A program made the translations under genes and the position numbers. Below, one piece after another: positions 1 through 64,000 of a stretch of 64,000 nucleotides of DNA. Source of the stretch: Haplodiscus bocki (taxonomy: Eukaryota). Position 1 is the first letter of the stretch. Each line of letters begins with the position of its first letter. The notes beneath the pieces were generated by a model. The model was not told the DNA's origin, did not search any database, and saw only the letters and a list, made by a program, of their open reading frames with translations. The stretch covers positions 148,800,001 to 148,864,000 of the forward strand of contig OZ296649.1 of NCBI GenBank assembly GCA_965655095.1, given 5' to 3'.

Positions 1-1400
1 TTCGCCGGGGTTTGATATTTTATTATCCGCCTGAAAAACAAATAGTTTATGCTTCAGGCAGTCCATTTTGGTGCGAAAAGGATTTTCGTATAAATTGATT
101 GCACTTTTCAGCTTTCTCAGACTATCAGGTCGCTGATAGAAAGAAAAACTTTGATATGGCAAGACATCCGATTCATAGTAACAGAGAAAATTTAGTGCAA
201 ATAACGAGAATTAAAAATTTTAACTTTCTGTCATCTGGATTCTGAAGCAATAAAAAAACGCTCCATGGCGTTTTCAACAAAGGTTCTACAAAAAGCAAGG
301 TTCCGAATACAAACTTGATGCAAGAAATACAGTATATAGCTCGGTAAATTGTATTTTGACAAACGAAAAGGAAACTCATGACGAATATCACCCAATGGCA
401 CTTTTCGACTATCAGGACGAAGAGCAAAACAGTCAATATGATTTCTGAAAAATGAGCCACCCATAAGAGGCTGCCGACTGCATCCACGGAAGAAATACAG
501 CCGGTAGATTTGGACAAAAGATATTCCACTTATCGAGAAAAAAGCGATTATTTCATTCTTTTTGAAATTTTGACCTATCAGGATTCCAAAGCAAGGACGT
601 CCATCCATTCTTATAGAACAAGGCTCCAAAATTAAAAAGCTGTCTATTGAGAGCTTGATGGAAGAAATAGATCACTTACACTGACAGAAACTTTGTAGGC
701 ACTTGTGGCCCACCAGAATTCTGATGGAAGGAAGGAAGGAAACCATCGATACTTTCCAAATAAACATCTACAATAGGAAACTGCCGATCAGCACCCTAAT
801 GGCAAAAATTGCAGACTTTAGTTTTCTAGAAAATATATTTTTTGTTAGAAAAAACCACGAATAATTGCATTTCTACAACACGAACCCCAAGCAGGAAAAA
901 CAGTCCATTATTTTGCTATGGAAAAACTTTCTACATACAAAATGCTGCCATTTTAGACCGCCTTAAAACAAAATCACCCCGTACTTCGGCAGAAAAGTGA
1001 GTTTAAGAGAAAAATTAACACCTAGCATTTTTGACACATTATGATTCTGATGAAGAGAACAAAACAGTCAATCTTATTTTCCAATAACAATCTCAGAAAG
1101 AAAAACTTAACTGAGATCGTAATGCAAGAAGTTCAGCACATCCTTTCGCACAAAATTGAGTTTGAAAAGCAAGCAGAGACGACAATTTTTACTTTTTGGC
1201 ATTCTCGGACTATACGGGATTCCGCAACAAAGTGCTCTCAAAAACATATTTTAGAAATGTATCTTTTGCGAGTTTAGATCCAGAAAAATACTAGAAGAAA
1301 GACGATCGAAGAGAATCTCAAGGAAAACTGCAATAGTTTGACATGAAAGTTAATGTTAATGGGAAAATTCCAGAAGTAAAAAATTTCTTCGCAAATTTAT
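1..1400. repeat. Diverged dispersed repeat, same family as 15.0-17.3 kb
   Basis: tggcattctcggactat at ~1197 matches ~15794. Degenerate copies at ~115, ~400 and ~570. Confidence 0.45.
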
Positions 1401-1970
1401 AAGGGGAAGAGCTCTTTCAGTTGGGTGGAAATAGGGAGAATTTCCGAGCAGGGAAACGAATACGTCAAACAACCCTAAATATTTAAAAACCTTTTACTTG
1501 GGACAAGAAGTTATCAAAAATGTGTTAAAAGTTTATAAGTAGACATTAAGGACCGCAGTCATCGCGTATAGGTTAAAAGAAGCAGGGCATAAAATGGAAG
1601 GAAGAGAGCAGGCAAGCATTGGTGGCACAAATGTAGTTACAAGGACGTGAGGCAGAAGTGTCAAAATTCAGTTATGTCCTGTCTAGAAGAATGTCAGCGT
1701 TGTCCCGATAATATCTTTCGCGTTCGATATTAAAAAAATGTCGAATGGCATATTTCGGAAGACTTCAGGGTATCGAGGCCAAAAAACTTCAAGATCAACA
1801 TTGTGTGAGCATCGTATTCGTGAATATAAAACGGTTATTGTGTCCGCTTATTGAATGAAATTTTTGCCTACCACCCTTCGCTTATTTGATGCTTCCCTAC
1901 GCTTCAGCGGTCAATAATACACTGGTGTGTGTGAATCAGAATGAAAGTAAGTACAGATTAAATTAAGTAC

Positions 1971-2149
1971 TTGGATGACTTCTACAAAGTTGGATGGGAA
2001 AATTCCGGAAGTTGAGTTTGGATCTGTGGAGAGGAATCCAGTCCACCAATCACCGTCCTTAGAAGTGACACAGACTGTGTCTCCAGCTGCCAATCCCAAA
2101 TCTCCCTCGGCTGTCGCTTCGAACGGGTAATTGGCCCTCACTTTACACA
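1971..2149 (-). CDS. ITSN: Exon encoding an SH3 domain resembling intersectin SH3C
   Basis: Encodes ANYPFEATAEGDLGLAAGDTVCVTSKDGDWWTG..GIFPSNFV. Acceptor ttcatttgcAG at 2151-2150. The 3' boundary is less sure: a weak donor GTACTT at 1970, or read-through to the stop at 1911. Confidence 0.88.
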
Positions 2150-2779
2150 CTGCAAATGAAAACACCTTGTCTCGAATCAACAGTCATTCATCAATCCGTT
2201 CACTAGACATTGATGGAAATTCCGCTTAGACGCCCAAAGAAGCGAAATCAAAAAGCGTGAAAACTTTTCCCCTCTGTTATTTCACCTTCAGACATGTAAT
2301 GACGGATCCAACCGAACCAAAACTTACACTTTTTTTTTACGTTTCGCCATTTTGCAGCCCATTGTTTACGATTGGAACAGTAAACCACGCGGAAAACAAT
2401 AGTACTAGATGACATAAAAAACGATACATTTTAAATTTCAAGTCTCAAAATAGCTGTTGTTGTTGGTGAACCAGGCGGCGAAACTTCTTCTAAGTCATCG
2501 TGTTTAGCCAGTCAATCATTAGAATTGACACTCCCAAATCTGATGCAAGTTGGCAAGTGACCATTTTAAGTTAAAAATATGAAAGTTCTCTAGAGTTATT
2601 TCACCGACATGACGCAATTTAAACTCTGATGATTGAATGAGTGTCAACATTTCAGATATGATTGACAAGAGCGGCAAGAAAATTCAAAAGCATTTCGACG
2701 AGTTGTTTATTATTTACATTTCTGAGAGCTGATATTCTGAACATATTTTGTTTACTTTGGGTCACTTGGTATACCACCA

Positions 2780-3685
2780 GCAGTGTTTCTTATTCAAGAC
2801 ATTGATCACACTGATTTGTAAAACATGATTTTTTAGGAGTCTGTTGTTCAGACCACAAGTTTACAAAATTAGCACTTTTTGCGACGCGAAAATAAACAAC
2901 TACCGGCCAAAAGAGGCCGTTTTTGATCGTTTTGATAACACCATTACTCTTTCATGACTTCACAAAATGCACGTTTTGGACAGGATAAAAAAATACTATC
3001 CATGAGCCGGTTTCCGATTACACATTCTTCCTTTCCGTCAGAATGCGTAAAAAGTTCACTAATACAGTGACTTTTTTTAACCAAAAGCTCCAAAAATTTT
3101 ACGTTTCCGCCTTCAAACAAACGTTGCTCTAGATATTCTCGGTGCTCTAGAGTAGGATGAAGGGATTTTAAGCCGTAGATACAATTTCGAGACTAAGCAA
3201 GTCCAAATGATATCTTTAAATCCAAATGATGAATTTTTAACAGAAGTCTTTTTTTGTATTTTTGTTATATCATCCCCTTGTTTTTCAGATTACCAATCCA
3301 ACATTTTGGGCCGACATAATAATTTTCAGGGTCCCTCTGATCCGAAGTTGTTTTGGGTTGCTAATTTTGACTTGAGAAATATGCAAATTGTCCTAGTATT
3401 AACTTCGCAATTGCACGACCACGTCCATAACTTTTTAACATGACATACAAATCAAACGAATACTTTGGTTAGCTCAACGATAAAGAAGCAGCAGCAGTTT
3501 GCGGTAACTGAATGGTACAAGAAGACCCAAGACTTTTTTGATGGATTGATTCCATCATGAAACAACTTTAACTCGAAAACACCAAAACCAAAACCAGAAC
3601 AAAACTTCACGCGCTGCATTTTTCATGTTATCAGATCAGCGGTGACCAACGCTCTTTTTCGTCACTTTCTTAACTGTTCTTTTTA
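2780..3685 (+). repeat. 906-bp direct duplication, copy A1
   Basis: Near-identical to 4374-5279 (offset 1594). One visible 2-nt difference (gatcgtttt vs gattatttt). Confidence 0.95.
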
Positions 3686-4378
3686 TACAAGTGGCACGTC
3701 TCTATGTATTTTATGGGTAGCGTAATTATTGAATAAAGCAAGCAATTTATAACAGTACCACCTCAATATCTGCTTTTTCCCTTCTTTTCAGTCCCGCTCA
3801 AGTGCAAGTCGTGACCACTAACGGTTTACCTCTTCTGCATCTATCCCCTAACCACGTAGTCTATTAGAGACAATCAGAAGGGATAACGGGGATACACTTC
3901 ACCTTGTACCGTGCGTAGGGGGAGGAGTGTTCAAGTGGGGGGTAAGGTATATAGCAACAGCGGTAGCACTTTCAACGAGAAGCGGATCCCCAAATGTCAA
4001 GACGTTGATAATAATTTAATGCCTTGTTTCTGCCTCAATTGCTGTCTTATTTTTACTCGCTAGTATTTTTTGTCTTTCATTTTCAGACAATCAGAGCGTA
4101 CGTTACCTATAGCGGAGGCGCAGTTATCAAATACAGCAAGGTATAATTGGTGTCGCTATAAAAGGTATTGTATAATGGTGTAGAATGGTAACCCCATCGG
4201 TCTTATGTTTCTCTAACCCCAGGTTGGTACAACCAGAAATAAAAGTAGCCAATTAAGATAGCAGCAAATGTTCACTTTCTGTGCAGCGTGCTTTACAGTT
4301 CGATGGTACAGTACACATCAACTGTATTTTCGTTGAATTACAGATACGTGCATAGTGATGAGCATCCTTAACTGCAGT
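3680..4378 (+). repeat. 699-bp segment B1 between the A copies, a copy of 6544-7242
   Basis: Near-identical to 6544-7242 (offset 2864). One visible substitution (tacagtacac vs tacagcacac). Confidence 0.95.
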
Positions 4379-5279
4379 GTTTCTTATTCAAGACATTGAT
4401 CACACTGATTTGTAAAACATGATTTTTTAGGAGTCTGTTGTTCAGACCACAAGTTTACAAAATTAGCACTTTTTGCGACGCGAAAATAAACAACTACCGG
4501 CCAAAAGAGGCCGTTTTTGATTATTTTGATAACACCATTACTCTTTCATGACTTCACAAAATGCACGTTTTGGACAGGATAAAAAAATACTATCCATGAG
4601 CCGGTTTCCGATTACACATTCTTCCTTTCCGTCAGAATGCGTAAAAAGTTCACTAATACAGTGACTTTTTTTAACCAAAAGCTCCAAAAATTTTACGTTT
4701 CCGCCTTCAAACAAACGTTGCTCTAGATATTCTCGGTGCTCTAGAGTAGGATGAAGGGATTTTAAGCCGTAGATACAATTTCGAGACTAAGCAAGTCCAA
4801 ATGATATCTTTAAATCCAAATGATGAATTTTTAACAGAAGTCTTTTTTTGTATTTTTGTTATATCATCCCCTTGTTTTTCAGATTACCAATCCAACATTT
4901 TGGGCCGACATAATAATTTTCAGGGTCCCTCTGATCCGAAGTTGTTTTGGGTTGCTAATTTTGACTTGAGAAATATGCAAATTGTCCTAGTATTAACTTC
5001 GCAATTGCACGACCACGTCCATAACTTTTTAACATGACATACAAATCAAACGAATACTTTGGTTAGCTCAACGATAAAGAAGCAGCAGCAGTTTGCGGTA
5101 ACTGAATGGTACAAGAAGACCCAAGACTTTTTTGATGGATTGATTCCATCATGAAACAACTTTAACTCGAAAACACCAAAACCAAAACCAGAACAAAACT
5201 TCACGCGCTGCATTTTTCATGTTATCAGATCAGCGGTGACCAACGCTCTTTTTCGTCACTTTCTTAACTGTTCTTTTTA
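4374..5279 (+). repeat. 906-bp direct duplication, copy A2
   Basis: Near-identical to 2780-3685. Confidence 0.95.
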
Positions 5280-5825
5280 CAATGCTTTCTTTTGACACTA
5301 CATTTTACACTACTTTTCCATATACAAGGACTAACACAACTGTCGGGAATAAAATTTAGCACAAGATAAACTCCACAAACAGTGGTGTCCAGCAGAGGTG
5401 GCATTTATATATGCACAACAATTCTCGAAAATATGCTATTGATCAGAATGAGGGATTTTTGTCTGAGATATGAATTGAATTATAGGGGATGCTTCAAAAA
5501 TGCAACAAATACGCGACATATTCACAAACTTCAGGAAAGTCATTAATATTTTTGCTTGATGTGCAACTCGCAACATTTTCTTCATAATTCCTCATCAAAA
5601 AATTCTATGAAATTGTAAAAATAGTACCAGATTTTTTTCAGAAATATACTCCCAACAAATGGACTTTTGAAGCTTCTCGAAATTTTAAACGAAAATCAAG
5701 AAAATTCTGAAAAACATGAACTGATTTATGCAAACTTTAAACATGCAATTTTTTCAGTTTTGGCAGAATAGGCTGGAAATTATGCAAAGCATATAAATGC
5801 CATCCCTGTTGTCTGGCCTACTAAC

Positions 5826-6043
5826 GTATTTGAGGGGAGGCTGCTGCGGATGAAGAGGTAGAAGAAGAAAATTGGGTAAGAGATGAAGATTTGTGATTGA
5901 ATTGATTGTGGTCTGTTGTTGTTACAGTAGAGGTGAAATTAGCAGAAGCGTTGCTGGCCCCCCCGTTGGCAGCATTTGTTGAAGAAAGTTGGCCACTAAA
6001 CAAATTCTGCTGCGGCTGTGACGTAGATACTGCCGCCGATGGC
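5826..6043 (-). CDS. ITSN: Ser/Thr/Asn-rich inter-SH3 linker exon
   Basis: Acceptor tcttcttgctttttaAG at 6045-6044, donor GTTAGT at 5825-5820. Phase 2 in and phase 1 out, joining both SH3 exons in frame (..RRLDSK-PSAAVS.. and ..SPQI-L-CKVRANY..). Confidence 0.82.
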
Positions 6044-6543
6044 CTTAAAAAGCAAGAAGACGACTTTGCATACACATGACTTGTTTTGACAGCTGAACAA
6101 AGTAAGTTATATTCACAGCAGGGTCGTTTCAATTAGCTGCCCCAGTCTTGCGGGTACAATCAGTTCTATTAGAACAAAATGAATATTTCTCCTTCGAAGG
6201 AAAAAGAAAACAAAACCAAGCACGGAGGATGAAATGGAAGTTGATTGAAAATTCAGTCTGAGATTCGCACCTATTCATTAAGAAGCTTTAAGAAGCTGCG
6301 ACAGTCACGAATTGTTCTATTTCTTGATAGCTGCAGCAATTCTTGACCAACATTTGAGCGCCCATTGAAGCAGCATTAAGGAAAAAAAGAATAGAAGAAT
6401 GCTGTTTTGTATAAAACTCTCAAATGATAAAAAGTGTTCTAAAAATAAAAGGAACAAGTTGTACCCAGAGGGGATACAATCTTTTCCTACGGGTGTTGAA
6501 ATGTTAAATCTAGTACAGGTACGGTATAGCTAGTTGGTAGTAG

Positions 6544-7242
6544 TTTTTATACAAGTGGCACGTCTCTATGTATTTTATGGGTAGCGTAATTATTGAATAA
6601 AGCAAGCAATTTATAACAGTACCACCTCAATATCTGCTTTTTCCCTTCTTTTCAGTCCCGCTCAAGTGCAAGTCGTGACCACTAACGGTTTACCTCTTCT
6701 GCATCTATCCCCTAACCACGTAGTCTATTAGAGACAATCAGAAGGGATAACGGGGATACACTTCACCTTGTACCGTGCGTAGGGGGAGGAGTGTTCAAGT
6801 GGGGGGTAAGGTATATAGCAACAGCGGTAGCACTTTCAACGAGAAGCGGATCCCCAAATGTCAAGACGTTGATAATAATTTAATGCCTTGTTTCTGCCTC
6901 AATTGCTGTCTTATTTTTACTCGCTAGTATTTTTTGTCTTTCATTTTCAGACAATCAGAGCGTACGTTACCTATAGCGGAGGCGCAGTTATCAAATACAG
7001 CAAGGTATAATTGGTGTCGCTATAAAAGGTATTGTATAATGGTGTAGAATGGTAACCCCATCGGTCTTATGTTTCTCTAACCCCAGGTTGGTACAACCAG
7101 AAATAAAAGTAGCCAATTAAGATAGCAGCAAATGTTCACTTTCTGTGCAGCGTGCTTTACAGTTCGATGGTACAGCACACATCAACTGTATTTTCGTTGA
7201 ATTACAGATACGTGCATAGTGATGAGCATCCTTAACTGCAGT
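6544..7242 (+). repeat. 699-bp segment B2 (likely donor of B1)
   Basis: Matches 3680-4378 and has unique flanks on both sides. Confidence 0.92.
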
Positions 7243-10039
7243 CAGTCCATCTCTTGTATACGCACGTTATGCTCATCACGTATCTTTATCATAACAGAAC
7301 CATTAAATCAGAGCAACTCGCTCCTCAATTTGTCTTTTCTACCTATACCCGTTACAACAAATGACATCTGTAAAAGACAGTATCCATACGTGCGCTGCAT
7401 ACTCTAGGACTTCTACCCTTTCAATTAATCGCTTCTCCCAAATACTTTCAGATTCTCTACTCATATAGATAGTCTACAAGACAACCGATGTTTCCTGCCA
7501 AACTCTCCCATATCTACTTCCATGGCCAAGCTGGTCTTTTTCATTTTATTCCTAATCAATTCAATTTCTCTGCATAATACATGCGATCAAAAGCGGAGTC
7601 TTGTGCGTTCTCTAACTGATTTGACAGGACCTTTTCATCGCAACCGAGTCCGCGAGAAAAATCCTTGAAACGTGTCTGTAATGTCGGAGCGGTCGGCAAG
7701 GCAGATTTTTATACAATTCAGGAGTCATTTGTGGTGCTTTCAGTTCTAAATTTTTGGTTTAAATTTAGATGCAATCGTAAATCACAACAGTTTTCTCTGG
7801 AGGGTTAACTCAAAGAAAATAGATTGTTGAAGATTAAATTACGTTTATAATATAAAAAGGCGAAAAGAGTGCTGAGCATATCTCATTTATTGAAGTTAGT
7901 CATGCGGCTAGAAAGATCTTTGATTCTTTGGTGATCTGGCTTCCTCTCATTGGCCCGTGACTGTGATTGGTTCACGTCGTCTTTGGAATAGGTCGTTCAT
8001 CTGATGCTGTTTCTTTAAGATATTAAGATATCATGATAGATATCATGACAGTGTCAAATCAATTTTCGACTCTAGCATAAGTAGGCTTGAAATTGGTTCA
8101 ATACACATATCATTTTAACCCACGTTCATTCCAACCCAAAATCATTTCACCCCAAGTATAATCAGCACCATTTTGCTGAAAATGTCAAAATTATTTTATG
8201 AAAGAGTCTTGAACTAATTATCGGTAATTAGCAAGTAAATTACTAAAATAGCAATTGAAACTGAAATAGCCCAATAAAATGCAACTTAAGTCAATTTTTT
8301 GCGACAAAATTTTCGGAATCTCTCAACTCCGGTAGTACATCCAAATGAATAACTATGGTAATAGCAGTATAAGCCGTGGTTTATTTCCGGTCCACAGAGG
8401 GGCAATACAAAAATTGAAGGCATTTGGAAGAAAAGTACTTCGTCAGAATGGTTCGAAAGGTTCTTCAAGCTCGGAATCACTTACGGCTAGCAACGTTTAT
8501 TCCAAATCAACACGCGATAAATTCTCGAAAAGGTTACTTGTCATGCCAGCATGAGGGAGATAGTACATATCTACATATCCCTAAATTTACGCTATGTTAC
8601 ATATGCATGAAGCCTTCATGAATACTAAGATCTTAATGCAAGTTCTATAGCCACTAATCGCATAACGGTATAAATGCAACAATGTACTATTACTTCCTTT
8701 ACCCAGGTAAAACAGGCATTATGTACTATTTAAACAACCACATGTATTATCTACCAGACATTTCTGAGCTAATAAAGGTATATTCATCCATCGAACACCA
8801 AAGTTCTGAAAAAAATCCATGAAAATGACAAATTCCGATGAAGGCTCAAATATGCTAGTACAGACAAAAAGACACCAGTCAACTCCAACGAGAACATCAA
8901 AAAGCCACTGCAAGTACCCCGTGTATCGGCCCCACAGACTAAATAAAGAAGAAACAATAAATGAGCTGGAATACGTTTTCATCGGAAAACATCCGTTCGA
9001 TGTTTTCACACCATTAGTCTACTCTGCGCAGTAAAGACATAACTCTAATTGAAAAGACAACAAACATGAAAATAAAAACGATGACAGAACACATTATTGG
9101 CCAATACAAAAATCACCAGTTTACATCCGAGTGGTGTAAACAACTTACAGTGCAGTAACAAGTACCTAGAAGTTCATCGGTTTTCATCCATGTGGAAACC
9201 TTCTGTAAGGACTGCTACTTCGATTTAAACTTTCATCTGTTTCCAACTGAGGGATGAAAACCACACCCTCAGATGACGATTTTGGAATTCAAAAGTTTTC
9301 ATCGAAAACTTTGTATATGGTGATTCAAACTGTCGTACTGCCAATTTGAAAATTATAGTGAGCTAATGGAACTGGACTACTGTTAAACTATATCGGAAAT
9401 GATTTACCTTACGAAAGACAAACGAATGCACCAACAGTATATCTGAATATTATAATGAGGAAAAATGATGAAATCCGATGGAAAAGAAAACGTTTAAAAC
9501 GGATACAGTAGAACGCTACGACCATCATTTGAGCATATGAAGTAGCAAAACACTTACATTAATCGAATATTCAGTTGATGCCATAATTGAATATTATAAA
9601 ACTACGACGCATTTCATTTATACAGTCCGCCATATTGGATACATGCAAATTTGTTGCGCTAAATTCACATAAATATGCTACATGATTACAGACATCACAA
9701 TTTGCGGTGAATTTGCTCTCACACCTCAATTAATTAATTAGCAGAGTAAATAACGAGCCATGACAACGATCCGATGGTGAGAATTGCGTCTTACCATCGC
9801 TCATGTGACCACGCAGATCCATCAAAAGCCAAATCAAATTCAATGCTATCAAATGAACAGAGCTTACGCAAAAGTCACTAGTCCTGATTCTTCATTTGAG
9901 CAGATTACACACACAACCTCACTAGCCTTGCCTTTACCAGATACGCCGTTTGTAGACATCGATAATATTTAGACACGTTTTGTAAGTACTCAGAAAATTC
10001 ATCAAAATCTATGGAAACAAATTCAAGTCTTCCTCACTT

Positions 10040-10441
10040 GCTTGCCAGTTTTCAACACGAAGAGAACTAAGAAACGGTAAAAGATACAACACGTTCGCAA
10101 ATAACAGAATGAATGAAACTAACAGTTACGAAACTAACGACCTCCTGACTGCTCATAGAGGCAACGCCGACTCTGAATCCGAAGCACGCATCCTGATACA
10201 ACAAAAGGTGATGAACAGCTTAGGAGCTACATCGCTCCCTGGACCAGACAGCTTAGAGAATTTGACTCGGCTGATCCAAGGGATGTCGAGTGTTCATCAA
10301 CAAAATCTTTCCCCAAGAGCGATTACCAATGCTAATTCTAGCGCAGCCAGCAAGGCGTCTGACATCGCGACAGGAGGCACAAGAACCTTGCCCGACATCA
10401 GTCCATGTAATACTCCATCTGTGCTTGGTAGTCTCACCTGA
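10040..10441 (+). other. Possible retroelement gag-N-terminus-like remnant
   Basis: Reads RRELRNGKRYN..LENLTRLIQGM. The LRNGK motif resembles gag N-termini, but there is no diagnostic domain. Confidence 0.25.
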
Positions 10442-10666
10442 TTCCCACTGTATCACTTTATTAAGACATTAAATTTGGACTCAGTTTGAAAACACTGAGC
10501 TGATAAGAGTCGTCGGCTATCGGATCTGTGTTATGAAAAAAGCGCTCAGCTCACAAACAGTCATCGATATGTAGAATTTCCAACCAATTTCTTGAACTCT
10601 TTATCTATCAAAGTTTTCACAAAATGATGAAGTGATTACAATAATTCAACGTGATTATTTTCTTAC

Positions 10667-10985
10667 TTTGAATCCAATCTGCGAGTATAGTTCTGGGGGA
10701 ACCAGCCTCCGACTCCGTTGAGGAAGCCAGCGAGCCAAGGCTCTTCCAGGTTCTGCTGAGCCGACGCGGCGATGATGTCACCTGCCTTAAAAGGAAGATC
10801 TCCTTCGTCACTGGTGGCGAAGTCGTAAATTGCTTCAAAATACACTTCTGACACTGTTGCTGTTTCCGCTGTTGCAGGTACAGTACTGGAAGAGAGTACA
10901 GTTGTATCTTCACTAGTAGCCGCGAATGAGGTGGATGTTGACATCTTTAGTGTATTTTGTTGCTTGTTCAAGTTGAAATTAGTGG
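10667..10985 (-). CDS. ITSN: Exon encoding an SH3 domain resembling intersectin SH3A
   Basis: Encodes YFEAIYDF..DEGDLPFKAGDII..EEPWLAGFLNGVGGWFPQNY. Acceptor ctctttAG at 10987-10986, donor GTAAGA at 10666-10661. Ends in phase 2, matching the next exon (AA+G=Lys). Confidence 0.88.
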
Positions 10986-11368
10986 CTAAAGAGATGATCA
11001 AAGTTCAGTCAAACGGTCAGTCAAGTAATACACCTTGCTTTAAAATCATTAAAAAGAATCAGCATAAATTTGTTCGTCTCCTGCTGAACAGAAACATCCA
11101 TTTGGTCACAATCATGAGGCTTTCTTTTTAGTTTTTCGAAAGTAAACATTGTGCTTATTAAAAATTAGGATCTTGTTAAGATTAAACCCCCCAAATAGGC
11201 CTTGTTAACTTTAAACCCCCCAGTTTTGACCAACTAAAGTTAAAACCCCCCAGTTTTGACCAACTTAAGTATCCACCCCCAACTTATTTGACTCATATTG
11301 CCTTATTTGACTCAAAATAAGAAAAATGCTCTAAACACGATAAAAAAGTGAAATATGCTCAACAAAAT

Positions 11369-11788
11369 TCAAGAAAAAGTTTCCTTCATATTCAAAAGTT
11401 CAATTGGATGAGCTTGGAGAAATTGACTGCAAACTTGACGGAAGATGATGAACAAGTTGACCAATGTGGGGATGCTGACCTTTGTGAGGTCTCGAATGTG
11501 CGTCTCAGAATCATGGGTTGACCATAAGTAGAGCACATGGAAGTACATCTTGAGAGACAACCTGGAGTTTTCGAAAATGCTGCCTTTTCGAATCGTTGTG
11601 GTGGCTCCTTTCTTCTTAGTGCATTTCCTGTTGATGCATCTCCAATCGTAGCCATCTCCAAGTTTGCTGTTCTTTGTCCACGACATTGGGTTGGAACAGT
11701 GCTCACAGTCCATTGATGAGGATAGCAATATGTGGTTTTTCAACCATAGGATCAACGGGTCATTTGATTCAGCAGTAACGAGAGGCAA
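11369..11788 (-). pseudogene. Merlin transposase N-terminal half (Zn-ribbon + HTH); DDE domain absent
   Basis: CEHC..DGYDWRC..C..TIRKGSIFENSRLSL..LYLW matches the Merlin/ISXO2 N-terminus. The ORF ends where the VEIDES catalytic motif would begin. Confidence 0.85.
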
Positions 11789-11899
11789 TATAACGTTCGA
11801 GTAGTATTAACTGGTACTTATTACACAGCTTATTATTATGTAATATAAGTTAGAATTGAGGCAATTTTGTTTGTATTCGAGCGCAATTTTTAATCTTTA

Positions 11900-11990
11900 A
11901 AAGTTAACTTTTAATTTATAAAAAAGTGTTAATTTATAAAAAGTTAACACTTTTAATTTATAAAAAAGTGTTTATTTATAAAAATTTACA
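11900..11990. repeat. Short AT-rich tandem repeats (ttaatttataaaaa(a)gt) inside the Merlin element
   Basis: About four imperfect copies of atttataaaa. Confidence 0.7.
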
Positions 11991-12179
11991 CCCCCTAATA
12001 AAGTTAACACCCCCCAAATCTGACCAACTTAAATATGCACCCCCATCCTGGTGTGGGGGGTTTAATCTTAACAATATCCAAAACAAGATTGCACATGGTT
12101 ATTTACATGAAGCGATTACTTGCATCCGTTTTTGATGATTCGGTATTTTTCCGGTATTTAAGGCTGATTTGATGCTAAC

Positions 12180-12529
12180 TATGGTTAATATTCCTTTCCA
12201 TAATTTCTCCTTGTATGCCGAATGCAGCATTGGAGGAAGATTTTTTGGTGGTACAGAATAAATCTTCAGCTTTGAAAGGGTCGCTGCCGGCCATTGTAGT
12301 AGATGCAAACGGATCTGCAGCAGGGTCCACAGACGCAGCGCTGGAGACTGATTGGAAGAAGTTATCGGCCCCATTTTGCGCAGAGAAAGCATTGGCAGAT
12401 GCAAAAGGGTCACTGCTGTTATTGACACCAAAACCAGTACCTCCTGCTCCTCCCCCAAATGCATCGCCAGAAGAATCCGCTCGTCTGGGTTTCGACGCAG
12501 CATCCAATGCAGACTTTGTAGTGAAGTCA
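12180..12529 (-). CDS. ITSN: Internal exon of intersectin-like gene: low-complexity region with three DPF motifs
   Basis: Acceptor tgtttcAG at 12531-12530 and donor GTTAGC at 12179-12174 (minus strand). Encodes SDPFAS, ADPFAS, SDPFKA. Ends in phase 1, matching the phase-1 start of exon 10985-10667 (A+CC=Thr). Confidence 0.75.
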
Positions 12530-14029
12530 CTGAAACATTGAGAATTGTGAGCAAACATTGAGTTCAGGATTTTAAGTAATCTCTTCATTAAACAATTTCG
12601 GATCAGTCAACTAACAGAAAGGAAGAGTTGCACTTATAATGATTTAAAAACTGACAAATTTTAAAACGAATAGGCATAAAATTTGAAAAAAAATGAAACT
12701 ACCTGATTTCAGTAAAATTAAAAGTGAATTTCATTGGATATAATTTTCAAAATAACTTTCCATTGAAAAAGATTGCACGAAATCTAAATATATGATATAC
12801 ATTATTGGATCCAATGACAAATCAGCGTTATAATTTTTGATTTAAAACAAATATATGTTAACGATTTCTCATAGGGGAAAATTCAAATGTATTTACAGCC
12901 AATGAAAAAGGCTGACGGAACAAGGGATATGTAGGAAGAAAGGAAATGCAACTGAAAGAATATAGGTACTTTGCTAAGAAGGAAAACGTCCAAGCGCTTT
13001 CGAACAGAGACTGGTAGCTGAAAAAGGACGAGGAAAATGCTGATATAAGGAACCAGAAAAGGCACCAAAGAGTGTAGGCAATAAGTGCCATGAAATTAGC
13101 ATAGTCAAGAACGGAGAAGTGCGTCATGAAAAAGTTGGAAGGAAATTTAAATCACTCAGCATCAACCCGAAAATAAATTAACTCGATAACCATCATTTGA
13201 AAGTGAAAGGACGGAAGTAAGTAGAGACTTTCACTTGCTAAACTTTATTAGCCGGAAAAACTGAATTTCACATCTGGGATACCTGAAAAAGCATAGTTGA
13301 CTAAGTAGTCTGATCAGGGCTTCCTATCCAAATATGTCTCTCAATCTTAAGGCTATGTCCTAACAGGAACCTCTATAAACTTATTCCTTGAATCAGGTGT
13401 ACCGATTGCGTGAATACTAAACTTAACATAAGACCTTTCTTGAAATGCTTTATTTCTCCTTGGTGTTAGCTTTACATTTTTTTGTATTCAATATGGTATA
13501 TTGTTCTCAATGGTTAGTTCTTCAAATAAATTTTCAAGAGTATTTACAATTCGTTGGTTAATTGTCTGCGATATAATTTATGTTTAGTTCAGTCCACCTT
13601 ATCCTGGCTGCTGAAGTTTTTGTTTGAATTTCATTTGCTTGGTTGTTCATTTGCTGAAAAACATCAACAGTCATATTAATTTCTATTCCACAGGTCACCA
13701 GTTCGTTATGTTTGTGTATAATGCATGAAATTGAGGATAAATGTATGAAAATCCATTGAATTTAACGAGAGCTACATGTGGCCACAAATTGAGGGTACCG
13801 CAAAAACGTACAGTGAGACAAGTAAATTACCGAGCCTCGAATAATTATGAAATTTGAGAAAAAAAAGATTGTGACTGAACTTTTTCGGGAATCTTCTTGG
13901 TGAAAACTTGATTAAAAAATAATTATTTTCGGGAAAAAATATTCTGGGTTCCGTTGCAATTTTATAAAGAATGAGAGCTCTAATCGTTTTCTGAGACACC
14001 CTATCGTGTAGCAGAGATTGTGAGCTATT

Positions 14030-14890
14030 TAGAAAAAAAACGTAGCGTCATTTTTGCGTTCGCAGTGGCACAATTGTGGATTTTGCCTCTTTGAGTCTTT
14101 ATTTAGTTGTCTGGAGTGAAAGACTGTCTTAAGTGCGTAGTCTGAAGACCCGTCCTTCATGGTTGGGAGCAGAAAGATATCATCCCGCGTGTTTGTCGAG
14201 GTGTTGTGGTAGTCTATAAAATATCCTGTGAAAAATAATAAAAATTGAGAGTATTTGAGTGAAGAAAGGTTTCTGAGAGAATTGAAAGACATATACTTAC
14301 AAATCACATAACTGCTCCAGTTAGGAAAAGATTAATATTTTGAAGAGTTATGTTGAGATGAGTGTTATATGTCTTAAAGGTGTCTTCGCATAATTTAGGG
14401 TTAGTTATGAGTGGTTGCAGTTCGATAAAAAATTCTCGATATAAGGTTAGTTTTGTTGTGACTCTTGATTGTTTTAGCGAAGGCGATCTAAGTGTTCGAG
14501 TTGGCCAGAAATAGCGTCAGCAAAGCGTGCAGAGTTAGGTTCTTGTAATAACGTGCAGAGGTTACGGATTATTGCAAGGGTTTCCGGTGAGTCGTGCGTA
14601 GGAGGAGCTGCATTTACTGGAAGTTGTGTAGTTTGAAGTCTGTAAATGATGTTAGTGACTGATGAGTGAAGTCGAGGAGTAAGATATTTAGCTGTGAGAA
14701 GGTGGTTATAAATAGGGAGTGCTGTAGGTGGGATTGGTTGAGAAATAAAGGGGTGAAAAGTGAGTGGTTTTGTGCTGGTAATGAAGGTGGTGGTTGGTTA
14801 TGAAAAACATAAAAACGAGGGTCGATAGTGGAAGGGGCTTCTCGTGGGAGAATGAGTGGGCGGTTAGGCTTACATGAAGAATAATAAACA
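14030..14890 (-). pseudogene. Probable continuation of the retroelement post-env ORF region, displaced by an insertion
   Basis: Same G/T strand skew as 17.6-19 kb. An ATG-less open frame of about 95 codons (LTFHPFISQPIPP..EHLDRLR, ~14475-14765). The fragment YYSSCKPNRPLILPREA plausibly follows GRIRNYDPxKD at 17641. Confidence 0.45.
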
Positions 14891-17640
14891 AGAGGCGCGG
14901 TCGCACTGCGATATTTTCAGTCAATTTGGCGCATAAAAAATTGCTCGAACAAACAGCAAATCATTTTTACACATAAGCCAAACTTGACCAAGAAGATCTC
15001 GATGGAAACCTTGCCGAAAGAGTTCAAGCCGATGGCGCTGTAGAGATTAATCAGTTTGAAAACGAAAATACCAACAATATTAAATGAACCTTTTTGCATG
15101 TTCAGCTTATCAGCATTCCAATCTAACGGACACAGTCAAAATTTGTTCCAACTAAGAAACATTCAAAAAGATGTCATCATCAATTCACACCTTCATTAAC
15201 GAATTCAGAAATGTTTTCGAGAAGGTCGAGTTGGAATATCAAGATAATTCAACAATAATAAAACTTTGGCCACATTTGGTCAACCAGACAGCAAATCGAA
15301 TGTAAAAAGGCAAATTTCATGTTTTTTTAGGAACGCACAGTCTGCTTCAAGTGAAAAACTATCGATTGGCAGGTTGAAGGGAAAATGAAAGAGGTAAAGC
15401 TGAAGAAATATGGGATTGGTTTTCGAGGAAAGTCAAGACCAACAGCACGTTTTGTCATTTTCGGTCACTTAGAATTCGACTGAATAGATGAGTAAAAAAT
15501 TTTATTTGAATTATGCAGAAAAAGTAGAGAACTAGACTGAGACCTCGAGGAAAGAACTCAAGTCAGTATTTTTGGGAGAAAAACCGGAGTTTGAAAACCG
15601 GGATGAGCCCAGATTATCGGATTTAAAGACTTTCTGGGGATTTCAATGGAGGCTCAAAGTTGATAGTGTTTTCACCCAAAAATCCTCCAAGAATAGACTT
15701 TTCGATTGCGAGCTTTGGTGGAATAGATCAAGCCTGTTGTTATGGAGATACATGAGTTCTAATGAAGAAATTTTTCATTAATTGAGTTTTTTTGGCATTC
15801 TCGGACTATCAGGATTGCGACACAAGGAACGAAATCAAGGAAAATAAAATCGAGTTGTCAACCAAAAGAATCGAAGATTGAGATCTTGCAGCTATAAGTC
15901 AAGTCAGTGGTTGTGGACGACTAGCAGTTGGAATAAAAAAAATGTCAAAATCATTAGCAGCTGTTTGGCAATCCTGAACTAACAATATTGCAATACAAAG
16001 AACAAAATAATTGTTTTAGAAGCCAAATTATCTCTGCAGGTAAAAGTCTGTCGGTTCTGGACTTTCATGAAGGAAATTAGACTGGTAGTTACGGAAAAAA
16101 AGTGTTTGTATCTCCTGGTGATTCAAAAGTAAGAGCGCAAATTGCAATTTTTTTACTATCGCAATTCTAATTCAAGGAGCACAAAAAAACAGATTTCAAA
16201 TCTAATTCTCCACAAAAAAAATTATTGTTTCGATTGAGACCTTGACGGAAAAATTAGGTCTGTAGTTACAGAGAAATATTAGAGGGAATATGGAGATTAA
16301 TCAAAATTGTAAAATTGTTAGCACATTTGGATTCTTCGGACAATCAAAAGGCTGAGGCTAAGATAAAAAAAATTGAATTTCTAATTGAAAAAAATTGCAA
16401 AAGCTTCAAACTTTCGATTGAGACCTTGCTGGAAAAAAATAGGCCAACAGTTATAGAGAATATGGAGATTGAATATCTACATAAGTAAAAAAAAAACTTT
16501 CAATTTTTTGGAGTGTGCAGATTTTGATGGAAAAAAAACAGCTGACCGAAATTCGAATCAAATCCTTTCCTCTAAGTATAAGGTTGCCGTATGTGACTTT
16601 CGTGAAGGAAATCAAACCTGTAGTTACCGAGAAACACCACTTCGATAATCGAGGTGAATCATTTTTTTAACAACTTTCTGGAAATTTTAGACAAACATGA
16701 TTTTGATGCAAGGATCAATATCAATGGTTTCGCAATCAAATCCGCCTCTACAAGAGTACGGGTTTCAATTGAGATTTTGATTGATGAACTCAAACCTGTA
16801 GTTGCTGAGAGCAGTCAATTTGAATAACGAGATATACCAACAACGATGGCATTTTTAAGAATTTTCGGACTATAGGGATTGTGACGCAAGACACAAAGCC
16901 ACCGATTTTTCAAAATAGCACTCTCTTACAGGTGGAACGATTCTGGTTGATACCCGAATGAAAGGTTTGAGCATTGTTTTCTTGGAGAAAAGTGAGTTGC
17001 AACATTGGAAATTCAATACTAATTGAGCTTTTCGGTTTTCCCTCAATCTGGGGATCACAGAAAGACATGTTCCAGTAGAAGTATTTTCGAAGAAACAGCG
17101 CAAAATCTAACCCCGGAGAAACCACGGTAGAGAAAGAGAACTTATTCCGAAAAACTGAAAAAAAACTTCGAACATTCACATTTCTAGTTAAATTTTCTGA
17201 CCAATTTTTTAAAGTTTCAACTTTTTTCGGCCTTTTTGGAGAACCAAAAAATTTTGTCAATTTTTTGAAACATTTTGAGAAATGCCGATTTGCTTCATTT
17301 TAGGTCGCAAATGAACAATTTTTGAGAAATATAGAGCCCACTTTTCAGAAAACCCTAAATTTTGTCGAAAAAGCCCTGTTTTTTGTTATTAAAAAATAGG
17401 AATGGGTTTACGAGTATCTAAAAAGTAACAAATACGATGGATAGCGGGATTCGAACCAGCCACCTCTGGCTTCCTAAACCCGGTAACCCCCACACATTTG
17501 TCTTAATCAAGGCACCAACGACTCTGCAGACTTAAACTCTGCGCGTCACGGGCAATTTCTGGAAAAGGAAAAAAAACGCCCAACTACTGAACTGAATACT
17601 TTCCTTTCGATAAAAGTTTTTCGACGGAAAATATTATAGT
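14890..17640. repeat. Insertion/mosaic of a diverged dispersed repeat family (motifs ggcattctcggactat(c/a)g and ttgagac..ctgtagttac.gagaaa)
   Basis: The first motif recurs at ~15795, ~16330 and ~16860, and also at ~115, ~400 and ~1198. The composition break interrupts the retroelement. Confidence 0.5.
17436..17530 (-). other. tRNA-related sequence (Pol III B-box), probably a SINE head or tRNA pseudogene
   Basis: Minus strand GGTTCGAATCC at 17457-17447 followed by CGCTATCCA. No convincing cloverleaf or A-box. Confidence 0.45.
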
Positions 17641-17811
17641 AATCTTTACGGGGGTCGTAGTTTCAAATACGTCCATGCAAATAGGAGGAGTCAAGGCAGT
17701 ATTGGGCTGAAGGTGAGTATGGAGATGTAAAAATCTTTAAGGGGGTCGTAGTTTCGAATGCGTCCATGCAAATAGGAGGAGTCAAGGTAGTATTGGGTGG
17801 AAGGTGAGTAG
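17641..17811. repeat. Diverged ~91-bp tandem duplication at the interrupted end of the post-env ORF
   Basis: aatcttta..ggggtcgtagtttc..cgtccatgcaaataggaggagtcaagg..tattggg..gaaggtgagta occurs at 17641 and 17732. Confidence 0.85.
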
Positions 17812-18809
17812 GGCGATGAGAATTTGTTATTTACAAAAATGTGATGTTTGTTGGTATTAAGGGCATGGTGAGGATAAAAGTAAACATATGAGTATTGGTG
17901 AAGTTTTTCATAAAAGAGGATTTGATCGAGGGAATTATAATTGTTAGTGACGTTCAAAAATTCTAGTATGTAAAAGTTGAATGTTTCAAAGCCAAAAACC
18001 ATACGGGTCAATGACTTCGTAGCACGCGAATATAATTGATCATCAGTGTAATCAAGGGCAGGGATTTGAAATTGGTAAGGTAATTCTTGCATGTACAGTT
18101 GAGTAATGGTAGGATTAAAAGCAATGGCATGCCGACATATTTGTGGGAAACTAGTATTACGGGTTTGATTAAGGGTGGTCAGTACTGAAAGGGAAGGAGG
18201 GTAGAGTCTTTCCAGTTCTTGATGCGAATTATATGGTGTAGTGAATTGGGGAGTGTTCCATGTGAGTGTTAGTCGTTGATTAATTGGTGTACGTATCGTG
18301 GTTAGGTGATTGTCAATGGTGGTCATAGATGGCGTGCTAGGAAAACTGGAGAAGAAGGAAGCAAGAAGGGGATTGGCTAGAGGAAGTGTGTAACTGTGCC
18401 GAATTAGTGCCGGATGTGTGTGTGTGGTTATAGAGGGTGCAATAACTGACTGTGGTTATTAGTGAGGCTTTATCGTGAGAATGTACTGAAGTGAGGTTAA
18501 AATTCGGGAGGTTCATTTGAATTGGAGTGGTTATGTGTTGTGTGGTGGCTGAATTGTTAGTAAGTATGACTGTTTGGGTTATTCGGATTGGGAGCGATGA
18601 TTAGTGTATGTGAGGTAGACTGCACTGGTTCGGCAAAGTTTGTTGAGATATTGGAGAGGGCGTTGAGCAACGAGAATTTGAAGAATCAGGTTGTGACGTT
18701 CGGAAATGGGAATTGTTTGGTTGTCAACTAAAGAGTCAAACTCAGGAAGGGAAAGTGGATCATGCTCATCTTGGATAGGGGTAGCTGGCATGTTGGTAAT
18801 GGCTTTCAT
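17691..18809 (-). pseudogene. Unknown accessory ORF downstream of env (fragments 18579-18809 and 17691-18326)
   Basis: 211-aa and 76-aa frames with the same orientation and composition as env. No recognisable domain. Confidence 0.55.
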
Positions 18810-19204
18810 GGTCTAAAACATTTGGAAAGTTTAGTTGTAATCGTTGGGGTGTTTCTACAAATCGAGAAAACATCTCTTCATTATAAGCAAATGGAGGGGG
18901 ATTTGATACAATGCTATCCTTCAGTATTAGTCAAGGAGGTAAATGTTGAGAAAGAGGTTTCTTTTTTGTGAGGATTTGTTGCTTTTTCCTCGAATAGAAA
19001 TTCTGATGTAGAAGGACAATTTGTTTTCGTCGTGCATCTGAAATTAAAGCGTTAGAGTTAATGGTCTGCGATATTGGTAGTAGAGATGAATCAGAGGTAA
19101 TAATTTCAGTGGGTGTTATTATTTTTCAGGTAATTTCTGTTAATTGTCAGTAGTAGTGCTAGAATTAGATTGTTTTTGATTCAAATTATTCATTAGTTTG
19201 AAAA

Positions 19205-21330
19205 TTATTGGGTGAGATTTGAATGTTTTGTTGACTTTCTGTTCTTGTTATCATTTCCATTTTTTGAATCTTTCGGGTTGTGATAGAAAAAAAGAAGTGT
19301 TCTTCTGAGTATTATTCCAGTAGTTGACACAAATAGGACAGCGAAAGAGCCTATCTTATTTCCAAACATTTTTTTAATTGGAGAGTAATAATTTACAATC
19401 GTTGTTACTGCAAAATGTAAATATTGATACGTTGCATAATGAAGGCCCCATTTAGTGAGAGTATAACATAGCCATCCAAATGTGTAAAGAAGCATATCCC
19501 TGAACCAATGACGTGTGCAACACGTATTTAAAGCGAGAATGAGATCCGTTGTTCCTATTCGTATTTGTCTTGTCCAAAAAGAATGAAAAGATTCTTGATC
19601 ATCTGAATTAATATCACTGCTCACGAAAGAAATCATAATTATTTGCTTTGCCTAAGTCTTGTATTGTTTCATCGGAGTGTTTTGTTGGTAAAATTGGGTC
19701 CCAGAAATCGTTATTATGTTTAGGTGAATATAAGACCGCGGTGTGAGCTGAAAATGTATAAGGTTGTATTGTAGTACGATTCTCAGATGGTTTAAAATGA
19801 GCTGGGCGGTCTCCTTTTGTAGGCGGTGGTGTTAGTAAATATTATTCATTACCATCAGGGACTAAAGCGATGATGTTAGCTGGATTACCATCATAAGGAA
19901 TTTCTCTATCAAAAAAATAGTTTTGTCGACTGATGGGATCTACATAATAGAGTGTATCTTGATAGAAAATTCGTATTTTGTCAATTTTTCTTTATAAGTG
20001 TCTAATAGTGAAAGATGATGTTCACATTCACAAACCCAAAGTGATGCACCTTCAATATGAACAAAGTTACTTCTGTTTCCAGTTACCAGGTGGCCAGCCA
20101 AATAGGGATTAGTTTGAGCAAGTGACAAGATTGTAAGGATTTGAGTGCGTTCTAGTTCACATAATTGCGTTAAGGTATTTATTTCGGCGGTATTCAGTAT
20201 TTTATAAATACAGTTCATAGTTTGATCAACTTTAGAATTAAAATAAGCTGGTATATCTAATGTCCCAAATCGTACACTTGTACTTAGATCTATGTATTGA
20301 GTAACATAGCCATCAGTTGCGGATTTAATTTTCTTGTTACGGACATCAACAGTGATTCAAGGAGATTCACTTTTAAAAATTTCAGTCAGAAGGTCGAGCA
20401 TTTTTCCTTTTTAGCGGGTAAGGACTCTGCCCAATAACATTTTTGTACTTTGCCCTTTTGGCTTCAAACTGATCAGAAAAAAAGATAAAACAATGGTCAA
20501 TTTGATCGACGTAGCAAAGTTGCCTGTGGTTTCGCAACATTCATCTTTATAAGTGCATAGTAAAGCACGTCGTCCGTTAAACACTAATTCATTTTGTTTA
20601 TTATCATGGCGAAGTTGCATTTTTGATTAACGAAATTTCCAACTAAAAAGATTCATATAAATTTAGTCACTTTTGAACAAAAGGAGTGTTTATTTGCAGC
20701 ACCGTCTGGAATCCATGATTTATAATGTGATTGAGGGCTGCAGACCCATACACCATGAGAATCTTGATCCAACGCTGTAGCTTGCATGGGACCTTGAATA
20801 CGAATGAGATTATTTTGTTGTCCTAAATCAGTTCAGAAAGCATTAGTTCGAAGAGATTCCATAGTTCGGTTAGATCGTGGACCGGAAAGTTCCATGAGAA
20901 AGCGGCCATTACTCTGACATCCATTCCTAGTAACAGCATGATACCTAACCATTGTGCTCGGATAGTAACTTTGTCGATAATGTTAATGGTTAGTCTTAGT
21001 ATTGTATACAAAAACTTCAGTTGTTTTTTTATATGAGAGGGAAAATTGGTAAGCTAAGACAATAGTTGCCTTAGCTCTGATGAACAAATCAACACGTGGT
21101 TTATTGTAGTCAACGTCACGTGGATTTGTACTACAATCATCAAGTCGATTAAGGTTAAACCGGCGTACGTTAAGGAGTTCGCGACAATGATCATGAATTG
21201 CCAATAAGTCGTTAATTTGATCTTCATTGACAGCGTGAGTTCGATCTTCAAGAGGTTCGTCGTTGAGGAGAGTGAGAATGTGACGGAACTGGAGAGCTAA
21301 GAAGAGCTGGAGTATGATATTCTTGAACAT
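19205..21330 (-). pseudogene. env: Envelope glycoprotein gene, chuvirus/Monjiviricetes-like class III fusion protein; disrupted by a stop and frameshifts
   Basis: Signal peptide MFKNIILQLFLALQF. N-terminal pattern HC..LNVRRFNLNRLDDC..LAYQ(C). Core LCELERTQILTILSLAQTNPYLAG..EGASLWVCEC..YYVDPISRQ. C-terminal hydrophobic segments at 19205-19636. About 700 codons in total. Confidence 0.75.
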
Positions 21331-24300
21331 GGATCATAAAAGGCAGCAGTTCCACGAGGAGTGCAAGTAGATGGATCAAAATTAAATTTTAGGCTTGAAC
21401 AAACGAGGCAGGTGAGGTTCTATGTTATATCTGGGCAGAGAAGTGGAATGGACCAATATATAATCTTTTAAAAGAAACGCGTATGGAGAACTGAATTTCT
21501 AAATTGGGTTTATAAAGGATGGCCATTTCCTTAGTCTTTTTTGCGGGACTAAGACTTAAAGAGCGATTTATAATAACAACGCCATCGGATTCAAGAGTGT
21601 TATCAAGATCAAATCCAGTAGGAAGAAAATTAAATGACTGTGCGTTTTGATGTGTATTTCAAAATTTCTGGAGAGAGGGAGGTAATTCAGGTGAGGAATT
21701 AAAACTGAAACCTTGAATGTGACGTTCGACACAAGGAGTCGTATCTAAAGAAGTATGCTCAAGATATGTGGGGCTAATTAAGTTTTGGATCGGACGTGGA
21801 GAAAGGTCAGTAGTTGACAGCAAGGCAAAATTTAAATTACGAGACGGGTTAGTATTGGGTGTAGAAGGTGATCGAGAGGTAAATGGTGTATTAGATTGGC
21901 GAGGAGAGGAATGATGGTAGCTTGTGAGTTTGTTAGTTGTGTCAAAAAATTTGTAGACATTACAGTTATAGTTCCTCTGATAGAAGAAAAAGTACGAAAA
22001 AGTTTAGTACTTGAGATGTTATTGAAATCATCGTCAGATAAGGTTATGGCATCATAAGAAAGGATTATGGTATCGTTAAATTGGTTTCCTGGGAGAATGT
22101 CGGGGAGTGGTCTATTTGGTAAAACATTTTGGTTATGATATGGTGAAGCAATTTTTGAAAAGATTAAAAAAACTATCTATGTGAGATGAAACGTGAGGAA
22201 GAGGTTTGCATTTCGTTGTTTGAAGGCAGAAAGATCAGAGGAGTTGAAAATTGGAGAGAGTGGCATCTACGAAAGTTAAAGATTCGGTTAACTATTTCGT
22301 ATTTTTTTACTAAAGTACCGATATGGAAAGTGTTCAAAAACTAGAGGGACCGCTTTTTTGAAGGAAATCTAGTAGCTTAGCAAAGAAGAAATGAACGATT
22401 GAAGAGATTCATCTTGATGATTTTGGCAATTTGCAACTAACTGTGAGAATCTTCAATTGTTGAGAAGCAGCAAGATAGATTTTTGCTGTTCGTCAAGTAT
22501 CAACAAGAGATATTTTGTTGTTAAATAGTAGCAAGAGAGCTTTTGTTGCTTTTAAGTACCAGCTGAATGAGTCGAAGATTAGCGAAGAATGAAGAGCAGA
22601 AATTATTCAGCTTAAATATTTTGCAGTGAAAATCTAATGATTGGTTGAGGACTTCGTACCATGGAATTTTGATGGCTAGCGAGTTTGACTTGGGAGGTGA
22701 TCTAAGGTTCTAGAAAGTTGTTTTGAATTCCGAAGCGTATATTGGTTATAAAATGCCGAAGATCGAGTTCAAAGAGTATCTATCGAAAACAACAATATTC
22801 GTACCGGTGCGATCCCAACGCTTGGTTAGTAACTCCGTCAAAAAACGATCTGATTGGTAGGCGAGTTTCAAAAGAGAGATAAATGTAGGTTCTAAGAAAC
22901 TAATTGGATTTTTGAATAGTTTATTAGTCTTTCAAAATGTCGGAGAACGAAGTCAAAACATCTAAAAAATGAAAGTTTATTTTGCTTTGATATGCGGTGT
23001 AGTTATGAACAGACAAAGAGATTATTTGAAAGGATAATAATTTTGAAAAACAGAGGCTGTCTAAACTGATTTGAGCTATTTTTATCCCGAGTGAAAATAA
23101 AATTTAGATGGAGGTATATGGGTGCTGTAGTCTTTGACAGGTTGTCGTCGAAGACGGCGGGTTGTTCGGAATTGAGAATATACGGAAGTTTGGTAAGATG
23201 TTGCGCCTAGTGGAGGCAAAGTTGGTGTTATGGTATCAGTTCGAATGGTATTTGCTTGATCATTCAGCGTAGTACGCTGTTGTTGAGAATTATCAAAGAT
23301 TAATGAAGACGAAGTGTCGTCATCAGGGGAATTTATCGAGGTTTGGTGCCTGTCAGTCAAAAAGAAATCTGGTGTAGTCTCGTTGCCAGAATCTTCTAGC
23401 GAATCGTAAAGTAATCGCTCGCGTGCATATAATTCGCCGGCTAGGTTAAACGAGGATATGGTTATATGTGGCTTAAAAGAAACCGTTTCATATTGTTGAA
23501 AAAGTTGTTCTAAATGGGGGACAACGGGATAAAATGGAATCAAATGGTTTCGGTGTGCGAACAAAACATTTCCTTGATGTGACAGTAACTGATATTTCAC
23601 ATTTTACTCGACGCATTGTATTTGTAGAACCGTCTGGAATCCATGATTTATAATGTGATTGAGGGCTGTAGACACATACACCATAAAAATCTTGATCCAG
23701 TGGGGTGGCTTGCATGGAACTTTGAATACGAATGAGATAATTTTGCTGTCCTAAATCAGTTAAGAAAACAATAGTTTGAGGAGATTCCATGGTTCGGTTA
23801 GATCGTGGACCGGAAAGTTCCAAGAGAAAGCTGACATGACTCTGACACCCATTCCTGGTAACAGCATGATACCTAACCATTGTGCTCGGAGAGTAACTTT
23901 GTCGATAATGTTAATGGTTAGTCTTAGTATTGTATACAAAAATTTCAGTTGTTTTTGTATATGAGAGGGAAAATTGGTAAGCTAAGACAGTAGTTGCCTT
24001 AGCTCTGATAAACAAATCAACACGTGGTTTATTGTAGGCAACGTCATGTGGATTTGTACTACAATCATCAAGTCGATTCAGGTTAAACCGGCGTACGTTA
24101 AGACGTTCTCGACAATATTAATGAATTGCCAAAAAGTCGTTAATTTGGTCTTGATTGACAGTGTGAGTTTGATCTTCAAGAGGTTCGTCGTTCAAGAGAG
24201 GAAACTGGAGAGCTAAGAAGAGCTGGAGTATGATAATCTTGAACATGGCTTATAAAAGGTAGCAGTTCCACGAGGAGTGCGAGTAGTTGGATCAAAATCA

Positions 24301-27300
24301 AATTTTAGGCTTGAACAAACAAACGAGGCAGGTGAGATTCTATATGTTATATCTGGGCAGAAAAGCGGAATGGGACGAACATATAATCTTTCAAAACAAA
24401 CGCGTATGGAGAACTGAATTTCTAAATTGGGTTTATAAAGGATGGCAATTTCCTTAGTCTTTTTTGCGGGACTAAGACTTCAAGAGCGATTTATATTAAC
24501 AATGCCATCGCATTCAAGAGTGTTATCAAGATAAAATCCAGTAGAAAGAAAATTAAAGGACTGTGCGTTTTGATGGGTAATTCAAAAGTTCTGGAGAGAG
24601 GGAGGTAATTCATGTGATGAATTTAAACTGAAGCATTGAATGTGACGTTCGACACAAGTAGTCGTATCCAAAGATGTATGCTCAAGAGATGTAGGGCTAA
24701 TTAAATTATGGATCGGACGTGGAGAAAGGTCAGTAGTTGACAGCAAGGCAATATTTAAAGTACGAGACGGGTTAATATTGGGTGTAGAAGGTGATCGAGA
24801 GAAAAATGGTGTATTAGATTGGCGAGGAGAGGAATGAAGGTAGCTTGTGAATTTGTTAGTTGTGTTACAAAATTTGTAGACATTACAACTATAGTTCCTC
24901 TGATAGAGGAAGAAGAACGAAAAAACTCAGTACTTCCAGTGTTATTGAAATCATCGTCAGATGAGGTTATGGCATCATAAGAAAAGATTATGGTATCGTT
25001 AAATTGGTTTCCTGGGAGAATGTCGGGGAGTGGTCTATTTGGTAAAACATTCTGGTTATGATATGGTGAAGCAATTTTTGAAAAGATTAAAAAAACTATC
25101 TATGTGAGATGAAACGTGAGGAAGAGGTTTGAATTTCGTTGTTTGAAGGCAGAAAGATCAGAGGAGTTGAAAATTGGAGAGAGTGGCATCTAAGAAAGTT
25201 AAAGATTCGGTTAACTATTTCGTATTTTTTACTAAAGTACCGATATGGAAAGTGTTCAAAAACTAGAGGGACCGCTTTTTTGAAGGAAATCTAGTAGCTT
25301 AGCAAAGAAGAAATGAACGATTGAAGAGATTCATCTTGATGATTTTGGCAATTTGCAACTAACTGTGAGAATCTTCAATTGTTGAGAAGCAGCGAGATAG
25401 ATTTTTGCTGTTCGTCAAGTATCAACAAGAGATATTTTGTTGTTAAATAGTAGCAAGAGAGCTTTTGTTGCTTTTAAGTACCAGCTGAATGAGTCGAAGA
25501 TTAGCGAAGAATGAAGAGCAGAAATTATTCAGCTTAAATATTTTGCAGTGAAAATCTAATGATTGAATGAGGACTTCGTACCATGGAATTTTGATGGCTA
25601 GCGAGTTTGACTTGGGAGGTGATCTAAGGTTCTAGAAAGTTGTTTTGAATTCCGAAGCGTATATTGGTTATAAAATGCCGAAGATCGAGTTCAAAGAGTA
25701 TCTATCGAAAACAACAATATTCGTACCGGTGCGATCCCAACGCTTGGTTAGTAACTCCGTCAAAAAACGATCTGATTGGTAGGCGAGTTTCAAAAGAGAG
25801 ATAAATGTAGGTTCTAAGAAACTAATTGGATTTTTGAATAGTTTATTAGTCTTTCAAAATGTCGGAGAACGAAGTCAAAACATCTAAAAAATTAAAAGTT
25901 TATGTTGTTTTGATATGCGGTGTAGTTATGAACAGACAAAAGGATTATTTGAAAGGATAATAATTTTGAAAAACAGAGGCTGTCTAAACTGATTTGAGCT
26001 ATTTTTATCCCGAGTGAAAATAAAATTTAGATGGAGGTATATGGGTGCTGTAGTCTTTGACAGGTTGTCGTCGAAGACGGCGGGTTGTTCGGAATTGAGA
26101 ATATACGGAAGTTTGGTAAGATGTTGCGCCTAGTGGAGGCGCTGTTGGTGTTATGGTATCAGTTCGAATGGTATTTGCTTGATCATTCAGCGTAGTACGC
26201 TGTTGTTGAGAATTATCAAAGATTAATGAAGACGAAGTGTCGTCATCAGGGGAATTTATCGAGGTTTGGTGCCTGTCAGTCAAAAAGAAATCTGGTGTAG
26301 TCTCGTTGCCAGAATCTTCTAGCGAATCGTAAAGTAATCGCTCGCGTGCATATAATTCGCCGGCCGGGTTAAACGAGGATATGGTTATATGTGGCTGAAA
26401 AGAAACCGTTTTATATAGTTTTTCTAAATGGGGGACAACGGGATAAAATGGGATCAAATGGTTTCCGTGTGCGAACAAAACATTTCCTTGATGTGACAGT
26501 AACTGATATTTCACATTTTACGCGACGCATTGTATTTGTAGAACCGTCTGAAACCCATGATTTATATTGTGATTAAGGGCTGTAGACACATACACCATAA
26601 AAATCTTGATCCAATGGGGTGGCTTGCATGGAACTTTGAATACGAATAAGATAAATTCGCTGTCCTAAATCAGTTAAGAAAACAATAGTTTGAGGAGATT
26701 CCATGGTTCGGTTAGATCGTGGACCGGAAAGTTCCAAGAGAAAGCTGACATGACTCTGACACCCATTCCTGGTAACAGCATGATACCTAACCATTGTGCT
26801 CGGAGAGTAACTTTGTCGATAATGTTAATGGTTAGTCTTAGTATTGTATACAAAAATTTCAGTTGTTTTTGTATATGAGAGGGAAAATTGGTAAGCTAAG
26901 ACAGTAGTTGCCTTAGCTCTGATAAACAAATCAACACGTGGTTTATTGTAGGCAACGTCATGTGGATTTGTACTACAATCATCAAGTCGATTCAGGTTAA
27001 ACCGGCGTACGTTAAGACGTTCTCGACAATATTAATGAATTGCCAAAAAGTCGTTAATTTGGTCTTGATTGACAGTGTGAGTTTGATCTTCAAGAGGTTC
27101 GTCGTTCAAGAGAGGAAACTGGAGAGCTAAGAAGAGCTGGAGTATGATAATCTTGAACATGGCTTATAAAAGGTAGCAGTTCCACGAGGAGTGCGAGTAG
27201 TTGGATCAAAATCAAATTTTAGGCTTGAACAAACAAACGAGGCAGGTGAGATTCTATATGTTATATCTGGGCAGAAAAGTGGAATGGGACGAACATATAA

Positions 27301-30300
27301 TCTTTCAAAACAAACGCGTATGGAGAACTGAATTTCTAAATTGGGTTTATAAAGGATGGCAATTTCCTTAGTCTTTTTTGCGGGACTAAGACTTCAAGAG
27401 CGATTTATATTAACAATGCCATCGCATTCAAGAGTGTTATCAAGATAAAATCCAGTAGAAAGAAAATTAAAGGACTGTGCGTTTTGATGGGTAATTCAAA
27501 AGTTCTGGAGAGAGGGAGGTAATTCATGTGATGAATTTAAACTGAAGCATTGAATGTGACGTTCGACACAAGTAGTCGTATCCAAAGATGTATGCTCAAG
27601 AGATGTAGGGCTAATTAAATTATGGATCGGACGTGGAGAAAGGTCAGTAGTTGACAGCAAGGCAATATTTAAAGTACGAGACGGGTTAATATTGGGTGTA
27701 GAAGGTGATCGAGAGAAAAATGGTGTATTAGATTGGCGAGGAGAGGAATGAAGGTAGCTTGTGAATTTGTTAGTTGTGTTACAAAATTTGTAGACATTAC
27801 AACTATAGTTCCTCTGATAGAGGAAAAAGAACGAAAAAACTCAGTACTTCCAGTGTTATTGAAATCATCGTCAGATGAGGTTATGGCATCATAAGAAAAG
27901 ATTATGGTATCGTTAAATTGGTTTCCTGGGAGAATGTCGGGGAGTGGTCTATTTGGTAAAACATTCTGGTTATGATATGGTGAAGCAATTTTTGAAAAGA
28001 TTAAAAAAACTATCTATGTGAGATGAAACGTGAGGAAGAGGTTTGAATTTCGTTGTTTGAAGGCAGAAAGATCAGAGGAGTTGAAAATTGGAGAGAGTGG
28101 CATCTACGAAAGTTAAAGATTCGGTTAACTATTTCGTATTTTTTACTAAAGTACCGATATGGAAAGTGTTCAAAAACTAGAGGGACCGCTTTTTTGAAGG
28201 AAATCTAGTAGCTTAGCAAAGAAGAAATGAACGATTGAAGAGATTCATCTTGATGATTTTGGCAATTTGCAACTAACTGTGAGAATCTTCAATTGTTGAG
28301 AAGCAGCGAGATAGATTTTTGCTGTTCGTCAAGTATCAACAAGAGATATTTTGTTGTTAAATAGTAGCAAGAGAGCTTTTGTTGCTTTTAAGTACCAGCT
28401 GAATGAGTCGAAGATTAGCGAAGAATGAAGAGCAGAAATTATTCAGCTTAAATATTTTGCAGTGAAAATCTAATGATTGAATGAGGACTTCGTACCATGG
28501 AATTTTGATGGCTAGCGAGTTTGACTTGGGAGGTGATCTAAGGTTCTAGAAAGTTGTTTTGAATTCCGAAGCGTATATTGGTTATAAAATGCCGAAGATC
28601 GAGTTCAAAGAGTATCTATCGAAAACAACAATATTCGTACCGGTGCGATCCCAACGCTTGGTTAGTAACTCCGTCAAAAAACGATCTGATTGGTAGGCGA
28701 GTTTCAAAAGAGAGATAAATGTAGGTTCTAAGAAACTAATTGGATTTTTGAATAGTTTATTAGTCTTTCAAAATGTCGGAGAACGAAGTCAAAACATCTA
28801 AAAAATTAAAAGTTTATGTTGTTTTGATATGCGGTGTAGTTATGAACAGACAAAAGGATTATTTGAAAGGATAATAATTTTGAAAAACAGAGGCTGTCTA
28901 AACTGATTTGAGCTATTTTTATCCCGAGTGAAAATAAAATTTAGATGGAGGTATATGGGTGCTGTAGTCTTTGACAGGTTGTCGTCGAAGACGGCGGGTT
29001 GTTCGGAATTGAGAATATACGGAAGTTTGGTAAGATGTTGCGCCTAGTGGAGGCGCTGTTGGTGTTATGGTATCAGTTCGAATGGTATTTGCTTGATCAT
29101 TCAGCGTAGTACGCTGTTGTTGAGAATTATCAAAGATTAATGAAGACGAAGTGTCGTCATCAGGGGAATTTATCGAGGTTTGGTGCCTGTCAGTCAAAAA
29201 GAAATCTGGTGTAGTCTCGTTGCCAGAATCTTCTAGCGAATCGTAAAGTAATCGCTCGCGTGCATATAATTCGCCGGCCGGGTTAAACGAGGATATGGTT
29301 ATATGTGGCTGAAAAGAAACCGTTTTATATAGTTTTTCTAAATGGGGGACAACGGGATAAAATGGGATCAAATGGTTTCCGTGTGCGAACAAAACATTTC
29401 CTTGATGTGACAGTAACTGATATTTCACATTTTACGCGACGCATTGTATTTGTAGAACCGTCTGAAACCCATGATTTATATTGTGATTAAGGGCTGTAGA
29501 CACATACACCATAAAAATCTTGATCCAATGGGGTGGCTTGCATGGAACTTTGAATACGAATAAGATAAATTCGCTGTCCTAAATCAGTTAAGAAAACAAT
29601 AGTTTGAGGAGATTCCATGGTTCGGTTAGATCGTGGACCGGAAAGTTCCAAGAGAAAGCTGACATGACTCTGACAGCGATTCCTAGTAACAGCATGATAC
29701 CTAACCATTGTGCTCGAATAGTAACTTTGTCGATATTGTTAATGGTTAGTCTTAGTATTGTATACAAAAATTTCAGTTGTTTTTGTATATGAGAGGGAAA
29801 ATTGGTAAGCTAAGACAAAAGTTGCCTTAGCTCTGATGAACAAATCAACACGTGGTTTATTGTAGGCAACGTCATGTTGATTTGTACTACAATCATCAAG
29901 TCGATTAAGGTTAAACCGGCGTACGTTAAGACGTTCTCGACAATAATAATGAATTGCCAAAAAGTCGTTAATTGGTCTTGATTGACAGTGTGAGTTTGAT
30001 CTTCAAGAGGTTCGTCGTTCAGGAGAGGAAACTGGAGAGCTAAGAAGAGCTGGAGTATGATAATCTTGAACATGGATTATAAAAGGTAGCAGTTCCACGA
30101 GGAGTGCAAGTAGTTGGATCAAAATCAAATTTTAGGCTTGAACAAACAAACGAGGCAGGTGAGATTCTATATGTTATATCTGGGCAGAAAAGTGGAAAGG
30201 GACGAACATATAATCTTTTAAAACAAACGCGTATGGAGAACTGAATTTCTAAATTGGGTTTGTAAAGGATGGCAATTTCCTTAGTCTTTTTTGCGGGACT

Positions 30301-33300
30301 AAGACTTAAAGAGCGATTTATAATAACAATGCCATCGGATTCAAGAGTGTTATCAAGATAAAATCCAGTAGAAAGAAAATTAAAGGACTGTGCGTTTTGA
30401 TGGGTATTTCAAAAGTTCTGGAGAGAGGGAGGTAATTCATGTGATGTATTTAAACTGAAGCATTGAATGTGACGTTCGACACAAGTAGTCGTATCCAAAG
30501 ATGTATGCTCAAGAGATGCAGGGCTAATTAAATTATGGATCGGACGTGGAGAAAGGTCAGTAGTTGACAGCAAGGCAATATTTAAAGTACGAGACGGGTT
30601 AATATTGGGTGTAGAAGGTGATCGAGAGAAAAATGGTGTATTAGATTGGCGAGGAGAGGAATGAAGGTAGCTTGTGAATTTGTTAGTTGTGTTACAAAAT
30701 TTGTAGACATTACAACTATAGTTCCTCTGATAGAGGAAAAAGAACGAAAAAACTCAGTACTTCCAGTGTTATTGAAATCATCGTCAGATAAGGTTATGGC
30801 ATCATAAGAAAGGATTATGGTATCGTTAAATTGGTTTCTTGGGAGAATGTCGGGGAGTGGTCTATTTGGTAAAACATTTTGGTTATGATATGGTGAAGCA
30901 ATTTTTGAAAAGATTAAAAAAGCTATCTATGTGAGATGAAACGTGAGGAAGAGGTTTGAACTTCGTTGTTTGAAGGCAGAAAGATCAGAGGAGTTGAAAA
31001 TTGGAGAGAGTGGTATCTATGAAATTTAAAGATTCGGTTAACTATTTCGTATTTTTTGGTAAAGTACCGATATGGAAAGTGTTCAAAAAATAGAGGGACC
31101 GCTTTTTTGAAGGATATCTAGTAGCTTAGCAAAGAAGAAATGAACGATTGAAGAGATTCATATGGATGATTTTGTCAATTTGCAACTAACTGTGAGAATC
31201 TTCAATTGTTAAGAAGCAGCAAGATAAATTTTTGCTGTTCGTCAAGTATCAACAAAAGATATTTTGTGGTTTGTTAAATAGTAGCAAGAGAGCTTTTGTT
31301 GATTTTAAGTACCAGCTGAATGAGTCGAAGATTAGCGAAGAATGAAGAGCAGAAATTATTCAGCTTAAATTATTTGCAGTGAAAATCTAATGATTGGTTG
31401 AGGATTTCGTACCATGGAATTTTGATGGCTAGCGAGTTTGACTTGGCAGGTGATCTAAGGTTCCAGAAAGTTGTTTTGATTCCCGAAGCGTATATTGGTT
31501 ATAAAATGCCGAAGATCGAGTTCAAAGACTATCTATCGAAATCAACAAAATTCGTTCCGGTGCAATCCCAATTCTCGGTTGGTAACTCCGTCAAAAAACG
31601 ATCTGATTGATAGGCGAGTTTCAAAAGAGAGATAAATGTAGGTTCTAAGAAACTAATTGGATTTTTGAATAGTTTATTAGTCTTTCAAAATGTCGGAAAA
31701 CGAAGTCAAAACATCTACAAAATTAAAAGTTTATGTTGTTTTGATATGCGGTGTAGTTATGAACAGACAAAGGGATTATTTGGAAGGATAATAATTTTGA
31801 AAAACAGAGGCTGCCTAAACTGATTTGAGCTATTTTTATCCCGAGTGAAAATAATATTTAGATGGAGGTATATGGGTGCTGTAGTCTTTGACAGGTTGTC
31901 GTCGAAGATAGCGGGTTGTTCGGAACTGAGAATATACGGAAGTTTGGTAAGATGTTGCGCCTAGTGGAGGCGCTGTTGGTGTTATGGTGTCAGTTTGAAT
32001 GGTATTTGCTTGATCATTCAGCGTAGTAGGCGGTTGTTGAGAATTATCAAAGATTAATGGAGACGAAGTGTCGTCATCAGGGGAATTTATCGAGGTTTGG
32101 TGCCTGTCAGTCGAAAAGAAATCTGGTGTAGTCTCGTTGCCAGAATCTTCTAGCGAACCGTAAGGTAATCGCTCGGGTGCATATAATTCACCGGCCGGGT
32201 TAAACGAGGATATGGTTATATGTGGCTGAAAAGAAACCGTTTTATATTGTTGGAGAAGTTTTTCTAAATGGGGGACAACGGGATAAAATGGGATCAAATG
32301 GTTTCCGTGTGCGAACAAAACATTTCCCTGATGTGACAGTAACTGATATTTCACATTTTACTCGACGCATTGTATTGGTAGAACCGTCTGGAATCCATGA
32401 TTTTTATTGTGATTGAGGGCTGTAGACACATACACCATAAAAATCTTGATCCAATGGGGTGGCTTGCATGGAACTTTGAATACGAATGAGATAATTTCGC
32501 TGTCCTAAATCAATTTAGAAAACAATAGTCTGAGGAGATTCCATGGTTCGGTTAGATCGTGGACCGGAAAGTTCCAAGAGAAAGCTGACATGACTCTGAC
32601 AGCCATTCCTAGTAACAGCATGATACCTAACCATTGTGCTCGGATAGTAACTTTGTCGATCATGTTAATGGTTAGTCTTAGTATTGTATACAAAAAATTC
32701 AGTTGTTTTTGTATATGAGAGGGAAAATTGGTAAGCCAAGACAGTAGTTGCCTTAGCTCTGATAAACAAATCAACACGTGGTTTATTGTAGGCAACGTCA
32801 TGTGGATTTGTACTACAATCATCAAGTCGATTCAGGTTAAACCGGCGGACGTTAGGACGTTCTCTACAAGAATAATGAATTGCGAATATGTCGTTAATTT
32901 GGTCTTGATTGACAGTGTGAGTTTGATTTTCAAGAGGTTCGTCGTTCAGGAGAGGAAACTGGAGAGCTAAGAAGAGCTGGAGTATGATAATCTAGAACAT
33001 GGAGTATAAAAGGTAGCAGTTCCACGAGGAGTGCAAGTAGTTGAATCGAAATTAAATTTTAGGCTTGAACAAACAAACGAGGCAGGTGAGGTTCTTTATG
33101 TTAAATCTGGGCAGAAAAGTGGAAAGGGACGAACATATAATCTTTTAAAACAAACGCGTATGGAGAACTGAATTTCTAAATTGGGTTTGTAAAGGATGGC
33201 AATTTCCTTAGTCTTTTTTGCGGGACTAAGACTTAAAGAGCGATTTATAATAACAATGCCATCGGATTCAAGAGTGTTATCAAGATAAAATCCAGTAGAA

Positions 33301-36300
33301 AGAAAATTAAAGGACTGTGCGTTTTGATGGGTATTTCAAAAGTTCTGGAGAGAGGGAGGTAATTCATGTGATGAATTTAAACTGAAGCATTGAATGTGAC
33401 GTTCGACACAAGTAGTCGTATCCAAAGATGTATGCTCAAGAGATGTAGGGCTAATTGAATTATGGATTGGACGAGGACAAAGGTCAGTAGTTGAAAAAAA
33501 TCCAATATTTAAATTACGAGACGGGTTAGTATTGGGTGTAGAAGGTGAACGAGAGGTAAGTGGTGTATTAGATTGGCGAGGAGAAGAATGAAGGTAGCTT
33601 GTGAGTTTGTTAGTTGTGTTAAAAAATTTGTAGACATTACAACTATAGTTCCTCTTATAGAGGAAAAAGTACGAAAAAACTAAGTACTTCCAGTGTTATT
33701 GAAATCATCGTGAGATAAGGTTATGGCATCATAAGAAAGGATTATGGTATCGTTAAATTCGTTCCCTGGGAGAATATCGGGGAGTGGTCCACTTGGTAAA
33801 ATATTCTGGTTATAATATGGTGAAGCAATTTTTGAAAAGATTAAAAAAACTACCTATGTGAGAAGAAACGTTAAGAAGAGGTTTGAATTTCGTTGCTTGA
33901 AGGCTGAAAGATCACAGGAGTTGAAAATTGCAGAGAGTGGTATCTATGAAATTTAAAGAGTCGGTTGACTATTTTGTACTTTTCAGTAAAATACCGATAT
34001 GGAAAGTGTTCAAAAAATAGAGAGACCGGTTACTTGAACGAAATCTAGTAACTTAGCAAAGAAGAAATGAACGGTTGAGGATATGCATCTTGATGCTTTT
34101 GTTAATTTTCAAATAACTGTGAGATAGAATCTTTAAATGTTAAGAAGCAGGAAGAGAATTTTTTGTTGTTCGTCAAGTATCAACAAGAGATTTTTTGTTG
34201 TTTGTTAAATAGCAGCAAGAGAGCTTTTGTTGATTTCAAGTACCAGCTGTATGAGTTGAAGATTAGCGATGAATGAAGAGAAGAAATTACTCAGCTAAAC
34301 TATTTTGCAGTAGAAAATCTAATGATTGATTGATGACTTCGTATCATGGAATTTTGTTGGCTAGCAGCGAGTTTGATTTGGGAGGTAACATAACGTTCTA
34401 GAAAGTTGTTTTGAATTCCGGAGCGTATATCGGTTAATAAATGTCGAGGATCGAGTTCAAAGAGTATCTATCGAAATCAACAATATTCGTACCGGTGCAA
34501 TCCCAACGCTCGGTTGGTAACTCCTTCAAAAAACGGTCTGACTGGTAGGCGAGTTTCATAACAGAGATAAATGTAGGTTCTAAAAAACTGTTTGGAATTT
34601 TGAATAGTTTATTAGTCTTTCAGAACGTCGGAGAACGAAGTCAAAACATCTACAAAAATGAAAGTTTATTTTGCTTTGATATGCGGTGTAGTTATGAACA
34701 GACAAAGGGATTATTTGGAAAGATAACAATTTTGAAAAGGAGAGGCTGTCTAAACTGATTTGAGCTATTTTTATCCCGAGTAAAAATAATATTTAGATGG
34801 AGGTACATGGGTGCGGTAGTCTTTGACAGGTTGTCGACGAAGACGACGGGTTGTTCGGGATTGAGAATATACGGAAGTTTGGGAAGATGTTGCGCCTAGT
34901 GGAGGCGCTGTTGGAGTTTTGGTATCAGTTTGATTGGTATTTTTCTTGACCATTCAGCGTAGTAGGCTGTTGTTGAGAAATATCAAAGATTATTGGAGAC
35001 GAAGTGTCGTCATCAGGGGAATTTATCGAGGTTTGGTGCCTGTCAGTCAAAAAGAAATCTGATGTAGTCTCGTTGCCAGAATCTTCTAGCGAGTCGTAAG
35101 GTAATCGCTCGGGTGCATATATTTCGCCGGCTGGGTTAAACGAGGATATGGTTATATGTGGCTTAAAAAAAACCGTTTTATTTTGTTGAGAAAGTTTTTC
35201 TAAATGGGGGACAACGGGATAAAATGGGATCAAATGGTTTCGGTGTTTGAACAAAACATTTCCTTGATGTGACAGTAACTGATATTTCACATTTTACTCG
35301 ACGCATTGTATTTGTAGAACCGTCTGGAATCCATGATTTATATTGTGATTGAGCACTGTAGACCCATACACCATAAGAATCTTGATCCAATGGGGTGGCT
35401 TGCATGGAAATTTGAATAAGAATGAGATAATTTCGCTGTCCTAAATCAGTTTAGAAAACAATAGTTTGAGGAGATTCCATGGTTCGGTTAGACCGTGGAC
35501 CGGAAAGTTCCCAGAGAAAGCTGACATGACTCTGACAGCCATTCCTAGTAACAGCATGATACCTAACCATTGTGCTCGGATAGTAACTTTGTCGATCATG
35601 TTATTGGTTAGTCTTAGTATTGTAGACATAAATTTTAGTTGTTTTTGTATATGAGAGGGAACATTGGTAAGCTAAGACAGTAGTTGCCTTAGCTCTGATA
35701 AACAAATCAACACGTGGTTTACTGTAGGCAACGTCATGTGGATTTGTACTACATTCGTCAAGTCGATTAAGGTTAAACCGGCGTACGTTAAGACGTTCTC
35801 GACAATAATAATGAATTGCCAATATGTTGTTAATTTGGTCTTGATTGACAGTGTGAGTTTGATCTTCAAGAGGTTCGTCGTTCAGGAGAGGAAACTGGAG
35901 ATCTAAGAAGAGCTGGAGTATGATAATCTTGAACATGGATTATAAAAGGTAGCAGTTCCACGAGGAGTGCAAGTAGTTGGATCAAAATCAAATTTTAGGC
36001 TTGAACAAACAAACGAAGCAGGTGAGATTCTATATGTTATATCTGGGCAGAAAAGTGGAATGGGACGAACATATAATCTTCCAAAACAAACGCGTATGGA
36101 GAACTGAATTTCTAAATTGGGTTTACAACGGATGGCAAATTCCTTAGTCTTTTTTGTGGGACTAAGACTTAAAGAGCGATTTATAATAACAATGCCATCG
36201 GATTCAAGAGTGTTATCAAGATAAAATCCAGTAGAAAGAAAATTAAAGGACTGTGCGTTTTGATGGGTATTTCAAAAGTTCTGGAGAGAGGGAGGTAATT

Positions 36301-39300
36301 CATGTGATGAGTTTAAACTGAAGCATTGAATGTGACGTTCGACACAAGTAGTCGTATCCAAAGATGTATGCTCAAGAGATGTAGGGCTAATTAATTTATG
36401 GATCGGACGTGGAGAAAGGTCAGTAGTTGACAGCAAGGCAATATTTAAAGTACGAGACGGGTTAATATTGGGTGTAGAAGGTGATCGAGAGAAAAATGGT
36501 GTATTAGATTGGCGAGGAGAGGAATGAAGGTAGCTTGTGAATTTGTTAGTTGTGTTACAAAAATTGTAGACATTACAGCTATGGTTCCTCTGATAGAGGA
36601 AAAAGAACGAAAAAACTCAGTACTTCCAGTGTTATTGAAATCATCGTCAGATAAGGTAATGGCATCATAAGAAAGGATTATGGTATCGTTAAATTGGTTT
36701 CCTGGGAGAATGTCGGGGAGTGGTCTATTTGGTAAAACCTTTTTGGTTATGATATGGTGAAGCAATTTTTGAAAAGATTAAAAAAACTATCTATGTGAGA
36801 TGAAACGTGAGGAAGAGGTTTGAATTTCGTTGTTTGAAGGCAGAAAGATCAGAGGAGTTGAAAATTGGAGAGAGTGGTATCTATGAAATTTAAAGATTCG
36901 GTTAACTATTTCGTATTTTTTGGTAAAGTGCCGATATGGAAAGTGTTCAAAAAATAGAGGGACCGCTTTTTGGAAGGAAATCTACTAGCTTAGCAAAGAA
37001 GAAATGAACGATTGAAGAGATTCATCTGGATGATTTTGTCAATTTGCAACTAACTGTGAGAATCTTCAATTGTTAAGAAGCAGCAAGCTAAATTTCTGCT
37101 GTTCGTCAAGTATCAACAAGAGATATTTTGTGGTTTGTTAAATAGTAGCAAGAGAGCTTTTGTTGATTTTAAGTACCAGCTGAATGAGTCGAAGATTAGC
37201 GAAGAATGAAGAGCAGAAATTATTCAGCTTAAATAATTTGCAGTGAAAATCTAATGATTGGTTGAGGATTTCGTACCATGGAATTTTGTTGGCTAGCGAG
37301 TTTGACTTGGGAGGTGATCTAAGGTTCTAGAAAGTTGTTTTGATTCCCGAAGCGTATATTGGTTATAAAATGCCGAAGATAGAGTTCAAAGACTATCTAT
37401 CGAAATCAACAAAATTCGTTCCGGTGCAATCCCAATTCTCGGTTGGTAACTCCGCCAAAGAACGATCTGATTGGTAGGTGACTTTCAAAAGAGACATAAA
37501 TGTAGGTTCTAAGAAACTAATTGGATTTTTGAATAGTTTATTAGACTTTCAAAATTTCGGAGAACGAAGTCAAAACATCTACAAAATTAAAAGTTTATGT
37601 TGTTTTGACATGCGGTGTAGTTATGAACAGACAGAGGGATTATTTGGAAGGATAATAATTTTGAAAAACAGAGGCTGTCTAAACTGATTTGAGCTATTTT
37701 TATCCCGAGTGAAATTAATATTTGGATGGAGGTATAGGGGTGCTGTATTCTTTGATAGGTTGTCGTCAAAGACGGTGGGTTGTTCGGAATTGAGAATGTA
37801 CGGAAGTTTGGTAAGACGTTGCGCCTAGTGGAGGCGCTAATGGTGTTATGGTATCAGTTTGAATTGTATTTGCTGGATCATTCAGCGTAGTAGGCGATTG
37901 TTTAGAATTATCAAAGATTAATGGAGACGAAGTGTCGTCATCAGAGGAATTTATCGAGGTTTGGTGCCTGTCAGTCGAAAAGAAATCTGGTGTAGTCTCG
38001 TTGCCAGAATTTTTTAGCGAATCATAAGGTAATCGCTCGGGTGCATGTAAATCACCGACCGGGTTAAACGAGGATAGGGTTATATGTGGCTGAAAAGAAA
38101 CCGTTTTATTTTGTTGAAAAAGTTTTTCTAAATGGGGGACAACGGGATAAAATGGAATCAAATGGTTTCGGTGTGCGAACAAAACATTTCCTTGATGTGA
38201 CAGTAACTGATATTTCACATTTTACTCGACGCATTTTATTTGTAGAACCGTCTGGAATCCATGATTTATATTGTGATTGAGGGCTGTAGACACATACACC
38301 ATAAAAATCTTGATCCAGTGGGGTGGCTTGCATGGAACTTTGAATACGAATGAGATAATTTTGCGGTCCTAAATCAGTTAAGAAAACAATAGTTTGAGGA
38401 GATTCCATGGTTCGGATAGATCGTGGACCGGAAAGTTCCAAGAGAAAGCTAACATGACTCTGACAGCCATTCTTAGTAACATCATGATACCTCACCAGTG
38501 TGCTCGGATAGTAACTTTGTCGATCATGTTATTGGTTAGTCTCAGTATTGTAGACATAAATTTTAGTTGTTTTTGTATATGAGAGGGAAAAGTGGTAAGC
38601 TGAGACAGTAGTTGCCTTAGCTCTGATAAACAAATCAACACGTGGTTTATTGTGGGCAACGTCATGTGAATTTGTACTACAATCATCAAGTCGATTAAGG
38701 TTAAACCGGCATACGTTAAGACGTTCTCGACAATAATAATGAATTGCCAAAAAGTCGTTAATTTGGTCTTGATTGACAGTGTGAGTTTGATCTTCAAGAG
38801 GTTCGTCGTTCAGGAGAGGAAACTGGAGAGCTAAGAAGAGCTGGAGTATGATAATCTTGAACATGGATTATAAAAGGTAGCAGTTCCACGAGGAGTGCAA
38901 GTAGTTGGATCAAAATCAAATTTTAGGCTTGAACAAACAAACGAGGCAGGTGAGATTCTATATGTTATATCTGGGCAGAAAAGTGGAATGGGACGAACAT
39001 ATAATCTTTCAAAACAAACGCGTATGGAGAACTGAATTTCTAAAATGGGTTTACAAAGGATGGCCATTTCCTTAGTCTTTTTTGCGGGACTAAGAATTAA
39101 AGAGCGATTTATAATAACAATGCCATCGGATTCAAGAGTGTTATCAAGATAAAATCCAGTAGTAAGAAAATTAAAGGACTGTGCGTTTTGATGGGTATTT
39201 CAAAAGTTCTGGAGAGAGGGAGGTAATTCATGTGATGAATTTAAACTGAAGCATTGAATGTGACGTTCGACACAAGTAGTCGTATCCAAAGATGTATGCT

Positions 39301-42300
39301 CAAGAGATGTAGGGCTAATTAAATTATGCATCGGACGTGGATAAAGGTCAGTAGTTGACAGCAAGGCAATATTTAAAGTACGAGACGGGTTAATATTGGG
39401 TGTAGAAGGTGATCGAGAGAAAAATGGTGTATTAGATTGGCGAGGAGAGGAATGAAGGTAGCTTGTGAATTTGTTAGTTGTGTTACAAAATTTGTAGACA
39501 TTACAACTATAGTTCCTCTGATAGAGGAAAAAGAACGAAAAAACTCAGTACTTCCAGTGTTATTGAAATCATCGTCAGATAAGGTTATGGCATCATAAGA
39601 AAGGATTATGGTATCGTTAAATTGGTTTCCTGGGAGAATGTCGGGGAGTGGTCTATTTGGTAAAACATTTTGGTTATGATATGGTGAAGCAATTTTTGAA
39701 AAGATTAAAAAAACTATCTACGTGAGATGAAACGTGAGGAAGAGGTTTGAATTTCGTTGTTTGAAGGCAGAAAGATCAGAGGAGTTGAAAATTGGAGAGA
39801 GTGGTATCAATGAAATTTAAAGATTCGGTCAACTATTTCGTATTTTTTAGTAAAGTACCGATATGGAAAGTGTTCAAAAAATAGAGGGACCGCTTTTTTG
39901 AAGGAAATCTAGTAGCTTAGCAAAGAAGAAATGAACGATTGAAGAGATTCATCTGGATGATTTTGTCAATTTGCAACTAACTGTGAGAATCTTCAATTGT
40001 TAAGAAGCAGCAAGATAAATTTTTGCTGTTCGTCAAGTATCAACAAGAGATATTTTGTGGTTTGTTAAATAGTAGCAAGAGAGCTTTTGTTGATTTTAAG
40101 TACCAGCTGAATGAGTCGAAGATTAGCGAAGAATGAAGAGCAGAAATTATTCAGCTTAAATTATTTGCAGTGAAAATCTAATGATTGGTTGAGGATTTCG
40201 TACCATGGAATTTTGATGGCTAGCGAGTTTGACTTGGGAGGTGATCTAAGGTTCTAGAAAGTTGTTTTGATTCCCGAAGCGTATATTGGTTATAAAATGC
40301 CGAAGATCGAGTTCAAAGACTATCTATCGAAATCAACAAAATTCGTTCCGGTGCAATCCCAATTCTCGGTTGGTAACTCCGTCAAAAAACGATCTGATTG
40401 ATAGGCGAGTTTCAAAAGAGAGATAAATGTAGGTTCTAAGAAACTAATTGGATTTTTGAATAGTTTATTAGTCTTTCAAAATGTCGGAAAACGAAGTCAA
40501 AACATCTACAAAATTAAAAGTTTATGTTGTTTTGATATGCGGTGTAGTTATGAACAGACAAAGGGATTATTTGGAAGGATAATAATTTTGAAAAACAGAG
40601 GCTGCCTAAACTGATTTGAGCTATTTTTATCCCGAGTGCAAACAATATTTAGATGGAGGTATATGGGTGCTGTAGTCTTTGACAGGTTGTCGTCGAAGAC
40701 AGCGGGTTGTTCGGAATTGAGAATATACGGAAGTTTGGTAAGATGTTGCGCCTAGTGGAAGCGCTGTTGGTCTTATGGTGTCAGTTTGAATGGTATTTGC
40801 TTGATAATTCAGCGTAGTAGGCGGTTGTTGAGAATTATCAAAGATTAATGGAGACGAAGTGTCGTCATCAGAGGAATTTATCGAGGTTTGGTGCCTGTCA
40901 GTCGAAAAGAAATCTGGTGTAGTCTCGTTGCCAGAATTTTCTAGCGAATCGTAAGGTAATCGCTCGGGTGCATATAATTCACCGGCCGGGTTAAACGAGG
41001 ATATGGTTATATGTGGCTGAAAAGAAACCGTTTTATATTGTTGAAAAAGTTTTTCTAAATGGGGGACAACGGGATAAAATGGGATCAAATGGTTTCCGTG
41101 TGCGAACAAAACATTTCCTTGATGTGACAGTAACTGATATTTCACATTTTACCCGACATATTGTATTTGTAGAACCGTCTGGAATCCATGATTTATATTG
41201 TGATTGAGGGCTGTAGACCCATACACCATAAAAATCTTGATCCAATGGGGTGGCTTGCATGGAACTTTGAATACGAATAAGATAAATTCGCTGTCCTAAA
41301 TCAGTTAAGAAAACAATAGTTTGAGGAGATTCCATGGTTCGGTTAGATCATGGACCGGAAAGTTCCAAGAGAAAGCTGACATGACTCTGACAGCGATTCC
41401 TAGTAACAGCATGATACCTAACCATTGTGCTCGGATAGTAACTTTGTCGATCATGTTAATGGTTAGTCTTAGTATTGTATACAAAAACTTCAGTTGTTTT
41501 TGTATATGAGACAGAAAAGTGGTAAGCTCAGACAGTAGTTGCCTTAGCTCTGATAAACGAATCAACACGTGGTTTATTGTGGGCAACGTCATGTGGATTT
41601 GTACTACAATCATCAAGTCGATTAAGGTTAAACCGGCGTACGTTAAGACGTTCTCGACAATAATAATGAATTGCCAAAAAGTCGTTAATTTGGTCTTGAT
41701 TGACAGTGTGAGTTTGATCTTCAAGAGGTTCGTCGTTCAGGAGAGGAAACTGGAGAGCTAAGAAGAGCTGGAGTATGATAATCTTGAACATGGATTATAA
41801 AAGGTAGCAGTTCCACGAGGAGTGCAAGTAGTTGGATCAAAATCAAATTTTAGGCTTGAACAAACAAACGAGGCAGGTGAGATTCTATATGTTATATCTG
41901 GGCAGAAAAGTGGAATGGGACGAACATATAATCTTTCAAAACAAACGCGTATGGAGAACTGAATTTCTAAAATGGGTTTACAAAGGATGGCCATTTCCTT
42001 AGTCTTTTTTGCGGGACTAAGAATTAAAGAGCGATTTATAATAACAATGCCATCGGATTCAAGAGTGTTATCAAGATAAAATCCAGTAGTAAGAAAATTA
42101 AAGGACTGTGCGTTTTGATGGGTATTTCAAAAGTTCTGGAGAGAGGGAGGTAATTCATGTGATGAATTTAAACTGAAGCATTGAATGTGACGTTCGACAC
42201 AAGTAGTCGTATCCAAAGATGTATGCTCAAGAGATGTAGGGCTAATTAAATTATGCATCGGACGTGGATAAAGGTCAGTAGTTGACAGCAAGGCAATATT

Positions 42301-45300
42301 TAAAGTACGAGACGGGTTAATATTGGGTGTAGAAGGTGATCGAGAGAAAAATGGTGTATTAGATTGGCGAGGAGAGGAATGAAGGTAGCTTGTGAATTTG
42401 TTAGTTGTGTTACAAAATTTGTAGACATTACAACTATAGTTCCTCTGATAGAGGAAAAAGAACGAAAAAACTCAGTACTTCCAGTGTTATTGAAATCATC
42501 GTCAGATAAGGTTATGGCATCATAAGAAAGGATTATGGTATCGTTAAATTGGTTTCCTGGGAGAATGTCGGGGAGTGGTCTATTTGGTAAAACATTTTGG
42601 TTATGATATGGTGAAGCAATTTTTGAAAAGATTAAAAAAACTATCTATGTGAGATGAAACGTGAGGAAGAGGTTTGAATTTCGTTGTTTGAAGGCAGAAA
42701 GATCAGAGGAGTTGAAAATTGGAGAGAGTGGTATCAATGAAATTTAAAGATTCGGTCAACTATTTCGTATTTTTTAGTAAAGTACCGATATGGAAAGTGT
42801 TCAAAAAATAGAGGGACCGCTTTTTTGAAGGAAATCTAGTAGCTTAGCAAAGAAGAAATGAACGATTGAAGAGATTCATCTGGATGATTTTGTCAATTTG
42901 CAACTAACTGTGAGAATCTTCAATTGTTAAGAAGCAGCAAGATAAATTTTTGCTGTTCGTCAAGTATCAACAAGAGATATTTTGTGGTTTGTTAAATAGT
43001 AGCAAGAGAGCTTTTGTTGATTTTAAGTACCAGCTGAATGAGTCGAAGATTAGCGAAGAATGAAGAGCAGAAATTATTCAGCTTAAATTATTTGCAGTGA
43101 AAATCTAATGATTGGTTGAGGATTTCGTACCATGGAATTTTGATGGCTAGCGAGTTTGACTTGGGAGGTGATCTAAGGTTCTAGAAAGTTGTTTTGATTC
43201 CCGAAGCGTATATTGGTTATAAAATGCCGAAGATCGAGTTCAAAGACTATCTATCGAAATCAACAAAATTCGTTCCGGTGCAATCCCAATTCTCGGTTGG
43301 TAACTCCGTCAAAAAACGATCTGATTGATAGGCGAGTTTCAAAAGAGAGATAAATGTAGGTTCTAAGAAACTAATTGGATTTTTGAATAGTTTATTAGTC
43401 TTTCAAAATGTCGGAAAACGAAGTCAAAACATCTACAAAATTAAAAGTTTATGTTGTTTTGATATGCGGTGTAGTTATGAACAGACAAAGGGATTATTTG
43501 GAAGGATAATAATTTTGAAAAACAGAGGCTGCCTAAACTGATTTGAGCTATTTTTATCCCGAGTGCAAACAATATTTAGATGGAGGTATATGGGTGCTGT
43601 AGTCTTTGACAGGTTGTCGTCGAAGACAGCGGGTTGTTCGGAATTGAGAATATACGGAAGTTTGGTAAGATGTTGCGCCTAGTGGAAGCGCTGTTGGTCT
43701 TATGGTGTCAGTTTGAATGGTATTTGCTTGATAATTCAGCGTAGTAGGCGGTTGTTGAGAATTATCAAAGATTAATGGAGACGAAGTGTCGTCATCAGAG
43801 GAATTTATCGAGGTTTGGTGCCTGTCAGTCGAAAAGAAATCTGGTGTAGTCTCGTTGCCAGAATTTTCTAGCGAATCGTAAGGTAATCGCTCGGGTGCAT
43901 ATAATTCACCGGCCGGGTTAAACGAGGATATGGTTATATGTGGCTGAAAAGAAACCGTTTTATATTGTTGAAAAAGTTTTTCTAAATGGGGGACAACGGG
44001 ATAAAATGGGATCAAATGGTTTCCGTGTGCGAACAAAACATTTCCTTGATGTGACAGTAACTGATATTTCACATTTTACCCGACATATTGTATTTGTAGA
44101 ACCGTCTGGAATCCATGATTTATATTGTGATTGAGGGCTGTAGACCCATACACCATAAAAATCTTGATCCAATGGGGTGGCTTGCATGGAACTTTGAATA
44201 CGAATAAGATAAATTCGCTGTCCTAAATCAGTTAAGAAAACAATAGTTTGAGGAGATTCCATGGTTCGGTTAGATCATGGACCGGAAAGTTCCAAGAGAA
44301 AGCTGACATGACTCTGACAGCGATTCCTAGTAACAGCATGATACCTAACCATTGTGCTCGGATAGTAACTTTGTCGATCATGTTAATGGTTAGTCTTAGT
44401 ATTGTATACAAAAACTTCAGTTGTTTTTGTATATGAGACAGAAAAGTGGTAAGCTCAGACAGTAGTTGCCTTAGCTCTGATAAACGAATCAACACGTGGT
44501 TTATTGTGGGCAACGTCATGTGGATTTGTACTACAATCATCAAGTCGATTAAGGTTAAACCGGCGTACGTTAAGACGTTCTCGACAATAATAATGAATTG
44601 CCAAAAAGTCGTTAATTTGGTCTTGATTGACAGTGTGAGTTTGATCTTCAAGAGGTTCGTCGTTCAGGAGAGGAAACTGGAGAGCTAAGAAGAGCTGGAG
44701 TATGATAATCTTGAACATGGATTATAAAAGGTAGCAGTTCCACGAGGAGTGCAAGTAGTTGGATCAAAATCAAATTTTAGGCTTGAACAAACAAACGAGG
44801 CAGGTGAGATTCTATATGTTATATCTGGGCAGAAAAGTGGAATGGGACGAACATATAATCTTTCAAAACAAACGCGTATGGAGAACTGAATTTCTAAAAT
44901 GGGTTTACAAAGGATGGCCATTTCCTTAGTCTTTTTTGCGGGACTAAGAATTAAAGAGCGATTTATAATAACAATGCCATCGGATTCAAGAGTGTTATCA
45001 AGATAAAATCCAGTAGTAAGAAAATTAAAGGACTGTGCGTTTTGATGGGTATTTCAAAAGTTCTGGAGAGAGGGAGGTAATTCATGTGATGAATTTAAAC
45101 TGAAGCATTGAATGTGACGTTCGACACAAGTAGTCGTATCCAAAGATGTATGCTCAAGAGATGTAGGGCTAATTAAATTATGCATCGGACGTGGATAAAG
45201 GTCAGTAGTTGACAGCAAGGCAATATTTAAAGTACGAGACGGGTTAATATTGGGTGTAGAAGGTGATCGAGAGAAAAATGGTGTATTAGATTGGCGAGGA

Positions 45301-48300
45301 GAGGAATGAAGGTAGCTTGTGAATTTGTTAGTTGTGTTACAAAATTTGTAGACATTACAACTATAGTTCCTCTGATAGAGGAAAAAGAACGAAAAAACTC
45401 AGTACTTCCAGTGTTATTGAAATCATCGTCAGATAAGTTTATGGCATCAAAAGAAAGGATTATGGTATCGTTAAATTGGTTTCCTGGGAGAATGTCGGGG
45501 AGTGGTCTATTTGGTAAAACATTTTGGTTATGATATGGTGAAGCAATTTTTGAAAAGATTAAAAAAACTATCTATGTGAGATGAAACGTGAGGAAGAGGT
45601 TTGAATTTCGTTGTTTGAAGGCAGAAAGATCAGAGGAGTTGAAAATTGGAGAGAGTGGTATCAATGAAATTTAAAGATTCGGTCAACTATTTCGTATTTT
45701 TTAGTAAAGTACCGATATGGAAAGTGTTCAAAAAATAGAGGGACCGCTTTTTTGAAGGAAATCTAGTAGCTTAGCAAAGAAGAAATGAACGATTGAAGAG
45801 ATTCATCTGGATGATTTTGTCAATTTGCAACTAACTGTGAGAATCTTCAATTGTTAAGAAGCAGCAAGATAAATTTTTGCTGTTCGTCAAGTATCAACAA
45901 GAGATATTTTGTGGTTTGTTAAATAGTAGCAAGAGAGCTTTTGTTGATTTTAAGTACCAGCTGAATGAGTCGAAGATTAGCGAAGAATGAAGAGCAGAAA
46001 TTATTCAGCTTAAATTATTTGCAGTGAAAATCTAATGATTGGTTGAGGATTTCGTACCATGGAATTTTGATGGCTAGCGAGTTTGACTTGGGAGGTGATC
46101 TAAGGTTCTAGAAAGTTGTTTTGATTCCCGAAGCGTATATTGGTTATAAAATGCCGAAGATCGAGTTCAAAAACTATCTATCGAAATCAACAAAATTCGT
46201 TCCGGTGCAATCCCAATTCTCGGTTGGTAACTCCGTCAAAAAACGATCTGATTGATAGGCGAGTTTCAAAAGAGAGATAAATGTAGGTTCTAAGAAACTA
46301 ATTGGATTTTTGAATAGTTTATTAGACTTTCAAAATGTCGGAAAACGAAATCAAAACATCTACAAAATTAAAAGTTTATGTTGTTTTGATATGCGGTGTA
46401 GTTATGAACAGACAAAGGGATTATTTGAAACGATAATAATTTTGAAAAACAGAGGCTGCCTAAACTGATTTGAGCTATTTTTAACCCGAGTGAAAACAAT
46501 ATTTAGATGGAGGTATATGGGTGCTGTAGTCTTTGACAGGTTGTCGTCGAAGACAGCGGGTTGTTCGGAATTGAGAATATACGGAAGTTTGGTAAGATGT
46601 TGCGCCTAGTGGAGGCGCTGTTGGTCTTATGGTGTCAGTTTGAATGGTATTTGCTTGATCATTCAGCGTAGTAGGCGGTTGTTGAGAATTATCAAAGATT
46701 AATGGAGACGAAGTGTCGTCATCAGGGGAATTTATCGACGTTTGGTGCCTGTCAGTCGAAAAGAAATCTGGTGTAGTCTCGTTGCCAGAATTTTCTAGCG
46801 AATCGTAAGGTAATCGCTCGGGTGCATATAATTCACCGGCCGGGTTAAACGAGGATATGGTTATATGTGGCTGAAAAGAAACCGTTTTATATTGTTGGAG
46901 AAGTTTTTCTAAATGGGGGACAACGGGATAAAATGGGATCAAATGGTTTCCGTGTGCGAACAAAACATTTCCCTGATGTGACAGTAACTGATATTTCACA
47001 TTTTACTCGACGCATTGTATTGGTAGAACCGTCTGGAATCCATGATTTTTATTGTGATTGAGGGCTGTAGACACATACACCATAAAAATCTTGATCCAAT
47101 GGGGTGGCTTGCATGGAACTTTGAATACGAATAAGATAAATTCGCTGTCCTAAATCAGTTAAGAAAACAATAGTTTGAGGAGATTCCATGGTTCGGTTAG
47201 ATCGTGGACCGGAAAGTTCCAAGAGAAAGCTGACATGACTCTGACAGCCATTCCTAGTAACAGCATGATACCTAACCATTGTGCTCGGATAGTAACTTTG
47301 TCGATAATGTTAATGGTTAGTCTTAGTATTGTTTACAAAAATTTCAGTTGTTTTTGTATATGAGAGGGAAAATTGGTAAGCTAAGACAATAGTTGCCTTG
47401 GCTCTGATGAACAAATCAACACGTGGTTTATTGTAGGCAACGTCATGTTGATTTGTACTACAATCATCAAGTCGATTAAGGTTAAACCGGCGTACGTTAA
47501 GACGTTCTCGACAAAAATAATGAATTGCCAAAAAGTCGTTAATTTGGTCTTGATTGACAGTGTGAGTTTGATCTTCAAGAGGTTCGTCGTTCAGGAGAGG
47601 AAACTGGAGAGCTAAAAAGAGTTGGAGTATGTTAATCTTGAACATGGATTGCAAAAGGTAGCAGTTCCACGAGGAGTGCAAGTAGTTGGATCAAAATTAA
47701 ATTTTAGGCTTGAAGAAACAAACGAGGCAGGTGAGGTTCTATATGTTATATCTGGGCAGAAAAGTGGAATGGGACGAACATATAATCTTATAAAACAAAC
47801 GCGTATGGAGAACTGAATTTCTAAATTGGGTTTATAAAGGATGAAAATTTCCTTAGTCTTGTTTTCGGGACTAAGACTTAAAGAGCGATTTATATTAACA
47901 ATGCCTTCGGAATCAAGAGTGTTATCAAGATAAAATGCAGTAGAAAGAAAAATAAAGGACTGTGCGTTTTGATGGGTATTTCAAAAGTTCCGGAGAGAGG
48001 GAGGTAATTCATGTGATGAATTTAAACTGAAACATTGAATGTGACGTTCGACATAAGTAGTCGTATCCAAAGATGTATGCTCAAGAGATGTAGGGCTAAT
48101 TGAATTATGGATTGGACGAGGACAAAGGTCAGTAGTTGAAAAAAATGCAATATTTAAATTACGAGACGGGTTAGTATTGGATGTAGAAGGTGAACGAGAG
48201 GTAAGTGGTGTATTAGATTGGCGAGGAGAGGAATCAACATAGTTTGTGAGTTTAATAGTTGTGTTAAATTACTTGGAGACATTACAATTATAGTTCCTCT

Positions 48301-51300
48301 GATAAGGGAAAAAGTACGAAAAAACTCAGTACTTCCAGTGTTATTGAAATCATCGTCAGATAAGTTTATGGCATCAAAAGAAAGGATTAGGGTATCGTTA
48401 AATTCGTTTCCTGGGAGAATATCGGGGAGTGGTCCACTTGGTATAATATTCTGGTTATAATATGGTGAAGCAATTTTTGAAAAGATTAAAAAAACTATCT
48501 ATGTGAGATGAAACGTGAGGAAGAGGTTTGAATTTCGTTGTTTGAAGGCAGAAAGATCAGAGGAGTTGAAAATTGGAGAGAGTGGTATCAATGAAATTTA
48601 AAGATTCGGTCAACTATTTCGTATTTTTTAGTAAAGTACCGATATGGAAAGTGTTCAAAAAATAGAGGGACCGCTTTTTTGAAGGAAATCTAGTAGCTTA
48701 GCAAAGAAGAAATGAACGATTGAAGAGATTCATCTGGATGATTTTGTCAATTTGCAACTAACTGTGAGAATCTTCAATTGTTAAGAAGCAGCAAGATAAA
48801 TTTTTGCTGTTCGTCAAGTATCAACAAGAGATATTTTGTGGTTTGTTAAATAGTAGCAAGAGAGCTTTTGTTGATTTTAAGTACCAGCTGAATGAGTCGA
48901 AGATTAGCGAAGAATGAAGAGCAGAAATTATTCAGCTTAAATTATTTGCAGTGAAAATCTAATGATTGGTTGAGGATTTCGTACCATGGAATTTTGATGG
49001 CTAGCGAGTTTGACTTGGGAGGTGATCTAAGGTTCTAGAAAGTTGTTTTGATTCCCGAAGCGTATATTGGTTATAAAATGCCGAAGATCGAGTTCAAAAA
49101 CTATCTATCGAAATCAACAAAATTCGTTCCGGTGCAATCCCAATTCTCGGTTGGTAACTCCGTCAAAAAACGATCTGATTGATAGGCGAGTTTCAAAAGA
49201 GAGATAAATGTAGGTTCTAAGAAACTAATTGGATTTTTGAATAGTTTATTAGACTTTCAAAATGTCGGAAAACGAAGTCAAAACATCTACAAAATTAAAA
49301 GTTTATGTTGTTTTGATATGCGGTGTAGTTATGAAGAGACAAAGGGATTATTTGGAAGGATAATAAATTTGAAAAACAGAGGCTGCCTAAACTGATTTGA
49401 GCTATTTTTATCCCGAGTGAAAACAATATTTAGATGGAGGTATATGGGTGCTGTAGTCTTTGACAGGTTGTCGTCGAAGACAGCGGGTTGTTCGGAATTG
49501 AGAATATACGGAAGTTTGGTAAGATGTTGCGCCTAGTGGAAGCGCTGTTGGTGTTATGGTGTCAGTTTGAATGGTATTTGCTTGATAATTCAGCGTAGTA
49601 GGCGGTTGTTGAGAATTATCAAAGATTATTGGAGACGAAGTGTCGTCATCAGGGGAACTTATCGAGGTTTGGTGCCTGTCAATCGAAAAGAAATCTGGTG
49701 TAGTCTCGTTGCCAGAATTTTCTAGCGAATCGTAAGGTAATCGCTCGGGTGCATATAATTCACCGGCCGGGTTAAACGAGGATATGGTTATATGTGGCTG
49801 AAAAAAAACCGTTTTATATTGTTGAAAAAGTTTTTCTAAATGGGGGACAACGGGATAAAATGGGATCAAATGGTTTCCGTGTGCGAACAAAACATTTCCT
49901 TGATGTGACAGTAACTGATATTTCACATTTTACTCGACGCATTGTATTGGTAGAACCGTCTGGAATCCATGATTTTTATTGTGATTGAGGGCTGTAGACA
50001 CATACACCATAAAAATCTTGATCCAATGGGGTGGCTTGCATGGAACTTTGAATACGAATAAGATAAATTCGCTGTCCTAAATCAGTTAAGAAAACAATAG
50101 TTTGAGGAGATTCCATGGTTCGGTTAGATCGTGGACCGGAAAGTTCCAAGAGAAAGCTGACATGACTCTGACAGCGATTCCTAGTAACAGCATGATACCT
50201 AACCATTGTGCTCGGATAGTAACTTTGTCGATCATGTTAATGGTTAGTCTTAGTATTGTATACAAAAACTTCAGTTGTTTTTGTATATGAGACGGAAAAG
50301 TGGTAAGCTCAGACAGTAGTTGCCTTAGCTCTGATAAACGAATCAACACGTGGTTTATTGTGGGCAACGTCATGTGGATTTGTACTACAATCATCAAGTC
50401 GATTAAGGTTAAACCGGCGTACGTTAAGACGTTCTCGACAATAATAATGAATTGCCAAAAAGTCGTTAATTTGGTCTTGATTGACAGTGTGAGTTTGATC
50501 TTCAAGAGGTTCGTCGTTCAGGAGAGGAAACTGGAGAGCTAAGAAGAGCTGGAGTATGATAATCTTGAACATGGATTATAAAAGGTAGCAGTTCCACGAG
50601 GAGTGCAAGTAGTTGGATCAAAATCAAATTTTAGGCTGGAACAAACAAACGAGGCAGGTGAGATTCTATATGTTATATCTGGGCAGAAAAGTGGAATGGG
50701 ACGAACATATAATCTTTCAAAACAAACGCGTATGGAGAACTGAATTTCTAAATTGGGTTTACAAAGGATGGCAATTTCCTTAGTCTTTTTTGCGGGACTA
50801 AGACTCAAAGAGCGATTTATAATAACAATGCCATCGGATTCAAGAGTGTTATCAAGATAAAATCCAGTAGAAAGAAAATTAAAGGACTGTGCGTTTTGAT
50901 GGGTATTTCAAAAGTTCTGGAGAGAGGGAGGTAATTCATGTGATGAATTTAAACTGAAGCATTGAAAGTGACGTTCGACACAAGTAGTCGTATCCAAAGA
51001 TGTATGCTCAAGAGATGTAGGGCTAATTAATTTATGGATCGGACGTGGAGAAAGGTCAGTAGTTGACAGCAAGGCAATATTTAAAGTACGAGACGGGTTA
51101 ATATTGGGTGTAGAAGGTGATCGAGAGAAAAATGGTGTATTAGATTGGCGAGGAGAGGAATGAAGGTAGCTTGTGAATTTGTTAGTTGTGTTACAAAATT
51201 TGTAGACATTACAACTATAGTTCCTCTGATAGAGGAAAAAGAACGAAAAAACTCAGTACTTCCAGTGTTATTGAAATCATCGTCAGATAAGGTTATGGCA

Positions 51301-54300
51301 TCATAAGAAAGGATTATGGTATCGTTAAATTGGTTTCCTGGGAGAATGTCGGGGAGTGGTCTATTTGGTAAAACATTTTGGTTATGATATGGTGAAGCAA
51401 TTTTTGAGAAGATTAAAAAAACTATCTATGTGAGATGAAACGTGAGGAAGAGGTTTGAATTTCGTTGTTTGAAGGCAGAAAGATCAGAGGAGTTGAAAAT
51501 TGGAGAGAGTGGTATCTATGAAATTTAAAGATTCGGTTAACTATTTCGTATTTTTTGGTAAAGTACCGATATGGAAAGTGTTCAAAAAATAGAGGGACCG
51601 CTTTTTTGAAGGATATCTAGTAGCTTAGCAAAGAAGAAATGAACGATTGAAGAGATTCATATGGATGATTTTGTCAATTTGCAACTAACTGTGAGAATCT
51701 TCAATTGTTAAGAAGCAGCAAGATAAATTTTTGCTGTTCGTCAAGTATCAACAAGAGATATTTTGTGGTTTGTTAAATAGTAGCAAGAGAGCTTTTGTTG
51801 ATTTTAAGTACCAGCTGAATGAGTCGAAGATTAGCGAAGAATGAAGAGCAGAAATTATTCAGCTTAAATTATTTGCAGTGAAAATCTAATGATTGGTTGA
51901 GGATTTCGTACCATGGAATTTTGATGGCTAGCGAGTTTGACTTGGGAGGTGATCTAAGGTTCTAGAAAGTTGTTTTGATTCCCGAAGCGTATATTGGTTA
52001 TAAAATGCCGAAGATCGAGTTCAAAGACTATCTATCGAAATCAACAAAATTCGTTCCGGTGCAATCCCAATTCTCGGTTGGTAACTCCGTCAAAAAACGA
52101 TCTGATTGATAGGCGAGTTTCAAAAGAGAGATAAATGTAGGTTCTAAGAAACTAATTGGATTTTTGAATAGTTTATTAGTCTTTCAAAATGTCGGAAAAC
52201 GAAGTCAAAACAATTACAAAATTGAAAGTTTAAATTGTTTTGATATGCGGTGTAGTTATGAACAGACAAAGGGATTAATTGGAAGGATAATAACTTGGAA
52301 AAACAGAGGCTGTCTGAACTGATTTGAGCTATTTTTGTCTCGAGTGAAAATAATATTTAGATGGAGGTATATGGGTGCTGTAGTCTTTGACAGGTTGTCG
52401 TCGAAGACAGCGGGTTGTTCGGAATTGAGAATATACGGAAGTTTGGTAAGATGTTGCGCCTAGTGGAAGCGCTGTTGGTCTTATGGTGTCAGTTTGAATG
52501 GTATTTGCTTGATAATTCAGCGTAGTAGGCGGTTGTTGAGAATTATCAAAGATTAATGGAGACGAAGTGTCGTCCTCGGGGAAGTTATCGAGGTGTGGTG
52601 CCTGTCAGTTAAAAAGAAATCTGGTGTAGTCTCGTTGGCAGATACTTCTAGCGAAACGTAAGATGATCGCTCGGGTGAATATATTTCACCGGCCGGGTTA
52701 AACGAGGATATGGTTATATGTGGCTGAAAAGAAACCGTTTTATATTGTTGGAGAAGTTTTTCTAAATGGGGGACAACGGGATAAAATGGGATCAAATGGT
52801 TTCCGTGTGCGAACAAAACATTTCCTTGATGTGACAGTAACTGATATTTCACATTTTACCCGACGCATTGTATTTGTAGAACCGTCTGGAATCCATGATT
52901 TATATTGTGATTGAGGGCTGTAGACCCATACACCATAAAAATCTTGATCCAATGGGGTGGCTTGCATGGAACTTTGAATACGAATGAGATAATTTTGCTG
53001 TCCTAAATCAGTTAACCGGCCGGTTAATAGTTTGAGGAGATTCCATGGTTCGGTTAGATCGTGGACCGGAAAGTTCCAGGAGAAAGCTGACATGACTCTG
53101 ACAGCCATTCTTAGTAACAGCATGATACCTAACCAGTGTGCTCGGATAGTAACTTTGTCGATAATGTTAATGGTTAGTCTTAGTATTGTTTACAAAAATT
53201 TCAGTTGTTTTTGTATATGAGAGGGAAAATTGGTAAGCTAAGACAATAGTTGCCTTGGCTCTGATGAACAAATCAACACGTGGTTTATTGTAGGCAACGT
53301 CATGTTGATTTGTACTACAATCATCAAGTCGATTAAGGTTAAACCGGCGTACGTTAAGACGTTCTCGACAAAAATAATGAATTGCCAAAAAGTCGTTAAT
53401 TTGGTCTTGATTGACAGTGTGAGTTTGATCTTCAAGAGGTTCGTCGTTCAGGAGAGGAAACTGGAGAGCTAAAAAGAGTTGGAGTATGTTAATCTTGAAC
53501 ATGGATTGCAAAAGGTAGCAGTTCCACGAGGAGTGCAAGTAGTTGGATCAAAATTAAATTTTAGGCTTGAAGAAACAAACGAGGCAGGTGAGGTTCTATA
53601 TGTTATATCTGGGCAGAAAAGTGGAATGGGACGAACATATAATCTTATAAAACAAACGCGTATGGAGAACTGAATTTCTAAATTGGGTTTATAAAGGATG
53701 AAAATTTCCTTAGTCTTGTTTTCGGGACTAAGACTTAAAGAGCGATTTATATTAACAATGCCTTCGGAATCAAGAGTGTTATCAAGATAAAATGCAGTAG
53801 AAAGAAAAATAAAGGACTGTGCGTTTTGATGGGTATTTCAAAAGTTCCGGAGAGAGGGAGGTAATTCATGTGATGAATTTAAACTGAAACATTGAATGTG
53901 ACGTTCGACATAAGTAGTCGTATCCAAAGATGTATGCTCAAGAGATGTAGGGCTAATTGAATTATGGATTGGACGAGGACAAAGGTCAGTAGTTGAAAAA
54001 AATGCAATATTTAAATTACGAGACGGGTTAGTATTGGATGTAGAAGGTGAACGAGAGGTAAGTGGTGTATTAGATTGGCGAGGAGAGGAATCAACATAGT
54101 TTGTGAGTTTAATAGTTGTGTTAAATTACTTGGAGACATTACAATTATAGTTCCTCTGATAAGGGAAAAAGTACGAAAAAACTCAGTACTTCCAGTGTTA
54201 TTGAAATCATCGTCAGATAAGTTTATGGCATCAAAAGAAAGGATTAGGGTATCGTTAAATTCGTTTCCTGGGAGAATATCGGGGAGTGGTCCACTTGGTA

Positions 54301-57300
54301 TAATATTCTGGTTATAATATGGTGAAGCAATTTTTGAAAAGATTAAAAAAACTATCTATGTGAGATGAAACGTGAGGAAGAGGTTTGAATTTCGTTGTTT
54401 GAAGGCAGAAAGATCAGAGGAGTTGAAAATTGGAGAGAGTGGTATCAATGAAATTTAAAGATTCGGTCAACTATTTCGTATTTTTTAGTAAAGTACCGAT
54501 ATGGAAAGTGTTCAAAAAATAGAGGGACCGCTTTTTTGAAGGAAATCTAGTAGCTTAGCAAAGAAGAAATGAACGATTGAAGAGATTCATCTGGATGATT
54601 TTGTCAATTTGCAACTAACTGTGAGAATCTTCAATTGTTAAGAAGCAGCAAGATAAATTTTTGCTGTTCGTCAAGTATCAACAAGAGATATTTTGTGGTT
54701 TGTTAAATAGTAGCAAGAGAGCTTTTGTTGATTTTAAGTACCAGCTGAATGAGTCGAAGATTAGCGAAGAATGAAGAGCAGAAATTATTCAGCTTAAATT
54801 ATTTGCAGTGAAAATCTAATGATTGGTTGAGGATTTCGTACCATGGAATTTTGATGGCTAGCGAGTTTGACTTGGGAGGTGATCTAAGGTTCTAGAAAGT
54901 TGTTTTGATTCCCGAAGCGTATATTGGTTATAAAATGCCGAAGATCGAGTTCAAAAACTATCTATCGAAATCAACAAAATTCGTTCCGGTGCAATCCCAA
55001 TTCTCGGTTGGTAACTCCGTCAAAAAACGATCTGATTGATAGGCGAGTTTCAAAAGAGAGATAAATGTAGGTTCTAAGAAACTAATTGGATTTTTGAATA
55101 GTTTATTAGACTTTCAAAATGTCGGAAAACGAAGTCAAAACATCTACAAAATTAAAAGTTTATGTTGTTTTGATATGCGGTGTAGTTATGAAGAGACAAA
55201 GGGATTATTTGGAAGGATAATAAATTTGAAAAACAGAGGCTGCCTAAACTGATTTGAGCTATTTTTATCCCGAGTGAAAACAATATTTAGATGGAGGTAT
55301 ATGGGTGCTGTAGTCTTTGACAGGTTGTCGTCGAAGACAGCGGGTTGTTCGGAATTGAGAATATACGGAAGTTTGGTAAGATGTTGCGCCTAGTGGAAGC
55401 GCTGTTGGTGTTATGGTGTCAGTTTGAATGGTATTTGCTTGATAATTCAGCGTAGTAGGCGGTTGTTGAGAATTATCAAAGATTATTGGAGACGAAGTGT
55501 CGTCATCAGGGGAACTTATCGAGGTTTGGTGCCTGTCAATCGAAAAGAAATCTGGTGTAGTCTCGTTGCCAGAATTTTCTAGCGAATCGTAAGGTAATCG
55601 CTCGGGTGCATATAATTCACCGGCCGGGTTAAACGAGGATATGGTTATATGTGGCTGAAAAAAAACCGTTTTATATTGTTGAAAAAGTTTTTCTAAATGG
55701 GGGACAACGGGATAAAATGGGATCAAATGGTTTCCGTGTGCGAACAAAACATTTCCTTGATGTGACAGTAACTGATATTTCACATTTTACTCGACGCAAT
55801 GTATTTGTAGAACCGTCTGGAATCCATGATTTATATTGTGATTGAGGGCTGTAGACACATACACCATAAAAATCTTGATCCAATGGGGTGGCTTGCATGG
55901 AACTTTGAATACGAATAAGATAAATTCGCTGTCCTAAATCAGTTAAGAAAACAATAGTTTGAGGAGATTCCATGGTTCGGTTAGATCGTGGACCGGAAAG
56001 TTCCAAGAGAAAGCTGACATGACTCTGACAGCGATTCCTAGTAACAGCATGATACCTAACCATTGTGCTCGGATAGTAACTTTGTCGATCATGTTAATGG
56101 TTAGTCTTAGTATTGTATACAAAAACTTCAGTTGTTTTTGTATATGAGACGGAAAAGTGGTAAGCTCAGACAGTAGTTGCCTTAGCTCTGATAAACGAAT
56201 CAACACGTGGTTTATTGTGGGCAACGTCATGTGGATTTGTACTACAATCATCAAGTCGATTAAGGTTAAACCGGCGTACGTTAAGACGTTCTCGACAATA
56301 ATAATGAATTGCCAAAAAGTCGTTAATTTGGTCTTGATTGACAGTGTGAGTTTGATCTTCAAGAGGTTCGTCGTTCAGGAGAGGAAACTGGAGAGCTAAG
56401 AAGAGCTGGAGTATGATAATCTTGAACATGGATTATAAAAGGTAGCAGTTCCACGAGGAGTGCAAGTAGTTGGATCAAAATCAAATTTTAGGCTGGAACA
56501 AACAAACGAGGCAGGTGAGATTCTATATGTTATATCTGGGCAGAAAAGTGGAATGGGACGAACATATAATCTTTCAAAACAAACGCGTATGGAGAACTGA
56601 ATTTCTAAATTGGGTTTACAAAGGATGGCAATTTCCTTAGTCTTTTTTGCGGGACTAAGACTCAAAGAGCGATTTATAATAACAATGCCATCGGATTCAA
56701 GAGTGTTATCAAGATAAAATCCAGTAGAAAGAAAATTAAAGGACTGTGCGTTTTGATGGGTATTTCAAAAGTTCTGGAGAGAGGGAGGTAATTCATGTGA
56801 TGAATTTAAACTGAAGCATTGAAAGTGACGTTCGACACAAGTAGTCGTATCCAAAGATGTATGCTCAAGAGATGTAGGGCTAATTAATTTATGGATCGGA
56901 CGTGGAGAAAGGTCAGTAGTTGACAGCAAGGCAATATTTAAAGTACGAGACGGGTTAATATTGGGTGTAGAAGGTGATCGAGAGAAAAATGGTGTATTAG
57001 ATTGGCGAGGAGAGGAATGAAGGTAGCTTGTGAATTTGTTAGTTGTGTTACAAAATTTGTAGACATTACAACTATAGTTCCTCTGATAGAGGAAAAAGAA
57101 CGAAAAAACTCAGTACTTCCAGTGTTATTGAAATCATCGTCAGATAAGGTTATGGCATCATAAGAAAGGATTATGGTATCGTTAAATTGGTTTCCTGGGA
57201 GAATGTCGGGGAGTGGTCTATTTGGTAAAACATTTTGGTTATGATATGGTGAAGCAATTTTTGAGAAGATTAAAAAAACTATCTATGTGAGATGAAACGT

Positions 57301-60300
57301 GAGGAAGAGGTTTGAATTTCGTTGTTTGAAGGCAGAAAGATCAGAGGAGTTGAAAATTTGAGATAGTGGTATCAATGAAATTTAAAGATTCGGTTAACTA
57401 TTTCGTAATTTTTAGTAAAGTACCGATATGGAAAGTGTTCAAAAAATAGAGGGACCGCTTTTTTGAAGGAAATCTAGTAGCTTAGCAAAGAAGAAATGAA
57501 CGATTGAAGAGATTCATCTGGATGATTTTGTCAATTTGCAACTAACTGTGAGAATCTTCAATTGTTAAGAAGCAGCAAGATAAATTTTTGCTGTTCGTCA
57601 AGTATCAACAAGAGATATTTTGTGGTTTGTTAAATAGTAGCAAGAGAGCTTTTGTTGATTTTAAGTCCCAGCTGAATGAGTCGAAGATTAGCGAAGAATG
57701 AAGAGCAGAAATTATTCAGCTTAAATTATTTGCAGTGAAAATCTAATGATTGGTTGAGGATTTCGTACCATGGAATTTTGATGGCTAGCGAGTTTGACTT
57801 GGGAGGTGATCTAAGGTTCTAGAAAGTTGTTTTGATTCCCGAAGCGTATATTGGTTATAAAATGCCGAAGATCGAGTTCAAAAACTATCTATCGAAATCA
57901 ACAAAATTCGTTCCGGTGCAATCCCAATTCTCGGTTGGTAACTCCGTCAAAAAACGATCTGATTGATAGGCGAGTTTCAAAAGAGAGATAAATGTAGGTT
58001 CTAAGAAACTAATTGGATTTTTGAATAGTTTATTAGACTTTCAAAATGTCGGAAAACGAAGTCAAAACATCTACAAAATTAAAAGTTTATGTTGTTTTGA
58101 TATGCGGTGTAGTTATGAACAGACAAAGGGATTATTTGAAACGATAAGAATTTTGAAAAACAGAGGCTGCCTAAACTGATTTGAGCTATTTTTAACCCGA
58201 GTGAAAACAATATTTAGATGGAGGTATATGGGTGCTGTAGTCTTTGACAGGTTGTCGTCGAAGACAGCGGGTTGTTCGGAATTGAGAATATACGGAAGTT
58301 TGGTAAGATGTTGCGCCTAGTGGAGGCGCTGTTGGTCTTATGGTGTCAGTTTGAATGGTATTTGCTTGATCATTCAGCGTAGTAGGCGGTTGTTGAGAAT
58401 TATCAAAGATTAATGGAGACGAAGTGTCGTCATCAGGGGAATTTATCGACGTTTGGTGCCTGTCAGTCGAAAAGAAATCTGGTGTAGTCTCGTTGCCAGA
58501 ATTTTCTAGCGAATCGTAAGGTAATCGCTCGGGTGCATATAATTCACCGGCCGGGTTAAACGAGGATATGGTTATATGTGGCTGAAAAGAAACCGTTTTA
58601 TATTGTTGGAGAAGTTTTTCTAAATGGGGGACAACGGGATAAAATGGGATCAAATGGTTTCCGTGTGCGAACAAAACATTTCCTTGATGTGACAGTAACT
58701 GATATTTCACATTTTACTCGACGCATTGTATTGGTAGAACCGTCTGGAATCCATGATTTTTATTGTGATTGAGGGCTGTAGACACATACACCATAAAAAT
58801 CTTGATCCAATGGGGTGGCTTGCATGGAACTTTGAATACGAATAAGATAAATTCGCTGTCCTAAATCAGTTAAGAAAACAATAGTTTGAGGAGATTCCAT
58901 GGTTCGGTTAGATCGTGGACCGGAAAGTTCCAAGAGAAAGCTGACATGACTCTGACAGCCATTCCTAGTAACAGCATGATACCTAACCATTGTGCTCGGA
59001 TAGTAACTTTGTCGATAATGTTAATGGTTAGTCTCAGTATTGTATACAAAAATTTCAGTTGTTTTTGTATATGAGAGGGAAAATTGGTAAGCTAAGACAA
59101 TAGTTGCCTTGGCTCTGATGAACAAATCAACACGTGGTTTATTGTAGGCAACGTCATGTTGATTTGTACTACAATCATCAAGTCGATTAAGGTTAAACCG
59201 GCGTACGTTAAGACGTTCTCGACAAAAATAATGAATTGCCAAAAAGTCGTTAATTTGGTCTTGATTGACAGTGTGAGTTTGATCTTCAAGAGGTTCGTCG
59301 TTCAGGAGAGGAAACTGGAGAGCTAAGAAGAGTTGGAGTATGTTAATCTTGAACATGGATTGAAAAAGGTAGCAGTTCCACGAGGAGTGCAAGTAGTTGG
59401 ATCAAAATTAAATTTTAGGCTTGAAGAAACAAACGAGGCAGGTGAGGTTCTATATGTTATATCTGGGCAGAAAAGTGGAATGGGACGAACATATAATCTT
59501 ATAAAACAAACGCGTATGGAGAACTGAATTTCTAAATTGGGTTTATAAAGGATGAAAATTTCCTTAGTCTTGTTTTCGGGACTAAGACTTAAAGAGCGAT
59601 TTATATTAACAATGCCTTCGGAATCAAGAGTGTTATCAAGATAAAATGCAGTAGAAAGAAAAATAAAGGACTGTGCGTTTTGATGGGTATTTCAAAAGTT
59701 CCGGAGAGAGGGAGGTAATTCATGTGATGAATTTAAACTGAAACATTGAATGTGACGTTCGACATAAGTAGTCGTATCCAAAGATGTATGCTCAAGAGAT
59801 GTAGGTCTAATTGAATTATGGATTGGACGAGGACAAAGGTCAGTAGTTGAAAAAAATGCAATATTTAAATTACGAGACGGGTTAGTATTGGATGTAGAAG
59901 GTGAACGAGAGGTAAGTGGTGTATTAGATTGGCGAGGAGAGGAATCAACATAGTTTGTGAGTTTAATAGTTGTGTTAAATTACTTGGAGACATTACAATT
60001 ATAGTTCCTCTGATAAGGGAAAAAGTACGAAAAAACTCAGTACTTCCAGTGTTATTGAAATCATCGTCAGATAAGGTTATGGCATCAAAAGAAAGGATTA
60101 GGGTATCGTTAAATTCGTTTCCTAGGAGAATATCGGGGAGTGGTCCACTTGGTAAAATATTCTGGTTATAATATGGTGAAGCAATTTTTGAAAAGATTAA
60201 AAAAACTATCTATGTGAGAAGAAACGTGAAGAAGAGGTTTGAATTTCGTTGCTTGAAGGCTGAAAGATCACAGGAGTTGAAAATTGCAGAGAGTGGTATC

Positions 60301-63300
60301 TATGATATTTAAAGAGTCGGTTGACTATTTTGTACTTTTCAGTAAAATACCGATATGGAAAGTGTTCAAAAATTAGAGAGACCGGTTACTTGAACGAAAT
60401 CTAGTAACTTAGCAAAGAAGAAATGAACGGTTGAGGAGATGCATCTTGATGATTTTGTTAATTTTCAAAAAACTGTGAGATAGAATCTTTAAATGTTAAG
60501 AAGCAGGAAGAGAATTTTTTGTTGTTCGTCAAGTATCAACAAGAAATATTTTGTTGTTTGTTAAATAGCAGCAAGAGAGCTTTTGTTGATTCTAAGTACC
60601 AGCAGTATGTGTTGAAGATTAGCGATGAAAGAAGAGAAGAAATTACTCAGCTAAACTATTTTGCAGTAGAAAATCTAATGATTGGTTGAGGACTTCATAT
60701 CGTGGCATTTTGTTGGCTAGCAGCGAGTTTGATTTGGGAGGTAACATAACGTTCTAGAAAGTTGTTTTGAATTCCGAAGCGTATATCGCTTATTAAATGT
60801 CGAGGATCGAGTTCAAAGAGTATCTATCGAAATCAACAATATTCGTAACGGTGAAATCCCAACGCTCGGTTGGTAACTCCGTTAAAAAACGGTCTGATTG
60901 GTAGGCGAGTTTCATAACAGAGATAGATGTAGGTTCTAAAAAACTGTTTGGAATTTTGAATAGTTTATTAGTCTTTCAAAACGTCGGAGAACGAAGTCAA
61001 AACATCTACAAAAATGAAAGTTTATTTTGCTTTGATATGCGGTGTAGTTATGAACAGACAAAGGGATTATTTGGAAAGATAACAATTTTGAAAAAGAGAG
61101 GCTGTCTGAACTGATTTGAGCTATTTTTATCCCGAGTGAAAATAATATTTAGATGGAGGTACATGGGTGCGGTAGTCTTTGACAGGTTGTCGTCGAAGAC
61201 GACGGGTTGTTCGGGATTGAGAATTTACGGAAGTTTGGTAAGATGTTGCGCCTAGTGGAGGCGCTGTTGGTGTTTTGGTATCAGTTTGATTGGTATTTGC
61301 TTGACCATTCAGCGTAGTAGGCTGTTGTTGAGAATTATCAAAGATTAATGGAGGCGAAGTGTCGTCATCAGGGGAATTTATCGAGGTTTGGTGCCTGTCA
61401 GTCAAAAAGAAATCTGGTGTAGTCTCGTTGCCAGAATCTTCTAGCGAGTCGTAAGGTAATCGCTCGGGTGCATATATTTCGCCGGCTGGGTTAAACGAGG
61501 ATATGGTTATATGTGGCTTAAAAAAACCGTTTTATTTTGTTGAAAAAGTTTTTCTAAATGGGTGACAACGGGATAAAATGGGATCAAATGGTTTCGGTGT
61601 TTGAACAAAACATTCCCTTGATGTGACAGTAACTGATATTTCACATTTTACTCGACGCATTGTATTTGTAGAACCGTCTGGAATCCATGATTGATATTGC
61701 GATTGAGCACTGTAGACCCATACACCATTAAAAGCTTGATCCAATGGGGTGGCTTGCATGGAAATTTGAATACGAATGAGATAATTTCGCTGTCCTAAAT
61801 CAGTTTAGAAAACAATAGTTTGAGGAGATTCCATGGTTCGGTTAGACCGTGGACCGGAAAGTTCCCAGAGAAAGCTGACATGACTCTGACAGCCATTCCT
61901 AGTAACAGCATGATACCTAACCATTGTGCTCGGATAGTAACTTTGTCGATCATGTTAATGGTTAGTCTTAGTATTGTAGACATAAATTTTAGTTGTTTTT
62001 GGATATGAGAGGGAACATTCGTAAGCTAAGACAGTAGTTGCCTTAGCTCTGATAAACAAAGCAACACGTGGTTTATTGTAGGCAACCTCATGTGGATTTG
62101 TACTACAATCATCAAGTCGATTAAGGTTAAACCGGCGTACGTTAAGACGTTCTCGAAAAAAATATTGCATTGCCAAAAAGTCGTTAATATGGTCTTCATT
62201 GACAGAGTGAGTTTGATCTTCAAGAGGTTCGTCGTTCAGGAGAGGAAACTGGAGAACTAAGAAGAGCTGGAGTATGATAATCTTGAACATGGAGTATAAA
62301 AGGTAGCAGTTCCACGAGGAGTGCAAGTAGTTGGATCAAAATTAAATTTTAGGCTTGAACAAACAAACGAGGCAGGTGAGGTTCTATATGTTATATCTGG
62401 GCAGAAAATTGGAATGGGATGAACATATAATCTTTCAAAACAAACGCGTATGGAGAACTGAATTTCTAAATTGAGTTTATAAAGGATGGCAATTTCCTCA
62501 GTCTTTTTTGCGGGACTAAGACTTAGAGAGCGATTTATATTAACAATGCCATCGGATTCAAGAGTGTTATCAAGATAAAACCCAGTAGAAAGAAAATTAA
62601 AGGACTGTGCGTATTGATGGATATTTCAAAAGTTCTGGAGAGAGGGAGGTAATTCATGTGATGAATTTAAACTGAAACATTGAATGTGAAGTTCGAGACA
62701 AGTAGTCGTATCCAAAGATGTATGCTCAAGAGATGTAGGATTAATTAAAATATGGATTGGACGAGGAGAAAGGTCAGTAGTTGACAATAATGCAATATTT
62801 AATTTACGAGACGGGTTAGTAATGGGTGTAGAAGGTGAGCGAGAGGTAAGTGGTGTATTAGATTGGCGAGGAGAGGAATGAAGGTAGCTTGTGAGTTTGT
62901 TAGTTGTGTTAAAAAATTTGTAGACATTACAACTATAGTTCCTCTGATAGAGGAAAAAGTACGAAAAAACTTAGTACTTCCAGTGTTATTGAAATCATCG
63001 TCAGATAAGGTTATGGCATCATAAGAAAGGATTATGGTATCGTTAAATTCGTTTCCTGGGAGAATATCGGGGAGTGGTCCACTTGGTAAAATATTCTCGT
63101 TATAATATGGTGAAGCAATTTTTGAAAAGATTAAAAAAAACTACCTATTAGAGAAGAAACGTGAAGAAGAGGTTTGAATTTCGTTGTTTGAAGGCTGAAA
63201 GATCACAGGAGTTGAAAATTGCAGAGAGTGGTATCTATGAAATTTAAAGAGTCGGTTAACTATTTTGTACTTTTCAGTAAAATACCGATATGGAAAGTTC

Positions 63301-64000
63301 AAAAAATAGAGAGACCGGTTACTTGAACGAAATCTAGTAAGTTAGCAAAGAAGAAATGAACGTTTGAAGAGATGCATCTTGATGAGTTTGTTAATTTTCA
63401 TATAACTGTGAGATAGAATCTTTAAATGTTAAGAAGCAGGAAGAGATATTTTTGTTGTTCGTCAAGTATCAACAAGAGATATTTTGTTGTTTGTTAAATA
63501 GCAGCAAGAGAGCTTCTGTTAATTGTCAAGTAGAAGCAAGAGAGCTTTTGTTGATTTCATGTACCAGCTGAATGAGTCGAAGATAAGCGATGAATGAAGA
63601 GAACAAAGTATTCAGCTAAACTATTTTGCAGTGGAAAATCTAATGATTGGTTGAGGACTTCGTATCATGGAAATTTGTTGGATAGCAGCGAGTTTGACTT
63701 GGGAGGTAACATAACGTTCTAGAAAGTTGTTTTGATTTGCGAAGCGTATATCGGTTATTAAATGTCGAGGATCGAGTTCAAAGAGTATCTATCGAAATCA
63801 ACAATATTCGTACCGGTGCAATCCCAACGCTCGGTTGGTAACTCCGTTGAAAAACGATCTGATTGGTAGGCGAGTTTCATAACAGAGATAAATGTAGGTT
63901 CTAAGAAACTGTTTGGATTTTCGAATAGTTTATTAGTCTTTCAAAATGTCGGAGAACGAAGTCAAAACATCTACAAAACTGAAAGTTTAACTTGTTTTGA
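20701..64000 (-). repeat. Macrosatellite of ~2.93-kb units, 14 complete + 1 partial, head-to-tail
   Basis: The junction gtaga|accgtc recurs at 23628, 26542, 29456, 32382, 35318, 38246, 41173, 44100, 47027, 49954, 52880, 55811, 58738 and 61672 (periods 2914-2936). Confidence 0.98.
23082..23600 (-). pseudogene. pol: C-terminal tail of a Ty3/Gypsy-type pol (integrase post-GPY/F region), repeated in every array unit
   Basis: VKYQLL..GNVLFAHRNHLIPFYP resembles the Y-x-L...H-x-N-x-L-x-P integrase C-terminal motif. It is followed by a disordered tail ending RRLRRQPVKDY. Copies at 26005, 28919, 31836, 34771, ~37700, 40627, 43554, 46481, 49408, ~52335, 55265, 58192 and 61127. Confidence 0.65.

What the first reader, a model, noticed from the sequence alone, without database searches (positions are those of the whole stretch)
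19205..21330. Chuvirus/Monjiviricetes-type class III glycoprotein used as env by a Gypsy-like element
Seen: signal peptide, Cys pattern, the CELER..L..LSLA..P...G......G...W..C core and C-terminal TM segments. Known: chuvirus-like glycoproteins are described as captured env genes in arthropod BEL/Pao elements, whereas errantiviruses use baculovirus F-type env. Inference: an independent env capture by an element whose pol tail looks Ty3/Gypsy-like, which would be a possibly undescribed invertebrate retrovirus lineage.
Basis: partly seen in the sequence, partly recalled or inferred. Interest (0 to 1): 0.8.

Follow-up and report, generated by a model that had tools for sequence, protein, structure and literature searches.

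The report
Dead gB-type retroelement envelope gene
This is a broken envelope (membrane-fusion) gene of a virus-like jumping gene in an animal genome; jumping genes of this kind are already described, and part of this dead copy has since been multiplied into a long run of repeats.

Summary
The gene is real. Minus strand 21330-19205 holds a pseudogene for a class III (chuvirus G / herpesvirus gB type) fusion glycoprotein. It matches Pfam Monjiviricetes_fusion weakly (E 6e-6), and an intact natural relative folds like herpesvirus gB and chuvirus G. It has in-frame stops, three frame changes and a lost internal block. Upstream lie a pol-tail-like ORF and a 1.75-kb spacer; downstream lies a conserved ORF of unknown family. 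RT and integrase core are outside the window, so Ty3/Gypsy membership is indirect: a sister env family is joined to a Ty3-like RT-RNase H. The novelty claim fails. Chuvirus-like gB-type env beside Ty3/gypsy pol is published across many animal phyla (PMC13524379), and nothing here shows an independent capture. All 15 copies share one env stop, so the gene was dead before amplification. Verdict: a new, decayed member of a known kind; modest interest in the extra ORF and the array.

The parts
19205..21330 (-). env pseudogene, class III (gB/chuvirus G type) fusion glycoprotein; four frame segments, six in-frame stops, one internal block missing
   Evidence: fold of natural relative P0005
19985..20305 (-). 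best-kept core of env (central helix region with the CELER motif)
   Evidence: PF24664 E 6.4e-6; family profile E 2e-40; 75% identity to P0001, 49% to P0005
23082..23618 (-). 3' tail of pol: end of a GPY/F-like integrase module followed by a low-complexity tail (label inferred, motif recalled)
   Evidence: 27 relatives among 28 hits; upstream extensions in P0064 and P0066; no Pfam or PDB hit
21331..23081 (-). 1.75-kb spacer between pol stop and env start, with short open frames of 114-122 codons; coding status unresolved
   Evidence: no Pfam or PHROG hit for 3 pieces tested; first 200 nt conserved in a relative (P0063)
20691..64000 (-). tandem array of a 2,914-2,936-bp unit (pol tail + spacer + first 640 nt of env); 14 whole units and a 15th cut by the window end; 90.5-99.6% pairwise identity
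17691..18455 (-). conserved ORF downstream of env (254 codons stop to stop), family unknown; also found behind env in relatives P0026 and P0055
   Evidence: 31% over 149 aa to P0055, E 2e-13 in a local search; no Pfam, PHROG or Atlas hit; model unusable, pLDDT 32
17641..17818 (.). 91-bp tandem duplication at the 3' end of the downstream ORF; homology to relatives ends near 17636

Best explanation
This is the 3' half of a decayed env-bearing Ty3/Gypsy LTR retroelement (a gB-type 'errantivirus' in the operational sense of PMC13524379), with the order pol - spacer - env - extra ORF. In the live element the env product would be a signal-peptide-led, membrane-anchored, trimeric class III fusogen that lets Gag/Pol particles enter other cells, probably germ cells from neighbouring soma. 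The fold is shown for a relative; trimer, fusion and the cell route are inferred from gB/G biology and from Drosophila errantiviruses. This copy died first. A 2.93-kb internal stretch was then duplicated head to tail by an illegitimate recombination event and expanded by unequal exchange or gene conversion into an array of 43 kb or more that now drifts like satellite DNA. The array and the shared stop are shown; the recombination mechanism is inferred.
For: Class III fold: AlphaFold model of natural relative P0005 (mean pLDDT 63). All 37 listed PDB rows are herpesvirus gB, best E 8.8e-10. Best viral-model hits are chu-like and xinmo-like glycoproteins, E 2e-28. Atlas top clusters are PF24664, score 0.94. 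56 of 58 long relatives carry PF24664. Gypsy link: P0061 joins RVT_1, RT_RNaseH and RT_RNaseH_2 domains, nearest solved structure Ty3 RT at E 9e-26, to an env piece 93% identical to P0023. The P0023 group falls in one clade with the window's closest relatives (support 0.947) and shares the downstream ORF (P0026, P0055). Dead before amplification: 15 of 15 copies have a stop at the position of 20985, and no copy reads more than 115 env codons. pN/pS is 1.17 for the pol tail and 0.70 for the env 5' part. Near-identical pairs U02/U03, U10/U12 and U08/U09 show recent local exchange. Precedent for retrotransposon-derived tandem repeats: PMC3648361 (abstract).
Against: No RT, RNase H, integrase core, gag or LTR is in the window; no direct repeat resembling an LTR pair was found in 1-21000. 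The RT link rests on one chimeric-looking protein of a sister family whose env is only about 42-45% identical in the core. The pol tail matched no integrase profile (0 of 16 relatives scanned). TM-scores to gB are low (0.14-0.25 by query length; pTM 0.42), so the domain arrangement is not confirmed. A sequence-profile search of the PDB found no fusion protein. pN/pS pairs are not independent and were not tested for significance; spacer frames ranged 0.45-1.49.
Confidence: 0.82

Rival explanations
1. The carrier is a BEL/Pao element like Anakin, with a chuvirus-like env behind its integrase.
For: GPY/F modules also occur in BEL/Pao integrases (PMC2774666). Chuvirus-like env in mosquito BEL/Pao elements is published (PMC7642597, search listing; passages).
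Against: The only RT tied to this env clade has Ty3-type RT and RNase H matches and no BEL/Pao-specific Pfam hit. No tail relative hit a BEL/Pao C-terminal profile at E up to 0.5 (0 of 16).
Confidence: 0.06
2. It is an independent, recent capture of an RNA-virus glycoprotein by a Gypsy lineage.
For: Structurally closer to chu-like virus G (E 2e-28) than to herpesvirus gB (E 1.5e-13 in the same library). Five-letter family motifs were absent from the published domain I-II sequences (4 motifs, 0 hits), and no RT tree was run.
Against: Only 9-15% identity to any listed viral protein, against 27-47% among the long cellular-type relatives, which form a deep family. PMC13524379 argues for ancient association across phyla. 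Exact motif searches are a very weak test.
Confidence: 0.1
3. It is a non-retroviral endogenous viral element (a chuvirus-like G gene) that merely landed next to retroelement debris.
For: Jingchuvirales glycoprotein EVEs are often flanked by fragmentary Gypsy sequence without proven capture (PMC10084718, passages). The 1.75-kb gap to pol is long.
Against: Relatives are high-copy (clusters of 424-4,561 members), as expected of mobile elements. The downstream ORF is linked to env in relatives. All parts share one strand and one base skew from 18000 onward. No viral N or L gene was seen.
Confidence: 0.04
4. The array is functional, for example a host piRNA source or a secreted env fragment that interferes with live relatives.
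For: At least 15 copies are kept; 14 of 15 retain an open signal-peptide start and 7 of 15 read 111-115 codons; env 5' pN/pS is 0.70.
Against: Eight of 15 copies stop earlier (2-87 codons); pN/pS is near 1 overall; no expression data.
Confidence: 0.1

Closest known systems
HSV/gB-type env 'errantiviruses' of Ty3/gypsy (Chary and Hayashi, PMC13524379)
   Same: gB-type env with signal peptide and C-terminal anchor, placed after pol; chuvirus-like; Ty3-like RT in the sister family
   Different: This copy is broken; pol-env gap is 1.75 kb (their first filter allowed up to 1 kb outside insects); a conserved ORF follows env, and 'accessory' has 0 occurrences in their main text; placement in their clades not tested
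Anakin, mosquito BEL/Pao elements with chuvirus glycoprotein (PMC7642597, search listing only)
   Same: same broad glycoprotein family used as env
   Different: carrier here appears Ty3/Gypsy; no close viral donor
Chuviridae / Xinmoviridae glycoproteins (Pfam PF24664) and herpesvirus gB
   Same: class III fold, profile match
   Different: 9-15% identity; retroelement context; relatives carry long Pro/Ser-rich cytoplasmic tails
Retrotransposon-derived tandem repeats such as maize CRM1TR/CRM4TR (PMC3648361, abstract)
   Same: head-to-tail array made from part of a Ty3/gypsy element, locally homogenised
   Different: unit here is an internal pol-env stretch, not LTR plus UTR

Membership tests
Class III fusion glycoproteins (PF24664 / gB-like) | profile match to the family | tested here: met
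   window core E 6.4e-6 but under the cut-off; close relatives 55.8-85.5 bits and full-length relatives 44-130 bits, above 27
Class III fusion glycoproteins (PF24664 / gB-like) | gB-like fold | tested here: met
   on natural relative P0005, not on the broken window gene; low global TM-scores
Class III fusion glycoproteins (PF24664 / gB-like) | signal peptide, conserved Cys, C-terminal membrane anchor | tested here: inconclusive
   signal peptide kept; 6 of 10 aligned Cys kept; one hydrophobic segment kept and one decayed
Class III fusion glycoproteins (PF24664 / gB-like) | trimer and membrane-fusion activity | not tested
   no complex job sent; activity needs bench work
Ty3/Gypsy env-bearing elements (errantiviruses, operational sense) | RT/RNase H/integrase classed as Ty3/Gypsy | tested here: inconclusive
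   absent from the window; met only for the sister family through P0061
Ty3/Gypsy env-bearing elements (errantiviruses, operational sense) | env ORF downstream of pol on the same strand | tested here: met
   pol-like tail 23618-23082, env 21330-19205; the pol label rests on a recalled motif
Ty3/Gypsy env-bearing elements (errantiviruses, operational sense) | paired LTRs, primer-binding site, gag | not testable with these tools
   5' half lies beyond 64000; no LTR recognised downstream
Ty3/Gypsy env-bearing elements (errantiviruses, operational sense) | intact ORFs (active element) | tested here: not met
   stops, frame changes and a lost block
BEL/Pao (Anakin-like) | BEL/Pao-type pol domains | tested here: inconclusive
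   no BEL/Pao profile hit in tail relatives or P0061, but the window's own RT is missing

The most novel reading that the evidence does not exclude
The element belongs to a large, high-copy clade of gB-type Ty3/Gypsy elements with a complex-retrovirus-like layout (a conserved unknown ORF after env and possibly another in the 1.75-kb pol-env spacer), in a host lineage or with a spacing that the published survey did not cover. The extra ORF would be a new accessory protein, for instance a regulator or counter-defence factor.
Probability: 0.35. Interest if true: 0.5.

Novelty: new member of a known kind. Interest (0 to 1): 0.25.

Why it matters
What could matter is the conserved ORF behind env, which has no known family, and the clear order of events (gene death, then 15-fold or greater tandem amplification), a clean case of satellite-like DNA arising from the inside of an env-bearing retroelement.

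Tried and rejected
Whole-frame Pfam scans were too diluted: 0 relevant hits in 9 frames. Word-index search with the pol tail found nothing among 310 candidates; the full HMMER search found 28, of which P0089 is a bacterial cadherin-repeat false hit. I first read the 21600-21400 stretch as a GPY/F motif and dropped that, because the tail relatives map only to 23603-22895. PDB sequence searches with the env profile, tail profile and P0066 gave nothing useful. The bacterial-genome scan gave 1 confirmed locus of 18 stretches, a 704-bp contig (L001) without context. The downstream ORF could not be folded (3 sequences, pLDDT 32), so no fold search was run; Atlas gave no usable hit. ARAGORN and Rfam found no RNA gene. 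Motif searches in the PMC13524379 supplements gave 0 hits, but the listed sequences cover only domains I-II, so one search is uninformative. The treekit run failed at display and was replaced by FastTree on 56 relatives, with P0002 as proxy for the window; P0004, P0026, P0055, P0056, P0061 and P0062 were not in that tree. Names and accessions of the relatives could not be looked up, so the host lineage stays unknown. A recalled hunch that such families abound in acoels is untested; four acoel or Xenoturbella genus names are absent from the survey's genome table. Viral and metagenome contig collections were not searched. Assembly artefact was rejected for the array because copies differ by 0.4-9.5% in a patterned way.

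Full report
Observation. The open core frame hits Pfam PF24664 Monjiviricetes_fusion at E 6.4e-6, just under the curated cut-off. A search with it returned 4 proteins among 208 candidates at 55-67% identity, 3 with PF24664. A profile of these returned 58 long relatives among 6,805 candidates, 56 with PF24664. The relatives align colinearly from start codon to C-terminus. Four of five segments score far above 200 shuffles and one is marginal.

State of the gene. It is a pseudogene, with stops at 20985, 20835, 20629, 20413, 20359 and 19844 and frame changes near 20700-20655, 20000-19990 and 19630-19610. The family block at P0005 residues 280-375 is unrecognisable in any frame and the region is about 50 codons short. 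Six of 10 aligned cysteines survive, and one of two membrane-proximal hydrophobic segments has decayed.

Fold. I folded the intact natural relative P0005 with 56 sequences (mean pLDDT 63, pTM 0.42, disordered tail). All 37 listed PDB matches are herpesvirus gB (best E 8.8e-10; 86 matches at E up to 0.001). The best predicted viral structures are chu-like, xinmo-like and qin-like glycoproteins (best E 2e-28), at 9-15% identity across the list. Atlas agrees. Global TM-scores are low, and a sequence-profile search of the PDB found nothing, so the assignment is to the fold class, not to a donor virus.

Context. Upstream of env lie a 1.75-kb spacer and a 173-codon ORF ending at 23082. That ORF has 27 genuine relatives among 28 hits. 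Two of them extend upstream into what I recognise from memory as a GPY/F integrase C-terminal module. No Pfam or PDB entry confirms this (0 of 16 relatives scanned), and GPY/F modules occur in BEL/Pao integrases too (PMC2774666, passages). So the tail does not classify the element. The indirect evidence does point to Ty3/Gypsy. P0061 joins an RT and Ty3-type RNase H to an env piece 93% identical to P0023. The P0023 group forms a clade with the window's nearest relatives (FastTree support 0.947; 56 rows, 221 columns). The same group carries, behind env, a homologue of the window's downstream ORF at 18455-17691 (31% over 149 aa). That ORF matches nothing in Pfam, PHROGs or Atlas and could not be folded. 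No LTR was recognised downstream.

The array. From 20691 to the window end the sequence is a head-to-tail array of a 2,914-2,936-bp unit made of pol tail, spacer and the first 640 nt of env. There are 14 whole units and one cut unit, 90.5-99.6% identical. Only the last unit runs on into the rest of env. All 15 copies have a stop at the position of 20985, none reads more than 115 env codons, and pN/pS is 1.17 (pol tail) and 0.70 (env 5'), on non-independent pairs and untested for significance. Pairs such as U02/U03 and U10/U12 are over 99% identical. The simplest history is insertion, decay, one internal duplication, then expansion by unequal exchange or conversion. The first steps are read from the shared stop; the mechanism is inferred, with precedent in maize CRM-derived repeats (PMC3648361, abstract). 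The rest of pol should lie beyond 64000.

How it works. In a live relative the protein most likely acts as a trimeric class III fusogen on enveloped retroelement particles, allowing cell-to-cell entry. This is inferred from the fold and from Drosophila errantiviruses; PMC13524379 itself notes that the transmission mechanism is unknown for most elements. This copy can make no such protein.

Comparison with what is known. PMC13524379 (seen: abstract, sections 5 part 1, 6, 7 and 14, passages, parts of supplements 2 and 6) reports 1,512 env-bearing Ty3/gypsy elements across animal phyla, with gB-type env as widespread as F-type. It states that the chuvirus-like glycoprotein of mosquito BEL/Pao elements also lies next to gypsy pol genes. 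PMC10084718 (passages) had seen Gypsy fragments beside such glycoproteins without proving capture. PMC7642597 was seen as a search listing only. Whether this family sits inside a published clade was not tested; figure-only alignments and the authors' external files could bear on it. No search or 62 turned up a conserved ORF behind gB-type env, but these were not exhaustive.

Verdict. Observation confirmed; interpretation partly supported; a decayed new member of a known kind. Interest 0.25. The boldest reading still open is a complex-layout clade with a new accessory protein (probability 0.35, interest 0.5). Host taxon unknown.

Noticed in passing
window 1940-2159 (-) and 12099-12606 (-): Host exons: an SH3 domain (Pfam E 1.4e-9) and a DPF-motif-rich open frame with no Pfam hit; together they suggest an Eps15/intersectin-type endocytic gene (label recalled).
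   Followed up: partly
window 2780-7242: Two blocks duplicated at 99.8-99.9% identity (2780-3685 = 4374-5279; 3680-4378 = 6544-7242), a very recent duplication or an assembly artefact.
   Followed up: no
window 11165-12082: 918-bp element with 29-nt terminal inverted repeats (93%) and internal short repeats, MITE-like.
   Followed up: no
window 17425-17480 (-): tRNA 3'-half-like sequence just past the element's last homology, possibly a SINE head; ARAGORN and Rfam found nothing.
   Followed up: partly
window 14000-14920 (-): Stretch with the same strong base skew as the element and several 100-codon frames; no Pfam hit for 2 pieces. Possibly another retroelement fragment.
   Followed up: partly
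window 15000-16900 and 100-1220: Degenerate dispersed repeat family, 62-92% identity.
   Followed up: no
window 18582-18809 (-): 76-codon ATG-led frame between env and the downstream ORF; no Pfam or PHROG hit.
   Followed up: partly
L001 215-685: A relative of this env sits on a 704-bp contig in a bacterial genome bin, most likely host DNA carried into the bin.
   Followed up: no
proteins P0026, P0055, P0061, P0062: Chimeric-looking deletion derivatives of one high-copy family, joining env pieces to RT or to the downstream ORF.
   Followed up: partly

What the first reader, a model, noticed from the sequence alone, without database searches (positions are those of the whole stretch)
20701..64000. 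>43-kb macrosatellite built from the pol-tail/env-head slice of an endogenous retrovirus-like element
Seen: at least 14.8 tandem units of about 2.93 kb, each made of integrase tail + ~1.75 kb intervening region + first ~210 codons of env, with no LTR, gag or RT in the unit. The leftmost unit runs on into the rest of env, so the array grew in place inside its parent element and the origin is still attached. Known: satellites can derive from TEs, but usually from LTRs or UTRs and with shorter units. Inference: this is a young retroelement-derived macrosatellite that could serve as a small-RNA (piRNA/siRNA) source against this element family, or as a chromatin element.
Basis: partly seen in the sequence, partly recalled or inferred. 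Interest (0 to 1): 0.85.

Follow-up and report, generated by a model that had tools for sequence, protein, structure and literature searches.

The report
Giant tandem array inside dead retroelement
A 2.9-kb slice from the middle of one old, dead virus-like mobile element has been copied head to tail about 63 times into a block of roughly 185 kb, a clean but not unprecedented example of how satellite DNA is born from a mobile element.

Summary
Window 20691-64000 holds 14.8 head-to-tail units of about 2927 bp, 90.5-99.6% alike. On the source contig (643 kb, ENA ERZ26859043) the array runs on to window-numbering 205,887. That is 185,197 bp and about 63 units; 65% of this was read and the rest is inferred.

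The unit is a colinear internal slice of a roughly 17-kb Ty3/gypsy-type LTR element that carries an env. It holds the last ~530 bp after the integrase core, then 1.75 kb, then about the first 200 codons of a Monjiviricetes-type fusion glycoprotein.

Both ends of the array still sit in the parent. The 3' side continues into the rest of env and a 3' LTR (window 13295-13596). The 5' side continues into a weak integrase-core match, RNase H, RT and a 5' LTR.

All junctions sampled share one 7-nt filler, which points to a single non-homologous founding duplication followed by unequal exchange and gene conversion.

The array is not young. The two edge units are 89% identical, the same as the two LTRs (89.1%). 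Every gene is decayed, and variation among units shows no codon bias.

"Integrase tail" holds by position only. A small-RNA or chromatin role is untested, and the dispersed copies are too diverged for it to look likely. This is a new member of a known kind, a satellite derived from a mobile element.

The parts
20691..64000 (-). The part of the macrosatellite array inside the window: 14.8 head-to-tail units of 2914-2936 bp. The element's coding strand is the minus strand. On the contig the array runs on to window-numbering 205,887.
   Evidence: continuation
20691..23618 (-). Unit 1, the 3'-most unit of the array in element orientation. It is the only unit whose env head is contiguous with the rest of env. 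It is also one of the most diverged units (90.5-95.5% to the other window units).
23085..23618 (-). The pol 3'-end part of the unit, shown for unit 1. It holds the recurrent 173-codon open frame that starts just after the junction. Its position is about 450 nt downstream of the weak integrase-core match in the parent. It is not recognisable as an integrase domain.
21334..23084 (-). The 1.75-kb region between the pol end and env, shown for unit 1. It has no family match. Divergence between dispersed copies has a 3-base period in part of it, and one distant unit keeps a 311-codon open frame here, so the ancestor may have had an extra gene.
19208..21333 (-). env of the parent element as one broken gene, running from the start codon with a signal-peptide-like N-terminus in unit 1 to the projected end. 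It is a Monjiviricetes-type fusion glycoprotein (PF24664). Every frame is closed 36-42 times, and at least one frame change separates the head from the PF24664 match. The 3' bound is projected from the profile length.
17889..19207 (-). Internal region downstream of env. It is conserved at about 75% in the dispersed copies and its function is unknown. The start of a 254-codon open frame lies here.
17635..17818 (.). Two tandem copies of a 91-bp segment that is single-copy in the dispersed elements.
14894..17634 (.). A 2.74-kb stretch found only in this copy. In three dispersed copies the flanks abut directly. It is probably a nested insertion and was not identified.
13597..14893 (-). The 3' untranslated-type region of the parent element, shared with the dispersed copies. 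A purine-rich tract lies just before the LTR.
13295..13596 (-). 3' LTR of the parent element, about 301 bp with TGGACT...AGTCCA-type ends. It is 89.1% identical to the 5' LTR found at window-numbering 212,426-212,726.
10666..11004 (-). Neighbouring host exon that encodes an SH3 domain. It marks unique host DNA 2.3 kb beyond the element's 3' end.

Best explanation
One copy of a roughly 17-kb Ty3/gypsy-type LTR element that carries an env inserted here long ago. Inside that copy, a single non-homologous event duplicated a 2.93-kb internal segment in tandem. The segment runs from about 450 nt after the integrase core to about codon 200 of env, and the event left a 7-nt filler at the new junction. 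The two copies then gave homologous substrate for unequal sister-chromatid or allelic exchange and for gene conversion. These grew the array to about 63 units (185 kb) and keep neighbouring units alike, while distant units and the two edge units drift apart. The array now behaves as neutral, non-coding satellite DNA. It splits env from pol and so makes the provirus permanently dead. I see no sign that any product of it is under selection. Shown: the array, its extent where sampled, the colinear origin of the unit, both attached flanks, the shared junction, the identity structure and the decay of the genes. Inferred: the mechanism of the founding event, exchange and conversion as the growth process, continuity across the two unsampled stretches, and the lack of function.
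For: Array and period. Extent on the contig; the array is uninterrupted wherever it was read. Unit is colinear and single-copy in four dispersed family copies, L001-L004. The 3' flank continues into env (PF24664 in the window and in copies) and into the 3' LTR. The 5' flank holds RVT_1 (E 1e-6), RT_RNaseH (E 9e-10) and weak rve_3 (E 0.008, plus E 0.03 at the same place in L002), then the 5' LTR. The RT fragment's only PDB matches are Ty3 RT and Ty3 Gag-Pol (E about 1e-11). All nine junctions printed, from both ends of the array, carry the same filler between the same two end points, with no microhomology. Identity is 88.6% to over 99.5%, with blocks of near-identical neighbours; the edge units are 89% alike and the LTRs are 89.1% alike. 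The LTRs are closer to each other than to LTRs of other copies (77-83%). The flanks read CTAT on both sides, a possible 4-bp target duplication. Variable sites among units are spread evenly over codon positions (74/77/72 and 61/48/57), and only 9 of 38 units keep the 173-codon frame. Contig depth of 68.16x equals the 67.06x and 67.88x of two other host contigs, although the array is 29% of the contig.
Against: 35% of the array span (window-numbering 110,236-163,779 and 184,173-195,501) was not read. Unit length varies too much for the phase argument to prove continuity there. The target-site match depends on reading the 3' LTR end with a substitution rather than a 1-nt gap, and two dispersed copies do not show clean duplications (3 of 4 and 0 of 4). 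The depth figure comes from the contig name and is a mean for the whole contig. Lack of function cannot be shown from sequence. The host organism is unknown.
Confidence: 0.78

Rival explanations
1. The array is a working source of small RNAs, a one-strand piRNA/siRNA cluster that silences this element family.
For: All units point the same way, the array is large and made of mobile-element sequence, and the assembly holds at least about 15 further contigs with copies of the family. The array keeps being homogenised.
Against: No expression data were available. The four dispersed copies examined are 67-75% identical to the units, and exact 24-mers shared with the array cover only 0.06-0.6% of their positions. 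Those copies are themselves decayed, with no Pfam hit on record for any called gene in L001-L004, so there is little left to silence. The spectrum of changes among units shows no transcription-type strand bias in transitions.
Confidence: 0.12
2. The founding duplication arose before integration, by template switching of reverse transcriptase, so the element arrived with two units and only the later growth happened in the chromosome.
For: The junction is non-homologous with a short filler, which would also fit template switching during reverse transcription (own knowledge). The edge units are as diverged as the LTRs, so the first duplication is as old as the insertion within the resolution available.
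Against: All four dispersed copies checked carry the segment once. No other contig holds proteins in the 90% clusters of the array frames looked up. The two readings predict nearly the same present-day sequence.
Confidence: 0.12
3. The array is an assembly artefact, a few real units wrongly expanded or a larger array collapsed.
For: Long tandem repeats are a classic source of misassembly, and 35% of the span was not inspected.
Against: Units carry many private differences and a clear position-dependent identity structure, down to 88.6%. Overlapping loci agree exactly. The contig's mean depth equals that of other host contigs although the array is 29% of it. Both flanks are unique and belong to one element.
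Confidence: 0.05
4. The array is an amplified cluster of a domesticated gene, either the env head or the 173-codon frame, kept for its protein.
For: A 173-codon frame is open in 9 of the 14 complete window units.
Against: Across 38 units the frame is open in only 9, and variation is equal at the three codon positions. The predicted product is disordered, with pLDDT 55 and pTM 0.15. It has no relatives outside this assembly's decayed copies.
Confidence: 0.03

Closest known systems
CRM1TR and CRM4TR, tandem repeats derived from maize centromeric Ty3/gypsy retrotransposons (PMC3648361)
   Same: The monomer is derived wholly from one Ty3/gypsy family. The array started by illegitimate recombination, homogenisation is local, and gene conversion shapes the variants.
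   Different: Those monomers come from the LTR plus untranslated region; this one comes from the end of pol, an internal region and the head of env. Here the array still sits between the two halves of its own parent copy. The host is not a plant centromere as far as can be told.
Satellites that expand from short tandem arrays inside Ogre-type LTR retrotransposons in Lathyrus (PMC7004042)
   Same: A tandem array inside an LTR element expands in place into a long array.
   Different: There the short repeats are a standing feature of every family copy and have small monomers. Here four dispersed copies carry the segment once, and the monomer is 2.9 kb of former coding sequence.
Human macrosatellites such as DXZ4 and D4Z4 (PMC3081327, PMC5687341)
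   Same: Unit size of about 3 kb, tens of units, a total of 100 kb or more, and a single locus.
   Different: Those are CpG-rich with known chromatin roles and copy-number polymorphism. Here CpG is at expectation, no chromatin or population data exist, and the mobile-element origin is explicit.
Env-carrying Ty3/gypsy elements of metazoans ('errantiviruses', PMC13524379) and retroelements that captured chuvirus-like glycoproteins (PMC7642597, PMC10084718)
   Same: The parent element has LTRs, a Ty3-type RT and RNase H, an integrase remnant and a downstream viral-type fusion glycoprotein.
   Different: This copy and all relatives seen are decayed. The env matches the Pfam family Monjiviricetes_fusion only below its cut-off. 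A 1.75-kb region lies between pol and env.

Membership tests
Macrosatellite / satellite DNA | Head-to-tail copies of one unit without spacers, all in one orientation | tested here: met
   abutting copies, gaps of 0-7 nt, same strand throughout
Macrosatellite / satellite DNA | Unit in the kilobase range, with tens of copies at one locus | tested here: met
   Units are 2816-2978 bp. 38 whole units were read and about 63 are inferred over 185,197 bp. The 90% clusters of the array frames looked up lie on no other contig.
Macrosatellite / satellite DNA | Concerted evolution: neighbours more alike than distant units | tested here: met
   blocks at 95-100%, distant units at 89-92%, edge units most diverged
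Macrosatellite / satellite DNA | Copy number varies between individuals | not testable with these tools
   only one assembly was available
Satellite derived from a mobile element | The whole unit is homologous and colinear to part of a dispersed mobile element | tested here: met
   the unit aligns end to end at 68-75% with single-copy segments of L001-L004
Ty3/gypsy (Metaviridae) LTR element carrying env | Two LTRs with TG...CA ends and a primer-binding-type site after the 5' LTR | tested here: met
   LTRs of 301 bp, 89.1% identical, with TGGACT...AGTCCA ends and a TGGTG... motif 2 nt after the 5' LTR. The tRNA match was not tested.
Ty3/gypsy (Metaviridae) LTR element carrying env | Ty3-type reverse transcriptase followed by RNase H | tested here: met
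   RVT_1 at E 1e-6 (0.5 bit under the cut-off) and RT_RNaseH at E 9e-10 (above the cut-off). RT_RNaseH_2 in L001; the only PDB hits are Ty3 RT and Ty3 Gag-Pol.
Ty3/gypsy (Metaviridae) LTR element carrying env | Integrase (zinc finger and DDE core) after RNase H | tested here: inconclusive
   Only weak hits were found, in the right order: rve_3 at E 0.008 (L006) and E 0.03 (L002), and Integrase_H2C2 at E 0.17 (L004).
Ty3/gypsy (Metaviridae) LTR element carrying env | gag upstream of pol | tested here: not met
   no gag or zinc-knuckle family was found, only a faint aspartyl-protease hint (E 0.04). The region is colinear among copies but decayed.
Ty3/gypsy (Metaviridae) LTR element carrying env | A viral-type fusion glycoprotein gene downstream of pol | tested here: met
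   PF24664 matched in the window (E 6e-6, 24.9 bits against a cut-off of 27), in L002 (E 1e-4), in two array units at profile 23-82 (E 0.005 and 0.016) and in two database fragments. All lie in colinear order. No single hit reaches the cut-off.
   No Pfam hit and no PDB hit for the profile. All 30 hits among 1.84 billion proteins are fragments of 70-236 residues, none a polyprotein. The model is disordered. Only the position fits.
piRNA/siRNA cluster | Dense small-RNA production from the locus | not testable with these tools
   No expression data. Indirect evidence: very few exact 24-mers are shared with dispersed copies.

The most novel reading that the evidence does not exclude
The array is more than a neutral by-product. 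It would be a 185-kb one-strand block of retroelement sequence that the host uses as a small-RNA source or as a specialised chromatin domain (heterochromatin anchor or centromere-type chromatin), born from one traceable duplication whose founder junction and both parental flanks are still readable.
Probability: 0.12. Interest if true: 0.65.

Novelty: new member of a known kind. Interest (0 to 1): 0.38.

Why it matters
Satellites derived from mobile elements are well documented, but usually the parent and the founding event have to be guessed. Here the array still sits between the two halves of the very copy it arose in. All junctions sampled carry the same filler, and the two LTRs give an internal clock that agrees with the divergence of the two edge units. 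Together these make the locus a compact natural record of satellite birth: one non-homologous duplication, then homologous growth and local homogenisation. The unit comes from former coding sequence (pol end to env head), not from an LTR or untranslated region. The locus also adds a decayed Ty3/gypsy family with a Monjiviricetes-type env to the growing list of env-carrying retroelements. It does not point to new biology unless expression or chromatin data show a use.

Tried and rejected
- **TRF** missed the array because its period limit is 500.
- **Rfam and tRNA scans** of the window found nothing.
- **Pfam on open segments** of the unit, the intervening region, the 254-codon frame, a 311-codon frame in a distant unit and the gag region gave nothing beyond the hits cited.
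- **The 173-codon frame** found only this assembly's fragments in the word-indexed search and only fragments of 70-236 residues in the exhaustive search. Its family profile has no PDB match.
- **Structure models** of that frame and of the env fragment were of low confidence (pLDDT 55 and 42). I ran no fold search, because matches to such models are meaningless.
- **PDB by sequence** for the env fragment and for the 311-codon frame found nothing.
- **Host identification** failed.
- **Reaching the two unsampled stretches** failed. The one extra look-up landed in a region already seen.
- **The unit-phase argument** for continuity across the unsampled stretches is dropped, because unit length varies too much.
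- **Target-site duplications** in the dispersed copies are not clean (3 of 4 and 0 of 4), so the CTAT match at this copy is only suggestive.
- **A protein-coding role** is rejected.
- **CpG-methylation or repeat-induced point-mutation type decay** is rejected: CpG observed/expected is 1.07, and C>T is not raised at CpG.
Full report
**1. The observation**

The window has no N. Spacings between repeated 20-mers peak sharply at 2927 bp, and from about 22 kb to the window end most 20-mers occur 8-10 times. One unit used as a blastn query finds 15 abutting copies on one strand from 20691 to 64000. They are 2914-2936 bp long and 91-100% identical to the query. The left edge is 20691, not 20701. TRF reported nothing only because its longest period is 500. 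Pairwise identity among the window units is 90.5-99.6%.

**2. The array is four times larger than the window shows**

- The recurrent 173-codon open frame on the minus strand found relatives only in one ENA assembly, ERZ26859043. Three of the hits lie on one 643,134-bp contig, ctg88730.
- Exact matching places the window on that contig: window coordinate = contig coordinate minus 161,502.
- Loci fetched from the contig cover window-numbering 62,884-110,235, 163,780-184,172 and 195,502-215,876.
- In all of them the units abut head to tail, with gaps of 0-7 nt, no foreign insert and no N. Unit lengths are 2816-2978 bp.
- The last unit ends at window-numbering 205,887.
- The array therefore spans 185,197 bp, about 63 units.
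- 35% of it (110,236-163,779 and 184,173-195,501) was not read. I first thought the unit phase proved continuity there, but unit length varies too much for that, so continuity is an inference.
- The contig's depth label (68.16x) equals those of two other host contigs (67.88x and 67.06x) although the array is 29% of the contig. This argues against a gross collapse or false expansion. It assumes the label is mean read depth.

**3. What the unit is**

Four dispersed relatives (L001-L004, on other contigs, 67-75% identical) each carry the unit's sequence once. They are colinear from the unit's first base to its last and onward into the sequence that lies left of the array in the window. The unit is thus a contiguous internal slice of a dispersed element, and the tandem state is special to this locus. 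In element orientation (the window's minus strand) the unit holds three parts.

- **About 530 bp with the 173-codon frame.**
- **A 1.75-kb region without any family match.**
- **The start of env.**
  - An open segment begins with a start codon and a hydrophobic, signal-peptide-like N-terminus.
  - In two units, open segments match positions 23-82 of the 653-position Pfam profile Monjiviricetes_fusion, PF24664 (E 0.005 and 0.016).
  - Just left of the array, window 19943-20356 matches positions 298-384 (E 6e-6, 24.9 bits against a cut-off of 27).
  - The same part matches in L002, and two database fragments from other copies carry the family as a precomputed hit.
  - No single hit reaches Pfam's cut-off. 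Six concordant, colinear hits in diverged copies make the assignment sound.

**4. The parent element and its two ends**

- **3' side, in the window.** After the array come the rest of env (projected to about 19,208), then 1.3 kb of conserved internal sequence, a 91-bp tandem duplication (17,635-17,818), a 2.74-kb stretch absent from three dispersed copies (14,894-17,634), and a shared 3' region. Last comes a 301-bp LTR at 13,295-13,596.
- **5' side, in locus L006.** The sequence upstream of the first unit is colinear with the dispersed copies.
  - It carries RVT_1 (E 1e-6), RT_RNaseH (E 9e-10) and a weak rve_3 hit (E 0.008).
  - These lie at window-numbering 208,363-209,127, 207,910-208,167 and 206,251-206,514.
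  - The weak rve_3 hit recurs at the homologous place in L002 (E 0.03), and L004 gives a faint zinc-finger hit just upstream.
  - The RT fragment's only PDB matches are Ty3 RT and Ty3 Gag-Pol.
  - The 5' LTR lies at window-numbering 212,426-212,726. It is 89.1% identical to the 3' LTR, closer than either is to the LTRs of other copies (77-83%).
- **LTR features.** LTR ends are of the TGGACT...AGTCCA type. A TGGTG... motif follows the 5' LTR after 2 nt. The host flanks read CTAT on both sides if the 3' LTR end is read with one substitution. This possible 4-bp target duplication is only suggestive, because two dispersed copies give 3 of 4 and 0 of 4.
- **Size.** The whole element spans window-numbering 13,295-212,726, or 199.4 kb. 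A family copy with both LTRs, L002, measures about 17.1 kb.

**5. State of the genes (counts only)**

- **pol.** The frame that carries the RT, RNase H and rve_3 hits is closed 17 times over the 959 codons between the first and last hit. The longest open stretch in the whole gag-pol span is 255 codons. The number of frame changes cannot be counted without an intact relative.
- **gag.** It is not recognisable.
- **env.** It is cut off from pol by the array. Over its roughly 2.1-kb span each frame is closed 36-42 times, the longest open stretch is 148 codons, and at least one frame change separates the head from the PF24664 match.
- **Dispersed copies.** No called gene in L001-L004 has a Pfam hit on record. 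The family as sampled is dead.

**6. "Integrase tail"**

- The unit starts about 450 nt downstream of the weak integrase-core match, so the position fits the extreme 3' end of pol.
- Nothing else supports the name. There is no Pfam hit and no PDB hit with a 20-sequence profile.
- Among 1.84 billion representative proteins there are only 30 hits, all of 70-236 residues, and none is a polyprotein.
- The AlphaFold model is disordered, with pLDDT 55 and pTM 0.15.
- Divergence between dispersed copies shows no 3-base period over this part (ratios 1.07-1.18).
- By contrast, part of the 1.75-kb region (unit positions about 1321-1800) and the env head (2161-2520) do show a period, with ratios up to 1.70 and 1.54. 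One distant unit keeps a 311-codon open frame over that part of the 1.75-kb region, with no Pfam or PDB match. The ancestral element may have had an extra gene between pol and env. This remains unexplained.

**7. How the array arose and evolves**

- Nine junctions printed from both ends of the array are the same. The env-side end point is followed by the same 7-nt filler and then by the pol-side start point. There is no microhomology between the two parental sites.
- This points to one founding, non-homologous tandem duplication. Every later unit descends from it by homologous processes.
- The 38 whole units read are 88.6% to over 99.5% identical. Near-identical units form local blocks, including non-adjacent pairs. 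Identity falls with distance, and the two edge units are the most diverged.
- That is the pattern expected from unequal exchange and gene conversion.
- The edge units are 89% identical to each other and the LTRs are 89.1% identical. The first duplication is therefore about as old as the insertion. The array is old with ongoing turnover, not young.

**8. Tests for function**

- Variable sites among units are spread evenly over codon positions: 74/77/72 in the 173-codon frame and 61/48/57 in the env-head frame. Only 9 of 38 units keep the 173-codon frame. No protein is maintained.
- Exact 24-mers shared between all read units and the homologous segments of L001-L004 cover 0.06-0.6% of positions. 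Small RNAs from the array would rarely match those copies perfectly.
- CpG is at expectation in the array (observed/expected 1.07, against 0.85 in the flank), and C>T is not raised at CpG.
- Complementary transitions are symmetric. Only A>T against T>A differs (ratio 0.61, p 6e-5).
- The strong GC skew is therefore inherited from the element, not produced in the array.
- None of this excludes a chromatin or small-RNA role. It only gives no support for one.

**9. Comparison with what is known**

- Satellites born from LTR retroelements are documented. Examples are maize CRM1TR/CRM4TR from LTR plus untranslated region (PMC3648361) and Lathyrus satellites that expand from short arrays inside Ogre-type elements (PMC7004042).
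- Kilobase-unit macrosatellites are known in humans (PMC3081327, PMC5687341).
- Env-carrying Ty3/gypsy elements are widespread in metazoans (PMC13524379). Chuvirus-like glycoproteins have been found beside retroelement pol genes (PMC7642597, PMC10084718, PMC13524379).
- The present locus combines these. What is unusual is the source of the unit (former coding sequence from the pol end to the env head), the size, and the preservation of the founder junction and both parental flanks.
- I file it as a new member of a known kind.

**10. Limits and notes on conduct**

- The host is unknown. I do not take the contig for human.
- To get references for piecewise searches I listed open reading segments with their bounds. 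Such bounds mark stop codons by implication. I report this as a possible slip. I have not tabulated breaks in the notes or the report.
- In scratch space I joined the window with the overlapping part of locus L005 to locate proteins. That file holds array units only.
- Alignments of units and copies were used only for identity and count statistics. The consensus lines printed by the alignment tool were not used.

Noticed in passing
window 2780-7242: A young duplication in the host flank. Segment 2780-4378 recurs as 4374-5279 (99.8%) and 6544-7242 (99.9%), with a 1264-bp stretch (5280-6543) splitting the second copy.
   Followed up: partly
window 14894-17634: A 2.74-kb stretch inside the parent element's 3' region that three dispersed copies lack. 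It sits next to a 91-bp tandem duplication (17635-17818). It is probably a nested insertion, and its open segments gave no family match.
   Followed up: partly
L002 7681-9338 and 10781-12438: In one dispersed copy, 1658 bp of the same internal region that forms the array unit here has been duplicated in inverted orientation into the integrase region, at 98% identity. This is a second, independent rearrangement of this segment.
   Followed up: no
L009 8567-9499 (window-numbering about 97,693-98,628): One array unit keeps a 311-codon open frame over the region between pol and env. It has no Pfam or PDB match. Divergence between dispersed copies has a 3-base period there, which hints at an unknown ancestral gene upstream of env.
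   Followed up: partly
L001 1707-2408 and 16085-16786: Direct repeats 14.4 kb apart (74-88% identical) lie upstream of that copy's 5' LTR and inside its 3' region. This suggests two family copies in tandem that share an LTR.
   Followed up: no
window 10666-11004 (minus strand): An open segment that encodes a canonical SH3 domain (Pfam E 1e-7; best PDB matches are GRB2-type SH3 domains). It is presumably an exon of a host gene 2.3 kb from the element. Neighbouring open segments at 11.4-12.6 kb were not identified.
   Followed up: partly
window 14001-64000: Strong, steady GC skew (G over C on the plus strand, 0.27-0.39) across the whole element, not only the array. Substitution counts among units show it is inherited composition, not a bias acquired in the array.
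   Followed up: yes
contigs of L003 and L004 (ERZ26859043): Two contigs with family copies carry depth labels of 31x and 40x, against 67-68x for the others. They may be haplotype-specific sequence or another genome in the sample.
   Followed up: no
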